Source: an uncultured Acidobacteriota bacterium (GTDB lineage Bacteria; Acidobacteriota; Vicinamibacteria; Vicinamibacterales; 2-12-FULL-66-21). Taken from it: a DNA stretch of 64,000 nt. The position numbers and the translations under genes were made by a program. Numbering within the stretch: position 1 is the stretch's first letter; each line of letters opens with the position of its first letter. Below the pieces are notes generated by a model. The model saw only the letters and a program-made list of their open reading frames with translations, had not been told where the DNA came from and searched no databases. Positions 1 through 64,000 of the stretch are shown here, in pieces. Location of the stretch: assembly GCA_963730995.1 (NCBI GenBank), contig CAVSUB010000004.1:459020-523019 (forward strand), read 5' to 3'.

Positions 1-1
1 G

Positions 2-616
2 ATCGGCGAGGTTGCCCCGACCGTGCAGGCGAAGCTGTTGCGAGCGCTCCAGGAGCGCGAAATCCGGCGGGTTGGCGCGGAACGCAACGTCAAAGTCAAC
101 GCCAGAGTGGTGGCCGCAACCAATCGCGACCTGCGCGCCGCGGTCGACGCGGGCACGTTCCGCGAGGACCTGTATTTTCGGCTTGGCGCGTTCGTGATCA
201 CGGTGCCGCCACTGCGCGCGCGCCGTGAGGATATTCCGCCGTTGGTTCACGACTTCCTGGGACGGGCAGCCGCGCGCGTAAAGAAGGACGTGAAGACAGT
301 CTCGGCGGAAGCCCTGACGGCCTTGATGAACTACAGTTGGCCGGGCAACGTTCGAGAGCTGGAGCACGCTATCGAGCGGGCCGTCATCGTTGCTCGCGGA
401 ACCAGCGTCAAGGTCCGCGACCTGCCGCCCGAGCTCTCGCAGAAGACACGCCAGCGTCCGACCGATGACAGCCTCGATCTTCAGGCGCAGGAACGAGCCA
501 TGATCGAGCGTGCGCTCCAGCGTTTTAACGGCAATCGCCGTCAGGCCGCCGACGCGCTGAAGATCAGCACCGTCACCCTCTGGCGCAAGATGAAGCAGTA
601 CGGTCTCGTCGCGTAG
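2..616 (+). CDS. sigma-54-dependent transcriptional activator, C-terminal part (5' end lies outside the window)
   Basis: The ORF is open from the window edge. Translation carries C-terminal AAA+ sigma-54-interaction motifs (QAKLLRALQEREIRRVG, NARVVAATNRDL, FREDLYFRL, WPGNVRELEHAIERAV). A Fis-type HTH follows (GNRRQAADALKISTVTLWRKMKQYG). Confidence 0.9.
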   Translation: MGEVAPTVQAKLLRALQEREIRRVGAERNVKVNARVVAATNRDLRAAVDAGTFREDLYFRLGAFVITVPPLRARREDIPPLVHDFLGRAAARVKKDVKTVSAEALTALMNYSWPGNVRELEHAIERAVIVARGTSVKVRDLPPELSQKTRQRPTDDSLDLQAQERAMIERALQRFNGNRRQAADALKISTVTLWRKMKQYGLVA

Positions 617-828
617 TCCGGATTCGACTCCCGCATCTCTGGCACGACAGCCAGAGCACCGGCATCATCACCGAGATCACCAGCACGCGTTCACGCATTT
701 CGTCTCGCAAGCGGGGCCGGAGCATGTCGACGCGAGCTACCCACCTCGGTTCAGCGATGAGATCGGCCTGCGAGTCGCGGTCAAACACGGTCAGGAACGG
801 GTCGAAGGCGTGCTGCGAAGCCTTGCTC

Positions 829-1347
829 TCAGACGGCAGGCCTGGTCGTCAGCGCTCGGGCCAGCTGCACCAATACCCGTTGAGTCGACTGTCGTTCCTC
901 GGTTGGCACGACCTCGAGCGTTTTGAGAATTGCTGCCTCCACCGTGCCCTTTCGCCTGGCGTTCAGGCGGGCCCCCTCTCGCGTGAGCGAAAGCGCGGCT
1001 ACGCGTCGGTCTGTCCTCTGTTGATGTCGACGGAGCAGCCCCAGCCTGACCAGGCGTTGCAGTACGCCGGTCAACGTGCTCGGATGAACATGAAGGACAG
1101 CTGCGAGCTGACCCGCGGAGAGTCCCGGGAATAGCCCCACGACTCGCAGCACCATGCGCTGAGGGCCGGTCAGCCCCAAGTCCTTGCTCATTCGCTTCGA
1201 TTGCTTCTGCAGTCCATGCACGATCGCCCAGAGGAGTTGCATGAACCCCAGGACGTCTGGCAGCTCAGATGCGCGAGCCTGACCGAGCACGGATCGTGAC
1301 GGCTGTTTCCTGGCACCGGGAACTCTGGTGAGGCGCTTGGAGCTCAA
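829..1347 (-). CDS. MarR-family transcriptional regulator
   Basis: 172-aa ORF with a winged-helix MarR signature (LTGPQRMVLRVVGLFPGLSAGQLAAVLHVHPSTLTGVLQRLVRLGLLRR...DRRVAALSLTREG). Confidence 0.85.
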   Translation of the reverse strand: MSSKRLTRVPGARKQPSRSVLGQARASELPDVLGFMQLLWAIVHGLQKQSKRMSKDLGLTGPQRMVLRVVGLFPGLSAGQLAAVLHVHPSTLTGVLQRLVRLGLLRRHQQRTDRRVAALSLTREGARLNARRKGTVEAAILKTLEVVPTEERQSTQRVLVQLARALTTRPAV

Positions 1348-1806
1348 AATACCGCGGATGGTACCACGTCAAAGCGGTCCCCGATTCAGGGGTGCCGGGC
1401 TTTGTGAATCCGCTGTTCATCGCGCCAATCGTCTGCCCATGAAGACCTGGACCGCGGCGCTCGCGTTGATCTCGCCCGCGAGGGCGCCATCACCGCCAGT
1501 CTCCGAATGGCAACGAACAATCGAGTACCGCTGGGGTGAGCGGCCGAAGGCCTCGGGGCCCCCAGCGCATGCCAGTTCCGGCAGTGCAGTCTCACTTGCG
1601 CGACGGCGCTTCGCGCCGGTACGAAACGAGACGAACGGGCGTTACGACGGCTTCTGCAATGCGTGCTGCAGCTCTCCCGGTTCTGAGCGATCGGTGCATT
1701 ACCCGGCACGACGTTCCAAGCTTCCTGTCGCACACGCTTGGGAGCGCCATGTATTGGCCACGTTCCTGCAAGTGCTGAAATAGTTTGAGGTCAAAGGAGG
1801 ACGTCC

Positions 1807-2367
1807 ATGGGTCGCCTGTGTTCTCGGTTTCTCATCACAATGTGGCTGTTGACCGGTTGCGTCGTCGTCGCGACGGCGGACACCGGGCCTGAGCGTTCGA
1901 CCGCGGCGGCGGACGCGCTGGTCACGTTGATGAAGTCGCGCAGCCTCGACGCGGTCGCCGCCGTGGACCCCCAGAATCCCGGTCGCGTCGTCGCGGCCAT
2001 GCTGCTGCCTGACGTGCAATTGCTGGTGGTCGCCGCCGAGTCGATCGCACTACCGTATCTGAAGGCCCAGATCGCCCAGCAGCAGTACCGGGACGTCTAC
2101 GCGATGCTCAACTCCGCCGCTGTTCCGGAGACAAAACTGTTCTTCCAGGACATGGGCTGCGACGGCCTGACGAACGAGGACGGAGGGGTGGACATCATGT
2201 ACGAGCAGGGTAAGACGCAGACAATCTTTGACGGCGACTGGAAGCGGCACAAGGTCACGAAAGCTGAGTACGGCGCGAAACTCGAGAAGGCCGACGCAGA
2301 GTACGCGCGAATGCTGAGACTTCTCACGGACAGCCTGCGTATGGAAGCGAAGGGCTCCAGCCGCTAG
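1807..2367 (+). CDS. hypothetical lipoprotein
   Basis: 186-aa ORF. The N-terminus has a lipobox-like sequence (LITMWLLTGC). A GGAGG lies just upstream. No family was recognised. Confidence 0.5.
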   Translation: MGRLCSRFLITMWLLTGCVVVATADTGPERSTAAADALVTLMKSRSLDAVAAVDPQNPGRVVAAMLLPDVQLLVVAAESIALPYLKAQIAQQQYRDVYAMLNSAAVPETKLFFQDMGCDGLTNEDGGVDIMYEQGKTQTIFDGDWKRHKVTKAEYGAKLEKADAEYARMLRLLTDSLRMEAKGSSR

Positions 2368-2593
2368 CTAACCTTTCATGTTGAAGTCGTGCTTTCTGAA
2401 CGAAATGCTCTTTCGATCGGTGGCGCTTCACAGTTTCACAACCACCAGACAATTCGGCCGTCCGGTCATGTCGAGCAGTCGGGCCGTAGCTGGCGTGGTC
2501 CTTGCCTCACGTCAAGAAGGGGATGAGCCTGGTGTCGCTTCAGCTTGGAAAACATCGCGCGCGCCAAAGCGTCCTCCCCTCTGTGTGGAGCTC

Positions 2594-2902
2594 ATGCGTA
2601 TTCAGGTTGTCGGCGAAGACGAATCGATTGATGCGCAGGCGCGCACCTATGCGGAGTATCGAGTATTCGCTGCGCTCGCCCGACACACGCCCCGTGTCCG
2701 CAGCGCCCGGGTCGTCCTGCAACGGGGTGAACGTCGCGGGAGATGTGACACGGTTGTCTGCGCCGTGACCGTGGAGCTGGAGCCCTCTGGCTCCGTCCGC
2801 ACGCGCGCCTTCGGGCCACATGCGTATTCCGCAATCAATAGTGCCGTAGAACGAATCGGTGATCTCATGCGCCGTCGAACCGCGCAGCGCCTGTCATCCT
2901 GA
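2594..2902 (+). CDS. HPF/RaiA-like ribosome-associated protein (tentative)
   Basis: Internal ATG at 2594 preceded by GGAG. The ~102-aa product (MRIQVVGEDESIDAQARTYAEYRVFAAL...HAYSAINSAVERIGDLMRRR) follows the length and motif spacing of short HPF/YfiA proteins. The assignment rests on remembered family pattern only. Confidence 0.45.
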   Translation: MRIQVVGEDESIDAQARTYAEYRVFAALARHTPRVRSARVVLQRGERRGRCDTVVCAVTVELEPSGSVRTRAFGPHAYSAINSAVERIGDLMRRRTAQRLSS

Positions 2903-3017
2903 AATCTACGGTTTCGTATCATTGAGAAGGTGGCGCGGAGCTTCGAGGGGCAATCGTGGGTCGCGCACGCGAGCGGCAGGGTCAAGTGATGCCTGAGAGT
3001 CACCGACCAATCGATCT

Positions 3018-3040
3018 CTAGCAGGTCGTTGAAAAAGTAA
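3018..3040. repeat. IS left terminal inverted repeat (ctagcaggtcgttgaaaaagtaa)
   Basis: The reverse complement of 4293-4315 matches this sequence at 21 of 23 positions. Confidence 0.85.
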
Positions 3041-3141
3041 CTTTCATGGTGCCGTTCTTTCCGTTCACGACGATCCCGTGCGCCCGCGTGGTCCGTCCGT
3101 TCGACACTCGACCACGACCGTCAGCTGGTCTTGGCGGGTCC

Positions 3142-4225
3142 TCACGCCGGCACGGCCAGGAGCCGACGCATCCGGACGATGTTGTAGGCCGCCGCCGTGA
3201 AGGTGAAGATCCAGGTCACCAGGGGCCCGCCCCGATGGCGCAGCTGCCGCAAGCCCCCCACCGTCTTCATCCACCCGAAGCTTTGCTCCACCAACTTTCG
3301 TTTCTGTTGACTGATCGTGTAGCCGGGATGCCGGGTCGTGCGGCCATCGATCGCGCTGCTCCGCTGTCGGGTGGCGGGGTACTGCGCGACATGCGGGGTG
3401 ACGTGCATGTCCCGCAGATTCTTCACAAAATCGCGCGTGTCATACGCCTTGTCGGCCGCGACGGTGAGGCGGTGCGCGCCGGGCCGGCGTTCGATCATCA
3501 CCACCGCGGCGTCGCGTTCGCCATGGCCGTCCGCCGGCGTGACCATCGTATTCACGATGAGCCCAGACCGATGCTCCATCAGCACATGCCCCAGATAGCT
3601 GAGATGCGCCGCGCCCCCGCGCTTTCCGATAGAGCCGTGCATCGGGATCGGTGGTCGACTGATGCGTGTCATTGGCGCGTCGCTGCCCATGGAAATCCCG
3701 CGTCGGATTGCCGCCCCCTGCCGACGGCGGATCCTGATCGCGGGGCTGAAAACTTTTGTGACTGGCCCAGGCCTTGAGCAACGTGCCATCCACCGTGAAG
3801 TGTTCGTCCGACAGCAACCGCTCCGTCTGCGCGTGCAGGAGGACGGCCTCAAAGAACACCGCGGCGATGTCGCCCGTGAGCAGCCGATCGCGGTTCTTAC
3901 TGAACGTTGTCGGCGACCAGACCGCATCGTCGATCCCCAGCCCGACAAACCACCGAAACAGCAGGTTGTAATCCAGTTGCTCCATCAGCTGCCGCTCGCT
4001 GCGAATCGTATACAGCGCTTGCAACAGCAGGGCCCGCAACAGCTTCTCCGGCGGCACCGACGGCCGGCCGAACTGGATATACAGCGTGCCAAACTTGGGC
4101 GAGAGCCGCTCGAGCGCACGATCGGTGATGTGCCGGATGGCCCGCAACGGATGGTCCGCCGGGACCCGGTCCTCCAGCGACACATAGCTGAACATCGATC
4201 CGGATTGCTCGTCGGCTCCACGCAT
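3142..4225 (-). pseudogene. IS5-family transposase, split by a 1-nt frameshift
   Basis: The N-terminal ORF (3440..4225) reads SLEDRVPADHPLRAIR...LLFRWFVGLGIDD...TTDPDARLYRKARG. The C-terminal ORF (3142..3948) continues in another frame with AHLSYLGHVLMEHRSGLIV...AADKAYDTRDF...GWMKTVGGLRQLRHRG. The switch falls at a C5 run (3614-3618). Confidence 0.85.
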
Positions 4226-4292
4226 CGGCTCGCTCCCTTCAGGTGTGGGAGCATGGTAGTACGTGGGGATCCTTATGTCGATCCCCTTTCTC

Positions 4293-4315
4293 TTACTTTT
4301 TCAGCAACCTGCTAG
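4293..4315. repeat. IS right terminal inverted repeat (ttactttttcagcaacctgctag)
   Basis: Inverted partner of 3018-3040. Confidence 0.85.
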
Positions 4316-4599
4316 GTTCTGTGCCTCGCGATTCGTGCGAAATGAGTGTGGTCGCATGTGTACCACCCATCCACTCGCAGTCCACGAGCAAGGTTGCGAA
4401 CCTTCTCCATTGCGTCGTCGTAGTGCACAGCGGTCATGCAAGCCTCTGTCGGCAATACGCTGATCTCGTAAAGGTCAGCGCGAGCGGTGCGCGTCGAAAC
4501 AAGCACGTCACCGGCCTTCGGGACTGCCCGCTGGTTAGGCATTGTCGAAGCTGCTGCACTGTGTCCTCCAGGTCCGATACGAGACTCGCCCGCATTCAT
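4312..4599 (-). CDS. hypothetical protein
   Basis: 95-aa ORF with no recognised family. Its TAG stop lies inside the CTAG at the IS terminus. Confidence 0.3.
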   Translation of the reverse strand: MNAGESRIGPGGHSAAASTMPNQRAVPKAGDVLVSTRTARADLYEISVLPTEACMTAVHYDDAMEKVRNLARGLRVDGWYTCDHTHFARIARHRT

Positions 4600-5050
4600 T
4601 CGGATCCTCCCTCATTGTTCGACTTCGTTTGCGTAGCTTAAGGAGCAAGATACGGGCCATTCGCAGGGCTGCGTGGGCAACGCAGACTCCGCAGTCGTCG
4701 GCCGTTCGAGGCTTTCACATTTGACGCCCATTCTTTCAGTTTGAAACTGCCGCTGTAGGCAGTGTCCTCCTGAGGCCGCAGCACCAACACCAGCAAGCAG
4801 TTCGCCGCCGGATGTCATAGAGTCTCGATCGCTGGCCACCGGTTGCCTCTGTCGTAGCGGACCGGCGGGCTGATGACAGCGACGAGCCCCAGTTTCGTTT
4901 TCAGCTTCTCGCAGGCCCGGGCGCTAAGATGATGTGGCCGCCAAGCGTTCCCGTCGTCAGTTCCAGGCTTGATGTCGATGCAGGAAAGCTCGCCGTCTGG
5001 CGATCTACCAACGCTGATATCAAAGCTATTGGTCAGTTAATGGGTCGCCC

Positions 5051-5880
5051 TTACGGACTCGCGTGCAGAGAGCGCAAATCCACTCCTTTGTCCCGGAGCT
5101 GCTCGAGATCCACCGCGCGCCGAGCCTTGATGAGCGGCATCACACGGCGCACGTCCTTCGCGCGGTTGAGACCAACAGCTGCATCGATTCGGCCATCATT
5201 CACATATCACGCCAGATAGCTGTCGGAGTCCAGACGCCCGCGTACGACGAGCTGATCCCACTTCGTGTGGAATCCAGCGTACTGCAGATTCGCATCGTAC
5301 TGGTCAGACCAGAACCAGTGGACCTCGTCGTACGCGACAGGCTTGCCGAGCATGTTGCGTGCGGCAGCGGCGCCCTGTTTGATGGCGTTCTGCCAGTGCT
5401 CCACTCGAATGTGGCGGCCGAAGACGGGGTGATAGTGATTCGCGACGTCACCTGCGGCGCAAACACCGCTGACGTGGGTGCGGCAGTACTCGTCAACGAC
5501 AACGCCATTGTCCAGTTGAATATCGCTGGCTCTCACCATGTCGACCGCTGGCTCGATGCCGATGCCCACGATGACGAAGTCGCACTCAAGACGCAGCCCT
5601 GCTTTTGTGACCACGGAGGCTACGCGCCGCGTTCCCTCGAACGCGGCAACTTTGTCCTCGAAGATGGTGCGAACACCGTGAGCGCGATGGCGGTCAGCGA
5701 TGGTCTCGCCGACCGCTTCGCCGAGCACGCGGAAGAGCGGGGTCTTCGATGGGTCGATGGCGACCACGTCCAGGCCTTCTTGCCGAAGCGAGGCGGCGAC
5801 CTCCGAACCTATGAATCCCATGCCCACCACGACGACTCGGCGACCAGCCACCATCTCCTTCCGAATGTGCCTGGCGATGA
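5051..5880 (-). pseudogene. ferredoxin-reductase-like FAD/NAD(P) oxidoreductase, 5'-truncated with an in-frame TGA
   Basis: The NAD-binding and C-terminal domains are recognisable (GRRVVVVGMGFIGSEVAASL, AAGDVANHYHPVFG...RVEHWQNA, WFWSDQYD). In-frame TGA at 5207-5209 (YLA*YVNDGRIDAAVGLNRAKDV). Reading continues to TAA at 5051-5053. The N-terminal FAD domain is absent. Confidence 0.8.
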
Positions 5881-6614
5881 AGGAATGTGAGAGGCTGCTG
5901 ATGCTCGCCACGGACTTCTTATATCCGCGGTTCTCCCCCGAGAAGGCAGACACCATCCCGTGGATCTGCGTCGCGAGCAGCGCGGACGCAGGACGCGGCT
6001 CGATCTGGGCATTGTCGGTGACGTGAAGACCACCCTCCAGGCGCTACTCCCGAGGATTAGGCGCAAGACCGAACGAAGACACCTCGACGCGTCACTGGCG
6101 CACTATCACGCAGCGCGCCAGGGTCTCGACGATCTCGCGACCGGTTTCCCCGGTGTGAAACCGATTCACCCGCAGTTCGTCGCCCGTACGCTTGATGCGC
6201 TCGCGGCGGACGACGCGGTGTTCACGTGTGATATGGGAACCCCTACGGTGTGGGCGGCCCGTTATCTCACGATGAATGCACACCCACGGTTACTCGAGTC
6301 TCTCACGCACCGTCCGATGGAGAACGCCAGCCCTGCCGCAGGCGATTGGTGCGCAGCTGACGTAGCCAGCCGGGCAAGTCATCAGCATGTCGCGAGACGG
6401 CGGTCTGTCGATGCTGCTGCGAGATCTCCTCATGCTTCGTCAGGTTGGTCTGCCGGTCAAGGCCGTGGTGTTCAACAGCGCATCCCTTGGGTTTGTGCAG
6501 CTCGAAGTGCGGGCAGCACGGTTTCCCGATCGAGCCGTTGATCTCGTGAATCCGGACTGTGCGAAACTCGCAGAGGCCATGCTGGGGGTCGCCGGCGGTC
6601 AGCACAAGCTGTAG
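5880..6614 (+). pseudogene. PoxB-like thiamine-diphosphate pyruvate oxidase/dehydrogenase, 5'-truncated and frameshifted
   Basis: Successive frames give LLMLATDFLYPRFSPEKADTI, then LDLGIVGDVKTTLQALLP...KPIHPQFVAR...DAVFTCDMGTPTVWAARYL, then SRDGGLSMLLRDLLMLRQVGLPVKAVVFNSASLGFV. This is collinear with the C-terminal third of PoxB. Frameshifts lie near 5960 and 6360, and roughly the first 300 codons are missing. Confidence 0.8.
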
Positions 6615-6971
6615 GCCTGGACACCAGCACGTCGCCCCCGCTGCATGTGTCTTCGCGCTGCGCACGTCTCCGAGCTTTCACTCTGACGGCGAACCCTTCA
6701 ATCTGAAATGTTGGATTTAACGAGGACCCTGACGGGACAGGTGCATGTACGCCAGCAAGTCACTCGGATGTCAGCAGTTTTGCAGGATCCAATGGCCGAC
6801 GCGTCACTGGCCCGCTGGTTGCCTTCTTCTTCTTTGACAGGTCGGGAAGTTGACCACAACGAGGAACTGAAGGTTCTGCTGATCAAGGTGTGGGCCGGCC
6901 TTTGTCCAGCATCTCGACCAATGCAAAAGCGTTCGCGTTCGTCCACGGCAGAAGGAAAGGTAATCGTGCGG

Positions 6972-7295
6972 ATGTCCATTTTAACTGCTTCGCTCGGCCT
7001 GATCATGTGGGCCATGAGCCTAGCCGTTGCGGCCCCGCCAAAACCACAGACGCATGAGGTGACCATCGAGGGCATGCGGTTCCAGCCAGAAGTGCTGACC
7101 GTTGCATCCGGCGACACGATCGTGTGGGTCAATAAGGACTTGGTTCCTCACACGGCGACTTCCGAGGCCGGCGGTTTTGATTCTAAGGACATTCAGGCCG
7201 ACAAGTCCTGGAGGTACACAATTCACAAGACGGGCGACTTTGCCTACATCTGCACCTTCCATCCGACGATGAAGGCGACGTTGCAGGTCAAGTAA
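6972..7295 (+). CDS. cupredoxin (plastocyanin/amicyanin-like blue copper protein) with signal peptide
   Basis: ATG at 6972 follows GAAGGAAAGG. It has a signal-like N-terminus. Copper-ligand spacing is present (VPHTAT ... YICTFHPTMKATLQV). Confidence 0.8.
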   Translation: MSILTASLGLIMWAMSLAVAAPPKPQTHEVTIEGMRFQPEVLTVASGDTIVWVNKDLVPHTATSEAGGFDSKDIQADKSWRYTIHKTGDFAYICTFHPTMKATLQVK

Positions 7296-9688
7296 TGAGA
7301 GATACGTTTGCCCCGGGCTGGCCGGGTATTCCGGCGCGCTGGACGTCGAGTGCCAAGAGTGGGCTCGGTACGTCGGTCAGTCGCGACAGCCGTGTCTGGT
7401 TCACGCTGAGTCACGGGATTCTCAACGAAATCTACTATCCACGCGTTGATCACGCGTGCACGCGCGATCTCGGGTTCCTCGTAACCGATGGGCAGACCTA
7501 CTTCTCCGAGGAAAAGCGGGATGCCCGGTCCGAGACATCCCAGGTGGCGCCAGGCATTCTTGCGTATCGGATTCGGAACACCGCGGTTGATGGTCGCTAT
7601 CGAATCGAGAAGGAGGTACTGACCGACCCCTGGCGCGACGTGGTGATCCAACGCGTGCGTTTCGTGCCGCTCCAGGGCACGCTGGCTGATTTTCGGCTGT
7701 ACGTGCTGCTGGCGCCGCACCTCGCCAACCGAGGCAGCGGGAATACGGCATGGGTGGGCGACTACAAGGGTACGCCGATGCTGTTCGCCGAGCGGGACCA
7801 TCACGCGCTCGCCCTCGGCTCGACGGCGCCGTGGCTCGCTCGATCGGCCGGGTTTGTCGGTGTGTCCGATGGATGGCAGGAATTGCAGGCCCACAAGCGA
7901 TTGGACCGAACCTACACACGCGCTGAGAACGGGAACGTCGCCGTCACCGGCGAAATCGATCTGAGTTCATCGGACGGCACGTTCGTGATGGCGCTCGGGT
8001 TCGGTCCCACGGCGATGGAAGCTGGGCAGCATGCGCTCATCAGCCTGCTTGAAGATTTTGACAGCACACGAACCGAGTACGTCAGAGCCTGGCAGGCTTG
8101 GCACGCGAGGCTCAAGAGCGGCATCCCACCGAAATCGCGAACCCCGTTGTACCACACCAGTGCCGCAGTGTTGCGCGCGCACGAATCCAAACGCGTGGAA
8201 GGCGGGATTATTGCCAGCCTTTCGATCCCGTGGGGCTTTTCCAAGCCAGACGACGACCTGGGAGGCTACCACTTGGTGTGGCCGCGCGATCTCGTGGAGA
8301 CCGCCGGTGGCTTCATCGCCATGGGTGCGCACGAGCACGTCAGGCGCGTATTGCGATACCTCCAGGTGACGCAGGAACCCGACGGCCACTGGTCGCAGAA
8401 CATGTGGCTCGACGGCACACCGTACTGGCACGGAATTCAGATGGACGAAACAGCTCTTCCCATTCTCCTGGTGGATCTCGCCGCTCGTCACGGCGTCATC
8501 GACACCGGCTGGAAAAACGAGTTGTGGCCGATGGTGCGCCGAGCCGCGTCCTTTTTGGCGCGTAATGGTCCCGTGAGTCCGCAAGATCGTTGGGAGGAGG
8601 AGCCTGGCTATGCTCCGTTCACCATCGCGACGCAAATTGCCGCGCTCCTCGTCGCGGCGGATCTGGCCGACGCAGGAGCCAACACGATGGCGGCGGAGTA
8701 TCTGCGCGAGACGGCCGACACGTGGAACGTCAGCATCGAAAGATGGCTGTATGTGTCTGGGACGGAACTGGCGCGTCAGCACGCTGTCGACGGCTACTAC
8801 GTGCGCGCGGCAGTGCCCGATCGGGCAGACGCGGCGTCTCCGTGTCAGGGATTCGTGCCGATCAAGAACCGACCTCCAGATCAATCGGTCGGACCAGCGG
8901 CCTTGATGGTTAGCCTGGACGCGCTCGCGTTCGTGCGCTTCGGGCTGCGCGCGCCGGATGATCCGCGAATCGTGAGCACGGTGACAATCGTCGACGCGAT
9001 GCTCAGGGTCGACACGCCGCGCGGTCCGGCCTGGCATCGCTATCAGGGGGACGGGTACGGCGAACACGCCGACGGCGGGCCGTTCGACGGAACCGGCGTC
9101 GGTCGCGCATGGCCGCTGCTGACCGGTGAGCGCGCCCACTACGAGCTCGCCGCCGGCCGGAGAGACGTCGCCGAGCAGCTCGCGCGCGCCATGGAGACTT
9201 TGGCGGGGGAGACCGGTCTCCTTCCCGAGCAGGTCTGGGATAGCGCCGACATTCCGGACCGGGGACTGTTCCTCGGGCACGCGTCCGGCTCGGCCATGCC
9301 GCTCGTGTGGGCGCATGCCGAGTACGTCAAGTTGTGCCGCTCCCTGCGAGACGGGGAGATCTTCGATCGGCCGCCCCAGACCGTTCAGCGGTACCTCGTG
9401 GAGAAGGCCACCTCCCGCCACATCATCTGGCGCTTCAACAACAAGGTGCGCACGATGCCGCTGGGCAGAACCCTGCGTATCGAGACACTCGACCCGGCCG
9501 TCGTCCACTGGAGCGTCGATGGCTGGCGGACCGTACGCGATACCCCGACACGCGACACGACCCTGGGCGTCCACGTGGCGGACCTTTCGACGCTGGATCT
9601 GCGCCTGGGCGACCGCGTGGCCTTGACGTTGTACTGGCCAGAGGCGAAGCGATGGGAAGGAACAGATTTTGTCGTCTACGTCGACTAA
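7295..9688 (+). CDS. glycoside hydrolase family 15 glucoamylase (glucan 1,4-alpha-glucosidase type)
   Basis: 797-aa ORF. The N-terminus (FAPGWPGIPARWTSSAKSGLGTS..WFTLSHGILNEIYYPRVD) and catalytic region (GGYHLVWPRDL, RWEEEPGYAPFT) are typical of bacterial GH15 enzymes. Confidence 0.9.
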   Translation: MRDTFAPGWPGIPARWTSSAKSGLGTSVSRDSRVWFTLSHGILNEIYYPRVDHACTRDLGFLVTDGQTYFSEEKRDARSETSQVAPGILAYRIRNTAVDGRYRIEKEVLTDPWRDVVIQRVRFVPLQGTLADFRLYVLLAPHLANRGSGNTAWVGDYKGTPMLFAERDHHALALGSTAPWLARSAGFVGVSDGWQELQAHKRLDRTYTRAENGNVAVTGEIDLSSSDGTFVMALGFGPTAMEAGQHALISLLEDFDSTRTEYVRAWQAWHARLKSGIPPKSRTPLYHTSAAVLRAHESKRVEGGIIASLSIPWGFSKPDDDLGGYHLVWPRDLVETAGGFIAMGAHEHVRRVLRYLQVTQEPDGHWSQNMWLDGTPYWHGIQMDETALPILLVDLAARHGVIDTGWKNELWPMVRRAASFLARNGPVSPQDRWEEEPGYAPFTIATQIAALLVAADLADAGANTMAAEYLRETADTWNVSIERWLYVSGTELARQHAVDGYYVRAAVPDRADAASPCQGFVPIKNRPPDQSVGPAALMVSLDALAFVRFGLRAPDDPRIVSTVTIVDAMLRVDTPRGPAWHRYQGDGYGEHADGGPFDGTGVGRAWPLLTGERAHYELAAGRRDVAEQLARAMETLAGETGLLPEQVWDSADIPDRGLFLGHASGSAMPLVWAHAEYVKLCRSLRDGEIFDRPPQTVQRYLVEKATSRHIIWRFNNKVRTMPLGRTLRIETLDPAVVHWSVDGWRTVRDTPTRDTTLGVHVADLSTLDLRLGDRVALTLYWPEAKRWEGTDFVVYVD

Positions 9689-10483
9689 TGGTGCTCGCGC
9701 GGCCCCATTCAGCTCGAATAGCTGGATCGTCAGGCTGAATCTGGTACCGGCTGTAGCGCGGCACGGCGCGCGCTGCACGGCGCCTCGGCGCCATCGCGCG
9801 AGGTGTTCGGCAGAGCGCGATCGCTGACGCATGAAGCCTCTGAACGGTAGGAGTTTGCGTGCGACGCTCGGGCCGGGACGTCGCATCTCTCACCGTAACC
9901 GTTAGCATCCATACTGCCGACAAAACTCGGCGGGAATGCGAACTCGCTCATGGCTCCTCGATTCCGCGGCGATGACCAAAAGGCCACGGATGACATGGGG
10001 GGTGGTCGAGCCGGCCGTGCAACAGCTATGACACGGCCGCGGTCGCAAACGGCGAATCCACTGATCTTTCATGGTGAAATGCAACATCGCAATCTGCAAC
10101 GCGACGTTCGTGCGGAAAGGCGAAACGTGCTGGCAAACGACACTACCCGCGGGATCGACGTTTGCTCATCATTTGCCTGGACCGCCGAGCCATGAGGGAC
10201 AGTTCGCCGTAAGCCTCTGTGTCTGGCTCCGCGTGGCACTGTCTGACGGAAGCAAACGCAGGATGGCGCCCCGTGTTGAGGTCGTCTAGGGTAATCAGGA
10301 GTTGCTGCCGATTCGTGTTCTCTGAGTCACGATGGTGCTGGTGGGTCAAGTAGGCGGCGCACATACACGAAGACGCGGGCGCGCCTTCGCGCCGGGTGCG
10401 TGAGTGGAACGTCAAGTCGTAGTGGCGGGATTTCTCGATGACATTGCGGCGCCGCTTTCGGCGGCCCCGACGGAGGACACAGC

Positions 10484-11590
10484 ATGAAGAGGATGAAGAG
10501 GACCCAACAACTTCACGATCTTGGCCAGAGCATCTGGCTCGACAACATCACCCGCCCGCTTCTCAACAGCGGCGGCCTCCGCCGCTACATCGATGAGTTC
10601 TCGGTCACCGGGCTGACCTCGAACCCGACCATTTTCGACCACGCGATCGGAAATACTGACGCCTATGACGACAGCATCCACGACAAGGCGAAGGCCGGGC
10701 AACGAGGAGAAGGGCTGTTCATGGAGCTGGCGCTCGAAGATCTGCGCCGCGCCGCTGACCTGTTCCGGCCCGTATACGACGCCACCGATGGAATCGATGG
10801 TTGGGTCTCGATGGAGTTGTCGCCGCTGCTGGCCAACGATACGACACACAGCATTGATGCGGCGGCGCGGATCTACCGGCAGGCCGACCGGCGCAACCTG
10901 TTCGTGAAGATTCCAGGTACGCCGGAAGGTGTTCCCGCGATCGAGGCATCGATCTTCGCTGGCGTGCCGATCAATGTGACCCTGCTGTTTTCGCGGGAGC
11001 AGTACGTCGCCGCCGCCGAAGCCTATCTACGTGGCATCGAACGCCGCCTCGCCGCCGGGCTCAATCCGCGGGTCGCGTCGGTCGCCTCGCTGTTCGTCAG
11101 CCGTTGGGACAAGGCGGTGAGCGACATGGTGCCGGCGGACCTGCGCAACCGGCTCGGCATTTCGATCGCCGCGCGTACTTATCGGGTTTATCGCGAAATG
11201 CTGGCGTCTCCGCGTTGGCGTACGCTCGCGGCCGCAGGTGCACGCCCTCAGCGTCTGCTCTGGGCCAGTACCGGAACGAAGGATCCCAGGGCATCCGACA
11301 CGTTGTATGTCGAAGCGTTAGCCGCGCCCGACACGATCAACACCATACCCGAGAAGACGCTATACGCGTTCGCGGAGCACGGCGAGCTCAAAGGCGCGAT
11401 GGCCGAAGACGGCGGCGACGCCGAAGCGGTGCTCGCACGCTTTGCCCGAGCCGGCATCGATGTCGAGGCACTCGCGAAACAGCTCCAGAGCGACGGCGCA
11501 AAGACGTTCGTGAAGTCGTGGCAGGAGCTCCTGCAGCGCATCGACGAAAAGGGTGCGGTGCTCGCAGACGCCGGACAGCGGATCGGGTGA
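10484..11590 (+). CDS. tal: transaldolase (long type)
   Basis: 368-aa ORF with LGQSIWLDNITRPLL...VTGLTSNPTIF...FVKIPGTPEG. GGAGG lies upstream. Confidence 0.9.
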   Translation: MKRMKRTQQLHDLGQSIWLDNITRPLLNSGGLRRYIDEFSVTGLTSNPTIFDHAIGNTDAYDDSIHDKAKAGQRGEGLFMELALEDLRRAADLFRPVYDATDGIDGWVSMELSPLLANDTTHSIDAAARIYRQADRRNLFVKIPGTPEGVPAIEASIFAGVPINVTLLFSREQYVAAAEAYLRGIERRLAAGLNPRVASVASLFVSRWDKAVSDMVPADLRNRLGISIAARTYRVYREMLASPRWRTLAAAGARPQRLLWASTGTKDPRASDTLYVEALAAPDTINTIPEKTLYAFAEHGELKGAMAEDGGDAEAVLARFARAGIDVEALAKQLQSDGAKTFVKSWQELLQRIDEKGAVLADAGQRIG

Positions 11591-11845
11591 CAGCTGACAA
11601 GCGTACAACCGATCGCCCGAAGGTGGATGAGCCAGGGGTACCGCGGCTTGCGAGAGCCCCACCGAGGAACAAATGAATCAGCGCGCTGGCCGGCCATCCT
11701 GCGCAGGTCGGCGATCTGGTCGATGCTTCTAGGCTCCTCGACGCTATCTCGACCACTCCAAGGCTTGTCGGCCGCGCGGTTGCGGAGCCGTAACGGGAGC
11801 GTCTCGTGGGGAGTCGACGAATGTGCACTTTTTAAGGAGGCGATC

Positions 11846-13912
11846 ATGGCGGCCGAACTGGATCAGCTGTGCATCAACACTGTGCGTTTCCTCTCGGTGG
11901 ACGCCGTGCAGAAGGCGAACAGCGGGCATCCGGGCATGCCGCTCGGGGCCGCCCCAATGGCCTATGTACTATGGACGCGCCTGCTCAAGCACAATCCGCG
12001 CAATCCGGACTGGTTCGATCGCGACAGGTTCGTGCTCTCGGCTGGGCACGGCTCGATGTTGCTCTATAGCCTGCTGCACCTGACCGGTTACGACCTCTCC
12101 CTGGACGACATCAAGCGGTTCCGGCAGTGGGGAAGCAGGGCGCCAGGACATCCTGAGCGCGGGCATACGCCTGGCGTGGAGGTCACGACCGGTCCGCTGG
12201 GGCAGGGCTTCGCCAATGCAGTGGGCATGGCGATCGCGGAAGCGCAGCTCGCGTCGCGCTACAACCGCCCCGGCTTCGAAGTCATCGACCACGCCACGTA
12301 CGCGATCGTTAGCGACGGCGACCTCATGGAGGGCGTCGCCGCGGAGGCGGCCTCGCTGGCCGGTCATCTACGGCTCGGCAAGCTGACCTGCCTGTACGAC
12401 AACAACTACGTGTCGCTGGCTGCCGGCACCGATATCACGCTCTCGGAGGATCGTGCCGGCCGCTTCGACGCTTATGGCTGGCACACGGTTATTGTCGCGG
12501 ACGGCAACGATCTCGCTGCGATCGACGTCGCGCTGCAGGCTGCCCGCGCAGAAACGAAGCGCCCGACGCTGATTCTAGTGCGCACGCATATTGGCTACGG
12601 CTCACCGAACAAGCAAGACAGCTTCGAGGCGCACGGCTCGCCGCTCGGCGTCGAGGAAGTGCGCCTCACCAAGCAGAACCTCGGCTGGCCGACCGAGCCG
12701 CCGTTCCTAATTCCCGAACCGGCTCTGCTGCATTTTCGCGCGGCGCTGGCGCGTGGCGCGCGCGCAGAAGCGGAGTGGAACGATCGCATGGCTGCGTACG
12801 CGCAGGGCTTTCCAGACCTGGCGCGGGAGTTGCGGCGCACCTTGTGTGGTGAGTTGCCGCCAGACTGGGACGCCGACATTCCGGTCTTTCCCGCCGACGT
12901 CAAAGGCATTGCCACGCGGGCGGCGTCCGGCAAGGTGATGAATGCGCTCGCGCCACGCCTGCCGGCGTTGACGGGCGGGTCGGCGGACCTGGATCCGTCG
13001 ACCTATACGGCACTCAAGGGATTCGGCGATTTCAATCCGCCGGCCGGCAACGGCGATGATACTCAGGGCTCGGCCGGCGGCGGCTGGAGTTATGGCGGAC
13101 GTAACCTGCATTTCGGCGTGCGCGAGCATGCGATGGGCGCAATCGTCAACGGCTTGGCAGCGCACGGTGCAACCATTCCGTACGCCTCGACCTTCCTGGT
13201 TTTCTCTGACTACATGCGACCGCCGATCCGCTTGGCTGCCCTGATGGGACTGCACGTCGTACACGTGTTCACTCACGACAGCATCGCGCTTGGCGAGGAC
13301 GGCCCCACCCACCAACCGGTGGAGCAGTTGGCCGCGTTGCGCGCGATTCCGAACCTGACCGTGATCCGGCCCTGCGATGCCAACGAAACCGCGGTCGCCT
13401 GGCGCGTCGCGCTCGAGGTGCGCGATCGTCCGGTGGCGCTGGTGCTCACCCGACAGCCGCTGCCCACGCTCGATCGCAGCCGCTATGCCCCAGCGGACGG
13501 CCTGCGTCGAGGCGGCTACGTACTGGCCGATGCGCCAGACGGCAGGCCCGAACTTATCCTGATGGCCAGCGGCTCCGAGGTCGGCCTGATCGTATCCGCG
13601 TCGGAGCGACTGCATACGCAGGGCGTCGCCGTCCGCTGCGTGTCGATGCCGAGCTGGGAGTTATTCGATGATCGACCGCAGGCAGACCGTGACGCCGTGT
13701 TGCCGCCGTTCGTGGGCGCGCGGCTGGCAGTCGAAGCGGGCGTGGCGCAGGGCTGGCATCGCTACGTCGGCGACGCGGGCGACGTACTCAGCGTGGATCA
13801 CTTCGGTGCATCCGCACCTGGCAACGAGATACTGCAGCAATACGGCCTCACAGTCGACAACGTCTGTGCCCGCGCACAGACGTTGCTGGCTGAACTTAGG
13901 GAGATGTCTTAA
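11846..13912 (+). CDS. tkt: transketolase
   Basis: ATG at 11846 follows AAGGAGG. Motifs include [47 protein letters not shown] and [21 protein letters not shown]. Confidence 0.95.
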
Positions 13913-13969
13913 TGATCATCGGATCCACCGTGCGTCGCGTCGAAACCCGGCACCGAGGGGAGAACCATT

Positions 13970-14182
13970 ATGGCGAACAGATTTAAGGTCGGCGATCACG
14001 TCCGATGGAATTCGGAGGCTGGGCACGTCACTGGCAGAATTATCAAGCTTCACACGCGCGACACCGAGTACAAGGGGCATCCGCGCCACGCCAGCGAGGA
14101 TGAACCGCAGTACGAGATCAAGAGCGATAAGACCGAGCACATCGCCATGCACATGGGCTCGGCGCTGCGCAAGATCACGTAA
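13970..14182 (+). CDS. DUF2945 (hypervirulence-associated Tudor-like) small protein
   Basis: 70-aa ORF (MANRFKVGDHVRWNSEAGHVTGRI...EDEPQYEIKSDKT) matching the remembered DUF2945 pattern. Confidence 0.8.
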   Translation: MANRFKVGDHVRWNSEAGHVTGRIIKLHTRDTEYKGHPRHASEDEPQYEIKSDKTEHIAMHMGSALRKIT

Positions 14183-15198
14183 TGGACCCGAGCAAATCGA
14201 CGCTCAACGTCATCGGCAGCAGCGTCGAGTGCGTCTCTTGACAGCGTGACCGTCGAGAAGAGGGGGGGCGTCGAGAAGTCTTCGAATAGCAATGTCACTT
14301 GATAGAACCCTCTGTAGCCGGCCGCGTCCGCTCCGTCCCTGGGCGCTGTTTCGGAAGAACAGCAGTGTCGTGAGCGCGATCTTCACCGCGTGGTTGCGTG
14401 TCATGAATCCCCGCTCCACACCGATGGGATAGCCGGCCAGCGCCAGCCGGTCGCGGCAATGCTGGCGGGCGAGTCCTCTCGCGTCTTGCCGGCAGTCAGT
14501 TCAGACATGTCATCACCACGCTCAACAGGCCCACCAGCGTCCGGAAGTGGAAGCCAGCCCACGGAACACGCGCTCTCCAAGTGACGTGTCGTTGCTCGCA
14601 ACGACGCGGCAGGCGCGCCGGCCCGGCCAAAGGCTATCCGCGAAGAACTCTCATTTCCTTTTGGAAGTGTGGGGTTTCATTCTGAATCTCCGGATCGGAT
14701 GTCCAGGGGGCACAGCTCGCTGTGACGCCCATTCTGGGCGTGGAGGATCTGGCGCGCCGCGTGCAGTTCGACAAGGCAGGCGAAGGCGAATCAGTCGTAG
14801 GGCTCCGCCAATCCGACAGAAGTCGAAGGAATCAGATGGCCTAGACGATCGCGACAACCACGGGCTCAACGTACCAGGGCACAGATTCTATACATCGCGT
14901 TGATCGTCGCGCCCTTTCTGGCGGAAGGCGACAAGTTCACGCACGTCCTCACCGGCAGGAATCATTACCTCGCGTCGGTGCCAGCGCTCACTGATCGAGC
15001 GGACGAGTTGCTGGTCACAGGCATCGAAGCGGGCGACACCGCCGGCGGCGTCTGCACGCGACCTCACTGGCTGACGCCCTGGGCACGGGTGACCGAAACC
15101 AGGTCACGCATCCGGCCGTCGGTGCGCCATCAGGACAGTCGAGAGCGATTGATGTACCAGGGTGACCATTCAGCTAATCCTGTAAGGGGGGAAGGACC

Positions 15199-16014
15199 AT
15201 GTTACGCAAAGTCAAGGATCTCAGGGGCTACGCGATACGCGCGACCGACGGGGTCATCGGCAAAGTGGACGATTTGTATTTTGACGACGAAGATTGGGGT
15301 ATCCGCTACCTGGTCGTCGACACCGGCAACTGGCTGTCTGGCAGGAAAGTGCTGATCTCGCCCATCGCCCTCGCCCACGCTGGCTGGAGGGGCATGCAAC
15401 TCCCGGTTGCTCTGACGAGGGCGCAGGTGCAAGGCAGCCCCAACATCGACACGAGGAAGCCGGTCTCACGGCAGCACGAAGCTCAGTACTTCGGATACTA
15501 CGGGTATCCGTACTATTGGGGCGGCGCGGGCTTGTGGGGCATGGGCGCATATCCGGGCAGTCTTACGACTCAGGGCAGGATAGAAGAAGACCTGAAGGCG
15601 CACGAGACTCACGCAACGCCGACGCCGGATGACTGCCACCTGCGCAGCAGCAACGCGGTCATCGGTTACCACACGACGGCGACGGACGGTGATATCGGCC
15701 ACCTGGAAGATCTGCTCGTTGACGATCACAGCTGGGCGATTCGCTACCTCGTTGTGAACACGAGCAATTGGTGGGGCGGTCACCGTGTGCTCGTCGCACC
15801 CGAGTGGATCGGAGACGTCAGTTGGCCAGAGGCCAAGGTCTCTGTCGATCTGACTCGTCAGGCCGTCAAAGACGCGCCTTCCTACGACTCGGCGGCAGAA
15901 TTCGATCGCCAACGGGAAGAGGCGGTCTATGAGCATTACGGACGTCCTGGGTATTGGACCATCACGGCATCGCAGCGCCGCCCGCCAAAGAGAACTGCCT
16001 CGCACTGTTCCTGA
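15199..16014 (+). CDS. PRC-barrel domain protein (two PRC-barrel repeats)
   Basis: The same module occurs twice (GYAIRATDGVIGKVDDLYFDDEDWGIRYLVVDTGNW and GYHTTATDGDIGHLEDLLVDDHSWAIRYLVVNTSNW). A GGGGGGAAGG ribosome-binding site lies upstream. Confidence 0.85.
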   Translation: MLRKVKDLRGYAIRATDGVIGKVDDLYFDDEDWGIRYLVVDTGNWLSGRKVLISPIALAHAGWRGMQLPVALTRAQVQGSPNIDTRKPVSRQHEAQYFGYYGYPYYWGGAGLWGMGAYPGSLTTQGRIEEDLKAHETHATPTPDDCHLRSSNAVIGYHTTATDGDIGHLEDLLVDDHSWAIRYLVVNTSNWWGGHRVLVAPEWIGDVSWPEAKVSVDLTRQAVKDAPSYDSAAEFDRQREEAVYEHYGRPGYWTITASQRRPPKRTASHCS

Positions 16015-16155
16015 CGTACATGGACACCGTCCGGCATGAAGGAACCCGCAACATGTGGGGCGCTACACACTCCAGCGTGACCATGGGGCGATGAACTGAC
16101 CGGTTGACGCGACATAGTCTGACGCTGCTGTGCAGCGCACTCAAGGAGGGACGTC

Positions 16156-16362
16156 ATGATTGGCAATATAGTGGACTTCATCATGACGCACGTCACCAGC
16201 GAGAGCTGGGTGGCGAAGGACACCGGGAGTCGAGAGCGGCCCTCACTCGATGAGGTATCCCGGCTCGCCTATCACCTCTACGAGGCGCGTGGCCGGCGGG
16301 ACGATCACGATGTCGACGATTGGCTGCTCGCCGAACAGGAACTCACGCGGCACTACGCGTAG
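16156..16362 (+). CDS. DUF2934 domain protein
   Basis: 68-aa ORF after AAGGAGGG. The C-terminal motif is RLAYHLYEARGRRDDHDVDDWLLAEQEL. Confidence 0.75.
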   Translation: MIGNIVDFIMTHVTSESWVAKDTGSRERPSLDEVSRLAYHLYEARGRRDDHDVDDWLLAEQELTRHYA

Positions 16363-16577
16363 GCGGCGAGATCTGCAACGTCAACACGTCGGCGCGAGAT
16401 TTTGCGGTCGTGAGCGCCCTGAGCGGCATCCGGCCTGCCGTAAAATGGCTGGACGGTGAAGGCCCATTCGCGTCACGACGACACGCCGGAGCACAGAGAC
16501 CTGCACCTCGCAGAACTACTCGACTCTCGGCCTGATCAACGGCCCGACTGCGGGATCGAGACGCTCAATACGGCTCA

Positions 16578-17048
16578 TCAGCGGATCGCAGCGAAGAGCA
16601 ACGCGAGAGCCTCAAGCAGCCCCCGAACCGCGAGCGCGATCGGGAGTCCTACCAGCAGAATGGCGAACGGTACCAGCAGGGCAATACCGACTGCGCCCAC
16701 AAGTGAGATGAGGACCTGGAGCACCGTCCGCTCGGCGCGATAGGGGCGCGACGGGTCGATCGCACCTGGAGCGCCAGGAGCGGTCTCGTCCCGCGCCACG
16801 CTCGGTCGGCGGTTGTTGACGCGATTTCGTGACGTATCGACTGGAATGGGGCGTGCCATTCCCGGATTCCAGGCTGGAGGGTCGCTCGCAGGAAACGACC
16901 CCGCGAGAGCGTCATCGATGGCGAGCTCGCTCTGTCGTTCACGCCGAACCGCGGCATGTTCATCTGTTGGCCGATGGCGGGACGACGGCGCGTCCAACAC
17001 GTTGAGCGCCGAGCCGGACGGATATGTCGTGGTGTTTGCTTGAAGCAT
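16578..17048 (-). CDS. hypothetical C-terminally membrane-anchored protein carrying an SFPASDPP motif
   Basis: 156-aa ORF with GGAG upstream and a hydrophobic C-terminus (VLQVLISLVGAVGIALLVPFAILLVGLPIALAV). The SFPASDPP motif is encoded at 16875-16898. Confidence 0.55.
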   Translation of the reverse strand: MLQANTTTYPSGSALNVLDAPSSRHRPTDEHAAVRRERQSELAIDDALAGSFPASDPPAWNPGMARPIPVDTSRNRVNNRRPSVARDETAPGAPGAIDPSRPYRAERTVLQVLISLVGAVGIALLVPFAILLVGLPIALAVRGLLEALALLFAAIR

Positions 17049-17057
17049 GACCTTCTC

Positions 17058-17294
17058 CTACGCGGCCTTGTTCAGATCTCGACGTTGGTCGGGCTTAGCC
17101 AGAATTCGACGCTGCAACCTTGCTAGCCAGTCGAAGTACACGACCAGAAGGGATGCCACGACTGCCGTCGGCAGCATCACCAGACCGAACACTCGCACTT
17201 CCCCGGTCAGCCAGACCGCGGTCATACCGGCAGCCACCACCACCCAAATGCTCACGAACGCGAGCGCGATTGCCAAGACGATCGACCTTTTCAT
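17058..17294 (-). CDS. small membrane protein (two predicted TM helices)
   Basis: 78-aa ORF. GAGAGGAGGA lies upstream, and the ATG is embedded in an ATGA overlap. Confidence 0.55.
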   Translation of the reverse strand: MKRSIVLAIALAFVSIWVVVAAGMTAVWLTGEVRVFGLVMLPTAVVASLLVVYFDWLARLQRRILAKPDQRRDLNKAA

Positions 17295-17532
17295 TTCGTG
17301 TCCTCCTCTCCCTTCTCTTGATTCGTTCCGTTCCCCCCACGGCCCTCACCGCCCGCTCGATCTCAATCGTCACGAGCTCAAGTTGGCATGGTGATAAACC
17401 GAATCCTTCCGCGAAGCTGATGGCCCGCCGTCCATCGATGAGCACGATGAGGCTGTCTTCACCGTCGAGCAGCTTGTCGACCAGTTCATGAATTCGGCGA
17501 GCGTCACCGCCCAGTGCCTGTCGAAGCGTCAC
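17291..17532 (-). pseudogene. hypothetical small protein, apparent frameshift in a C6 run
   Basis: A GTG at 17532 lies 7 nt after GGAGG and opens VTLRQALGGDARRIHELVDKLLDGEDSLIVLIDGRRAISF... A TGA forming an ATGA overlap with the next gene (17291-17294) is in a different frame. The frames can be joined at the C6 run (17333-17338). Without that correction the ORF runs ~200 nt into the next gene. Confidence 0.3.
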
Positions 17533-17534
17533 GA

Positions 17535-17930
17535 TCACACCTCCAGGGCAGGATTGGCGTTGGCGGAAGCCAGCAGCGCTCGGTGCTCTTGTTTCTCTCG
17601 GGTGCGGCTCGACGCACGTCCGGTATCGGCCGCTTCTGACACCGGTTCTCGTGCCGCGGCGCCAGCCTTCGAGCGACGAGTAGACTCGTTCGCACAAGAG
17701 CGCAGAAACGTCAGTTCGTCGGCGCGCGCTCCAAAGATCGCTATGGCTTCGGACCAGAGCGCTCGAGCGTCGGCGTGCGGGCACTCATCGTCGCACACGG
17801 CACTCTTTCTGCCTGTGCGGAGGCGGCGTTCGTGGGCCACCATGGCGTCGTGCCAAGCGGACAAGCGAGCGCCGAGCGATGTCGCTTCGTTCGTGCCGAG
17901 ACCGGAACCGAGCATCAGATACAGATTCAT
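17535..17930 (-). CDS. hypothetical protein
   Basis: ATG at 17930 sits immediately after the stop of the GDH relic. The 131-aa product has no recognised family. Confidence 0.4.
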   Translation of the reverse strand: MNLYLMLGSGLGTNEATSLGARLSAWHDAMVAHERRLRTGRKSAVCDDECPHADARALWSEAIAIFGARADELTFLRSCANESTRRSKAGAAAREPVSEAADTGRASSRTREKQEHRALLASANANPALEV

Positions 17931-17931
17931 G

Positions 17932-19012
17932 TCACACCCACCCCCTCTCGCGGCACGCGTGCGCCACACGTTCAACAGCAATCAGGTAAGCCGCATCACG
18001 AAGGGACACCTGTTCGCACTCCGCTCGTTGGTGTACTTCGCCGAAAGCCGCCGTCATCCGCGAATCGACCTTCTGCAGTACTTCCCGAGCGTCCAGGTAG
18101 TAGGTCGACTGTCCCTGAACCTGCTCGAAGAAGCTGCAGGTCACGCCGCCGGCCTCGCCAGGATGTCCGGGATGATGAGAATCCCGCGATCCTCGAGCAG
18201 CCGGTTCGCCTCCGATGTCGTCGATCCGTTCGCCCCTTCCGCAATGACTCGCACTCGGCCGTGGATACGCGACGCACTCGCGGCTGTGATCTGGTTCTCC
18301 ATTGCGGCGGGTATCAGGACGTCGACGTTCTGATCGAGCCACGTCGCTCCAGGCAGAACCTCGTCGCCGTGCTCGGCTGCCCGGGCGCGATCGATAGTTC
18401 CGAACCTGTCGTCAGTGCCGTCAGTTCCTGCGGATCAACACCCGAAGGCTTCCGAAACGTGTGTGCCTGACCTTCTTCGGCATTCCATTACGACAGGGCG
18501 ATCACAGTCCCGCCCGAGTCAACGAACCGTTCCAGCGCCTCGCTGAGCGCGTTGGTCGCGGGAGTGTGGGTGGGTCTTTCCAACGTTTGCACTGAACCAT
18601 TCACGATGACTGTCTCCTAAAGAATGAAAGCGTCGGTGTCGGAGTCTGAGCACCCTCGCGACGCGCCACACAACGCTATCCAGCGGCCGGCTACCTGCGC
18701 CGCGTAAAGCGAACTCAGTTGACTACGAGCGACGCGGACCTACGGACAGGTGGGACCGGCGGTGTGGGTGCCGCTAGGCGTCGGCGCGAATCACGACGAC
18801 CGCCAAAGGCGGCGGTCCATGCGATTCGCGCCCGCACCACCGCCGTGACAGAGGCCGGCGCCGAACGAGGGGATGAAGGAAACCAGCATCTTCACTCGAG
18901 AGCAAGAGACAGCAGCAAGGCCAACGACTGCGCTCGCGCACCAAGAGAGCAATTTACGAGCCGATCTGAAAAGCCAGGGAAATGCGGCTTTCGCTCCGTG
19001 GGACGGTTTCAC
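17932..19012 (-). pseudogene. glutamate (Glu/Leu/Phe/Val) dehydrogenase, heavily degraded
   Basis: The C-terminus is intact in one frame (GGVTCSFFEQVQGQSTYYLDAREVLQKVD...VSLRDAAYLIAVERVAHACRERGWV). Upstream pieces lie in other frames (NVDVLIPAAMENQITA...VIAEGANGSTTSEANRLLEDRGILIIPDILA; GVDPQELTALTT; GGTVIALS*WN with in-frame TAA). A probable GGxKGG-region remnant (LCHGGGAGANRMD) lies near 18830. At least four frame changes are present. Confidence 0.75.
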
Positions 19013-19237
19013 TTTGAGAGTGGCCTTTCATTCTGAAATGGTGCTCGACCGCCCAGCCGACGACGCGTCACTCTTTTCCGGCGTGCGCTTGCAGACCACG
19101 GCTTGCGGGTGTGTCGATTGGCGAGGGATGACTGCGATCACCGACGCCGACGCTAGAGTCACGCATGTTGAGCCACCGCCCGGAAACACCGAAGCGAGCG
19201 CGACGATGAAGGGCCGGAGCCATCAGCCCGGCCCGTA

Positions 19238-19443
19238 TCACCTACGCTTGGGCGTGGCTAGAGTGGCTTCCTGCATCTCGCGTTCAGCGCGTAACCAGTC
19301 ATCGAGTTCGCGTCCGGGGGTGCGTCCGCGTTCCTCGAACAGCTCGTAGGCGCGGAGAGCGATCGCGTCTTGTGCAACAACACTTTGCGTCGCCGGTCTT
19401 GAGAGTGTCCTGATTGCAGTGATTGCTTTGTCTGTGTTGCCAC
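19238..19443 (-). pseudogene. DUF2934 domain protein, start and domain in different frames
   Basis: AGGAGG followed by GTG (19441-19443) opens one frame. The DUF2934 motif (QDAIALRAYELFEERGRTPGRELDDWLRAEREMQ) is in another frame that has no start codon after its upstream TAG. The 206-nt span is not a multiple of three. Confidence 0.5.
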
Positions 19444-19812
19444 GTTTGTCCTCCTACTGTGAGGTCCAGGACATAGGTGACTGTCGCACTCCATCCAGGA
19501 CCCCTGGGGCGAGTGTCCGAGGCCGTCACGATGCTGTGAAAAGACGGCCGAGGTTCCGTGTGTCTGTGTTCGTCAACTGCACGGCGCGCGCCAGGTGTGC
19601 CAGGCGCGGAATGGAGACATTCGGCGGGTTCCGTTTCGAATGATCTGTTAGTGAGATTCAGAGTGAAACGGCAGGTTTTCAAATCGACGTGACGTTCCGA
19701 GACGGCCGCCGTTCGACGATGCGAACAGTTGGCGCGTTGCTTGCCCTGATGTGACACGACAGTCGTCGCCAAACGCGGCGCTATATCAGGTACACGCTCT
19801 CAGGGTTCAGTC

Positions 19813-20816
19813 ATGTCCAATGTTGCCACGATTGTATGCCCGGTTGATTTTTCACATCATTCCGCGGTGGCGCTGGGGTGGGCAACCGCGTGGGCTCGGT
19901 ATTTCGGAGCGCGGCTCATCGTTGTGACGGTCCTCGAACCCCTTTTAGTAGGTGCGGCGGCCATAACGTATGACATGGATCTCGCCCGGGAGGAGGTATG
20001 GCCTGATCTCCGCAAATTCGTGATGAAGACGAGTGACAGGGACTGGAGTCGGCCCCTCGCCAGAAACCACTGTGCTTGTCGGCGCATCCCGCAACGCAGA
20101 TCGTGGCACTCGCCCAACGCGAGCGTGCGCAGTTAATCGTCATGGCTACTCGCGGCCTGACTGGCTACCGCAAAAGGCTTGTGGGTTCGACGACCGAGCA
20201 GGTACTCCGTCACGCGACCGTGCCGGTCCTGATTGCGCCTCCGTCCGACCAGAGCGTGCCGGGCGCCGATTCAGTGATGACGGGAATCGGCCACGTGTTG
20301 GTACCGGTGGACTTCAAGGACGAGTCCGAAAGGGATCTGCGAGCGGGAGCGGATATCGCGCAGAGACTCGGCGTCCCTCTGCTGGTCCTTCACGTAGTGG
20401 CTCCGATCAAGGGCCTCGAACGTCTGCGGCCGCACATCGACGTCCACAATCGCGCGCAGTTCGAGCTGGCCGAGCGAGAGGCCCAGCAACTCACGTCCAG
20501 GATTCGGAAGTCGATCGACATCGAATCGGTCGTGGCGATCGGATCGCCTGCGGAGGAAATAGCCAAGACCGCAGCCGCGCGAGATGTGGGACTGATTGTC
20601 ATGGGCCTTCGGCGACAACAACACATCTTGGGGGCGCGGCCAGGGTCGATCGCCTATCGCGTGCTGGGACTGGCACCGGCCCTGATCTTGGCGCTTCCAG
20701 CGGGAGAGGTCGATGTCGGGTGGATGGGAACAGATCGCACTGCTCGAGGAGGTCGCTCTGGTGTCGTAGGCGTCGCTCCGCGCACGGTGACCGCGAGAAT
20801 GTCAATCGAGGAGTGA
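19813..20816 (+). pseudogene. tandem universal stress protein (UspA family), two frameshifts in the first domain
   Basis: Frame 1 gives MSNVATIVCPVDFSHHSAVALGWA...ARLIVVTVLEP. Frame 2 gives GVGPSPETTVLVGA. Frame 3 gives HPATQIVALAQRERAQLIVMATRGLTGYRKRLVGSTTEQVLRHATVPVLIAP, followed by a second complete USP domain. Confidence 0.75.
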
Positions 20817-20979
20817 CGGTATGAAGGTCATGTCGCCCGAGCGTCTGCGGGCCGCCGACTAGCAATCACACGGTGGATGGCTCGTCACAGTCCGTGTCTC
20901 AGGCACACGCCGCGGTGGCGGTGGTGAGGACCCTTCGCCGGCACGCCCAATGCGAGCAGCCGCGCGTGGAAGAGTCCAC

Positions 20980-21843
20980 TCAGAACATCGTGTTCCGGTT
21001 GGCTGATTCTTGCGGAATGCGTTGCAGCACATCCCAGTGCTCCACGATCTTGCCGTTCGCATCCAGCCGAAAAATGTCAATGCCAGCCCAGTCACCGTCG
21101 TTCGGCCAATGTTGATGACACTGCAGAACAACGAAATCACCGTCGGCGAGAACCCGCCGAAACTCGACATGCTTTCCCGGGTACTCGTGCGCCACACGCT
21201 GAAAATACTCGATGAATGCTCCCTTGCCATCCGCGACCGTTGGGTTGTGCTGGATGTAACTGTCTCCAACATACCGCCGAACGGCCTCGACCGGATCCGA
21301 CTGATTGAACATCACGTCATAGAAGGCGGTGACGGTGGCCTTGTTGGCCTCCAATTTCACTGTAGTTGTTCCTATGTCGGCAGGCTTGTCGCGCCTCGCA
21401 AGGTCTGCAGAATCGCCCGGTTCCGACTCCAACGACTGCCACGCCCATCTGCCGTAGAAACCGACAAACTCGGCGCCGTGCGAGTTCAGGATGTCCGCCG
21501 CCACGTCCCGCTTCTCACGCTCCTTCGCAAGGACCATGATCACGAACCGACCGGCTCGCACATCGCCGATGTGATGCCTCAGATGCTTGAATTCCTCAGC
21601 ACGCCCTGCCATGCGAATCAATGTCCGCTGGAACTGTGATAGGAAACCGTGCTCTGCGCCTGTCGGGTCCAGGCGATGCAGGTCTTCCTCTCCATGAAGG
21701 ATGTCAATATCGGCTGCCTGAAAACCGGCACTCAACAACCCCTCGATCGCCGCTCGGGCGTCCTTTGGATCGACAATCGTGCCAACGACCCGATGGGTCG
21801 GATAGGGGATGAAATCGCCTTGTTCATGCCCGCGGCTATCCAT
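20980..21843 (-). CDS. protein with a C-terminal SnoaL-like/NTF2-fold domain and an uncharacterised N-terminal domain
   Basis: 287-aa ORF. The C-terminal ~130 aa ([35 protein letters not shown]...[20 protein letters not shown]) fit the SnoaL-like pattern. Confidence 0.7.
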
Positions 21844-21921
21844 TCTGTTGCCCCCTGATAGAGGACCTCGGAGCCCCGTGATCGCACCATTGCGTCAGGC
21901 GTCTCCGATGCCGGTGCTCGC

Positions 21922-22389
21922 TCATTGCAGTCTCGTACGGATCTCCATTTTCGATGTGAGTGTCAGGTGCACTGGGCAGCGGTCCGCGATCGCCAACAGC
22001 CTCGCACGCTGGTCCTCGCCAAGTGTTCCATCGAGTTGAATGTCGCGTTCGATCACCGTGAGCTTCGCATCCTGAGTCTCGCAGGCGACACAATCCTCAG
22101 CGTGAACTCGCGAATGACGAAGGTACACGGTGACCCGCTCCAGCGGCCATCTCTTTCGCCGCGCATACATTGCAAGGGTCATGGAAGTACAGGACCCGAG
22201 TGCGGCCAACAACAGATCGTAAGGTGTAGGACCCCTGTCGGTTCCGCCAACCGCCGCAGGCTCGTCGGTGCGGAAATGGTGCGAACCCGCCAGAACCTCT
22301 TGCGCGAAACCATCGGCGGCCCCGCGCACGATAACGACACCTTGGTCTGCTTGCTCGTCGGTCATGGAACGGGTTCTTGCCGTGCTCAT
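21922..22389 (-). CDS. OsmC/Ohr-family peroxiredoxin-like protein
   Basis: 155-aa ORF with GGTDRGPTPYDLLLAALGSCTSMTLAMYARRK and a second conserved Cys context (IADRCPVH). Confidence 0.9.
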   Translation of the reverse strand: MSTARTRSMTDEQADQGVVIVRGAADGFAQEVLAGSHHFRTDEPAAVGGTDRGPTPYDLLLAALGSCTSMTLAMYARRKRWPLERVTVYLRHSRVHAEDCVACETQDAKLTVIERDIQLDGTLGEDQRARLLAIADRCPVHLTLTSKMEIRTRLQ

Positions 22390-22478
22390 GTCTGGTGCCT
22401 CCTCGGCAGGTTCTAGCGGGCTTATTCAAGCGTATCGCGAGGCCGGCGGCCAAGAACCCCTTTGGCCGGTCCGAAAGC

Positions 22479-23054
22479 TTAGGCGTTGCGCGGCAGCACC
22501 GTATAAACTCGCGCGATGAAGCTGTGGAACTCCGCCATGTAGTTTTGGAGGAACTCCCGTATCGGTTCGTTGTTGACCTCCCCGTCCTCGCTGATGAGGC
22601 CTCGCTCGAACTGGATGTACGCCTCGATCGAATTCATCTGCGGCGAATTGCAAAACGCCAGAATGCTGCGCAGGTGTTGTTGGGCGATCGCTGTTCCAAT
22701 CTTTCCTGGCGACGTTCCGATGAAGGCAGACGGTTTTCGTGTGAACGCGTTCTTGCCGTAAGGCCGACTCGCCCAATCGATAGCATTCTTCAGGCCGCCC
22801 GGAATCGAGCGGTTGTACTCGGGCGTGACGAACAGCACGGCATCGACCGCCGCTATGGCGTTCTTGAACTCGATCGCGACCGGGGGATAGTTCGCGTCGT
22901 AGTCGTAGCTGTAGAGTGGCAAATCCCTGAACGAGATCTCCGTCATGTGGAGTTCCGGCGGTGCGAGTCTCACGAGGGCCTGTGCGAGCAACCGGTTGAT
23001 GGATTTGGTCGCGAGACTGCCGATGAAGTAGCCGACCTTGTAACCTGCCATCAT
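22479..23054 (-). CDS. NAD(P)H-dependent FMN reductase (ChrR/FMN_red family)
   Basis: 191-aa ORF with GSLATKSINR, VLFVTPEYNRSIPGGLKNAIDWASRP and GTSPGKIGTA. Confidence 0.9.
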   Translation of the reverse strand: MMAGYKVGYFIGSLATKSINRLLAQALVRLAPPELHMTEISFRDLPLYSYDYDANYPPVAIEFKNAIAAVDAVLFVTPEYNRSIPGGLKNAIDWASRPYGKNAFTRKPSAFIGTSPGKIGTAIAQQHLRSILAFCNSPQMNSIEAYIQFERGLISEDGEVNNEPIREFLQNYMAEFHSFIARVYTVLPRNA

Positions 23055-23445
23055 TCCCTCCTGCTGTTGAAGCTATCAGCGTGGCTGAGCGGTCCGACGC
23101 TCATCAATATCTGGGGCACATGAGTCGCTCTGCGTTGATCAAGAACGCATCCGCGCGATCGCACCACGCACCGGCGCGGCTCTGCGGGCCACCGCCCAAC
23201 GCGCCTGGCGCGTGATCCGCCCCGAACACTGTTCCAAGTGGTACGCCCATGTTGGCTACTGCTGACAACTCAACTGATCTCTGGGGTTAAGCCACTGGGC
23301 CATGACAGTGACCGACGCGCCGGTTCAGTATTGCTCAGGAGCGTGTTGAGGACTGATCGCCGCGGTCGCAGCTCCAGTTATGGCGGCCGTGCGCGAGACT
23401 GCCAGACGACGGCTCAGTTGCGCCAAACCGAACGTGAGGTGCGAA

Positions 23446-23891
23446 ATGCACGAGATCATCACGACGATGGAAATCAACGCGCCGCCGCGAAGTGTACGGA
23501 AGGTGTTGGTGGATTTCCAGGCGCATCCGCAGTGGAACCCTTTCGTTCGCAGCATCGAAGATCGCCGCGGGAGGGTGAAACGGTGAAGGTATCTATTAAA
23601 CCGGTCGGCGGTAAGGACACGACATTTCGCCCGCGCGTCCTTCGTGCTGTGCCAGATCAGGAGCTGCGATGGCTGGGGCGCGTCGTGTTTCCGGGTATTT
23701 TCGATGGAGAGCATTTCTTTAAGATCGAGCCGCTGGAGGAGGGCCGCCGCACGAGGTTCATCCAGGTCGAAGGATTCACTGGTCTCCTGGTGCCACTGTT
23801 GCGCAAGAACCTCGATCGTGGCACACGGGAGGGATTCGAGGCCATGAACCAAGCGCTCAAGGCTCGGGTGGAGGAATCGTCACGAAGATAA
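23446..23891 (+). pseudogene. SRPBCC-fold protein, 1-nt frameshift
   Basis: MHEIITTMEINAPPRSVRKVLVDFQAHPQWNPFVRSIE stops at 23584-23586. The rest (EGETVKVSIKPVGGKDTTFRPRVLRAVPDQELRWLGRVVFPGIFDGEHFFKIEPL...) continues in the adjacent frame. The junction is near 23560. Confidence 0.75.
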
Positions 23892-23903
23892 GGAGCCAGC
23901 CAA

Positions 23904-26726
23904 GTGACCACCGCCGCGAGTGAACAGCTAGATGCGAGTATTGCGTACCGCCTGATCATCGGCGAACTCTTGGCGCGGCTCGCAACGGATGAGCGTCGCG
24001 GGCTGAGTGAAGCGGAAGCGCGATCACGACTCGCGCATCACGGGCGGAACGAGCTGACCGCCGAGAAACGAGTTCCCCCGTGGCGGCGTTTCCTCTCGCA
24101 GTTTCAGGATGTGCTTGTCATCCTGCTCCTCGTCGCAACGGGCGTTTCCGCGGCGCTGTGGGCTGTCGAGCGAGACGCTGCGCTGCCGTACGAGGCCATC
24201 GCGATCTTCGCGGTCGTCTTGCTGAACGCCACGATGGGCTTCCTGCAGGAGTCACGTGCGGAGGCCGCCGTGGTGGCGCTGCGTGCCATGTTCGCGGCCG
24301 ACGCATCAGTGATTCGCGGCGGTGAACGACACAGCGTCCCCGCCTCGGAACTGGTTCCCGGTGACGTCATCATCATCGAAGAAGGAGACACGATTCCAGC
24401 CGACGGCCGTTTGATTGAATCGGCTTCACTTCAGGTGTCAGAAGCAGCATTGACCGGCGAAAGCATGCCTGTCAGCAAGGACACTGCGTCGATCGCCGAC
24501 GAAGTTCCGCTCGGTGATCGTAACAACATGGTGTTCAGTGGGACGGCCGCCACCTACGGGCACGGGAAGGCAGTCGTCACCGCCACTGGAATGCGCAGCG
24601 AGATGGGGCGCATTGCCGGACTGCTCAAGGACACTCCAGACGAGTCGACGCCTCTCCAACGCGAGCTCGATCGCACCGGCAAGATCCTCGGACTCGTCGT
24701 CGTCGCGATCGCGGTGCTCATGATCGTCACCATTGTGGTGGTTGAGGACGTCCGCGGCCTCGCCGCTCTGTTCGACGTGCTCATCCTCGGGGTGGCGCTT
24801 GCGGTTGCCGCGGTGCCGGAGGGGCTCCCGGCAGTTGTGACTGCTGTCCTCTCGATTGGCGTCCAGCGCATGGCGCGGCGGAACGCGATCGTAAGGCATC
24901 TAGCAGCGGTCGAGACGCTGGGGTCGGCCACCGTCATCGCATCGGACAAGACAGGGACGCTCACCAAGAACGAGATGACCGTGCGGGTCGCAGTTACCGC
25001 CAGCGGACGCGTGAACTTCGAGGGATCTGGTTACGCGCCCTACGGCGCCGTCCAGGCGGAAGGAGGCGGCGCCATCACCGGTTCGCTCCGCGCCGAACTC
25101 GAACGCGCGCTGGCCGCCGCCGACCGCGCCAACAATGCTACCGTTCAAGAGGTTGACGGGCGGTGGACCGTCCAAGGTGACCCGACCGAGGCCTCACTTC
25201 TCGTCGCCGCGCGGAAAGCTGGATTGAGCTCAGACGCTCTCGACGCCCGACTTCCGCGGGTGGGTGAAGTGCCATTCTCGTCAGAGCGGAAGCTGATGAG
25301 CACGGTGCACCGGGATACCGAGCAGCAGGACCGCGGCATCGTGTTTACCAAGGGCGCGCCGGACGTGCTGTTGACGCGATGCACGCGCGAACTCGTCGGC
25401 GAAGATCGCCGGCCGCTCACCGACGAGCGGCGAGCACGCATCCTCGAGACCAACGAAGCCCTCGCGAGCCAGGCGTTGCGAACGCTGGGTGTCGCCGGCC
25501 GGTGGCTCACGGGCGAGACGCTTGCGGAACAGTCCGCGCACCCTGACGAACGTATCGAGCACGACCTCACGTTCGCGGGATTGATAGGCATCATCGATCC
25601 TCCTCGTCCCGAGGCAAGGGACGCGGTCGTACGCGCGAGGCATGCCGGTATTCGACCCATGATGATCACGGGAGACCATCCCCGAACAGCGGCTGTCATC
25701 GCGAAGGAACTCGGCATCAGCACCGACGGTCGCGCAATGACGGGTTCAGAGTTGGAGAGACTGACGGCGGATGCACTCGCCCGCACCGTCACGGAAGTCT
25801 CCGTGTACGCGCGGGTGAATCCCGAACACAAGCTGCGTATCGTCGATGCACTCCGCCGGTCGGGTGCGGTCGTGGCCATGACTGGCGATGGTGTCAACGA
25901 CGCGCCCGCCCTGAAGAAAGCCGACATCGGCGTGGCGATGGGGATCACCGGGACGGACGTCTCGAAGCAGGCGGCCGACATGGTGCTCGCCGATGACAAC
26001 TTTGCCTCGATCGTCGCGGCGGTAGAGGAAGGGCGCGCGATCTTTGCGAACATCCGCAAATTCCTGCGGTACCTCTTGTCGTCGAACATCGGTGAGGTCA
26101 TGACGATGTTCTTCGGGGTGTTGCTGGCCCGCCAGATCGGTCTCGATGTTGGCGGCGACGCAGTGGTCCTGCCGCTTCTCGCAACTCAAATTCTGTGGAT
26201 CAACCTGGTGACCGATGGCGCACCGGCACTGGCGCTCGGCGTCGATCCCGCTGACGACGGCCTCATGGATCAGCCTCCGCGACCGCCGGGGGAACGCGTG
26301 ATCACCGCGCGTATGTGGAGCGGCATCGTGTTCGTCGGGCCAATCATGGCCGCCGGCACACTGTTCGTGCTCGACGCCTCCCTCCCAGGCGGCTTCGTGG
26401 ATGGCAGCGGTGACTTACGCTACGCGCAGACGATGGCGTTTACCACGCTGATGTTGTTTCAGATGTTCAATGTGCTCAACGCGCGGTCCGACGTGCAAAG
26501 CGCGTTCGTTCATGCGTTCAGGAATGTCTGGTTGTGGGCGGCGATCGCCGGGTCCGTTGCCTTGCAGGTAGTAGTCGTTTACGTTCCCTTCCTCCAGAGC
26601 GCCTTCGGAACCGCAGCATTGAATGGCTCGGACTGGATTCTCTGTATCGCAGTTGCAAGCTCCGTGCTGTGGCTCAGAGAAGGCAGCAAGGCGGTCGTCC
26701 GGTTGAAGGCCAGAACGTCTGAGTGA
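23904..26726 (+). CDS. P-type cation-transporting ATPase (P2 Ca2+/cation type)
   Basis: 940-aa ORF with a GTG start. Motifs include DKTGTLT, TGES, MITGDHPRTA and MTGDGVNDAPALKKADIGVAMG. Hydrophobic segments lie at both ends. Confidence 0.95.
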   Translation: MTTAASEQLDASIAYRLIIGELLARLATDERRGLSEAEARSRLAHHGRNELTAEKRVPPWRRFLSQFQDVLVILLLVATGVSAALWAVERDAALPYEAIAIFAVVLLNATMGFLQESRAEAAVVALRAMFAADASVIRGGERHSVPASELVPGDVIIIEEGDTIPADGRLIESASLQVSEAALTGESMPVSKDTASIADEVPLGDRNNMVFSGTAATYGHGKAVVTATGMRSEMGRIAGLLKDTPDESTPLQRELDRTGKILGLVVVAIAVLMIVTIVVVEDVRGLAALFDVLILGVALAVAAVPEGLPAVVTAVLSIGVQRMARRNAIVRHLAAVETLGSATVIASDKTGTLTKNEMTVRVAVTASGRVNFEGSGYAPYGAVQAEGGGAITGSLRAELERALAAADRANNATVQEVDGRWTVQGDPTEASLLVAARKAGLSSDALDARLPRVGEVPFSSERKLMSTVHRDTEQQDRGIVFTKGAPDVLLTRCTRELVGEDRRPLTDERRARILETNEALASQALRTLGVAGRWLTGETLAEQSAHPDERIEHDLTFAGLIGIIDPPRPEARDAVVRARHAGIRPMMITGDHPRTAAVIAKELGISTDGRAMTGSELERLTADALARTVTEVSVYARVNPEHKLRIVDALRRSGAVVAMTGDGVNDAPALKKADIGVAMGITGTDVSKQAADMVLADDNFASIVAAVEEGRAIFANIRKFLRYLLSSNIGEVMTMFFGVLLARQIGLDVGGDAVVLPLLATQILWINLVTDGAPALALGVDPADDGLMDQPPRPPGERVITARMWSGIVFVGPIMAAGTLFVLDASLPGGFVDGSGDLRYAQTMAFTTLMLFQMFNVLNARSDVQSAFVHAFRNVWLWAAIAGSVALQVVVVYVPFLQSAFGTAALNGSDWILCIAVASSVLWLREGSKAVVRLKARTSE

Positions 26727-26742
26727 CGATTGCCCGCTGCGT

Positions 26743-27627
26743 CTACGGTTTCCGACGTTTGACATCGTCATCAGTTGGACGCTCACGCTCAATGGCTGAA
26801 TGATCGTCTGGATTGGGATCTGATGAAGGAGGATCGCTCGCCGGAAACGAGTCGGCGATCGTCTTGTCGAGCGCGGCTTCCCGAATCCGACGTTCTTCCT
26901 CTAGCGTGTGATCATGCCCCGTTTGTTGTGGTGCCATCGTTCGCTCCGCGGTCGTAACGGCATTGCGTGCACGTGGTTCCGTCAGCGCGCTCCTTGGACG
27001 TTCGGTGGCTGGCACTTCAGGCCAGTCCGAGCGCCACGCGTCAGGGGGAGCTGTCTCGATGTACTCGATCCTAACAGGCATCGTGCTGAGGCGTTGCAGC
27101 AGACGGCCCTCGGCGCGAATGGGCCACCAGTCGTACAGGAACACCTCCAGCGGACGCCACATCGCAACCCAGCCAACGATCAGGAACCCTTCGCGAATCA
27201 CTCCGCCGAGACGGCTCTCGCCGATGTAGGCGGCGACGCCGTCGCCAACCGCGATGGACGCGGTGAGAAATGCCAGTGCTATGACGAGACTGATCCGACC
27301 GCGGCGAAAGAGCGCCCGAAGTTTCCGCTTGGAACCGATGACGCGCTGACCGAAGTACTCGTGAATCGCCTCTCGCAGGGCTGCAGCTTCGTCGGCTCGC
27401 CCCGCCGGGCGGTCCAAATGCACCACCAGGGCCCAGGGCTTGTCGATCGGCAGATCTCTCGCCCAGTCGACGATGAATTCCTCGGCTCGCGGGTCGAGAT
27501 CGCGCTCACGGAACGGAGAAGGATCGATCGCGTTGAAGAGCTGTCGCAGCTCTGCAACGCGGATCTCAATAACCTGGCAGCGCTGAGGAAGAGCGTCCCC
27601 AGCGGACGACCGAGGCTGCGGCAGCAC
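26743..27627 (-). CDS. hypothetical membrane protein with a C-terminal SFPASDPP motif
   Basis: 294-aa ORF convergent with the ATPase gene. It has central TM segments (ISLVIALAFLTASIAV, FLIVGWVAMW). The motif is encoded at 26827-26850. Confidence 0.6.
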   Translation of the reverse strand: MLPQPRSSAGDALPQRCQVIEIRVAELRQLFNAIDPSPFRERDLDPRAEEFIVDWARDLPIDKPWALVVHLDRPAGRADEAAALREAIHEYFGQRVIGSKRKLRALFRRGRISLVIALAFLTASIAVGDGVAAYIGESRLGGVIREGFLIVGWVAMWRPLEVFLYDWWPIRAEGRLLQRLSTMPVRIEYIETAPPDAWRSDWPEVPATERPRSALTEPRARNAVTTAERTMAPQQTGHDHTLEEERRIREAALDKTIADSFPASDPPSSDPNPDDHSAIERERPTDDDVKRRKP

Positions 27628-27725
27628 CTGTCCTCCTAGGAAGAATGGTTCTCAGAGTTGACAATAGCCGGAATTCGCTTGGGAGACTCGCTGAGCTCAC
27701 GCAAGCGCTGCCAAGGCGGTGGACG

Positions 27726-28076
27726 ATGATGCTCGATTGGAACCAGTATCGCGAGCAATTTGCTGAAGGCGATTGACGATCTCGGGCGGCTCAGCAAGCG
27801 GACGTGCGGGGCTATTGGGGAGCTGAGTGAAGCCGGCACCAAGACCGCTCGGCTCGACGCGAAGAGGCGCGAACTGATTGCGCTCGCGGTTGGTGTCATA
27901 CGCCAATGCGACGGCTGCATCACGACACATGTCCTTCAGCCCGCAAGCACGGAGCGACGGCAGAAGAGCTCGCCGAAGCGTTGGGCGTGGAGATTGCGGC
28001 AACGGCTGGGGCAGCTCTGGTGTACTCGGCTCGTGTGTTGGACGCCTTTGCGGCAGAAGCAGAGCACGGGGAATGA
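27726..28076 (+). pseudogene. carboxymuconolactone decarboxylase/AhpD-like (CMD family) protein, two frameshifts
   Basis: MMLDWNQYREQ (frame a), then LLKAIDDLGRLSK...LDAKRRELIALAVGVIRQCDGCITTHV (frame b, CxxC), then ARKHGATAEELAEALGVEIAATAGAALVYSARVLDAFA (frame c). Confidence 0.75.
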
Positions 28077-28102
28077 GTGTCCGGCTGGCCCTTTCCCGTT
28101 GG

Positions 28103-28501
28103 ATGACGACTATGGCAACAAACGATCCTCTGGGCACTGTCCAACGGATGTTCGCGGCGTTCCGAGCCGGCGATCTCGATCGGATTCTCGAAACCGTTCA
28201 CTCTGATAGTCGCTGGACTTACGTAGGCGCTAACCCCAGGCCGACCAAAGCGGAACTTGTGGGCCACACGAGCGTCAGGCGCTTCTTCGAGGGCATTATC
28301 AATCGGCTCGAGATCACGACGTTCGATACCACCGAATTCGTTGTTCAGGGCGACACGGTCGTTGTCTTTGGTAGCGAGTCAGGCACTCTCCGGAGCACTG
28401 GAGCGTCGTTCCGCAACGAGTGGGTGCAGAAGTACGTCGTGCGCGAGAACCAGATAACGCAGATGGCCGAGTACAACATTCAGGTCGATCCTCGGAATTG
28501 A
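28103..28501 (+). CDS. SnoaL-like/ketosteroid-isomerase-fold protein
   Basis: ~132-aa ORF (TNDPLGTVQRMFAAFRAGDLDRILETVHSDSRWTYVG...FRNEWVQKYVVRENQITQMAEY). Confidence 0.75.
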   Translation: MTTMATNDPLGTVQRMFAAFRAGDLDRILETVHSDSRWTYVGANPRPTKAELVGHTSVRRFFEGIINRLEITTFDTTEFVVQGDTVVVFGSESGTLRSTGASFRNEWVQKYVVRENQITQMAEYNIQVDPRN

Positions 28502-28824
28502 GTGGGCGCCGCAGGCGCGCAGATCGTCACACCGACCGAGCCAATCCATGAGCGCTGACGACGCAGGTCGCTTCTCTCGTGGTCAATTCAAATTGGCGTT
28601 TGAGAGTTGATGCGCTCGGCCTTTCGGCGCGGTCCGAACGTTACAAGCGAGAAACACCTCGCGTGACGCTTAGCGGAGCACGTCCTCCGCGACAGATCCG
28701 AGCATCAGACGGATCGAGCGCCGATCTGAGCCCGGCGGCATAGCGTAGGGCCTTCGCTACGGTCGTGGAGAGATCGACGGCGCAGAGCAGGTGCCTGATC
28801 GTGACCTCGGTGACTTTTTTCGAG

Positions 28825-29172
28825 TCAGGACCGAGCGCCATCGTCACCAGCTGTGTCGCGTTGACGCTCGTCGACGATGCTACCCTTCCATAGCGGCGCG
28901 CCGGTGAGCGCCGCCGCCCGCGCGATGACATGGGCGCCGACGGCTGTGGTCAACAGCATGAAGGCCGCAATGCTTACGGCGCGGACCACAAAGGCAAACT
29001 CGGGATTTCGTATCGCCAGTCCGACCAGCAGGCACCCGAGACCCAGCGTCGATGCCTTGGTCGACGCCTGCATCCTGGTGAACACGTCCGGCATTCGGAG
29101 TACGCCTATGCTTGCCAGCAACGCCAACGTTGCACCGGCTATGAACAAGCCGCCTGACAGCCATTCCGTCAT
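28825..29172 (-). CDS. mrpG: Na+/H+ antiporter subunit G
   Basis: MTEWLSGGLFIAGATLALLASIGVLRMPDVFTRMQASTKASTLG. Last gene of the operon, with a 4-nt overlap with mrpF. Confidence 0.85.
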   Translation of the reverse strand: MTEWLSGGLFIAGATLALLASIGVLRMPDVFTRMQASTKASTLGLGCLLVGLAIRNPEFAFVVRAVSIAAFMLLTTAVGAHVIARAAALTGAPLWKGSIVDERQRDTAGDDGARS

Positions 29173-29447
29173 GATCGAATCCGCTCGATGTAACGTGAGT
29201 ACGCGACGGTTCCCACGAAACTGATCAACGCGACCACCATTGCTACGTCGAGAAAGGCCTGCTGCCCGGTCGCGGCGGCCGTGACAACAAGGATGCACAC
29301 CATCAGCACACCGATGAGGTCAATGGCGACGACTCGATCGGGCAGCGTTGGTCCCTTCAGCAGTCGAATGAACGTCAGACAAGCAGCCGCAGCGAGCATG
29401 GTCAACGCGACGACGGGCGAAGCGGTCAGTGCACCCATGGTCGACAC
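29169..29447 (-). CDS. mrpF: Na+/H+ antiporter subunit F
   Basis: 92-aa membrane ORF (FIRLLKGPTLPDRVVAIDLIG). Confidence 0.85.
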   Translation of the reverse strand: MSTMGALTASPVVALTMLAAAACLTFIRLLKGPTLPDRVVAIDLIGVLMVCILVVTAAATGQQAFLDVAMVVALISFVGTVAYSRYIERIRS

Positions 29448-29948
29448 TCAGCCAAGAACTCCGAGGACCCGACGTTCGAATCCGGTCTTGATATCATCCC
29501 GTGCCGCATCTGGCGTGGTCATGTACATGACGTGGACGTAGAGGAGCTTGCGATCAGGCGAGACATCGAGAGCGACGCTACCCGGCGTCGTATTGATCAA
29601 CATCGATAGCAGCAGAATTTCACTGTCCCGCGTGACATCGAGTGGTACGGCAATGATTCCAGGCTTCATGTGATACCGGGGTGTCGCCACGTCAAGGGCG
29701 AGCCGCAGGTTGGCGCGAACGAGTTCCCACAGAAAATACGTCAGCAGGCCGACCACCCGATGGACCCGTCCGATGTACGGCGACGTGTGCAGGACGCCGC
29801 CGCGGACGAGCGCAAGGAGGATCAAGTACCCGAGAACGTGCCCGGTCACTAACGTGGCCAGCGAAAAGTCTCCCTGAAGTGCAGCCCACGCCAACGCAAG
29901 GAGCATGTTACCGAGCAGCACGCTGACCCCCTTCTCCGAGCACCGCAC
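29448..29948 (-). CDS. mrpE: Na+/H+ antiporter subunit E (start uncertain)
   Basis: MrpE-like (LLALAWAALQGDFSLATLVTG...PGSVALDVSPDRKLLYVHVM). It overlaps the 3' end of mrpD. Confidence 0.8.
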   Translation of the reverse strand: MRCSEKGVSVLLGNMLLALAWAALQGDFSLATLVTGHVLGYLILLALVRGGVLHTSPYIGRVHRVVGLLTYFLWELVRANLRLALDVATPRYHMKPGIIAVPLDVTRDSEILLLSMLINTTPGSVALDVSPDRKLLYVHVMYMTTPDAARDDIKTGFERRVLGVLG

Positions 29949-31413
29949 GAACGTACCCGTCGCGGTCCAGGAGCTGCTGTGCCGCGCGGGTCGCCAGAGC
30001 GTACACGGGACCTGCGGCCACGGTGAAGGCGATCGTCAGACTCACCAGTAGCGCCACGGGCGCGACAATCGCCCCACCAAGACGCGGGTGGACCGGCTCG
30101 GAGGCATGATCGGTCGCTCGCTTCCAGAACGCTTCTTCCCAAACCCGCGCCATCGAGAGGACGGTCAGCAGACTCACCGTGAGTGCGATCCCCGCAAGCG
30201 CATACTGTCTCTGGCCAATCATGGGCCCCACCACGGCCAGCTTCGCCAGGAATCCAGACAGTGGCGGTATTCCCGCCAGAGAGAACAACGGGACCATCGC
30301 GAGGCACGCCACAAACGGCTGCGTCCGATAAAGGCCCCCCAGCACCCGCAGGTCTGTCGTGCGCCTCTGCCGCAAGAACAGCCCACTCACAAGGAAGAGC
30401 GTCGAGATCACGAGCATGTGGTGCAGTACGTAGAGGATGGAACCGCCCAGGGAAGCTGGCGTCCACAGCGCCAGACCGACGGTGGTGAAGCCGATATGAC
30501 CGACCAGATTGAAAGAGAGGACACGACGCAGATCGTGCTGGCCGAGGGCGCCAATCAGGCCAACGACCATCGTGACGCCCGACATCACCAACAGCGCCGT
30601 ATATACGCTGGCGGTCGGATCAGGGAACAACAACGTAAACACACGGATCATCGCGTAGACCCCCACCTTCGTGAGCAGGCCTGCAAGCAGCGCCCCAATG
30701 GCAGCCGGCGGCGTGTGATACGAAGCCGGAAGCCAGAAAAACAACGGGAACAAGCCGGCCTTGATGCCAAACGCTGTCAGAAACAGCATCGAGAGGGCGG
30801 CGTCGAGTCCTGGCGTACGTCGCCCCGGCCAAGCGCGGGCCAGATCTGCGAAGTTGAGAGTGCCCGCCTGTCCATACAACAGTCCGATGGCTGTCAGGAG
30901 GAAGGCTGACGCCAGCAGGTTGAGGCCAACATACGTAAATGCGGCATGAAGCTGAGCCCGCGTGCGGTGCAAGGACATGAGGACGAAGGAGCCGATCAGC
31001 ATGACCTCGAACCACACGTACAGGTTGAAGATGTCGCCAGTCAGAAAGGCCCCCGAGACCCCCATCAACAGCACGTGAATCAGGGCGTGGTAGCCGAGCG
31101 CTTCGCGCCGGGGATCGACACCCGAAAACGACGACCCCGTCACCGCCACGCCAATGATGCCGACCATCAGCACCATGAGGGCGCTGAATAGGTCGGCCAC
31201 GAGAGTGATGCCGTACGGCGCCGCCCACGACCCGATTTGCAGTACCTGAATGCCTTCGGAGCCGACGCGGCCGAGAATGGCCACAGCGACGCCGAGGATC
31301 AGCAGAGCGCCGACGAACGCAATCACTCGCAGCAGCTGGCGTCGCTGCGGCAGCAGGTGCAGCGCGATCGCCGTGCCGAGCGGCACGAGGATTGGAAGCG
31401 CCAGCAGCATCAC
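29908..31413 (-). CDS. mrpD: Na+/H+ antiporter subunit D (NuoM/N-like)
   Basis: 501-aa polytopic ORF with proton-pumping-subunit motifs (GIKAGLFPLFFWLPASYHTPPAAIGALLAGLLTKVGVY). Confidence 0.9.
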   Translation of the reverse strand: MMLLALPILVPLGTAIALHLLPQRRQLLRVIAFVGALLILGVAVAILGRVGSEGIQVLQIGSWAAPYGITLVADLFSALMVLMVGIIGVAVTGSSFSGVDPRREALGYHALIHVLLMGVSGAFLTGDIFNLYVWFEVMLIGSFVLMSLHRTRAQLHAAFTYVGLNLLASAFLLTAIGLLYGQAGTLNFADLARAWPGRRTPGLDAALSMLFLTAFGIKAGLFPLFFWLPASYHTPPAAIGALLAGLLTKVGVYAMIRVFTLLFPDPTASVYTALLVMSGVTMVVGLIGALGQHDLRRVLSFNLVGHIGFTTVGLALWTPASLGGSILYVLHHMLVISTLFLVSGLFLRQRRTTDLRVLGGLYRTQPFVACLAMVPLFSLAGIPPLSGFLAKLAVVGPMIGQRQYALAGIALTVSLLTVLSMARVWEEAFWKRATDHASEPVHPRLGGAIVAPVALLVSLTIAFTVAAGPVYALATRAAQQLLDRDGYVRAVLGEGGQRAAR

Positions 31414-31754
31414 GCCTGGTCCGGCCCAATCATGTCGATGTCGTCAGAACCGGCCGACCGATGCACACGATGAGCGAGTACGAGCGCAAATGCGAGCACT
31501 CCGAAGCCGATGACAATGGCTGTGAGGATCAGGGACTGCGGAACGGGATCTGCGAATTGATCCGCTGGCAGTGGAGGATCCTCGATGAGCGGCGGCTTAG
31601 CCCGTGTCACGCCCGCAGCCGCCAGGATGAGAATGTTGGAGCCGTTCGAAAGCAGACCGAGCCCGATGATCAGCTGGGCGAGGCGTCGCCGCAACATGAG
31701 GTACAGCCCGGTCGCATAAAGGACACCCGCGAGAATTGCGAGTAGGAGTTCCAT
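31410..31754 (-). CDS. mrpC: Na+/H+ antiporter subunit C (NuoK-like)
   Basis: 114-aa membrane ORF with a 4-nt overlap with mrpD. Confidence 0.85.
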   Translation of the reverse strand: MELLLAILAGVLYATGLYLMLRRRLAQLIIGLGLLSNGSNILILAAAGVTRAKPPLIEDPPLPADQFADPVPQSLILTAIVIGFGVLAFALVLAHRVHRSAGSDDIDMIGPDQA

Positions 31755-31755
31755 A

Positions 31756-32181
31756 TCAATCCTCGCTGAGGCTCACTTCCGCTAACGTGAACACAATCGT
31801 CAGTACCACGCCGATCACGGCGAGGAACACGCCGACGTCAAACACGAGCGGTGTTCCCAAAGCAACAGCAGTCGTCCCTAAGGGCACTACTGTCCATTGC
31901 GCGGTCATGAACGGCTGCCCGGTGATGACGGCTGGAAGACCGCTCGTCAACGCGACGAGAAGCCCCACGCCGAGAAGCGTGGCCGGCTTGACGAGAAGCG
32001 CGCGGCGAGCCGTGCCGACGTCGAATGCGATCGAATACAGCACGAATGATGACGCGACCACGAGGCCGCCGACGAATCCACCGCCAGGCTGGTTGTGCCC
32101 ACGCAGTAACAGGAACACCGCAAAGAGAAGGAGGAGTGGCATCAGAACGCGAGTAGCTGTCTGTAGAATCGTCGATGTCAT
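31756..32181 (-). CDS. mrpB: Na+/H+ antiporter subunit B
   Basis: 141-aa ORF ([18 protein letters not shown]). Confidence 0.85.
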
Positions 32182-34475
32182 TGGCGAGGCTCCCTCCCTA
32201 TCAGCAGCAGCGCTCGTACGCCAATCGCGACGGTGACGAGCACGGTAATTTCGCCCAGTGTGTCGAAACCACGGAAATCGACGAGGATGACGTTGACGAT
32301 GTTGAGTCCGTGAGCCAGACGCGGCGCTGCGTCCGCGAAGTAGTCGGCCAGCCGTGACGTCGTACCAGATGCACCAACGAACAACACCAAGGTGGTGACG
32401 AGGGTACCCGCGGCGGCGGCCACTATCGCGTCACGCATCTTGATCAGACGAGACGAGAGATCGCCGAAGCCACGCAGCTGGTAGAAGACGAGTACGAAAA
32501 TGACGACGGTCAGCGTCTCGACCGCGAACTGTGTCATCGCGAGATCGGGCGCGCCGAGGAGTGCGTAGAGCACCGCCACTCCATAGCCAACCGTACCGAG
32601 TGATAAGACCGCGGCCATTCGAGTCCTGGCGAACGCCGCTGTCACCGCCCCCGCGACGATGAGGATCCCCAGCAGGCCTTCGTTAAACGCGACGGGTGTC
32701 CAGCGCCGCGGCGGCGGAAGTGCACCGTCCGCGCCAAGCGCAAGTGTGACCAGGGCAATTGCGGTCGCAATGACGGTGAGCACGTAGGAACGCAACGACG
32801 CGCTTTGCAGCGCTGGAGCGATGCGGTGCCCCAAGGCATCAAGGGCGGAGACGGTGAATGAGTACAGGCGCTCTGCGTGCAGCGCGGCGGGCCAACGAAG
32901 CTGCCACAGGCGAGAACGCAAGGCGAACAGAGCCAACGCCCCCGCGAGCGTCAGCATGCTCAGCACAAGGGTTGTGTTGAAGCCATGCCACAGGACAAAC
33001 GGGACCCTCGATACCGCGCCAGTCACGGAGGCCGCCGCGAGAGCAACGGGACCGGCCGCAAGCGCCGGCAGGACGCCCAGAACCAAACCAAGAGCACCGA
33101 GGATCACAGGCCCGAGCCAGAGCGACGCCGGTGCATCTTGCGACGCTGGACTGGTCATCGACCGGCCACCAAACGGCCCGATGCCGGCGATGAATCCGGC
33201 CGCGCCGAGACACATGCTCGCCCCCACGGCCAGCGCGATGAGGATGCCGCTCCAGACGTGGGGAAGCGCCAACCCGCGGACGCTTTCGTAGAACTGCTCC
33301 TTCGCGATGAAACCGAAAAAGGGAAAGATGCCGGCCATCGACCCGGCGGCCAGCGCGGCCCCGGCCGCGGTCCGCGGCATCATTCGGCGCAGTCCTCCCA
33401 GTGACGCCACGTCTCGCGTGCCGGTCTCGTGCTCCACTGCTCCCGCCACAAGGAACAAAGCCCCTTTGTAGCAAGCATGCGCGAGCAGATAAGCCAAGCC
33501 AGCACTGACCGCTTGCGGCGACCCTATCCCGAACAGCAGCATCAGGATCCCCAGAGCGCTGATCGTGGAGTACGCGAGCACACGCTTCAGGTCCGTCTCG
33601 AGCAGGGCGCGGATCGCGCCGAGCACCGTCGTTAGCGTGGCGATCACGGTGATCGTGTGAGTCCAGATCGGGGCGCCGCCGAGGATAGGCGTCATGCGTG
33701 CGACAAGGTACACGCCAGCCTTCACCATCGTTGCGGAATGCAGGTAAGCGCTCACGGGTGTCGGTGCCTGCATCGCGTTGGGTAACCAGAAGTGGAATGG
33801 GAACTGCGCGGATTTCGTGAACGCGGCGACGAGCACCAGGACGACGATGCCCACGTAAAGAGGATGACCAACGAGGCCGCTAGAGTTCATCAGGTCCGAC
33901 AACAGCGGCGTGCCGGCGGCCGCAACCACGAGAATAGCTGCGGCGAGCAGCGCGAGGCCTCCCCCGCCCGTGACGATCAGCGCCTGCGTGGCAGCGTGAC
34001 GTGCTGCCGGTCGATCGTGCTCGAACCCAATGAGCAGAAATGACGTGAATCCTGTGAGCTCCCAGAACACGAACAGCAGGATCACGTTATCACTCAGGAC
34101 GAGGCCAAGCATGGACCCCATGAACGCGAACAGCGCGACGTGGAACCTGGCCACGTAGGGATGGGACTCGAGGTACTTCCTCGCGTAGATGACGATCAGC
34201 GTACCGACGCCAGTGATGAGAACTGCGAACAGCAGACTGAGGCCATCGAATCGAAACGACAGCGACAGATTGAGCGCTGGAGCCCAAGGTGCCGTGACGC
34301 TAAACGGCCCGTCGCGGCTGACGACCAAGAAGGTGTACGCGAAGTAGCCTGTGAGCGCCGCGGGGAGGGCGGCGAGCAACAGTGACGCAAGACGTCGACG
34401 CCCCAACCAGCCAGCGAGCGGCATCGCCAGAAAGGGGGCGAGGATGACAGTGATGTGAAGTGCTGCAGACGGCAC
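32178..34475 (-). CDS. mrpA: Na+/H+ antiporter subunit A (NuoL-like plus MrpB-like extension)
   Basis: 765-aa polytopic ORF ([39 protein letters not shown]). First gene of the operon, with a 4-nt overlap with mrpB. Confidence 0.9.
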
Positions 34476-34754
34476 GTTCGCTTTCGGCTCGTGACTGCCG
34501 CTCGAAGACCGGCGTGCGGCCTCCTGCGGAGGGTTTCAGTGTGAAATTATCCGTTTCAACGTGCAACGGTCGATTCCGTGCGGACGCCGCCATCGAACCC
34601 CAGAAGCCGCGGAAGACGGCTGATTCTGGCGCAATCCCGGACTACTGGTGCGGTCTGAATCTTGCGACCTACCCCGATGACGCACACGACTTCTGAACAG
34701 CAGCATACTTCACGCCTCATCACTCATCGTCGGTGTGTCAAGGAGGCCGATCAG

Positions 34755-35099
34755 ATGAGCCGCATCGCTAAGGAACAGTTCCGTCACTCTCAAACGGGCG
34801 TGCCGAGCATCGCGGACGCCTTGCGGCAGATCGAGGCCGAGTACCGGGAGATGCCAGGACTGGGCGTCACGGAAGCGCAGCCGCAGCGGCTTTGGGGGCT
34901 CTACAACACGACATGCAAACGCGCATTGGACACCCTGGTCCATCGCGGCGTCCTGAGGCGCACCCGCGGTGAGGCGTATGTCAGGGCGGAGACGTTCAGC
35001 AGGCCATCGGCCCTGTCGACGCGTGAGGGCGCTTCCGGCAGGCATCGTAACGCACGTGAACGGAAAGCACGGGCCGTTGCCAGACACGGCGCCGGGTAG
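34755..35099 (+). CDS. hypothetical protein
   Basis: ATG at 34755 follows AAGGAGG. 114 aa with no recognised family. It is divergent from the mrp operon. Confidence 0.35.
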   Translation: MSRIAKEQFRHSQTGVPSIADALRQIEAEYREMPGLGVTEAQPQRLWGLYNTTCKRALDTLVHRGVLRRTRGEAYVRAETFSRPSALSTREGASGRHRNARERKARAVARHGAG

Positions 35100-35251
35100 T
35101 CTGACTCACGCCGAAGCCGTTCCACAATTCGATCGGTCGGCCTCTTAAACAAGACAACTGGTATCCTGCGTCGCGGTGAGGTCAAGGCGGAACTCTTGAG
35201 CGTGCTCGACGGCGCCGCCGAGATGAGATCTCGCAAGACGGATCCTCATCA

Positions 35252-35839
35252 ATGTCCACCGGAATGGACAGGAAGGAGTCTCGAATGCGGCTGCAAATTA
35301 GTTGGCAGGGATTGGTGCTCGTGATTCTGCTGTTTGGGGCCGGTCTGTTTCTCGGTTCGTACCGCAACAGGGACGAGCCAACTCACAGCAGCGCGAGCGA
35401 GCGGTTGCAGCCAGCACCCGCGGGTACGCCGACATCCGCAGACGGCACCATCGTTTACGTACCCGTGTATTCGAGTCTCTATCGCGGCGTGAACGCCAGA
35501 GTGCAGACCGTCGACTTGGCTGCCACGGTCAGTGTGCGCAACACTAGCTCCGTGCATCCAATCACCCTGCACTGGGTCCGGTACTACGATTCGTCGGGAA
35601 AAAAAGTGAGGGACTATCTGGATAAACCGTCCGCGCTTCCGCCCCTCGGCTCAGTCGAGTTTGTGATCCAGCGTTCTGATACGGCCGGTGGGCCCGGCGC
35701 CAATTTTCTGATTCGCTGGGACGGGCCGGCGAACGTCGATGAGCCCCTGATTGAAGCGGTTATGGTCGGTCAGAGCGGCAACGCCGGTGTCTCCTTCACG
35801 AGCCGTGGACAAATCGTGAAGTCCGCACCCCGAGAGTAG
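35252..35839 (+). CDS. DUF3124 domain protein (membrane-anchored)
   Basis: N-terminal TM segment followed by the DUF3124 pattern (TIVYVPVYSSLYRG...ATVSVRNTSSVHPITLHWVRYYDSSGKKVRDYL...GGPGANFLIRWDGP...EPLIEAVMVG). Confidence 0.8.
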   Translation: MSTGMDRKESRMRLQISWQGLVLVILLFGAGLFLGSYRNRDEPTHSSASERLQPAPAGTPTSADGTIVYVPVYSSLYRGVNARVQTVDLAATVSVRNTSSVHPITLHWVRYYDSSGKKVRDYLDKPSALPPLGSVEFVIQRSDTAGGPGANFLIRWDGPANVDEPLIEAVMVGQSGNAGVSFTSRGQIVKSAPRE

Positions 35840-36017
35840 TGAACTTGCCGGTGGCATGAAGGCGTACAGCAACCGAGTGCTACGGATCAGCGTCGTAACT
35901 GGTGTCGACGACGGCTCGCCGACCTCGCAAGCGACGATCGGCCATTCCGTCGTGAATGTTGGCTCAGAACGAGTCCCGTGAGAAATACTTTCTATTTCGC
36001 GGGTAGAGGGCGACCGG

Positions 36018-37085
36018 GTGCCAGGCGAGATGACACACAATACAATGACGGTCGCAAGCGTACCTTCGGACCAGCGCGCCCGCGACTGGATCCTGCCTGC
36101 CGACATACTCCATCTGTCGCCGCGGCTCGTACGGTTCATCGGCGCTTCGTTGCTCCCGTTGCTGCTTTTGGCTGGCTTAGCCGCCTCGGGATTCTTATGG
36201 TTGCAACATCAGGTCGCTCTCTCGACGCCGCGGATGCCGGCGGTCGATATCAACGCCGCACTCGTTGACAACACACCAATCACAGTGACGATCACCGTGG
36301 GCGACGAACGCCTCGAGTGGCCCACAACCGTCCACGACGTTCGACTGAACCTAACGCTCTGGCGCAGCATGCACCTTGCCGACTGGAACACGGTCTCGGA
36401 GCCGCTTCGGCACAACGCGTTGGATCGCATGTTTACTCGGTACCGTGACGTTCTGGCGAATCCGCGTCGCTGGGATGCGATGGAGGCGCGTGATTGGGAT
36501 CTCGTCCCGCAGCCGATGCGGACAGTGGCGTATCGGCAGATGGTTTCTTATTGGGCCGGCTACTACGACGTCGGCGGAGCCTACGAGTTGGCACCGCCTC
36601 TTGTCGCTGACATCCTCGCCGCCATCGTTATGTCAGAGTCCTGGTTCGATCATCGCGGGTTCTTCGTCAATCGCGATGGAAGCCACGACATCGGGCTTGC
36701 CGGCGCCTCGGATTTTGCTAGGGAGAGGCTCCGCCAGCTTCACGGGCTTGGCCTCGTCGACGCGTACCTTGCGGACAACGACTACTACGATCCGTGGAAG
36801 GCGACACGATTTGTCGCCCTGTGGATGACCCTCCTGCTCGATGAGGCACGCGGGGACTTGGATCTCGCCGTCCGCGCCTACAATCGCGGCATAGCGAACG
36901 CGCATGATGCCTCGGGCACGGAATACCTCGAGACTGTTCAGCGACGTCTCAAACGATTCATCCGCAACACCGATGCGCCGGCCGGTTGGGACTACGTATG
37001 GCGAAAGGGCCGTAATCTGGTGCGGCGGGAATGGCCGTGGTTGGCGCAAAGCGTAGAGAGCCGAAGGGCCTTAGAAGGGTGGTAG
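36018..37085 (+). CDS. lytic transglycosylase (SLT) domain protein; start uncertain
   Basis: The C-terminal half carries SLT motifs ([33 protein letters not shown]). A TM segment lies near the N-terminus. Confidence 0.75.
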
Positions 37086-37220
37086 CGTTCGGCGCGGAGG
37101 CGAGCGAGCTCATGGCAGCGGTTCAGGCGGCGATGCTCGGCAATCTTCCGTACACATCGCTGCGCGACGCCCTGTTCACACACCCGACAGCCGCAGAGGG
37201 GCTCACGTTGCTCCTGGCGA
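37079..37220 (+). pseudogene. C-terminal fragment of a pyridine-nucleotide-disulfide oxidoreductase (dimerisation domain only)
   Basis: [42 protein letters not shown] matches only the last ~45 residues of this family. No upstream part is present. Confidence 0.6.
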
Positions 37221-37280
37221 GTGCGCGGAGCCGATCGATAAATGGCCCAGGAACGCCGAAGGAAGGCGCACGTGAAACGC

Positions 37281-37530
37281 CCCACATCAGAATCTTCACC
37301 CGTCCGATCCGATCGGCGAGACCGCCAACCACGACGATGAAGATGCCCGAGAACAACGCCGTGATAGCCACGGCGATATTCATGACGTTGGTCGGAATTC
37401 CGAGGTCGGCCGCCATTGCTGGCGCGATGTTGAGCGTCGTCTGAGCAAACAGCCAGAAGGCGAGCACACTGAGAATGATGCCCAAGAGGAGCGTGTCGTT
37501 GCCACGATACGGACCTGGCTCTCCAGTCAT
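37281..37530 (-). pseudogene. N-terminal fragment of an MFS (DHA2-like) transporter
   Basis: MTGEPGPYRGNDTLLLGIILSVLAFWLFAQTTLNIAPAMAADLGIPTNVMNIAVAITALFSGIFIVVVGGLADRIGRVK. Homology stops after about 2.5 TM helices. Confidence 0.65.
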
Positions 37531-37535
37531 CGTCG

Positions 37536-38222
37536 CTAGTCTCCGGGCGAGTCTCTCCGATCGCTCTTCCAACGCTCGCGCTTCGTCGATTGACGGAAGG
37601 CTGGCAGCGACCAGCCGAACTTGATCGCCAAACTCCTTACGCCGAACGTCACAAGGAACCCCGCGATCATCGCGGACAGACGACCGACGCCGAGTCCGTT
37701 GAGTCCAACATATGCGCAGGCGCCAAGCACCGACGCCGTGACGTAAATCTCATGACCGAGGAGAACCGAGGGTACGTGGCCGAGCGTGTCGCGAATGATC
37801 CCTCCGACGGACCCGGTGACGGCGCCCATTGCGATGGCAACAAGCGCGGGCGCTCCCACGTCCGAGGCCTTGACCGTGCCGGCCACGGTGACCAGAGCCA
37901 ATCCAAAGGCATCAAACCACAGAAGCGTCTTGTAGCGCGATTCGACAAGTGGGGCGACGAAGTGCATCACAAGGGCCGTCACAAGACAGGCCCAGACGTG
38001 AACCGGGTTTTGAACCCAGAATACGGGCACGTTCAGAATCAAGTCCCGCACGGTGCCGCCCCCGACGCCAGTAATGACGGAGAGCCACATGAACCCCATC
38101 ACGTCCATGCCCTTGCGCGACGCGACGAGCGCTCCGGACACGGCGAACACGACGGCCGCAAGGATGTCGAAGAAATGGACGAGACGGAACAGGTTCGCGG
38201 AATCGACCAAGGTGGTTTGCAT
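37536..38222 (-). CDS. trimeric intracellular cation channel (TRIC/UPF0126) family protein
   Basis: 228-aa ORF with two UPF0126 repeats (AVSGALVASRKGMDVMGF..GVGGGTVRDL and VAGTVKA..GAVTGSVGGIIRD). Confidence 0.85.
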   Translation of the reverse strand: MQTTLVDSANLFRLVHFFDILAAVVFAVSGALVASRKGMDVMGFMWLSVITGVGGGTVRDLILNVPVFWVQNPVHVWACLVTALVMHFVAPLVESRYKTLLWFDAFGLALVTVAGTVKASDVGAPALVAIAMGAVTGSVGGIIRDTLGHVPSVLLGHEIYVTASVLGACAYVGLNGLGVGRLSAMIAGFLVTFGVRSLAIKFGWSLPAFRQSTKRERWKSDRRDSPGD

Positions 38223-38353
38223 ACGCTCAGAGCAGATGGCAGCCGATCCGCTTCAGTATGCTACGGTCGCGCGGTTGCCACGGACGAAGAGTGCGCGATG
38301 TCCAAAAACCGTCAAAAATCAGAAGGGACGGCTTCCAGATCAAGGAGTTCCGA

Positions 38354-38773
38354 ATGACGAATCGGAATCAGGCGGCACCTGAAGACCAGGTGACGGTCCG
38401 CGGGGTGGCCTCAGAGTTCGCGCAGACTGTGGAAACACGCTCGCACTGGCTCGTTGCAGACGAGCCTCTCGCCTTTGGCGGCACAGATGCTGGGTCTACG
38501 CCATATGATTTGCTCCTGGCCGCCCTGGGCACCTGAGCATCGATGACGGTCATGCTGTACACGCGACGCAAAAATTGGCTGCTGCAGGACGTTACGGTGC
38601 GCTTGCGTCACTCGAGAGTGCACGCCTCGGACTGCGCGGAAGGCGAAACGAAAGAAGCACGCATCGACCGCATTGAGTGGTGGCCCCAGCTCAGCGGCGA
38701 GCTGACTGACGAGCAGCGCACAAGGCTCCTCGAGATCGCAGAACGATGTCCGGTTCACCGTACGATGGTTTGA
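38354..38773 (+). pseudogene. OsmC-family paralogue with an in-frame TGA at the conserved Cys codon
   Basis: ATG at 38354 follows AAGGAG. The sequence ...GGTDAGSTPYDLLLAALGT*ASMTVMLYTRRKNW aligns with GSCTSMTLAMYARRKRW of the intact paralogue at 21922..22389. TGA lies at 38534-38536. The reading frame continues unbroken to IAERCPVHRTMV. Confidence 0.8.
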
Positions 38774-38863
38774 GAGATCGATATCCGTCCACCCCAAACG
38801 TACCGCGACGGAGATGACAAGAATCGGCAGAGCGGCGATACGCAAGTTCCGGCTAGGGAATGC

Positions 38864-39849
38864 ATGCTAAAAACTCCACTCTTTGTCGTGCCGGTTGATT
38901 TCTCAGAGGGATGGAGGCGACGGTTTCACCGGCCTTCGCGCTTGCAAAGAAGTGCGGAGCTCACGTTCATTTGCTCGAAGTCGCTACGCCTCGCGGCCCC
39001 TCACTCTTCGATGACAGAGCCGACATCCGATCAGGCGGCCCAGTGACGTCGACGGGCGACTGGTCCCAGTTGGAGGACTCAATACACGCGGCAAAGCGTG
39101 AGCGCATACAAGTGCGAGCTGCCGCGTATCGCGGGGACCCGACCACGATTATCACGTCGTATGTGGAGCTCGTGAAGGCGGGGCTGCTCGTGATTGGTCA
39201 GTACTACGGAACGGCTCGCTGGCGGCGGAACACACGAATCGTGAGTACCCTCAGCCGCGCGGCACCTGTTCCCGTCCTCGTCTTGCCACCACGCCGACGC
39301 CCAGAGAAGACCAAGTCGCTTTCGTTCGGTCACATCGTTTCGGCTGTCGACTTCACGGTCGCGTCCGTAGTAGCGGTGCGAACGGTACTCGATCTGATTC
39401 GCCGGACCGGCGCCCGACTGACCCTCGGCACGCATTGAGAAATGCCCTCCCGAACATGGTGTTCTCCGGCGGCGAGGCCGTCAGACTCACAAGGAATCTG
39501 AGAGGGCTCGCCGCTCCAGGTTGCAGAACACTTTCGACAGAAGATTCCGGCCGACGTCAGTATTCACGCTGACGTGCGTGTGACGACCGGTGATCCTCAT
39601 CGCGGGATTCTCGATATCGCATCAGAGGTGAAAGCGGATCTCATCGTGATGGGCGTGCCGCCCCGGAGCCGATTCGACGAAGTGCTGTTTGGTTCCACCC
39701 TCCGAGCCGTACAGCGTCCGATGAAGATCCCTGTGTTGGTACTTCCAGTACTTGCCGGCGCGTACAAATGGCTAGAGGAGAAGGACAGTGTGGACGTCAC
39801 GATGCCCTCGAGGAATCGAGGACGACGCAGACGACAGCTCGCGCGTTAG
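38864..39849 (+). pseudogene. tandem universal stress protein, at least three frameshifts
   Basis: MLKTPLFVVPVDFSE (frame a), then MEATVSPAFALAKKCGAHVHLLEV...LLVIGQYYG...PVPVLVLP...FGHIVSAVDF..ARLTL (frame b). After further frame changes comes KIPADVSIHADVRVTTGDPHRGILDIASEVKADLIVMGVPPRS...LRAVQRPMKIPVLVLP. Confidence 0.7.
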
Positions 39850-39871
39850 TAGCCACTGTTGACAGCTCGAC

Positions 39872-40957
39872 TCAGGACGAGCGTCCCCGTTCAGCGGCCT
39901 GAATCGTCAGGAACTCGCCAACATTGTCCATGGTGACGAGACCGATCAACGCACCATGCTCGAGCACCGGTATCGTATGGCAGTCCCGCCCCTGCAAACG
40001 CCCGAGCACCGTTTCGAGCATTTCCGATGCGTCCGCTGCAGAACATTCCCGCGTCATGACGTCGCGGACGGACGCATCCCTTCCACTTCGCGTCAGCGCT
40101 TTGACCAGGTCGCTACGTGTCAACATGCCTTCGACCCGCCCGTTCACAACCACCGGAAAATCCTGTTGAGAGCCTGTCAGCAGAAGATCGATCGCGTCTC
40201 CCAGCGTGCTCGTCGGCGTCAAGGCACGAAAGTGCGTGAGCATCGCGCGCCGCAGCGGAATGCCGGCGAGCGCGGATTTCATCTGCACTATGCTGGCCTC
40301 CTGTCCGGCACCGATCCACACGAAGAGCGCGATGAAGATCAGCATCGGATTGCCCTGAAGCCCGATGAACCCAAGTAGCACCGCCATTCCCTGGCCGATT
40401 GCCGCCGCACGCTGCGTGGCCCGTGTGTACTCCATTCGGGTCGCCAGCAAGGCGCGGAGCGCGCGACCGCCGTCCATCGGAAATGCCGGCAGCAGATTGA
40501 ACACACCGAGGGCCACGTTCGCGAGCATCACCCGCTCAGCAAACGCGCCGGTCGCGACTCCCACTCGAGTGATGGACTCCCACGCACCAGACGCGTGCAA
40601 CGAGCCGAAGAGCACCAGGGCAATGACCGCATTCACGGCGGGGCCGGCCAATGCGACCCAGAGCTCCTGAATCGGCACGTCCGGCATTCGTTCCAGCCGA
40701 GCCAGGCCACCGATCGGCAGGAGCGTGATGTCCTTTGTACGGATGCCGTATCGCCGCGCCGTGAGGGCGTGACCGAACTCGTGGAGCACGACGCAGGCAA
40801 ACAGCGCGAGGATGAATCCCACGCCTTCGACCACCGCCGCGAGGCTCTGACTCTCACGCCAGTAGCTCAGCGCGATCCAGGCGAGCAACATGAAGAACGT
40901 GGCGTGCACGTAGACCGGGATTCCGGCAACGCGTCCGAGCTTCCATGACCATGGCAT
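39872..40957 (-). CDS. site-2 protease family (M50) metalloprotease with a CBS pair
   Basis: 361-aa ORF with HEFGHAL (HExxH), a downstream LLPAFPMDGGR motif, and C-terminal CBS-like repeats. Confidence 0.9.
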   Translation of the reverse strand: MPWSWKLGRVAGIPVYVHATFFMLLAWIALSYWRESQSLAAVVEGVGFILALFACVVLHEFGHALTARRYGIRTKDITLLPIGGLARLERMPDVPIQELWVALAGPAVNAVIALVLFGSLHASGAWESITRVGVATGAFAERVMLANVALGVFNLLPAFPMDGGRALRALLATRMEYTRATQRAAAIGQGMAVLLGFIGLQGNPMLIFIALFVWIGAGQEASIVQMKSALAGIPLRRAMLTHFRALTPTSTLGDAIDLLLTGSQQDFPVVVNGRVEGMLTRSDLVKALTRSGRDASVRDVMTRECSAADASEMLETVLGRLQGRDCHTIPVLEHGALIGLVTMDNVGEFLTIQAAERGRSS

Positions 40958-40979
40958 CGCGATAACCTCGTCGAGGTAA

Positions 40980-41483
40980 CTACCGATTGGTCTCGTTATG
41001 GACTACTCGCCATCCGCTGTTGGCCGCGGTAAGGGCCCGCCCGTCATGCGTCAGGAGGACCGGATCATTCAACGACAAATTTCGTTGCGCGGGCACGGTC
41101 AGGGCGGGACACTCCGAGGGTGCAACGACCACCAACGGCACAGGACGCAAGGGCCGCTCCGGACCGTCAGCGCCCGGAGCGCCCATCACGATCAAGTCTG
41201 GCATCCATCGCACGAATCGAAGAATCTGGACACCAGGGTCGCCATCGCGTTCGGCCGCTCCGACGCGATCGTAGCCAGGCGCAGCCTCCGCCAGCCACTC
41301 GCGCAGTTGCGACAGGACGTCCTCACGATAAGCGAGCTGAAGCTTACGCCGACCCCGTGTTTCCCGACGGTATTACGTGGAGCGCCCTTAGTTCTGCGTT
41401 GCACGCGCGGGCGATGCCGACCGCCAATGATAGCGAAGCCGCTGCCAACGGGGGAAGTCGACAGCCAAGAATATACCGAACAT
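40980..41483 (-). pseudogene. universal stress protein, at least two frameshifts
   Basis: GGAGG followed by ATG (41483) gives MFGIFLAVDF. After a C5 run the frame changes to PLAAASLSLAVGIARACNAELRALHVIP. A third frame gives GDPGVQILRFVRWMPDLIVMGAPGADG...VPLVVVAP. Confidence 0.65.
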
Positions 41484-42665
41484 TGAGCCTCCTCATGGAC
41501 CCTGCCTGCATCGCAACTTCTGACAGTCGAGTTGGCGACCGGGGCGGTTGGATTCGCGACCCTTACCCGCCAACATGGTGGACTGATCCGACTCGAACAG
41601 ACACGCGTCGCGGCAACTCCCGACCTTCGCGGGATCACTTCGGTGACTCGAGATACTCCGCGAGAGCACGCAATTGAGGCCCCTGGAGGCGATTCGTAGG
41701 ACTGCATCGCGTTGCCTGGGTTCAAATGCTGGGCACTGGCGATCCACCCCGCAATATTGCCGATACCGCCAGGAAGCGTTCCGCGTCGCCGAAATGGGTG
41801 CCCGCGATTGCAGTGACCGCGTACGCGCGGCTCGACGATCGACACAAGACACTAGCGGCAGGCCGATAGCAGCCCTGGCTCTTGAAGCCGGCAGCACGAT
41901 TGGCCCGCGGTGCGCGAATGTCCATCTTGGCTAGGAGGATCAACGCCTCCACAAACAGGCCGGATATACGACCGCATCCGATCCGGTGGGAACTCTGTTC
42001 GCGACCCCTCGCTCGACATCCGGGAGGAGTCCATATACGGGCTGCCAGGGGCGGGGCATTGCGGAACGGCTGAGAGTTGACATCGATGAAGCCCGGCCAG
42101 TTTCCGGCGAGCACACCAAGCTTGCTCATTTGCCTTACGAGGCGACGGCTTACGCCTGCCGCTGCACAATTCCGATGGCCCCCTCGGCGCTCCGGCGCTG
42201 ACGGGATCCTCGGCTGACGCCTCTCGCCACGTCACCTGACCTGGTCCTGCCGTGCGGCACGCCCCGCGGCCTCCTGCACAACAGATGACTTGCACTCGGT
42301 CTCCCACTTGGGCGGCCGGCAATACCGCCTTCGCGTCCCTTGGAGGACGGGGGCGGGCATGGATCAGGACACAGCGGGAGGACATGACAATGATGCCCAT
42401 CGCAGAGAGAACACCAGTACAGCGCCGACCTTGGCGCTCGCCGAATCACTGACCGAAGGAGATGCTGCCGCCCGGCTGGGGCTGAAGGTCGCCACGCTCC
42501 GTGCCTGGCGCCACCGCAGCAAGGGGCCGGCATTCGTGCGCCTTGGACGTGCGGTCCGCTACCTGTCGACCGATCTCGACGAGTTCCTGCGGGCGACCGA
42601 CACGCGCCGGCACTTGACCCGGCCAACTGCCTTATCATCGACCAAGCCTAACGAGCGGAGCGGGG

Positions 42666-43904
<1,239 letters not shown>

Positions 43905-43915
43905 ACACGTGAACG

Positions 43916-45151
43916 CTAGGCCCTGCCACCCTGAATCGCTGCCAGCTTGGGCCCGTCGCTGAAGGCCTCTTTCAGAATTCTTGTGAGCCTGGCTTGGCGC
44001 TCCGGCACCCAGCGGGCGTAATGCTCCCGCACCGTCTTCTCATCGTCGCCGAGCAGATCCGCAACATCGGCAACCGGAACACCCTTCTGCAACAGGATTC
44101 GCGCAAAAGTGTGGCGAAACCTGTGCGGAGTCGCGCGTTCTGTTCCGACGTCGGCGAGCTCGAACACCTTTCCGAGCCGCTCTCGCCATTTGTCGATCAC
44201 GCTGTCGAGCCGTTCGGTCCCACCGATCAGAAACGGGCGTTTGCCGTGCAGCTTGACCCGGGCGTTCAAGCGATCGCGCAGCCAATCGGGGATATGGGTG
44301 AACACATCACCGCCGTTTTTCTTCGCGCGGAGGAAAACTTCATTGCCATGAAGACGCTCGATATCGAATAGGACCACGTCCGAGATCCGAAGGCCCGTAT
44401 ACACCATCAGCCAGATGAAGTCCTTTAGATCCTCGCCGCTCCACGTGCCGTTGCCGTAACGGTTGCCCCATTTGCCGCTGCCGTAGAAATCGTTGATGAC
44501 GTCACAGGCCCTAATGATCTCCTCGAGCTGCTCGTCGGTGAACGGCGCCTTGTTGACCAGGCGATGAGCGCCAGTTGGTGGTTTCAGGTCAGGACTGACG
44601 GGCGACTTGACGAGCCACTCGCGGTTGACGGCGAAGCGGAAGAAGCTGCGAAGCCTCTCGAGCATCTTGGCTTTCGAGCGGGGTCCCAGCTTGCTCTTCG
44701 TGTAGAAGGTGTCCATGTCGCCAGGTCGGAACTGATCGAGGAACACGTAGCCCCGCGTATCGGCGTACGCTTGGAGCTGTTTCGTGAACGTCTTGTACTT
44801 GCGGTACGTGGGATTGGCGACGGTAGCCTCACGGGTGGCGAGAAGGACATTGCAGGCCTCCTCGATCGTGATACGCGGCGGCGTCTCTGAGACGGCGATT
44901 GGTTCCGGCTTCGGGGTGCCGGTCCAGGAGTCGGCGTTAATGTACTTGTCCGCGAGCCGGTGCGCCTCAGTCCAGTCGGCGGTCCCCGTGGCTTTCCGGG
45001 AGAACTTGCCGCCAAGTGTGCCTGAGACGAAGATGACGCACCCGCACCGCTTCCAGCCCTTCTTGCGTTCGTCGAACTCGCCGGAGCGGAACTCGGCAGA
45101 GTGGCCGCCTTCGCAGCCTGGACGATGTCGCCTGTACAGGTGAACGGCCAT
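43916..45151 (-). CDS. tyrosine-type site-specific integrase (intact)
   Basis: 411-aa ORF with catalytic region GLRISDV...ATPHRFRHTFARILLQKGVPVADVADLLGDDEKTVREHYARW. It sits 83 nt from the 3' end of tRNA-Ser, on the same strand. Confidence 0.9.
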   Translation of the reverse strand: MAVHLYRRHRPGCEGGHSAEFRSGEFDERKKGWKRCGCVIFVSGTLGGKFSRKATGTADWTEAHRLADKYINADSWTGTPKPEPIAVSETPPRITIEEACNVLLATREATVANPTYRKYKTFTKQLQAYADTRGYVFLDQFRPGDMDTFYTKSKLGPRSKAKMLERLRSFFRFAVNREWLVKSPVSPDLKPPTGAHRLVNKAPFTDEQLEEIIRACDVINDFYGSGKWGNRYGNGTWSGEDLKDFIWLMVYTGLRISDVVLFDIERLHGNEVFLRAKKNGGDVFTHIPDWLRDRLNARVKLHGKRPFLIGGTERLDSVIDKWRERLGKVFELADVGTERATPHRFRHTFARILLQKGVPVADVADLLGDDEKTVREHYARWVPERQARLTRILKEAFSDGPKLAAIQGGRA

Positions 45152-45234
45152 GGGGCATTCTAGCAGGATTGCCCGCTATTGCCCGCAAATCTCGTCTGAT
45201 TCCCGTAAGTTGTTGGTTTGATTATGGCGGAGAG

Positions 45235-45324
45235 AGTGGGATTCGAACCCACGGTAGAGTTTCCCCTACACACGCTTTCCAAGCGTGCTCCTTCAACCAC
45301 TCGGACATCTCTCCGTGTATTTCG
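45235..45324 (-). tRNA. tRNA-Ser (anticodon GGA), CCA encoded
   Basis: Hand fold: acceptor GGAGAGA/TCTCTCC; anticodon stem CACGC/GCGTG with loop TTGGAAA; long variable arm; T-arm GTGGG-TTCGAAT-CCCAC; discriminator G; CCA. Confidence 0.9.
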
Positions 45325-45533
45325 AATCAACAGTTTACAGGCTAGTGGTTGAGCCGGCAAACCCGAATCGTGATAGCGATTGTGATAGACCCCTGAATGT
45401 CTCGCGATCACTTACAGCCGCGACGCGCCCGCGGCGAACCCTGTCCAGTATAGCTGGCGTCGCGCACTGCGGCGATGCCCGACACATCAGAAGCGACGGT
45501 CAACCGTAGAGCCCAACCTGCGGTATCGCGATG

Positions 45534-45806
45534 TCAGATGGCCTCGTCGAACCGTCCCATCAGTGCCGCCATGGCTTCGTTTGGTGCCAAGTCCGCTTGC
45601 GAAAGCGGTCGCCCGGGAATCGTCTCGGCGTTGGTGAATTCGCCCAACCGTCGAAGCAACACTGCCGTTGGCGCCGCGTCTTCTCGCTCTAGGACAGTCA
45701 GGAGAAGGTCCCCGATGTCGGAATCAGCGCCGCCGGACGCAACTTGATGGGTACCGAATCCGATTGGGCTCAAATCGAACGGTACGATTCGGCGTTTTGT
45801 CAGCAC
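45534..45806 (-). CDS. hypothetical ORF (possibly the displaced C-terminus of the upstream nuclease-like relic)
   Basis: 90-aa ORF with no recognised family. Confidence 0.25.
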   Translation of the reverse strand: MLTKRRIVPFDLSPIGFGTHQVASGGADSDIGDLLLTVLEREDAAPTAVLLRRLGEFTNAETIPGRPLSQADLAPNEAMAALMGRFDEAI

Positions 45807-45922
45807 GATCTATCCTAGGCCGCCCAGACTCTGCCTCGCACCTTTCACCGTCTCAACGAAGGAGCCAGCGGCCACCGGAAAACTGACGATCCATCCGGCG
45901 TCGGCACCAGCGGCGATTGCGT

Positions 45923-46517
45923 CTACCGTTCGGCTGCGGATCGGAGGATAGTTGAGCAGCGTGTCAACAAACCGTGAGACCGAACTCGCCAAGCGTTTTC
46001 CGGGCTGATCAGGATGTCGTCGAACGGGAGCGCTCGACATGCCGGATCCTTCGGGCGCGGCTGCAGACACGGGAACAGCATCAGAACAACGCTGGTCGTA
46101 TCGACAATCACCCGGTGCATCCGATGCACGACCGTTGTCCATTCAACAGCCACAGCGTCGGCGATCGACAACGTCTCGATATTGTGTGAATGCGCCTTGT
46201 CCAGGGCATTCTGCGTAAAACCAGAGCGGGAAACCAGAATCAGCTTGTTCGTTGGAAGCGTAGCGTGCCTTCCGTGCTGTTGCTCGACCCATTCGACCGT
46301 GGCAGGGCGCGACCGGTCACAGCACTCGACGCAGAGGAACACCGGATAGTCACCTACCGCTGACTCGATGACGATGTCGACCTCGCGAAGTGCACCCGTC
46401 ACTCGATCACGCAACTCGCGTGATTCTTCGACGACCGCGCGGTCTCCCGCGATCGCATGGTGAATGGAGACAATGAGGCGCTGAAATTGATTGGAAGTTT
46501 TGGCACAGCGCTTCCAT
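45923..46517 (-). pseudogene. PD-(D/E)xK restriction-endonuclease-like (Mrr_cat-type) protein, frameshifted
   Basis: ATG at 46517 gives MEALCQNFQ. The frame then changes to RLIVSIHHAIAGDRAVVEESRELRDRVTGALREVDIVIES..GDYPVFLCVECCDRSRPATVEWVEQ...KLILVSRSGFTQNALDKAHSHNIETLS, a D...(E)C(C/K)D nuclease core pattern. Downstream frames change again. Confidence 0.55.
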
Positions 46518-46565
46518 CACATCCGCAATCGTCGTTAGCCAATCATTGAGGAGCTGCGCGAACAG

Positions 46566-47035
46566 ATGGAACGGGAAGAGCGTTTCTTCAATGAGTGGAA
46601 GGACTGGGCCACTGTCGAGCGCCGTCTGAAGGCGGCGATGGCGCGCGTGATCGAGCGTGACTCCGTGCTGCTTGAGGACTCCACCGGCGAGCGCTGCATT
46701 GCCCACCGGCTCGCCGTTTACCTCGAGAACGAGTTCGGCGGATGGCACGTGGATTGTGAATTCAACCGGCAGGGCAAGGAGGGGGCGCGCGACACGAAGC
46801 GCGTGAGTGCCAGTCCGGCTTTGCCAGAGTCCCGCAAAAGGGCAGGGCACGAAGGACGTCACGCCGGACATCGTTGTTCACCAGCGCCGCCGGGATGACC
46901 GGAACCTCCTAGCCATCGAGGTCAAGCCCTCAGACAGCAATGAGATCTCCACGGACCGCGAAAAGCTACGCAAGTACCTGACGGATGCCCACCTGCGATA
47001 CTCTTTTGCGGCGCTCGTAGCCTTCTCAGTCGCGG
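46566..47035 (+). pseudogene. small PD-(D/E)xK-like protein, frameshifted and fused to foreign 3' sequence
   Basis: ERCIAHRLAVYLENEFGGWHVDCEFNRQGKEG is in one frame. VTPDIVVHQRRRDDRNLLAIEVKPSDSNEISTDREKLRKYL is in the next. It is divergent from the 45923..46517 relic, with 48 nt between the starts. Confidence 0.5.
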
Positions 47036-47436
47036 CCGGCATGATCAAACCGATCGTCGGCGCTGGCTCGCAGTACATGAGCACGGCCAGGGACAAGAGC
47101 GGTGCGTGGTTGGATGGCGGCAAGAACTATCGACTACGAGTGCCGGCGAACGTCCCCGTCAAGGAATTCTGGTCGGTGACGGTCTACGACAACATGACGC
47201 GCTCGATGATCCAGACCGACACCAATAAAGCCGGTCTTGATTCCCACCAGCAACTGCAGGTGACTGCCGACGGGTCGGTCGATCTGTTCTTCGGTCCGGC
47301 AGCTCCAGCCGGGTTCGAGAGCAATTGGGTGAAGACGATCGCCGACAAGGGCTGCTTTACCTACTTTCGCTGGTACGGGCCAACGAAAGAATTCTTCGAC
47401 AAGACGTGGACGCTGCCCGACATCGAGCAGATCTAG
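47036..47436 (+). pseudogene. C-terminal DUF1214 fragment (5'-truncated), in frame with the preceding relic
   Basis: GAWLDGGKNYRLRVPANVPVKEFWSVTVYDNMTRSMI...ESNWVKTIADKGCFTYFRWYGPTKEFFDKTWTLPDIEQI. Only the last ~130 residues of a DUF1254/DUF1214 protein are present. Confidence 0.65.
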
Positions 47437-47455
47437 ATCATCACGAGAGGGCCCT

Positions 47456-48779
47456 GTGGCTACCGAACGGACGTCGGATCAGATCAGAGAAGAGCACGCG
47501 TATGTCGTCGGGGTTCAGGCGGCCCTCTGGGGGCGCCCACTTCCCGAGTACGCACAGCATGTATGAAGGCATCAAGCCGGGCGCGGGGTATCTGAACTAC
47601 CTGCACAAGTTCTCCGCGCTGAAGACGGCCGCCGATCGGTATGTCAACACGCCGAACAACGTCTCGATCGATGCCTACGGGAACGCCGATCTGCGCGACG
47701 AACCGATCGTCATCAGCGTGGCGGCGCTCCGCGAGACGCGCTGGTACATCGTCCAGATCGGCGACATGTTCGACGAGATCGTCTACAACATCGGCGGTTC
47801 GAAGGGCGCGGAGCCTGGTCTGTTCTGTCTCACCAGCCCCGACTATCACGGCCCGATTCCCGCGAACATGAAGGAGATCAAAGTCCGCACGACGATGGCG
47901 GTTGTCGCCAACCGCGTGTTCGTGAACGGCGAGGCCGACATCCCGGCCGCCCGCGCGGTGCAGGCCGGCATCCACATGCTGCCGCTGTCGGTGTTCCAGC
48001 GCCAGGGCCTGAAGTACGAGACGCCGAAGCCTGACCCTGAACGCCTGGCATTCGTACCGACCGCGCCGGAGCCCCTTCGACTCGTCGACCAGATTGGCTT
48101 CGGCATGACGCGCTATCTCTCCGCCAGCGACGACCATGCGGACCCGATGGTGGTGTCATTTCATCGCATCGGTCTGAGCGTCGCGAAGGGATTCGCATGG
48201 CAGACGCTGGATGACGCGGCCACGCGTGGACTGGCCCGCGCCGCCATCACCGCGGAACAGATCAACGAGGACACCTACGCGAATGCCGCGGAGATCGTCA
48301 ACGGCTGGCGCTACTCGATGGGCGGCGGCCGTGCAGGCTACGACCTGGCCCTGCGTGCGGCCTTCGCCACGCATCTGCTCGGCGCCAATGTTCCGGAGCA
48401 GCTGTTCTATCCGAACGTCCGAGTTGACGCCCAGAATCGCCCGCTCACCGGCAGCAACAAGTACGTGCTGCGCTTCGAGAAAGACAAGATCCCGCCGGTA
48501 TCGGTGTTCTGGAACATGAGCATGTACGACGACAAGGAGTTCTTCATCGAGAACGATTTCAAGCGTTACAGCATCGGTAGCACGACTGACGGACTGAAGT
48601 CGGACGCGGATGGATCGATCACGATCTACATCCAGCACGAGAACCCAGGTCCGGACAAACAGTCGAACTGGCTGCCAGCGCCGGCCGACGGTTTCAATCT
48701 GACGATGCGGCTGTACGGCGCGGAGAGTCCGATCCTCGATGGGTCGTATCGACTGCCCGCAGTAACACGGAGTGCCTGA
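47456..48779 (+). pseudogene. DUF1254 + DUF1214 domain protein; N-terminal ~35 codons are in a different frame
   Basis: From GTG 47456 the translation is VATERTSDQIREEHAYVVGVQAALWGRPLPEYAQHV*. The main ORF continues from MYEGIKPG (47559) to 48779 with NTPNNVSIDAYG, RWYIVQIGDMFDE and FWNMSMYDDKEFFIENDFKRYSIGS...SNWLPAP. It could still be expressed from 47559. Confidence 0.6.
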
Positions 48780-48858
48780 TGTCATCACCGCGAGCGCACG
48801 TCACCGGTGTTCGTCAGTGTGTGTAGATGTGTGTCGCGGAAGTGGAAGGCCGCGTTGC

Positions 48859-48899
48859 GTCAGAACTGTGTCACATACCCCCCGAAACCCTGGGGCAAC
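48859..48899. repeat. copy A of a ~40-bp dispersed repeat (gtcagaactgtgtcacatac..cccgaaaccc..ggcaac)
   Basis: It shares an identical 20-mer and 10-mer, plus ggcaac, with 59816-59854. The two copies differ by two 1-nt indels. Confidence 0.7.
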
Positions 48900-49336
48900 A
48901 CCGTCATTTACGGAGACACGTCGACGCACATCGATGTTGCGGAAGTCGTTGAATCGGAAGTGCGTTGGTGGGATTTGATGTGCGTCAGCACGGCGCGAGC
49001 GGAATCAATTTCCAAGCGTGCAGAGTTCTTACCCGGCTCGGGCTGGTACACAGCGAACGCAATCAGTGCGAAGCAGTATCCGGGGGGACAGGCGGACGAA
49101 GTGAGAATCCGTTACCGCGACGAGTCGGGCGGCGATCTTGTCGCGCTCAAAACCGCGTCGGGCAACGTCGCGAACGCGTTCATTGGATCCCTTCCGATGA
49201 TGGTGATGGAACAACAACGAATCTCGAAGCAGTGTCGCTGCTGACGCCAGAACAGAACCGCGTCACGCTGGAAGACCGCACGGAACGACCGCTTCAGAAC
49301 GAATAATGGGACAGGGACAGGACAGGGAGGCGGACG

Positions 49337-50254
49337 ATGAAGGCGATCGTGGTGACGGACCAGGCCGCGGGAACGGCCGGGATGACGCTGGTGGAGCGGC
49401 CCGAGCCGCAGGCCGCGATAAACGATGTCGTTGTTCAGGTTCATGCGTCGGGATTCGTTCCGACTGAGCTGGCGTGGCCCTCGACCTGGACCGATCGCCT
49501 CGACCTTGACCGGACGCCGTCGATCCCCGGGCACGAGCTGGCTGGAGTGGTCACCGCCCTCGGCTATGGCACGAGGGGGCTGTCGGTGGGACAGCGGGTG
49601 TTCGGCCTCACGGACTGGTATCGCGACGGCACCCTCGCGGAGTACGCGGCCGTCGAGGCACGCAACCTCGCGCCGCTGCCGGGCGACGTCGACTTCACGG
49701 TGGGCGCGAGCCTGCCGATCTCGGGCCTGACCGCGTGGCAGGGCCTGTCCGAGCACGGCCGCCTTCAGGCGGGGCAGAGCGTCCTCGTGCACGGCGCGGC
49801 CGGCGCCGTCGGGTCGATGGTGACGCAGCTCGCACGTGAGGCCGGCGCCTACGTGATCGGCACCGGACGCGCCGCCGACCGTCAGACGGTGCTCGACTTC
49901 GGCGCGCAGGAGTTCGTCGACCTCGCGAACGACGTCCTCGAAGATGTCGGCGAAGTCGATCTGGTGTTCGATGTCATCGGCGGCGACATCGGGAAGCGGT
50001 CCGCAGGCCTGATTCGAGCCGGAGGAACACTGGTGTCCATCGTCGGGCCGCCCGAGGCGCGGCCCGCCGACGGCCTGGCGGTCGACTTCGTAGTCGAGTC
50101 CGATCGGGCCCAACTGACTGAGATCGTCCGGCGGGTGCGTGACGGACGGCTGCGGACAAACATCGGCAGCCTCTCGCCCCTCGACGATGCCGTCGCCGCC
50201 TTGAACCCGACCAAGCGGATCAGGGGGAAGACGATCATCCGCGTTCGCCCGTGA
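49337..50254 (+). CDS. zinc-binding/MDR-family NADPH:quinone oxidoreductase-like dehydrogenase
   Basis: 305-aa ORF after GGGAGG (GHELAGVVTALG, VLVHGAAGAVGSMVTQLA). Confidence 0.9.
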   Translation: MKAIVVTDQAAGTAGMTLVERPEPQAAINDVVVQVHASGFVPTELAWPSTWTDRLDLDRTPSIPGHELAGVVTALGYGTRGLSVGQRVFGLTDWYRDGTLAEYAAVEARNLAPLPGDVDFTVGASLPISGLTAWQGLSEHGRLQAGQSVLVHGAAGAVGSMVTQLAREAGAYVIGTGRAADRQTVLDFGAQEFVDLANDVLEDVGEVDLVFDVIGGDIGKRSAGLIRAGGTLVSIVGPPEARPADGLAVDFVVESDRAQLTEIVRRVRDGRLRTNIGSLSPLDDAVAALNPTKRIRGKTIIRVRP

Positions 50255-50443
50255 GTTTCAGCTCGAGCTTCTTCCGCAGCTCCGCGACGACGCGGCGAGT
50301 CGTGTCGATGTCCTTGATCGCCAGGTCCTCGGAAAGACCGTTGGCCCACGGCGCTTGCACACGGTGGCCTCGTCGAACGTCCAGCGCCCCTTCTCGGTCA
50401 GCACGACGAGTGACGCTCGGCGGTGATGCGGGTTCACCTCGAG
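50234..50443 (-). pseudogene. C-terminal fragment of a MarR-family regulator, frameshifted
   Basis: LEVNPHHRRASLVVLTEKGRWTFDEATV is in one frame. WANGLSEDLAIKDIDTTRRVVAELRKKLEL is in another. There is no N-terminal half. Confidence 0.55.
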
Positions 50444-51916
50444 TGTAGGGAGCCTCTCATGCCGCTACTTCGCCCCCTCGACCCCGCGTTTCCGCTCGAC
50501 CGACAGCTCGTTTGCTTGTCCTTCATGTCGGTCCTCCTTGGATCGGCAGCGCAAAATCCCGGGCCAAGTGGACAGGAACCGACAATAGCGCCTCCACCGT
50601 CTTTGAATTTCTGTACCTTCAGTGGTCCTTTCGTCCGCATCGCATCCGCGGGCGCCGGATCGGAGGGCCTGGTTGTACGGGTCTCGCCTCCGTCATCGGT
50701 GCGCTATCTCAGGGGAGCTCCAATTGTCGTGCACATGTTCAGCGCAACCCCGAGCGTCAGCGGCTCGCTCGCTTGCCTGAGCGAACAACGGTTCGTCGAC
50801 GTCGGATTCCTGTGCCCCGGCGGACGGTACACCGAGTCGGACGGAACCGTGTCGAGAAGCGGAGGCCGAGGGCCGGTCGATCAGGCTCACGCGCAGAACT
50901 GCATCGAGCCCTTGGCAGATGTTCTCTCCTTTGCCACCGGAAAGACACGCTCCTTGGACGGTAGGTCGATTCACGACTACACCGGTCGCATACATGCCCT
51001 GACTGACCAGGTTGGCCTCATCGGCTGGTCGTTCGGCGGGACGCTGGCGACGCTCGCAATGGCGAGATACGGAGAGCGCTTCTCGGAGATGAAGTGGTTC
51101 GCCAGTTGGGAGTCTCCCATTGCAGGCACATGGGACGATGGACGTGGAAGCAGATTTCAGTCGAACCGCTTCTACCACCAGGATACCGACACGGTCGAAT
51201 TCGATCGTCTCCGGTACGATCCAGAGATGCCGGTGTGGGCATCGCCGACGCTGAGGCTGCAGCCTCAGGCGGATTGGCCTCGAGGCGGTCTGTTCCTCGA
51301 TGGCGACGGGAACGGCCGATTCAATAAGGACCGAGACTACGCGTTCACGGCGGACGTCGATCTCGGACCGCCGTTCAAGGTCTTCTATTCACCCACAGTA
51401 ATTCGTCAAGCGGCAGAGCGGAGTGTCTTCGGCCCTGTCTGGCCCGCCCACATCGCTTCGCAGGAGGCAGTTGAACGTCGAGCTCGCGAAACGGACGGGT
51501 TGGGTCAGATTCCAGCGGCAGTGAGACGATTCCCACGCATGGCGATTCTTGTGTTCGAATCGCAGCAACACCACGTTCGTGCCAGCGACCATTCTCAGGC
51601 GATCGCGCATGTGAACGCGTGGCTCGATGCCCGTGCGCGATGGGTCCGCTTCAACCCAGACGTGCACTACGTGGAGAGCGCAATGGGCAGAAAGCTCTCG
51701 CGCGACGTGCAGTACCCCGCAGGTCAGAAACTCGGTTGGAACTTGATCCGCGACTACCTGGAGCCGGAGGAGAGCGACGGCGGACCGACGGATGCCGAGG
51801 GGATGACCGCGGCCGCGTGCGAGTTAGCCGACCGAACCTACTACAAGAGTTGGGCGCCGCTGCTCCCGAGTGTGCTCATCCAGCACCACAATATCCCAAC
51901 CGGTCCGAGGCAGTAG
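50423..51916 (+). CDS. alpha/beta-hydrolase-like protein (start uncertain; 50459 possible)
   Basis: 497-aa ORF with a nucleophile-elbow-like motif (VGLIGWSFGGTLA). No closer family was recognised. Confidence 0.55.
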   Translation: MMRVHLECREPLMPLLRPLDPAFPLDRQLVCLSFMSVLLGSAAQNPGPSGQEPTIAPPPSLNFCTFSGPFVRIASAGAGSEGLVVRVSPPSSVRYLRGAPIVVHMFSATPSVSGSLACLSEQRFVDVGFLCPGGRYTESDGTVSRSGGRGPVDQAHAQNCIEPLADVLSFATGKTRSLDGRSIHDYTGRIHALTDQVGLIGWSFGGTLATLAMARYGERFSEMKWFASWESPIAGTWDDGRGSRFQSNRFYHQDTDTVEFDRLRYDPEMPVWASPTLRLQPQADWPRGGLFLDGDGNGRFNKDRDYAFTADVDLGPPFKVFYSPTVIRQAAERSVFGPVWPAHIASQEAVERRARETDGLGQIPAAVRRFPRMAILVFESQQHHVRASDHSQAIAHVNAWLDARARWVRFNPDVHYVESAMGRKLSRDVQYPAGQKLGWNLIRDYLEPEESDGGPTDAEGMTAAACELADRTYYKSWAPLLPSVLIQHHNIPTGPRQ

Positions 51917-52353
51917 CGGTCTCGCTCGCGTCGCGGCGATCTGTGCGCGACGTGTCACTCGCAGTTGATCGTTCGGCGTTCAAGACCGTCCGCCTCTCGG
52001 AGTACTTGTTTCCAGACTGACCAAGCGAGGAACTTCGTTGTAGGGGAAGTCGTTGTGGGAGTCTGCGTTGATGTTCCTTGCTGCTGATTTTGCGCGGCAC
52101 TCGATTACCATTCTCGGTCCAAGACTTAGTGCGGTCAGAATAGCGTCAGGACGGCTTCGGCGGTCGGAGAATCAACTTGCGTGAGTTTTTGGGAACTTCA
52201 AGATCGAGAGGATTTGACTTCCGAGCCCTTGATCCCGAAGGTCGAGTACACAAGGAGATGGAGCCTCATTTCTTTCCGCGCAGGATCTCGCAGCAGTCGA
52301 ACGCGGCTCGGCGGTCTTGAAAGCGCTAGACTCGGCCGAACGTCTGATGGTTT

Positions 52354-52932
52354 ATGCCAAAAATCAGATTCCAAGCCAAATTAACAGCAGTCGGCTCGCA
52401 AGCGATTCTCAGACTGCCGGAGGCCGCCAGCAGCAGGCTTCCCTCGCGCGGGATGAGCATGGTTGAAGGCACGTTGAACGGCCACGCTTTTCAGGCGCCG
52501 CTTGAGCCTGACGGAATAGGAAGCCACTGGTTCAGGGTCAGCAACACCATGCTCAGGGCTGCGGGAGCAGAGGTGGGCGACTCTGTGTCGGTTGCGCTAG
52601 AGCCGATGGCACTCTGGCCGGAGCCCAAGGTGCCCGCGGATTTGGCGGAAGCGTTTGCGTCTGATCCAGAAGCCCGCAGATTGTGGATGGACATCACGCC
52701 GGTGGCGCGCTGGGATTGGATTCGCTGGATAGGCTCAACCAGAAACCATGACACGCGCGCGATCCGGATAGAAAAGACGCTCTCGAAACTCCGGTCGGGA
52801 AAGCGGGCGGCCTGCTGCTTCAACCGCAGTCAATGCACCGACCCTTCGATGTCGCGCAATGGCGTGCTTCTCGAACCAACGCCCGCCATAGGAGAGTCCG
52901 AGGGGCGGAAGGCCAGATCGAGAAGAACCTGA
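52354..52932 (+). CDS. DUF1905 + YdeI/OmpD-associated domain protein
   Basis: FQAKLTAVGSQAILRLPEAASSRLPSRGMSMVEGTLNGHAFQAPLEPDG (DUF1905), followed by VPADLAEAFASDPEARRLWMDITPVARWDWIRWI (YdeI-like). Confidence 0.8.
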   Translation: MPKIRFQAKLTAVGSQAILRLPEAASSRLPSRGMSMVEGTLNGHAFQAPLEPDGIGSHWFRVSNTMLRAAGAEVGDSVSVALEPMALWPEPKVPADLAEAFASDPEARRLWMDITPVARWDWIRWIGSTRNHDTRAIRIEKTLSKLRSGKRAACCFNRSQCTDPSMSRNGVLLEPTPAIGESEGRKARSRRT

Positions 52933-52994
52933 CGCATTCGATGCTTGGCCGTTCATTGTGTTTGCAGTGGGCGGACGCCTCGGAGTTCTCGCTC

Positions 52995-53040
52995 TTTAAA
53001 AAGGATTACTTTGTATTACAAATGTATTCGTGATTAGATC
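52995..53040. promoter_or_regulatory. AT-rich island with a short inverted repeat upstream of the ADOP permease (possible promoter/operator)
   Basis: tttaaaaaggattactttgtattacaaatgtattcgtgattag stands out against the GC-rich background. It contains ttgta-t-tacaa and a repeated tgtatt. Function is inferred only from position. Confidence 0.2.
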
Positions 53041-53132
53041 GTGGCCATGTTCACGAGATCTTTGCTTCGATCCGCCAGCTCGATGAGCATGGCCCGATGC
53101 ACCGACATGTGCGGACGGGAGGAGTGGAGGGT

Positions 53133-55601
53133 ATGAATGCCCGCCTGACCGTGGTCTCGTGGCTCGACTGGAAGCTGGGCGCGCGTCTGCTGCTGAAATA
53201 TCCCGCGCTCACAATCATCGGGGGCCTCTCGCTGGCGGGTGCCATCGCGATCGGGGCGGTCGGCATCGAAGTCGCCGACGAACTGCTGTACAAACGGCTG
53301 CCGTTCGATGAAGGCAGCCGAGTCGTGCGCCTCGAGACGCAGGACACGGCGGCGTTACGCGTGGAGCCGAGGGTGCTCCACGATTTCGCGATCTGGCGGC
53401 GGTCTCTGAAGACGGTGGCGGAGCTCGGCGCCGCCCGCGTGAGCGAGCGCAACGTGCTCACGGGCGAAGGCCGCGTCGAATCGCTGCGCGTGGCGGAGAT
53501 CACGGCGTCTGCGTTTCCGCTCACGCGCGTGCCGCCGTTGCTCGGCCGACCGCTGCAGCCGACGGACGAAATGCAGGGTGCGGAGCCCGTCGCGGTCCTG
53601 GGTTACGACGTCTGGCAGAGACAGTTCCTCCACGACCCGGCGATCATCGGCCGTATCGTGACGGTGGGCCGCGCGGCCCGCACCGTGGTGGGCGTGATGC
53701 CGCCGCGCTTCGGCTTTCCGCACGATCAGCAGGTATGGGTGCCCTTGCCGGTCCAGGACGCGCCGCCGCGCGAAGGGCCGGCCGTGCAGGTGTTCGGCCG
53801 CCTCGCCGACGGAGCGAGCTGGCAGGATGCCGCGGCGGAGCTCGACGTCGTCTCGGCACGCTTTGCCGCCGACCAGCCGACCACCCACGCGCAGCTGCGG
53901 ACGCGCGTTCGCGCATTCGCCGGGCGCACGCCGGGTGATCCGCTGCGGCTGGAAGATCTGGCGGTCCACGCCATCGTCCTGCTGCTGCTGGGGGCGGTGT
54001 CGGCGAACGTCGCGACGCTGATCTTCGCGCGCACGGCGATGCGCGAATCGGAGATGGTCGTCCGTCACGCGCTGGGGGCGAGCCGTGCCCGCGTGATCGC
54101 GCAGATCGTCACCGAAGGGCTCGTGATGGCCCTCGCCGCTGCCGTGCTCGGGCTCGTCGTGGCCCAGACGACAGTGCGCTATGCCTGGGCCCGGGCGAGT
54201 CAGATCACTGGGGAGAGCCTGCCGTTCTGGGTGGATCTGAAGCTCGAGCCTGCCACTATTGCGTATGCGCTGCTGCTCGCGCTCGTCGCCGCGGTACTGA
54301 TCGGCCTGCTGCCGGCACTGAAGGCCACAGGCGTGTCGGTCCAGCGGGGACTGCAGGGGATCACGAGCACAGGCGGGACGATGGGGTTCGGCGGCATCTG
54401 GTCGTTCATCATCGGCGCGCAGGTGGCGTGCACGCTGCTGTTCGTGCCCGCCGCGGTGGGAATCTTCACCAACACCTTCCACGACCGGTCGAAGTCGGCA
54501 GCGTTTCCGACGGAGCGTTACCTCACCTTCAACGTCAGGATGGACAACGAGGCGCTGGCGGGCGAGCGCGGTGTGCCTGACGATGAGCAGATCGGCGCGC
54601 GTCGCGCGCGTGCATACGAAGAACTCGCGGGCCGGTTGCGTGAGGAGCCTGGTGTGACGCACGTGACGTTCGGCGATCGGCTGCCGACGGCGTCCCCGGA
54701 GTGGGTGCCGGTGGAAATGGAGCAGGACGGTGCACCTCCGGCCCGCCTGATCGGCAATTACGAGGGCGGATTCGCGATGGCGGCTGTCGGTGCCGGCTAT
54801 CACGACGCGTTCGGCGCCCGGATCGTGGCCGGCCGCGCCTTGCATGCCGCTGACGCCGGAACGCCGAACGACCCCGTCGTGGTCAACGAGGCGTTCATGC
54901 GCGTGGTAGGCAGGAATCCCGTGGGCGCCCGAATCCGAACGCTCCAGCGGGGCAGCGAGCGCGAGCCGGGTCCCTGGCACGAGATCGTCGGCGTGGTCAC
55001 CGATCTGTGGACGTTCCCCGCCGATTGGAGTGGGGCGGCGTACCTCTATCGTGCAGCCTCCGCGGCGGAACTCGATCCTGTCGTGGTCGCCGTGCGCGCC
55101 GCGGAGGACGCGGCGCTGCTTGCCCCCCGCGTAGCCGCCGTCGCGCGGCAGGTCGATGCGGGTCTGCACCTCCGGGATATCGTCACCCTCGACGACATCG
55201 TCGCACAGGAGCAAATACGGATGGTGGGCGGCAGCGTCGTCTTTGGCAGCGTTCTGCTCGTGGCGCTGGTCTTCGCAGCGGCCGGTCTGTACGCGCTCAT
55301 GGCCGTCGCCGTGGCGCGTCGCACCCGCGAGATTGGGATCCGTATCGCACTCGGCGCCACCCCCCGGCACGTGCTCCGTAGCGTTTTCGTCCGCGCCGGC
55401 CGTCAGCTCGGCGGCGGCATCATCGCAGGTAACAGCATCATCCTGCTCCTCGCGTGGCGCGCCGACAGCTTGACCGCGGATCTCCTCGTAATGTCGGTGA
55501 TCACGTCCATCATCATGGCGGCGGTGGGCGTGCTTGCGTGCGCCGCACCTGCGCGCCGAGCGCTGCGTGTTCAACCGACCGAGGCGCTGCGACAGGTGTG
55601 A
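53133..55601 (+). CDS. ADOP-type duplicated FtsX/MacB-like ABC transporter permease
   Basis: ATG at 53133 follows GGAGGAGTGGAGGG. There are two MacB_PCD + FtsX modules. The second ends ...[20 protein letters not shown]...[14 protein letters not shown]. Confidence 0.9.
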
Positions 55602-55864
55602 CGTGTTTCAGCGGAACTCCAGCCCATTCGCGTTGCGATGGTGCACATCGCGCTGGGAGAGAGCGATCGCGCATTCGCGTGCAGCGCGACGGTGGAGCGA
55701 TCCAGGAGATCCGCGCCGGTGACGTCGTGTGGTTCGAGCCGGGCGAAAGGCACTGGGACGGCGACTCGCGTCAATGGTCGCTAGTATAGACAGGTTATTG
55801 GCGCGAGTACGCTTCCGCTCGTAGAGTGTCGTTGGCTTTCGTCCCCCCCAACGGAGAAGCACCA

Positions 55865-58800
55865 GTGAGACTCGGGAAGCGTGCAGTCGTGGTCGTCCTT
55901 TTTGCAGCGACAGCGTTCGCTCGCATCCACGCACAAGGCAGCACGGCATCTCTGGCCGGTACGGTGCGCGATGAACAGGGCCTTGTCGCTCCCGGCGTCA
56001 CGGTGACGCTGGCAGGCACGGAAAACACCTTCTCCCGAACGGTGACGACGAGCGGTGATGGCGGCTTCGAGCTGCCAGGCCTGCTGCCGGGCGACTACAA
56101 GATGACCGTCGAGCTATCAGGCTTCACGCGCCAGGAGCTCGCGGTCCATATTGAAGTCAATCAACGAGTCCGCACGGACGTCGTGCTCAAGGCAGGCGGC
56201 CTGACGCAGCAGGTGCAGGTGACGCAGACCGCGGCCTTGCTGCACGTGAGCGACGCGACGGTTGGCGAAGTGATCGATCAGCGTCAGGTCGCCGAGCTGC
56301 CGCTCAATGGCCGGCAGTTTCTCGAGCTCGCGCTGCTAGTGCCCGGCGCGCACACCTCGCACGGCGCGCAGATGGGCGACATGAATCCGCTGTACTGGCG
56401 GCCGGGTCAGAACTCCGCGATCACGATCAGCGGAGGCCGGCCGAATTCCAACGTGTACCTCCTCGACGGCACGGTCAACACGGATCCGACCTTCAACACG
56501 TTCGTGATCAGCCTGCCGCCCGACGCGATTCGTGAATTCCAGATCCAGACCGGCACGTACACCGCTGAACTCGGCGGCGCCGGCACCGGCCAGATCAACG
56601 TCGTCACCAAGTCGGGGACGTTCAAGACGCGCGGATCGGTCTACGAGTACGTGCGCAACAGCAAGTTCGACTCGCCGGAGTTCACCAACCCCGACGAGCT
56701 GCCGCCGTTCAAGCAGAATCAGTTCGGCGGGACGCTCGGCGGCGCCGCCGGGAAGGGTTTCTTCTTCTTCGGCGGGTACGAGGGGCTGCGGACGACGCAG
56801 CACATGTCGAACATCATGTTCGTGCCCGACATGGCCGTCAGGTCAGGCGACTTCACGGGCTACGCGCCGATCTACGACCCGCTGACGAATCGGGCCAACC
56901 CGGCGTTCAATCCCGCGCTGCCGGTCAGCCCGGCCAACCCGCAGTTCATCCGCGATCAGTTTCCGGGGAACACGATCCCCGCCAACCGGATCAATTCCGT
57001 CTCGCGCGACGTCCTGGCGAAGTACGTCGTGGAGCCGAACCGCGACGATCCGACCGACAACTACCTCGACACGCGCGCGCACGATTTCGAGAACAACGGC
57101 TACAACATCCGTCTCGATCGCGCGTGGGGCAACGGCACGTTGTTGTACGGCCGCTACAGCCTGAGCGACGAGACCGGTTTCACTCCGCAGAATCTCCCGG
57201 GCTTCGGCGCGTACCACGACAATCGCGTGCACAACCTGACCGTCACGCTGCTGAACCCGACGACGAAGCGGATGTTGACCGAGACGCGGTTCGGATTCGC
57301 TCGCATGCGGATGCACCGGTACGGCGAATCGGCGAACGGCACCGACCACATCGCGCAGCTGGGGATTCCAGGCGTCGGATACGGTGGTGAGGACGCGTAC
57401 GGCCTGCCGCTGTTCGACATTCAGGGCTACGACCCGATCGGCGACTCGCTGCTTTGCACGCCGTGCCAGTACTGGAACAACAACTTCCAGTTCGGCGAGC
57501 GCGTGACCTGGAGCTCGGGGAAGCACTCGGTGAAGTTCGGCGGCGACGCGCGCAAGTTCAACTGGGACATGCTCGGGTTCTTCCAGAACCGCGGATACTT
57601 CCAGTTCACGACGCCGATCACGAGCCGCACGTCGCTCGCGGACGGCACCGGCAACGCGTTCGCGAGTTTTCTCCTCGGCACGCCGGCGCTTTCGCAGCGG
57701 CAGGCCGGGACGCCGTCGATGGTCATGCGTCAGATGACCTACTCCGCGTTCGTGCAGGACGACTGGCGCGTCTCGCCGGCGCTCACGATCAACGCCGGGT
57801 TGCGGTACGAGATCCAGACGCCGCTGCATGACATCAGCAAGATCCTGACGAACCTCGATTTCAGCAAGGGCGCGCCGGTCGCGTTCGTCGGCGGCCAGAA
57901 CGGGTATCCCAAAGGCCTCGTGTACATCGACAACAACAACATCGCGCCGCGCTTCGGCGTCGCGTGGTCGCCGGGCGACGCGAAGAACGTGCTGCGCGCG
58001 GGAGGCGGCATCTTCTACTCGTACCCGGACATGAATCTCTGGTGCAACCAGGTGCATAACGTCCCGCTGGTCTTTCCAGAGATCCGCGTGAACAACGCCG
58101 CCACGCCTGCCGTCGGCTTCGGCTTCGCGCCGCCGGTGCTCGGGCAGACGCTCACGAGTTTTACCGCCATCGACACGCACTTGCAGATTCCGCGCATCGA
58201 TCAGGTCAGTGTGAGCTTCGAGCGACAGTTGACCGCGACGTCGATGATCCAGGTCGGCTATCTGGGCGCGTGGGGATCGAGCCTCGACCGATCGCGCCTG
58301 GTCAACAACGCGCAGCCCGGTCCTGGCGGCGTGCAGCCAAGACGTCCGATTCAGACCATCCCGTTCGTGCCCGGAACCGATCTCGGCACGCTGCCGCCCG
58401 ATGTGACGGTGGCGAGCACCACATTTCCGGTTGGCCCCATCAACCTGCTCGAGAGCAGCGGCAAGTCGCAGTACAACTCAGTCTGGATTCTCACGAAGCG
58501 GTCGTTCTCGCGCGGGTTGAGCTACCTGGCGAGCTACACGTACTCGGACAGCCTGAGCGACTCGCCGACGTTCCGCTCGCCGAACGCGGAAGCCGAGGTG
58601 CCGCAGAACAGTTTCGACCCTGCGGCCGACTGGGGCCCGGCGGGTTGTGACATCCGCCATCGATTCGTCGCCAGCGTCATCTACAAGATTCCGTACGCGT
58701 CGACGGGCGGCGTCACGACCGGCGAGAAGATCGCGCGTGGCGTCTTCGGAGGATGGCAGGCGTCGTTGATCTACCAGTTGCAGAGCGGTTTCCCGTTCAC

Positions 58801-59203
58801 GGTCAGCGTCTTCGGCGACACCGCGAACGCCGGATCGCTCTTGAACGTCAATCCGATCCGCGCCAACGTTGTCCCCGGCGTGTCACCCGAGGTTGAGCAT
58901 CCGAACGCAGACATGTGGTTCAACACGGCGGCGTTCGTCACGCCGCCGCCGTTTACATTCGGCACGGCGACACGCAACAGCCTCTGGGGCCCCGGACTGA
59001 AGAAAGCGGACCTCGCGCTCGATCGCGAGATCCCGCTGAACGGTGCGTTGAAGTTCCACTTCAGGCTGGAAGCGTTCAACCTGTTCAACACGGTCAACTA
59101 CAACACGCCGAACCGCTTCGTGAATACGCCCCAGTTCGGCACGATCACCGAGGCCGCCACCTCGGCGCGCCAGATCCAGTTCGTCTTCCGCGCGACCTTC
59201 TAG
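55865..59203 (+). CDS. TonB-dependent receptor with an N-terminal carboxypeptidase-regulatory-like domain
   Basis: GTG at 55865 follows GGAGA. It has a signal peptide. GTVRDEQGLVAPGVTVTL..TTSGDGGFELPGLLPGDYKMTVE is the CarboxypepD_reg domain. Plug and beta-barrel follow, ending ARQIQFVFRATF. Confidence 0.9.
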   Translation: MRLGKRAVVVVLFAATAFARIHAQGSTASLAGTVRDEQGLVAPGVTVTLAGTENTFSRTVTTSGDGGFELPGLLPGDYKMTVELSGFTRQELAVHIEVNQRVRTDVVLKAGGLTQQVQVTQTAALLHVSDATVGEVIDQRQVAELPLNGRQFLELALLVPGAHTSHGAQMGDMNPLYWRPGQNSAITISGGRPNSNVYLLDGTVNTDPTFNTFVISLPPDAIREFQIQTGTYTAELGGAGTGQINVVTKSGTFKTRGSVYEYVRNSKFDSPEFTNPDELPPFKQNQFGGTLGGAAGKGFFFFGGYEGLRTTQHMSNIMFVPDMAVRSGDFTGYAPIYDPLTNRANPAFNPALPVSPANPQFIRDQFPGNTIPANRINSVSRDVLAKYVVEPNRDDPTDNYLDTRAHDFENNGYNIRLDRAWGNGTLLYGRYSLSDETGFTPQNLPGFGAYHDNRVHNLTVTLLNPTTKRMLTETRFGFARMRMHRYGESANGTDHIAQLGIPGVGYGGEDAYGLPLFDIQGYDPIGDSLLCTPCQYWNNNFQFGERVTWSSGKHSVKFGGDARKFNWDMLGFFQNRGYFQFTTPITSRTSLADGTGNAFASFLLGTPALSQRQAGTPSMVMRQMTYSAFVQDDWRVSPALTINAGLRYEIQTPLHDISKILTNLDFSKGAPVAFVGGQNGYPKGLVYIDNNNIAPRFGVAWSPGDAKNVLRAGGGIFYSYPDMNLWCNQVHNVPLVFPEIRVNNAATPAVGFGFAPPVLGQTLTSFTAIDTHLQIPRIDQVSVSFERQLTATSMIQVGYLGAWGSSLDRSRLVNNAQPGPGGVQPRRPIQTIPFVPGTDLGTLPPDVTVASTTFPVGPINLLESSGKSQYNSVWILTKRSFSRGLSYLASYTYSDSLSDSPTFRSPNAEAEVPQNSFDPAADWGPAGCDIRHRFVASVIYKIPYASTGGVTTGEKIARGVFGGWQASLIYQLQSGFPFTVSVFGDTANAGSLLNVNPIRANVVPGVSPEVEHPNADMWFNTAAFVTPPPFTFGTATRNSLWGPGLKKADLALDREIPLNGALKFHFRLEAFNLFNTVNYNTPNRFVNTPQFGTITEAATSARQIQFVFRATF

Positions 59204-59217
59204 ACTTCAAGGTGGGT

Positions 59218-59511
59218 CTACGCGACATCCTTGCGGACGTGCCGGGCCAGCACCTCGTTGATGAGGGTTTGATATCCGACTCGGCGTCGACGTGCTTCCT
59301 TGCGGAACTGATCGAGCACTCCGAGATCGACTCGGATCGCAATCAACCGGCGCGGCTCGTCCCCAATCGGAGGGCGCCCGACGGGCCGCATGGACTTCAG
59401 CTGCTTCGCGGATGAATCGGGAATGTCCGAGAAATCAATCTTGCGCCGTGTACGCCGCACGTTCTCGCCGGGTTGCGCGACGCTCGCTGATGATCCGGAT
59501 CGCTTCGGCAT
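59218..59511 (-). CDS. brnA: BrnA antitoxin (RHH/CopG-like); start uncertain
   Basis: IDFSDIPDSSAKQLKSMRPVGRPPIGDEPRRLIAIRVDLGVLDQFRKEARRRRVGYQTLINEVLARHV. Alternative GTG starts at 59481 or 59460 would shorten the overlap with brnT. Confidence 0.8.
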   Translation of the reverse strand: MPKRSGSSASVAQPGENVRRTRRKIDFSDIPDSSAKQLKSMRPVGRPPIGDEPRRLIAIRVDLGVLDQFRKEARRRRVGYQTLINEVLARHVRKDVA

Positions 59512-59716
59512 CGCCACTTCTCCTGAATGTGGACGCGACCATAAGCACGCGGCCGCTCGCCGAGCGCCCAAACCGCAGGAACCGCGACTCCGCCGACGAG
59601 TGCTGCAGGTCTGGGCCGTCGAGCGCGGCGGGATCGAGGAAGACGGTCACGGCGTCGTCGAACGAGACGTGCTTCGCCGCGTTGGCCTCAGCCTTTCGCG
59701 GGTCCCACTCGAACAC
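59435..59716 (-). CDS. brnT: BrnT ribonuclease toxin (DUF497)
   Basis: GTG start. (M)FEWDPRKAEANAAKHVSFDDAVTVFLDP...ESRFLRFGRS..GRVLMVAST..IRIISERRATRRERAAY. Confidence 0.85.
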   Translation of the reverse strand: MFEWDPRKAEANAAKHVSFDDAVTVFLDPAALDGPDLQHSSAESRFLRFGRSASGRVLMVASTFRRSGDAEAIRIISERRATRRERAAYTAQD

Positions 59717-59815
59717 TGATTTAGTATATACGAAATTTGGGCCGCGACTGGACCATGGGCGTTACACGTACGAGTGCACACCGAGTCGTACGCTATAAGT
59801 ACGACCGGTTTTCGT

Positions 59816-59854
59816 GTCAGAACTGTGTCACATACTCCCGAAACCCCCGGCAAC
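59816..59854. repeat. copy B of the ~40-bp dispersed repeat
   Basis: See 48859-48899. On the minus strand it supplies the last codons and the stop (GFREYVTQF*) of the kinase fragment. Confidence 0.7.
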
Positions 59855-60160
59855 GACGCCCCGGAAAAGCGTGCTTGAGCGAATTTGAGACCAGTTCGTT
59901 GACGATCAATCCGCACGAGATCGCGGCATCTATACCGAGGGGAATGTCCTCGGTATGGACCGCAAGGACGATGTCGTCTGGATTCACGCCGTATCGTCCG
60001 GTGTGCGGCTGACGATGGTTGTTGAGTCAGGACCAGGGCGTCAGCCTTTGGTCGACGCACAAGCGCTTGATGGTCGATACCAGGTCGACGGACCCCATTT
60101 TCGATAGGAAGGCAGATGGTCCCGCCTCGAAGAACGCCTGCTTCGAGGCTCAGATCCGCC
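59855..60160 (-). pseudogene. fragment of a HisKA_2/HWE-type histidine kinase (region around the ATPase N-box only)
   Basis: VDLVSTIKRLCVDQ is in one frame. DDIVLAVHTEDIPLGIDAAISCGLIVNELVSNSLKHAFPG is in another. There is an in-frame TGA further upstream. No sensor, H-box, G1 or G2 region is present. Confidence 0.6.
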
Positions 60161-60162
60161 GA

Positions 60163-60708
60163 CTACCCCAGCGAAAGCGGCGGGCCAACGATTTCCATTT
60201 CGCATGCGCGGTAAAGCTTCTCGTCCGCCGCGAAGTCGGAGATCTTTGCCGCCTCTTGAAAGAATGTCTCCATTTTTCCAGCAGGTTGGAAGCCAATGAG
60301 TATCTTCCCTGGCATTTCGCCGACGTACGCCCAGACGTGGGGAACCCTCCGCGGCGCCAGAAGAGAATCGCCGGGTCCCAACCGTATCCGCTCCTCTCCG
60401 ACTTCGAAGACATACTCGCCCTCCATCACATAGAACCATTCCTCCTGATTGTGATGGAGATGACGTGGCGGACCGCCTTTGCGCAAACTGACCTGATCGA
60501 ATACGAACAACCCCCCATTGGTGTCCCGACTGGAGACTTTGTACGCGATTTGGTTCGCGCCGGCGATCGTTCGCTGCTGGTTGAACCGATCCGCGCCGTG
60601 TTCTACATGGACGACGCGATCGGATCTTTGGAGTGCGGATGATTGTCCGAGCGCTATCGGAAAACTGCCGGCCGCCTCAAGGAATGTCCGCCGGTCCATG
60701 TTTCTCAT
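60163..60708 (-). CDS. cupin-domain protein with a Tat-like signal
   Basis: MDRRTFLEAAG (twin-arginine-like), then cupin motifs (GGPPRHLHHNQEEWFYVMEGEYVFEVG...PRRVPHVW). Confidence 0.8.
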   Translation of the reverse strand: MRNMDRRTFLEAAGSFPIALGQSSALQRSDRVVHVEHGADRFNQQRTIAGANQIAYKVSSRDTNGGLFVFDQVSLRKGGPPRHLHHNQEEWFYVMEGEYVFEVGEERIRLGPGDSLLAPRRVPHVWAYVGEMPGKILIGFQPAGKMETFFQEAAKISDFAADEKLYRACEMEIVGPPLSLG

Positions 60709-60999
60709 CTTCTGCGCCTCTTTCTTGAATCATAACGCCTGTGGACTGTGCGGCACTTGGCGGGTTCTCGGATCCGTCCTGCCTCGTCGCCAAGAATTTA
60801 CGAAACGTCCGCGCTCTCCTGTATCGAGCCCGATGGTGGGCGCAGCCGGTGGGCGCGCACTTCGAGTTCACCAGCGGCCGTTCCTTCCGCGCGCTTCGAA
60901 CGTCGCGCAAAATTTGCAGAACGATGTCGATTTCCGGCAAGCTCGTTCGTCGTTCCAATGAGACGCCAAATGGGGCCGGCTCAAACAAGGAGGCAGACG

Positions 61000-61191
61000 A
61001 TGCGGGTTATGGTGTTCGCGAAAACCACTGAGGACAGCGAAAAGGGCGAGCCCCCCACGCCCGAGGCGTTCGCGGCGATGGACCGCTTCATCGAGGAGCT
61101 GGCCAAGGCCGGCGTCTTCGTTGCCGGCGCCGGCCTCAAGAACAGCGCCCAGGCCAAGCGCATCGTTTGCGAAATGACGATCGGGGGCTGA
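61000..61191 (+). pseudogene. YciI-like (DGPF-family) protein, truncated after ~60 codons
   Basis: AAGGAGG followed by ATG at 61000. MRVMVFAKTTEDSEKGEPPTPEAFAAMDRFIEELAKAGVFVAGAGLKNSAQAKRIV matches the N-terminal half of YciI-like proteins. The DGPF-containing half was not found in any frame. Confidence 0.5.
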
Positions 61192-61592
61192 CGACCGCGG
61201 CCGCAAGCGGTCGGGGCATGCGTCACCGCCGCGCGCAAGCAATGGTTTGGAGCCACCCCATCGATGCGCGGGGCGTGGGCTGCCTCACTCGACAGCGACT
61301 TCCGAAAAGATGGTCAGCGCTTTGCCACTTGATCAGGCTGGTGATCCTGCGCGAGATTGCTCCGCGGCTCGGAACGGGCGGACGAGCGGGCAGGATGCAA
61401 CCGCCGAATTCGCGGCCTCCGAAATACCGTGGGACATCGGCCGCTGACCGTAGGGCGGCGGGAAGACATGCCGCGAAATCTCAGAAACGCTAAGGAAATC
61501 GAGAATCCTGATCGGGCACGGACATTGTTGTGCTGACCATCTCTGAAGACTGAATCGGCCCCGCCCTTAGTGCGCGGCCTTGGAAGGCGGCC

Positions 61593-62858
61593 ATGACCTC
61601 AAACCACGCGAGCCTCAGCACGCGAATCACCGCCACGCTGTGCGCTGCGCTCCTCATCCCGTCGAGTGTCGTCTCTTCCCCGGTGCCGTATCCACGGACC
61701 CAGACGCAAACGACCGCAGCGAAGATTCCCAATGACCAGCTCGATTCGCTGGTGGCCCCGATCGCTCTCTATCCGGACCCGCTCCTGGCGCAGACGCTTG
61801 CCGCCTCGACGTACCCTCTCGAAATCATCCAATTGCAACAGTGGATGACCAAACACCCCGACTTGAAGGGCGAAGCGCTCGCCGCCGCGGTCGAGAAGGA
61901 AAATTGGGATCCCGCCGTGCAAGGGCTCGCCGGCCTGCCCGACGTGGTCAAACGCCTGGGCGACGACATCCAGTGGACGACCGACCTCGGCAATGCCTTC
62001 CTCGCTCAGCAAAGCGACGTGATGGACGCCGTGCAGCGCATGCGAACGAAGGCCTCAGAGGCGGGGAACCTGAAGACGACTGAGCAGCAGAAGGTCACGA
62101 CGCAGGTTGTCCAAACCAAAGAAGTCATCGTGATTCAGCAAGCGAACCCGCAGGTGATCTACGTGCCGGCTTACAACCCGGTCGTCGTCTACGGCCCTCC
62201 GATTTATCCCTATCCGCCTATCTACTACCCGCCGGTGGGCTACTACGCTGCGGGTGTCGCGATCGGGTTCGGCGTAGGCGTCGCGATGGGCGCGTTCTGG
62301 GGCGGCGGCTGGGGCTACGGCCCGCGATGGGGCTACGGCAGCGTCCACATCAACGTGAACAACCGGTACGTGAATCACTACAACCGCTATAACAGCTACA
62401 ACCGATACGGCGGCAACTGGAATCACAATCCGCAGCATCGCGGCGGAACGCCGTACGCGGATCGCAACACCGCGAACCGCTATGGCGGCGCCGCGCGGGG
62501 CGATTCACGGGCGTCCCGGCAGGCGGCCCCCCGGCAGAACCCTGGCGCGTCTGGGCGGACACAACCCGCCACCGGGGCCAATCGGAGCGGGAACGCCGGT
62601 GCGAATCGTGCCGGCGCGTCGCCCGCCACGAGCGGCGCGGGCGCGAATCGCGGTACCCCGAGCCCGCGCAGCAGCGACCGCGTCGGCAATCGCAGCATCC
62701 CCAGCAATCCGGGTTCCTCGAACCGAAACAGCAACGCCTTTGGCGGCGCGGCGAGCAGCCGCCCGAGCGGCAGCGCCGCCCGCAGCAGCAGCCAGCGCGG
62801 GTCGGCCAGTGTCGGAGGGTCGCGCGCACGCTCCGGCGGCGGCGGACGACGGAGGTAA
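61593..62858 (+). CDS. DUF3300 domain protein with a low-complexity G/R/S/N-rich tail
   Basis: LDSLVAPIALYPDPLLAQTLAASTYPLEIIQLQQW...NWDPAVQGLAGLPDVV...DIQWTTDLGNAFLAQQSDVMDAVQRMR. Confidence 0.85.
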   Translation: MTSNHASLSTRITATLCAALLIPSSVVSSPVPYPRTQTQTTAAKIPNDQLDSLVAPIALYPDPLLAQTLAASTYPLEIIQLQQWMTKHPDLKGEALAAAVEKENWDPAVQGLAGLPDVVKRLGDDIQWTTDLGNAFLAQQSDVMDAVQRMRTKASEAGNLKTTEQQKVTTQVVQTKEVIVIQQANPQVIYVPAYNPVVVYGPPIYPYPPIYYPPVGYYAAGVAIGFGVGVAMGAFWGGGWGYGPRWGYGSVHINVNNRYVNHYNRYNSYNRYGGNWNHNPQHRGGTPYADRNTANRYGGAARGDSRASRQAAPRQNPGASGRTQPATGANRSGNAGANRAGASPATSGAGANRGTPSPRSSDRVGNRSIPSNPGSSNRNSNAFGGAASSRPSGSAARSSSQRGSASVGGSRARSGGGGRRR

Positions 62859-62860
62859 CG

Positions 62861-63871
62861 ATGGCGAACTCAAGAATGACTTCCACGTCCACACGATCGA
62901 TGCTGGCGCGAGGCCTCGCCGTGACGGCGCTCACCCTCGGTATGTTTGGTGCGCCGGTGGTGTTCTCTCAGACAACCTCGACGCCGAAACCGGCCGGCGC
63001 GGCCGTGCCGCCGCCCGGCGCCAGGGCATTCCCGACTGCGCAGGCGGCCGCGAGCGCACTCATCCAGGCGGCGTCGACGTTCGACGAGCCGGCGATCGAG
63101 GCGATGTTCGGCCCGGACGGTAAGGATCTCGTGAGCACCGAAGATCCTGTTCGCGACCGGTCCTATGCCCTCGCGTTTGCCTCGCTCGCGCAGGAGGGGC
63201 ACGCGGTGGTCGTGAGCCCGACAAATCCCGGCCGGGCCACGCTGCAGGTCGGACAGGAACACTGGCCGCTGCCGGTGCCGATCGTGAGGACTGGCGGCAA
63301 GTGGTATTTCGACGCCAGGACCGGGCACGACGAGATCCTGTTCCGCCGCGTCGGCGCCAACGAACTCGACGCGATCGAAGTATGTCGCGGGTTCGTCGAG
63401 GCGCAGCACGATTACGCGCTCGACCTGCACGATGGCTCGCGCACGCACCAGTACGCGCAGCGCATCATCAGCACACCCGGCAAGCAGGACGGCCTGTATT
63501 GGAAGAACGCCGACGGCACCGACGGCGGACCGATCAGCGAAGCGGTCGCCAAGGCGATCGAAGAAGGCTACAGCGTGGACACGGCATCTGCGTATCACGG
63601 CTACGTCTTTCACGTCTTGGCGGGTCAGGGCCCGGCGGCGCCGCTGGGCGAGCTCGACTACGTGATCGGTGGCGCCATGATTGGCGGGTTCGCGCTGATC
63701 GCGACGCCAGCGGAATACGGTGTCACCGGCGTGCAGACGTTCATTGTCAATCACGACGGCACCGTGTATCAAAAAGATCTCGGGCCGGATTCAGTGCCCC
63801 TGGCGAAGCAGATCACCCGTTACAACCCTGACAAGACGTGGATCCGCACGAACGATGAGTGGCCGAAATAA
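62861..63871 (+). CDS. DUF2950 domain protein (secreted)
   Basis: Signal peptide, then WPLPVPIVRTGGKWYFD, GANELDAIEVCRGFVEAQHDYA, GKQDGLYWKN and YHGYVFHVL...GGFALIATPAEYGVTGVQTFIVNHDGTVYQKDLG. Usual partner of DUF3300. Confidence 0.85.
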   Translation: MANSRMTSTSTRSMLARGLAVTALTLGMFGAPVVFSQTTSTPKPAGAAVPPPGARAFPTAQAAASALIQAASTFDEPAIEAMFGPDGKDLVSTEDPVRDRSYALAFASLAQEGHAVVVSPTNPGRATLQVGQEHWPLPVPIVRTGGKWYFDARTGHDEILFRRVGANELDAIEVCRGFVEAQHDYALDLHDGSRTHQYAQRIISTPGKQDGLYWKNADGTDGGPISEAVAKAIEEGYSVDTASAYHGYVFHVLAGQGPAAPLGELDYVIGGAMIGGFALIATPAEYGVTGVQTFIVNHDGTVYQKDLGPDSVPLAKQITRYNPDKTWIRTNDEWPK

Positions 63872-64000
63872 CCGGTGTCCACCGGCATCGTTCGCGAGCA
63901 GAGTCCAGCCCGGTCTCGCAGCGATTCCCGCGATTACGCGTTCAGATACGTCAGCGTTGGAAAGGACGATGATGGGTCGACTAGGTCGAACATCCACAAC

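Follow-up and report, generated by a model that had tools for sequence, protein, structure and literature searches.

The question raised by this locus is whether the many interrupted genes found in it are genuinely decaying in the organism or have only been broken during sequencing and assembly. The window, i.e., the whole stretch of DNA that was analysed, is 64,000 nucleotides long and belongs to an uncultured, Acidobacteriota-like soil bacterium, and the original prediction had described it as a place of dense gene decay, with roughly a third of the genes broken and every long gene left open.

Extent and distribution of the lesions

To detect disruptions, every frame was scanned with Pfam, test proteins were built by joining frames, and homologues were aligned. 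Over 58 kb, these approaches identify 17-18 broken loci out of about 62, in agreement with the predicted density; the share is 29% when 18 broken loci are set against the 44 intact ones. All nine genes of at least 1.4 kb belong to the intact group, and intact genes alone give a coding density of 64%. Among the untouched genes are tkt, tal, the glucoamylase, the mrp antiporter operon, the P-type ATPase, the ADOP permease and the TonB-type receptor.

Point lesions amount to 19, spread over 11 loci, and six of them are nonsense substitutions. None of the 19 falls in the 19.9 kb of long genes (P = 9e-5 under a uniform model), none occurs in the 41 kb of intact genes taken together, and the lesions are clustered, fewer genes being struck than chance predicts (P = 0.01). 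The long genes are indeed uninterrupted, with full Pfam domain coverage, as had been claimed; the use of this fact as an argument is nevertheless partly circular, since the PoxB, MFS, GDH, ferredoxin reductase and integrase genes look short because they are truncated. With respect to the frameshifts, only 3-4 of about 13 junctions coincide with a homopolymer of at least 5 bases, and most junctions are devoid of any run of four or more identical bases. The junctions located at or near runs of 5-6 bases are those of the IS5 transposase (C5), of the C6 at 17333, and of the G5 runs at 46781 and 41450. The IS5 run and the other homopolymer sites may yet be long-read errors, as the original prediction had itself allowed.

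Loci broken by point lesions and by deletions

The broken loci of the left and central parts of the window, together with the insertion sequence that carries the first of them, are distributed as follows:

3018-4315, minus strand: complete IS5-family insertion sequence, with 23-nt terminal inverted repeats at 3018-3040 and 4293-4315
3142-4225, minus strand: IS5 transposase, single frameshift at the C5 run 3614-3618
5054-6043, minus strand: ferredoxin-reductase-like remnant, in-frame TGA at 5207-5209
5960-6611, plus strand: PoxB-like (TPP enzyme) C-terminal remnant, frameshift near 6335 and one in-frame stop
17932-18600, minus strand: glutamate dehydrogenase (GDH) pseudogene, TAA at 18488-18490 and two frameshifts
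19813-20824, plus strand: USP1, tandem-USP gene, frameshift between 20031 and 20085, within the first USP domain
23380-23891, plus strand: SRPBCC (Polyketide_cyc2) gene, a single frameshift, at about 23572 and away from any homopolymer
27726-28076, plus strand: CMD/AhpD-like gene, two frame changes, near the N-terminus and at about 27934
37279-37530, minus strand: stump of an MFS transporter, the N-terminal 84 of 486 residues
38354-38800, plus strand: OsmC paralogue (OsmC2), TGA at 38534-38536 and 38771-38773
38864-39849, plus strand: USP2, tandem USP, frameshift near 38900, TGA at 39436 and 39499
41031-41372, minus strand: USP3, C-terminal USP-domain stump, last ~70 residues of a 383-aa gene

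The predicted disruption of the IS transposase, the ferredoxin-reductase-like gene, the GDH and the three separate USP loci is thus recovered, and that of the PoxB, SRPBCC, CMD, OsmC and integrase genes is borne out by Pfam frames and joined proteins. Joining the frames, the point on which the original prediction had offered itself to refutation, restores continuous full-length family matches with far better E-values. In the IS5 transposase, DUF772 and DDE_Tnp_1 are found in separate frames, and the repaired protein aligns in one piece, over 99% of its length and with 62% identity, to single-ORF IS5/ISAzs10 transposases. The SRPBCC profile positions 1-45 and 43-142 similarly lie on separate frames, and the joined protein covers 1-142 of 142 (E = 5e-15); the CMD/AhpD-like gene still possesses its CxxC motif and, once joined, matches positions 9-83 of 84 (E = 3.5e-17). 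A 325-aa homologue from L003, which is a single ORF, aligns to USP1 in two frames, 1 and 3. Two other candidates were not verified: for the supposedly broken 81-codon ORF with a C6 run, both assemblies carry an intact 78-aa ORF at 17058-17294, with the C6 run upstream of it, and the DUF2934 gene is intact in its copy at 16156-16362, another, possibly disrupted copy occurring at 19241-19393.

Point disruption is not the whole story, and much of the decay is structural: within a strain-variable zone, segments have been deleted or replaced. The ferredoxin-reductase-like remnant keeps positions 134-291 of Pyr_redox_2 only, the first ~133 being missing, and its truncated 5' end overlaps a synteny breakpoint at 5867. 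The PoxB-like remnant is reduced to TPP_enzyme_C, without N-terminal or middle domains, and covers positions 1-123 of 151 (E = 8e-16) after joining of its frames. Homologues of the GDH map to three frames (tblastn) and the joined protein covers positions 48-241 of 241 of ELFV_dehydrog (E = 1.7e-45); its N-terminal domain has been lost by a deletion, the junction lying between ERF and VDSGG (18374-18523), and its small lesions include the loss of one nucleotide near 18410 and, at 18154, a 1-nt deletion together with a substitution. The MFS stump borders a clean deletion of 3,445 nt (junction 37279/37280), in which a USP gene and an M20 peptidase gene, both present in the relative, were lost as well. 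The segment 38277-39599 (plus strand) holds the dead OsmC2 and most of the dead USP2, which extends past the segment end; these 1,324 nt are wholly missing from the related contig L082, where they were lost between the 8-nt repeats CCGCGCGA and TCCCGCGA. L082 also retains intact the 383-aa gene behind the USP3 stump, the upstream part of which is occupied in the window by unrelated sequence (41241-42155).

Further to the right, the following features surround a tRNA-Ser gene:

42670-43916, plus strand: second tyrosine-recombinase (integrase) gene, three frame changes
43916-45151, minus strand: intact 411-aa integrase, adjoining tRNA-Ser(GGA) at 45225-45314
46539-47433, plus strand: ORF with a frameshift and a PD...(D/E)xK-like motif, continuing in frame into a solitary DUF1214 C-terminal domain
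46807-47433, plus strand: DUF1214 stump within this fusion ORF, DUF1214 positions 2-112 of 112 (Pfam)
50261-50464, minus strand: short MarR-like C-terminal fragment, from its motif only, no significant Pfam match
59820-60026, minus strand: histidine-kinase N-box fragment 'LIVNELVSNSLKHAF', ~69 codons, from sequence reading, no significant Pfam match
61000-61191, plus strand: YciI-like N-terminal fragment, 63 codons, from sequence reading, no significant Pfam match

Members of the YciI family normally comprise about 115 or more residues. Once joined, the second integrase matches Phage_integrase at positions 2-169 of 172 (E = 2.5e-21); in a 92.7%-identical alignment with L082, the window copy displays about 8 small deletions and the L082 copy is split too, and the intact integrase in the same alignment has no indel on either side. 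The intact integrase beside tRNA-Ser(GGA) marks an integration hotspot; to the right of the tRNA (45331-61318), the relative has a wholly different sequence. On the reading of its sequence, the DUF1214 fusion ORF is what a deletion has left of a paralogue of the DUF1254/DUF1214 gene that is intact at 47325-48779. The PD-(D/E)xK assignment is not supported by Pfam, with no match at E <= 0.001 and only E = 0.037 for Mrr_cat.

Related assemblies and rival explanations

Two independent assemblies of relatives were compared with the window, L083 (ENA ERZ25039520), 99.0% identical over 19.9 kb, and L087 (ERZ25039464), 99.6% identical over 12.5 kb. No gap separates L083 from the window anywhere in 21417-29000, and the SRPBCC and CMD frameshifts are therefore common to both assemblies. 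L087 shows no more than three indel events against the window; one is in the GDH and the other two are outside annotated genes, so that the PoxB lesions are shared as well. In the relative contig_5468 the PoxB-like remnant is the same as in the window, without any indel, and small indels between this contig and the window are confined to pseudogenes and unannotated DNA, none affecting intact genes. Other lesions differ in an informative way. USP1 is split in the relative at the same place by different indels, and the GDH of L087 keeps the N-terminal domain lost in the window, has lost the central ~100 aa and carries a stop of its own. Window and L087 thus carry different large deletions and private small lesions, which indicates that one dead gene goes on decaying independently in each. 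Related samples contain at least three variants of the region that are ~99% identical and differ in structure, and in the relative contig the neighbouring regions carry ordinary intact genes.

Judging from contig names and ENA analysis accessions, the relatives may be Flye long-read metagenome assemblies of a single project, in which case errors recurring in a given context could be common to supposedly independent assemblies. A published project of this type relied on Nanopore-only data and one Medaka round (PMC12313526). It might accordingly be proposed that most disruptions are consensus errors, chiefly single-base indels of an unpolished or low-coverage assembly, and that the genes are intact in the organism. 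In L083, mrpA and mrpD are split by ~17 additional single bases, which carry this signature and demonstrate that such assemblies do contain errors, and the few window junctions at short homopolymers, as well as the apparent split genes, resemble it. This explanation is nevertheless very unlikely, because it accounts neither for the six stop-creating substitutions, the multi-lesion genes and the loci cut by kilobase deletions or replacements, nor for the scarcity of homopolymers at the frameshifts, the recurrence of lesions in assemblies from other samples, and the avoidance of intact and long conserved genes by lesions and by indels relative to the relative alike. A mixture of close strains in one bin, with variable regions collapsed to a chimeric sequence showing apparent frameshifts and junctions, would fit the coexisting variants and the concentration of lesions in strain-variable segments; it is very unlikely, as contigs assembled separately from other samples repeat the junctions and frameshifts base for base, deletions end cleanly, and neither stop codons nor multi-lesion genes would be expected.

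Functional recoding of some interruptions, in the form of selenocysteine at TGA (OsmC2), programmed frameshifting (IS5) or phase-variable homopolymer switches, is the least probable explanation and deserves hardly any credence. The first TGA of OsmC2 sits exactly at the conserved first Cys (GSC changed to GT*), and C5, G5 or C6 runs are found at the IS5 shift and at two other junctions. The second TGA of OsmC2, however, occupies a conserved Ser, another conserved Cys is lost, and an Rfam search revealed no SECIS. Among the at least 120 OsmC homologues listed (59-73% identical), all are of complete length (137-190 aa) and none is truncated at the first-TGA site, where a Cys occurs in the four homologues aligned (4/4). 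In homologous IS5 transposases a single ORF spans the join.

Probable decay of redundant genes in a region with a tRNA-linked integrase

The lesions are mostly real and not mainly a sequencing artefact. The window probably represents a strain-variable accessory region in which redundant stress paralogues (USP, OsmC, CMD, SRPBCC, a GDH, the MFS transporter and a DUF1254/1214 copy) and mobile-element genes (the IS5 transposase and the second integrase) decay after the loss of purifying selection. The predicted relaxed selection on accessory and stress genes is supported by lesions shared, or informatively different, between assemblies, by kilobase deletions and by nonsense substitutions. Its cause would be redundancy, intact paralogues being present for OsmC, DUF1254/1214 and the integrase, and the broken genes are probably non-functional. 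Synonymous and non-synonymous differences are in a ratio of 61:44 in intact and 75:76 in broken loci, with no clear separation, so that the substitution pattern does not demonstrate relaxed selection. A nonsense substitution or a 1-2-nt indel would inactivate a gene, more small deletions would build up in the dead copy, and the remains would finally be removed by kilobase deletions or segment replacements; pseudogenes at each of these three stages occur in the window, and core or still useful genes would be kept intact by purifying selection.

Such a phenomenon belongs to known biology, that of a plastic accessory region next to an integrase at a tRNA-Ser gene, where selection is relaxed and deletions occur. 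In Salmonella and in genomes under reduction, pseudogenes form and are then removed under relaxed selection and a deletion bias (Kuo & Ochman 2010, PMC2916853; Danneels et al. 2018, PMC6054270). The window resembles them in the succession of point lesions, small deletions and loss of the whole remnant, and in its strain-specific lesions, close relatives showing different states of one locus; it differs from them in being apparently a local pile-up, of 29% of the loci in 58 kb, in a seemingly free-living soil bacterium, and not a syndrome of the whole genome. As in tRNA-linked genomic islands, the intact integrase directly adjoins the tRNA and is accompanied by the decayed second integrase, an excisionase-like HTH_17 ORF and the IS5 element; a search for an att site, as a direct repeat of the tRNA-Ser 3' end of at least 24 nt, found none. 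As in plasticity regions, a 99%-identical relative lacks segments on either side of the tRNA or has other sequence in their place. Unlike in bounded tRNA-linked islands, the decaying genes are scattered across the whole window, between conserved operons.

Broken and intact genes of the window

Candidate coding segments were delineated in all six frames with a codon-usage score trained on long ORFs and scanned against Pfam with their stop codons masked as X, neighbouring segments being placed in separate query proteins in order to give each piece its own profile coordinates. Long ORFs were submitted directly to the Pfam scan, 20 suspect loci were scanned in the three frames of the coding strand, and frame-joined conceptual proteins were built and then scanned with Pfam. 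The window has a GC content of about 62% and contains a single RNA gene, Rfam matching nothing else.

Intact genes of the window (full Pfam domain coverage for all protein genes)
45225-45314 (-), tRNA-Ser(GGA), the only RNA gene
GH15 glucoamylase, transaldolase and transketolase
P-type cation ATPase; mrp antiporter operon of seven genes
Duplicated FtsX/MacB permease; TonB-type outer-membrane protein of 1,125 aa
M50/CBS protease; 411-aa integrase (Phage_integrase)
DUF1254/DUF1214 protein; zinc-type oxidoreductase; DUF3300 and DUF2950 proteins
BrnT/BrnA toxin-antitoxin pair
OsmC, FMN reductase, SnoaL-like proteins and several others

The ATPase displays 82-83% identity to proteins from Acidobacteriota MAGs, and a scan of GTDB genomes with it retrieved relatives only 60-83% identical and of partial synteny, which were useful for USP1 alone. 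Among ten window proteins tested, six possess verbatim copies in a public protein collection of NCBI and ENA sources. Exact searches of a contig index with the glucoamylase and the integrase gave no match, and the comparison therefore relied on relatives.

Broken loci of the window
3018-3040 and 4293-4315, terminal inverted repeats of the IS5 element, both present
IS5 transposase, DUF772 and DDE_Tnp_1 in separate frames, shifted at the C5 run 3614-3618
Ferredoxin reductase, only Pyr_redox_2 134-291 and Reductase_C left, TGA at 5207-5209
PoxB-like locus, C-terminal remnant, frameshifted once and with one stop; joined, TPP_enzyme_C 1-123/151, E = 8e-16
17932-18600 (-), glutamate dehydrogenase (GDH), homologues aligning in three frames, TAA; joined, ELFV_dehydrog 48-241/241, E = 1.7e-45
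19813-20824, USP1; joined, Usp, E = 5.7e-44
SRPBCC gene; joined, Polyketide_cyc2 1-142/142, E = 5e-15
CMD gene; joined, CMD 9-83/84, E = 3.5e-17
38354-38800, OsmC paralogue, two TGA codons
38864-39849, USP2; joined, Usp, E = 2.5e-30
42670-43916 (+), second integrase; joined, Phage_integrase 2-169/172, E = 2.5e-21
MFS, USP3 (41031-41372) and DUF1214 pieces, stumps
MarR, histidine-kinase and YciI pieces, recognised by motif only

A family match on both sides of the lesion, with consecutive Pfam coordinates, was obtained for IS5, CMD, SRPBCC, USP1, USP2, the integrase, PoxB and GDH, and the continuity of the frames across the lesions is also backed by tblastn of homologues. USP1, SRPBCC, CMD, USP2 and the second integrase are frameshifted yet full-length or nearly so, and give continuous Pfam matches once joined. 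The repaired IS5 transposase gives one continuous alignment, covering 99% of its length, with single-ORF IS5/ISAzs10 transposases. The N-terminal domain of GDH finds no Pfam support anywhere in the window. The broken genes listed in the original prediction were largely confirmed by Pfam frames, joined proteins and homologue alignments, with the exception of the '81-codon ORF', the DUF2934 gene and the PD-(D/E)xK assignment; for the PD-(D/E)xK ORFs, as for the MarR, kinase and YciI fragments, the Pfam scan gave no support. The tally amounts to 18 broken loci (10.5 kb) versus 44 intact ones (41.1 kb), i.e., 29% broken, with an intact coding density of 64%; 19 point lesions affect 11 loci, and truncation affects 7-8.

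In addition, four stretches of 0.6-1 kb (9689-10483, 14183-15198, 18600-19240 and 34476-35251) contain no recognisable gene. The first two have no gene call in the relative L087 either, and only short ORFs devoid of any Pfam match are called in the other two. These stretches may correspond to older, unrecognisable remnants or to regulatory or RNA regions.

Lesions in close relatives and sequencing error

Three of the loci compared with the window, L082, L087 and L088, belong to ENA contig_5468 (sample ERZ25039464), and a fourth, L083, to contig_86213 (ERZ25039520). Their identity to the window reaches 98-99.6% across most of the shared sequence, with two flanking blocks at 92.7% and 96.7%. L083, which is collinear with window 21417-41268, shows zero gaps across 21417-29000 and hence shares the SRPBCC and CMD frameshifts of the window. 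Along the 12.5 kb shared with L087 (window 5867-18374) only three indel events occur, two of them outside annotated genes and one in GDH, and L087 and the window agree exactly in the PoxB lesions and at the C6 run. The GDH gene of L087 has retained a complete N-terminal domain, has lost the central ~100 residues and contains a private stop, whereas that of the window has kept the centre and contains a private 1-nt deletion, its N-terminal domain having disappeared at the junction 'ERF|VDSGG'. Two different large deletions of this kind mark the gene as dead, and it would have decayed independently in two lineages. The intact CMD gene of L087 was ruled out as a template for the broken one, since it belongs to another subfamily.

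The MFS stump is the edge of a clean 3,445-nt deletion which also took two genes, for an M20 peptidase and a USP, both present in L082, where the MFS orthologue is intact (486 aa). USP3 consists of the final ~70 residues of a gene that encodes 383 aa and is intact in L082. Conversely, L082 lacks a 1,324-nt segment that contains OsmC and USP2 genes, both dead, the loss being delimited there by the short repeats CCGCGCGA and TCCCGCGA. In the block of 92.7% identity, which comprises both integrases, about eight small deletions of the window fall in the broken copy, and the intact integrase shows zero indels in either the window or the relative. In the 3' end of USP2, a dead gene, a short T/A run (window 39742-39743) has three lengths in three assemblies, owing either to hypervariability of the site or to a basecalling problem that recurs.

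An artefact of long-read sequencing would consist of single-base indels concentrated in homopolymers, and of lesions proportional to length, whatever the gene function. In the window, the single-base indels are not concentrated in this way, and the 19 lesions do not follow length. No run of at least four identical bases occurs at the junctions of PoxB, GDH (two), SRPBCC, CMD, USP2 and the integrase; homopolymers are found only at IS5 (C5), at the C6 run at 17333, at a G5 at 46781 and at a G5 near 41450, and runs of at least five bases lie at or near only 3-4 of the ~13 frameshift junctions. Moreover, six lesions are stop-creating substitutions (five TGA, one TAA), and several others are kilobase deletions. 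Apparent assembly error takes a different form in L083, where ~17 extra single bases, together with a local excess of mismatches, affect the mrp operon (L083 7821-11719, equivalent to window 29999-33937); many of them split mrpA and mrpD, and the long genes of the window contain nothing similar. These insertions look like assembly error and offer an internal contrast to the window. On the side of the artefact, contig naming and ENA accessions suggest that the relatives are Flye long-read metagenome assemblies, and one large Flye-type project, not tied to these accessions, was based on Nanopore data alone, with a single round of Medaka (PMC12313526). Context-specific errors could in principle recur across samples, so that the lesions at the homopolymer junctions are candidates. 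Altogether, the sharing of lesions, the differing deletions and the types of lesions support the view that the lesions are present in the DNA of the organism, the homopolymer sites being less secure.

The claim that long genes stay open was retained in part. Long genes, 19.9 kb in total, contain none of the 19 point lesions (P = 9e-5 under a uniform model), and, when only the seven full-length point-disrupted genes (12 lesions) are considered, the chance of none in long genes is 1e-3. The lesions are also clustered in 11 loci versus ~15 predicted by chance (P = 0.01). However, the contrast is partly circular, since the broken genes include PoxB, MFS, GDH, the integrase and the ferredoxin reductase, which would typically measure 1.2-1.7 kb (for MFS, according to the 486-aa orthologue of L082) and look short only as a result of truncation. 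The comparative evidence is stronger than this long-gene contrast, and it is chiefly the comparison with separately assembled relatives that supports the reading of the broken genes as real relaxed selection. The ratio of synonymous to non-synonymous differences, at 61:44 among intact and 75:76 among broken loci, is not discriminating. The divergence of USP1 and of the integrase resides mostly at third codon positions and thus probably predates inactivation, which suggests that both genes were inactivated recently relative to the divergence of their alleles.

Recoding, redundancy and gene loss

Since the first TGA of the OsmC paralogue is located exactly at the conserved first Cys, the possibility of a selenocysteine was raised. 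It was rejected, the second TGA occurring at a conserved Ser and another conserved Cys having disappeared. All 120 matches listed (59-73% identity) measure 137-190 aa, the complete OsmC length, with none truncated, and the four homologues aligned all possess Cys at the TGA site; for SECIS elements at this TGA, Rfam gave none, and only a weak hairpin occurs downstream. Programmed frameshifting of the IS5 transposase was similarly excluded because its homologues are single ORFs: the best eight matches listed align in one piece across the join, those annotated among them being single IS5-family transposase genes, and 295 plasmid records contain one matching place each, with at least 80% of the IS5 query covered.

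Most of the decaying genes belong either to mobile elements or to redundant stress paralogues, and intact OsmC, DUF1254/1214 and integrase copies occur within the same window as the broken ones. In the neighbouring regions of contig_5468 the genes are ordinary and intact, among them genes for RND efflux, kinases, sigma factors and permeases. Given this redundancy and these ordinary neighbours, the best explanation would be local relaxed selection plus deletion, acting on spare paralogues and mobile-element genes, and neither a genome-wide syndrome nor an artefact. The same relaxed selection and deletion have been described for bacterial pseudogenes as a whole (PMC2916853, PMC6054270), and the phenomenon is of a known kind, with nothing conceptually new. 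It seems rather unlikely that a soil Acidobacteriota population is dismantling a whole paralogous set of stress/dormancy genes (USP, OsmC, CMD, SRPBCC, GDH-like, MFS), with dead genes perhaps unusually long-lived beside conserved operons. Were this true, soil bacteria with large genomes would maintain local 'gene graveyards' with ~30% pseudogenes, and the differences between graveyards from strain to strain could serve to time gene loss and to measure deletion bias in uncultured lineages.

Under local relaxed selection and deletion, the loci offer, in this uncultured soil lineage, a clean natural succession of pseudogene stages, from a single stop to multiple indels, a stump and complete removal, including a GDH gene broken differently in two strains. 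As for annotation, about 10 kb of the window should be described as pseudogenes and remnants rather than as many short hypothetical proteins, and the broken genes should be left out of metabolic or stress-response inferences for this genome. From the methodological point of view, three near-identical, separately assembled contigs would suffice, without reads, to tell real decay from long-read error, homopolymer sites apart.

A probable short GDH-like family and the plasticity zone

Many of the metagenomic homologues of the GDH remnant (P0004, P0009, P0038, P0075, and 3001-3846 of L089, a locus on a distant contig) are stand-alone proteins of 274-296 aa, with recurring lengths of 274, 280 and 296 aa; the 296-aa forms that were read start with 'MA.NLGP..DVPAPDV'. 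These short genes are devoid of the N-terminal glutamate-binding domain, the bearer of the catalytic Lys. On two contigs their upstream neighbour lies on the opposite strand, and the short form thus seems to represent a genuine and conserved family of truncated GDH-like proteins. A Ribosomal_S30AE hibernation factor, a sigma-54 activator and a cupin occur around GDH-like genes in L089 and again in this window (2-2902), which hints at a conserved stress/dormancy neighbourhood.

Breakpoints or replacements relative to contig_5468 occur at 5867, 18374-18523, 37279/37280, 38277-39599, 41241-42155 and 45331-61318. Window 41241-42155 and 45331-61318 are without counterpart in contig_5468 and represent a presence/absence polymorphism among close relatives. 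Two features adjoin each other ahead of the longer segment:

43916-45151 (-), 411-aa integrase (Phage_integrase)
45225-45314 (-), tRNA-Ser

No direct repeat of the tRNA-Ser 3' end (attL/attR) of at least 24 nt was found in the window. The window is a plasticity zone, with an IS5 element and a tRNA-Ser/integrase hotspot.

Within the strain-specific segment 45331-61318, the zinc-type NADP oxidoreductase (305 aa, window 49337-50254) shares 86% identity with a Bradyrhizobium protein and has a third-position GC of ~0.9, far above its neighbours; it was probably acquired recently by horizontal transfer. The same segment contains both copies, 86% identical, of a 35-nt direct repeat (GTCAGAACTGTGTCACATAC...), located ~11 kb apart at 48859-48893 and 59816-59850, the second of which adjoins the histidine-kinase fragment.
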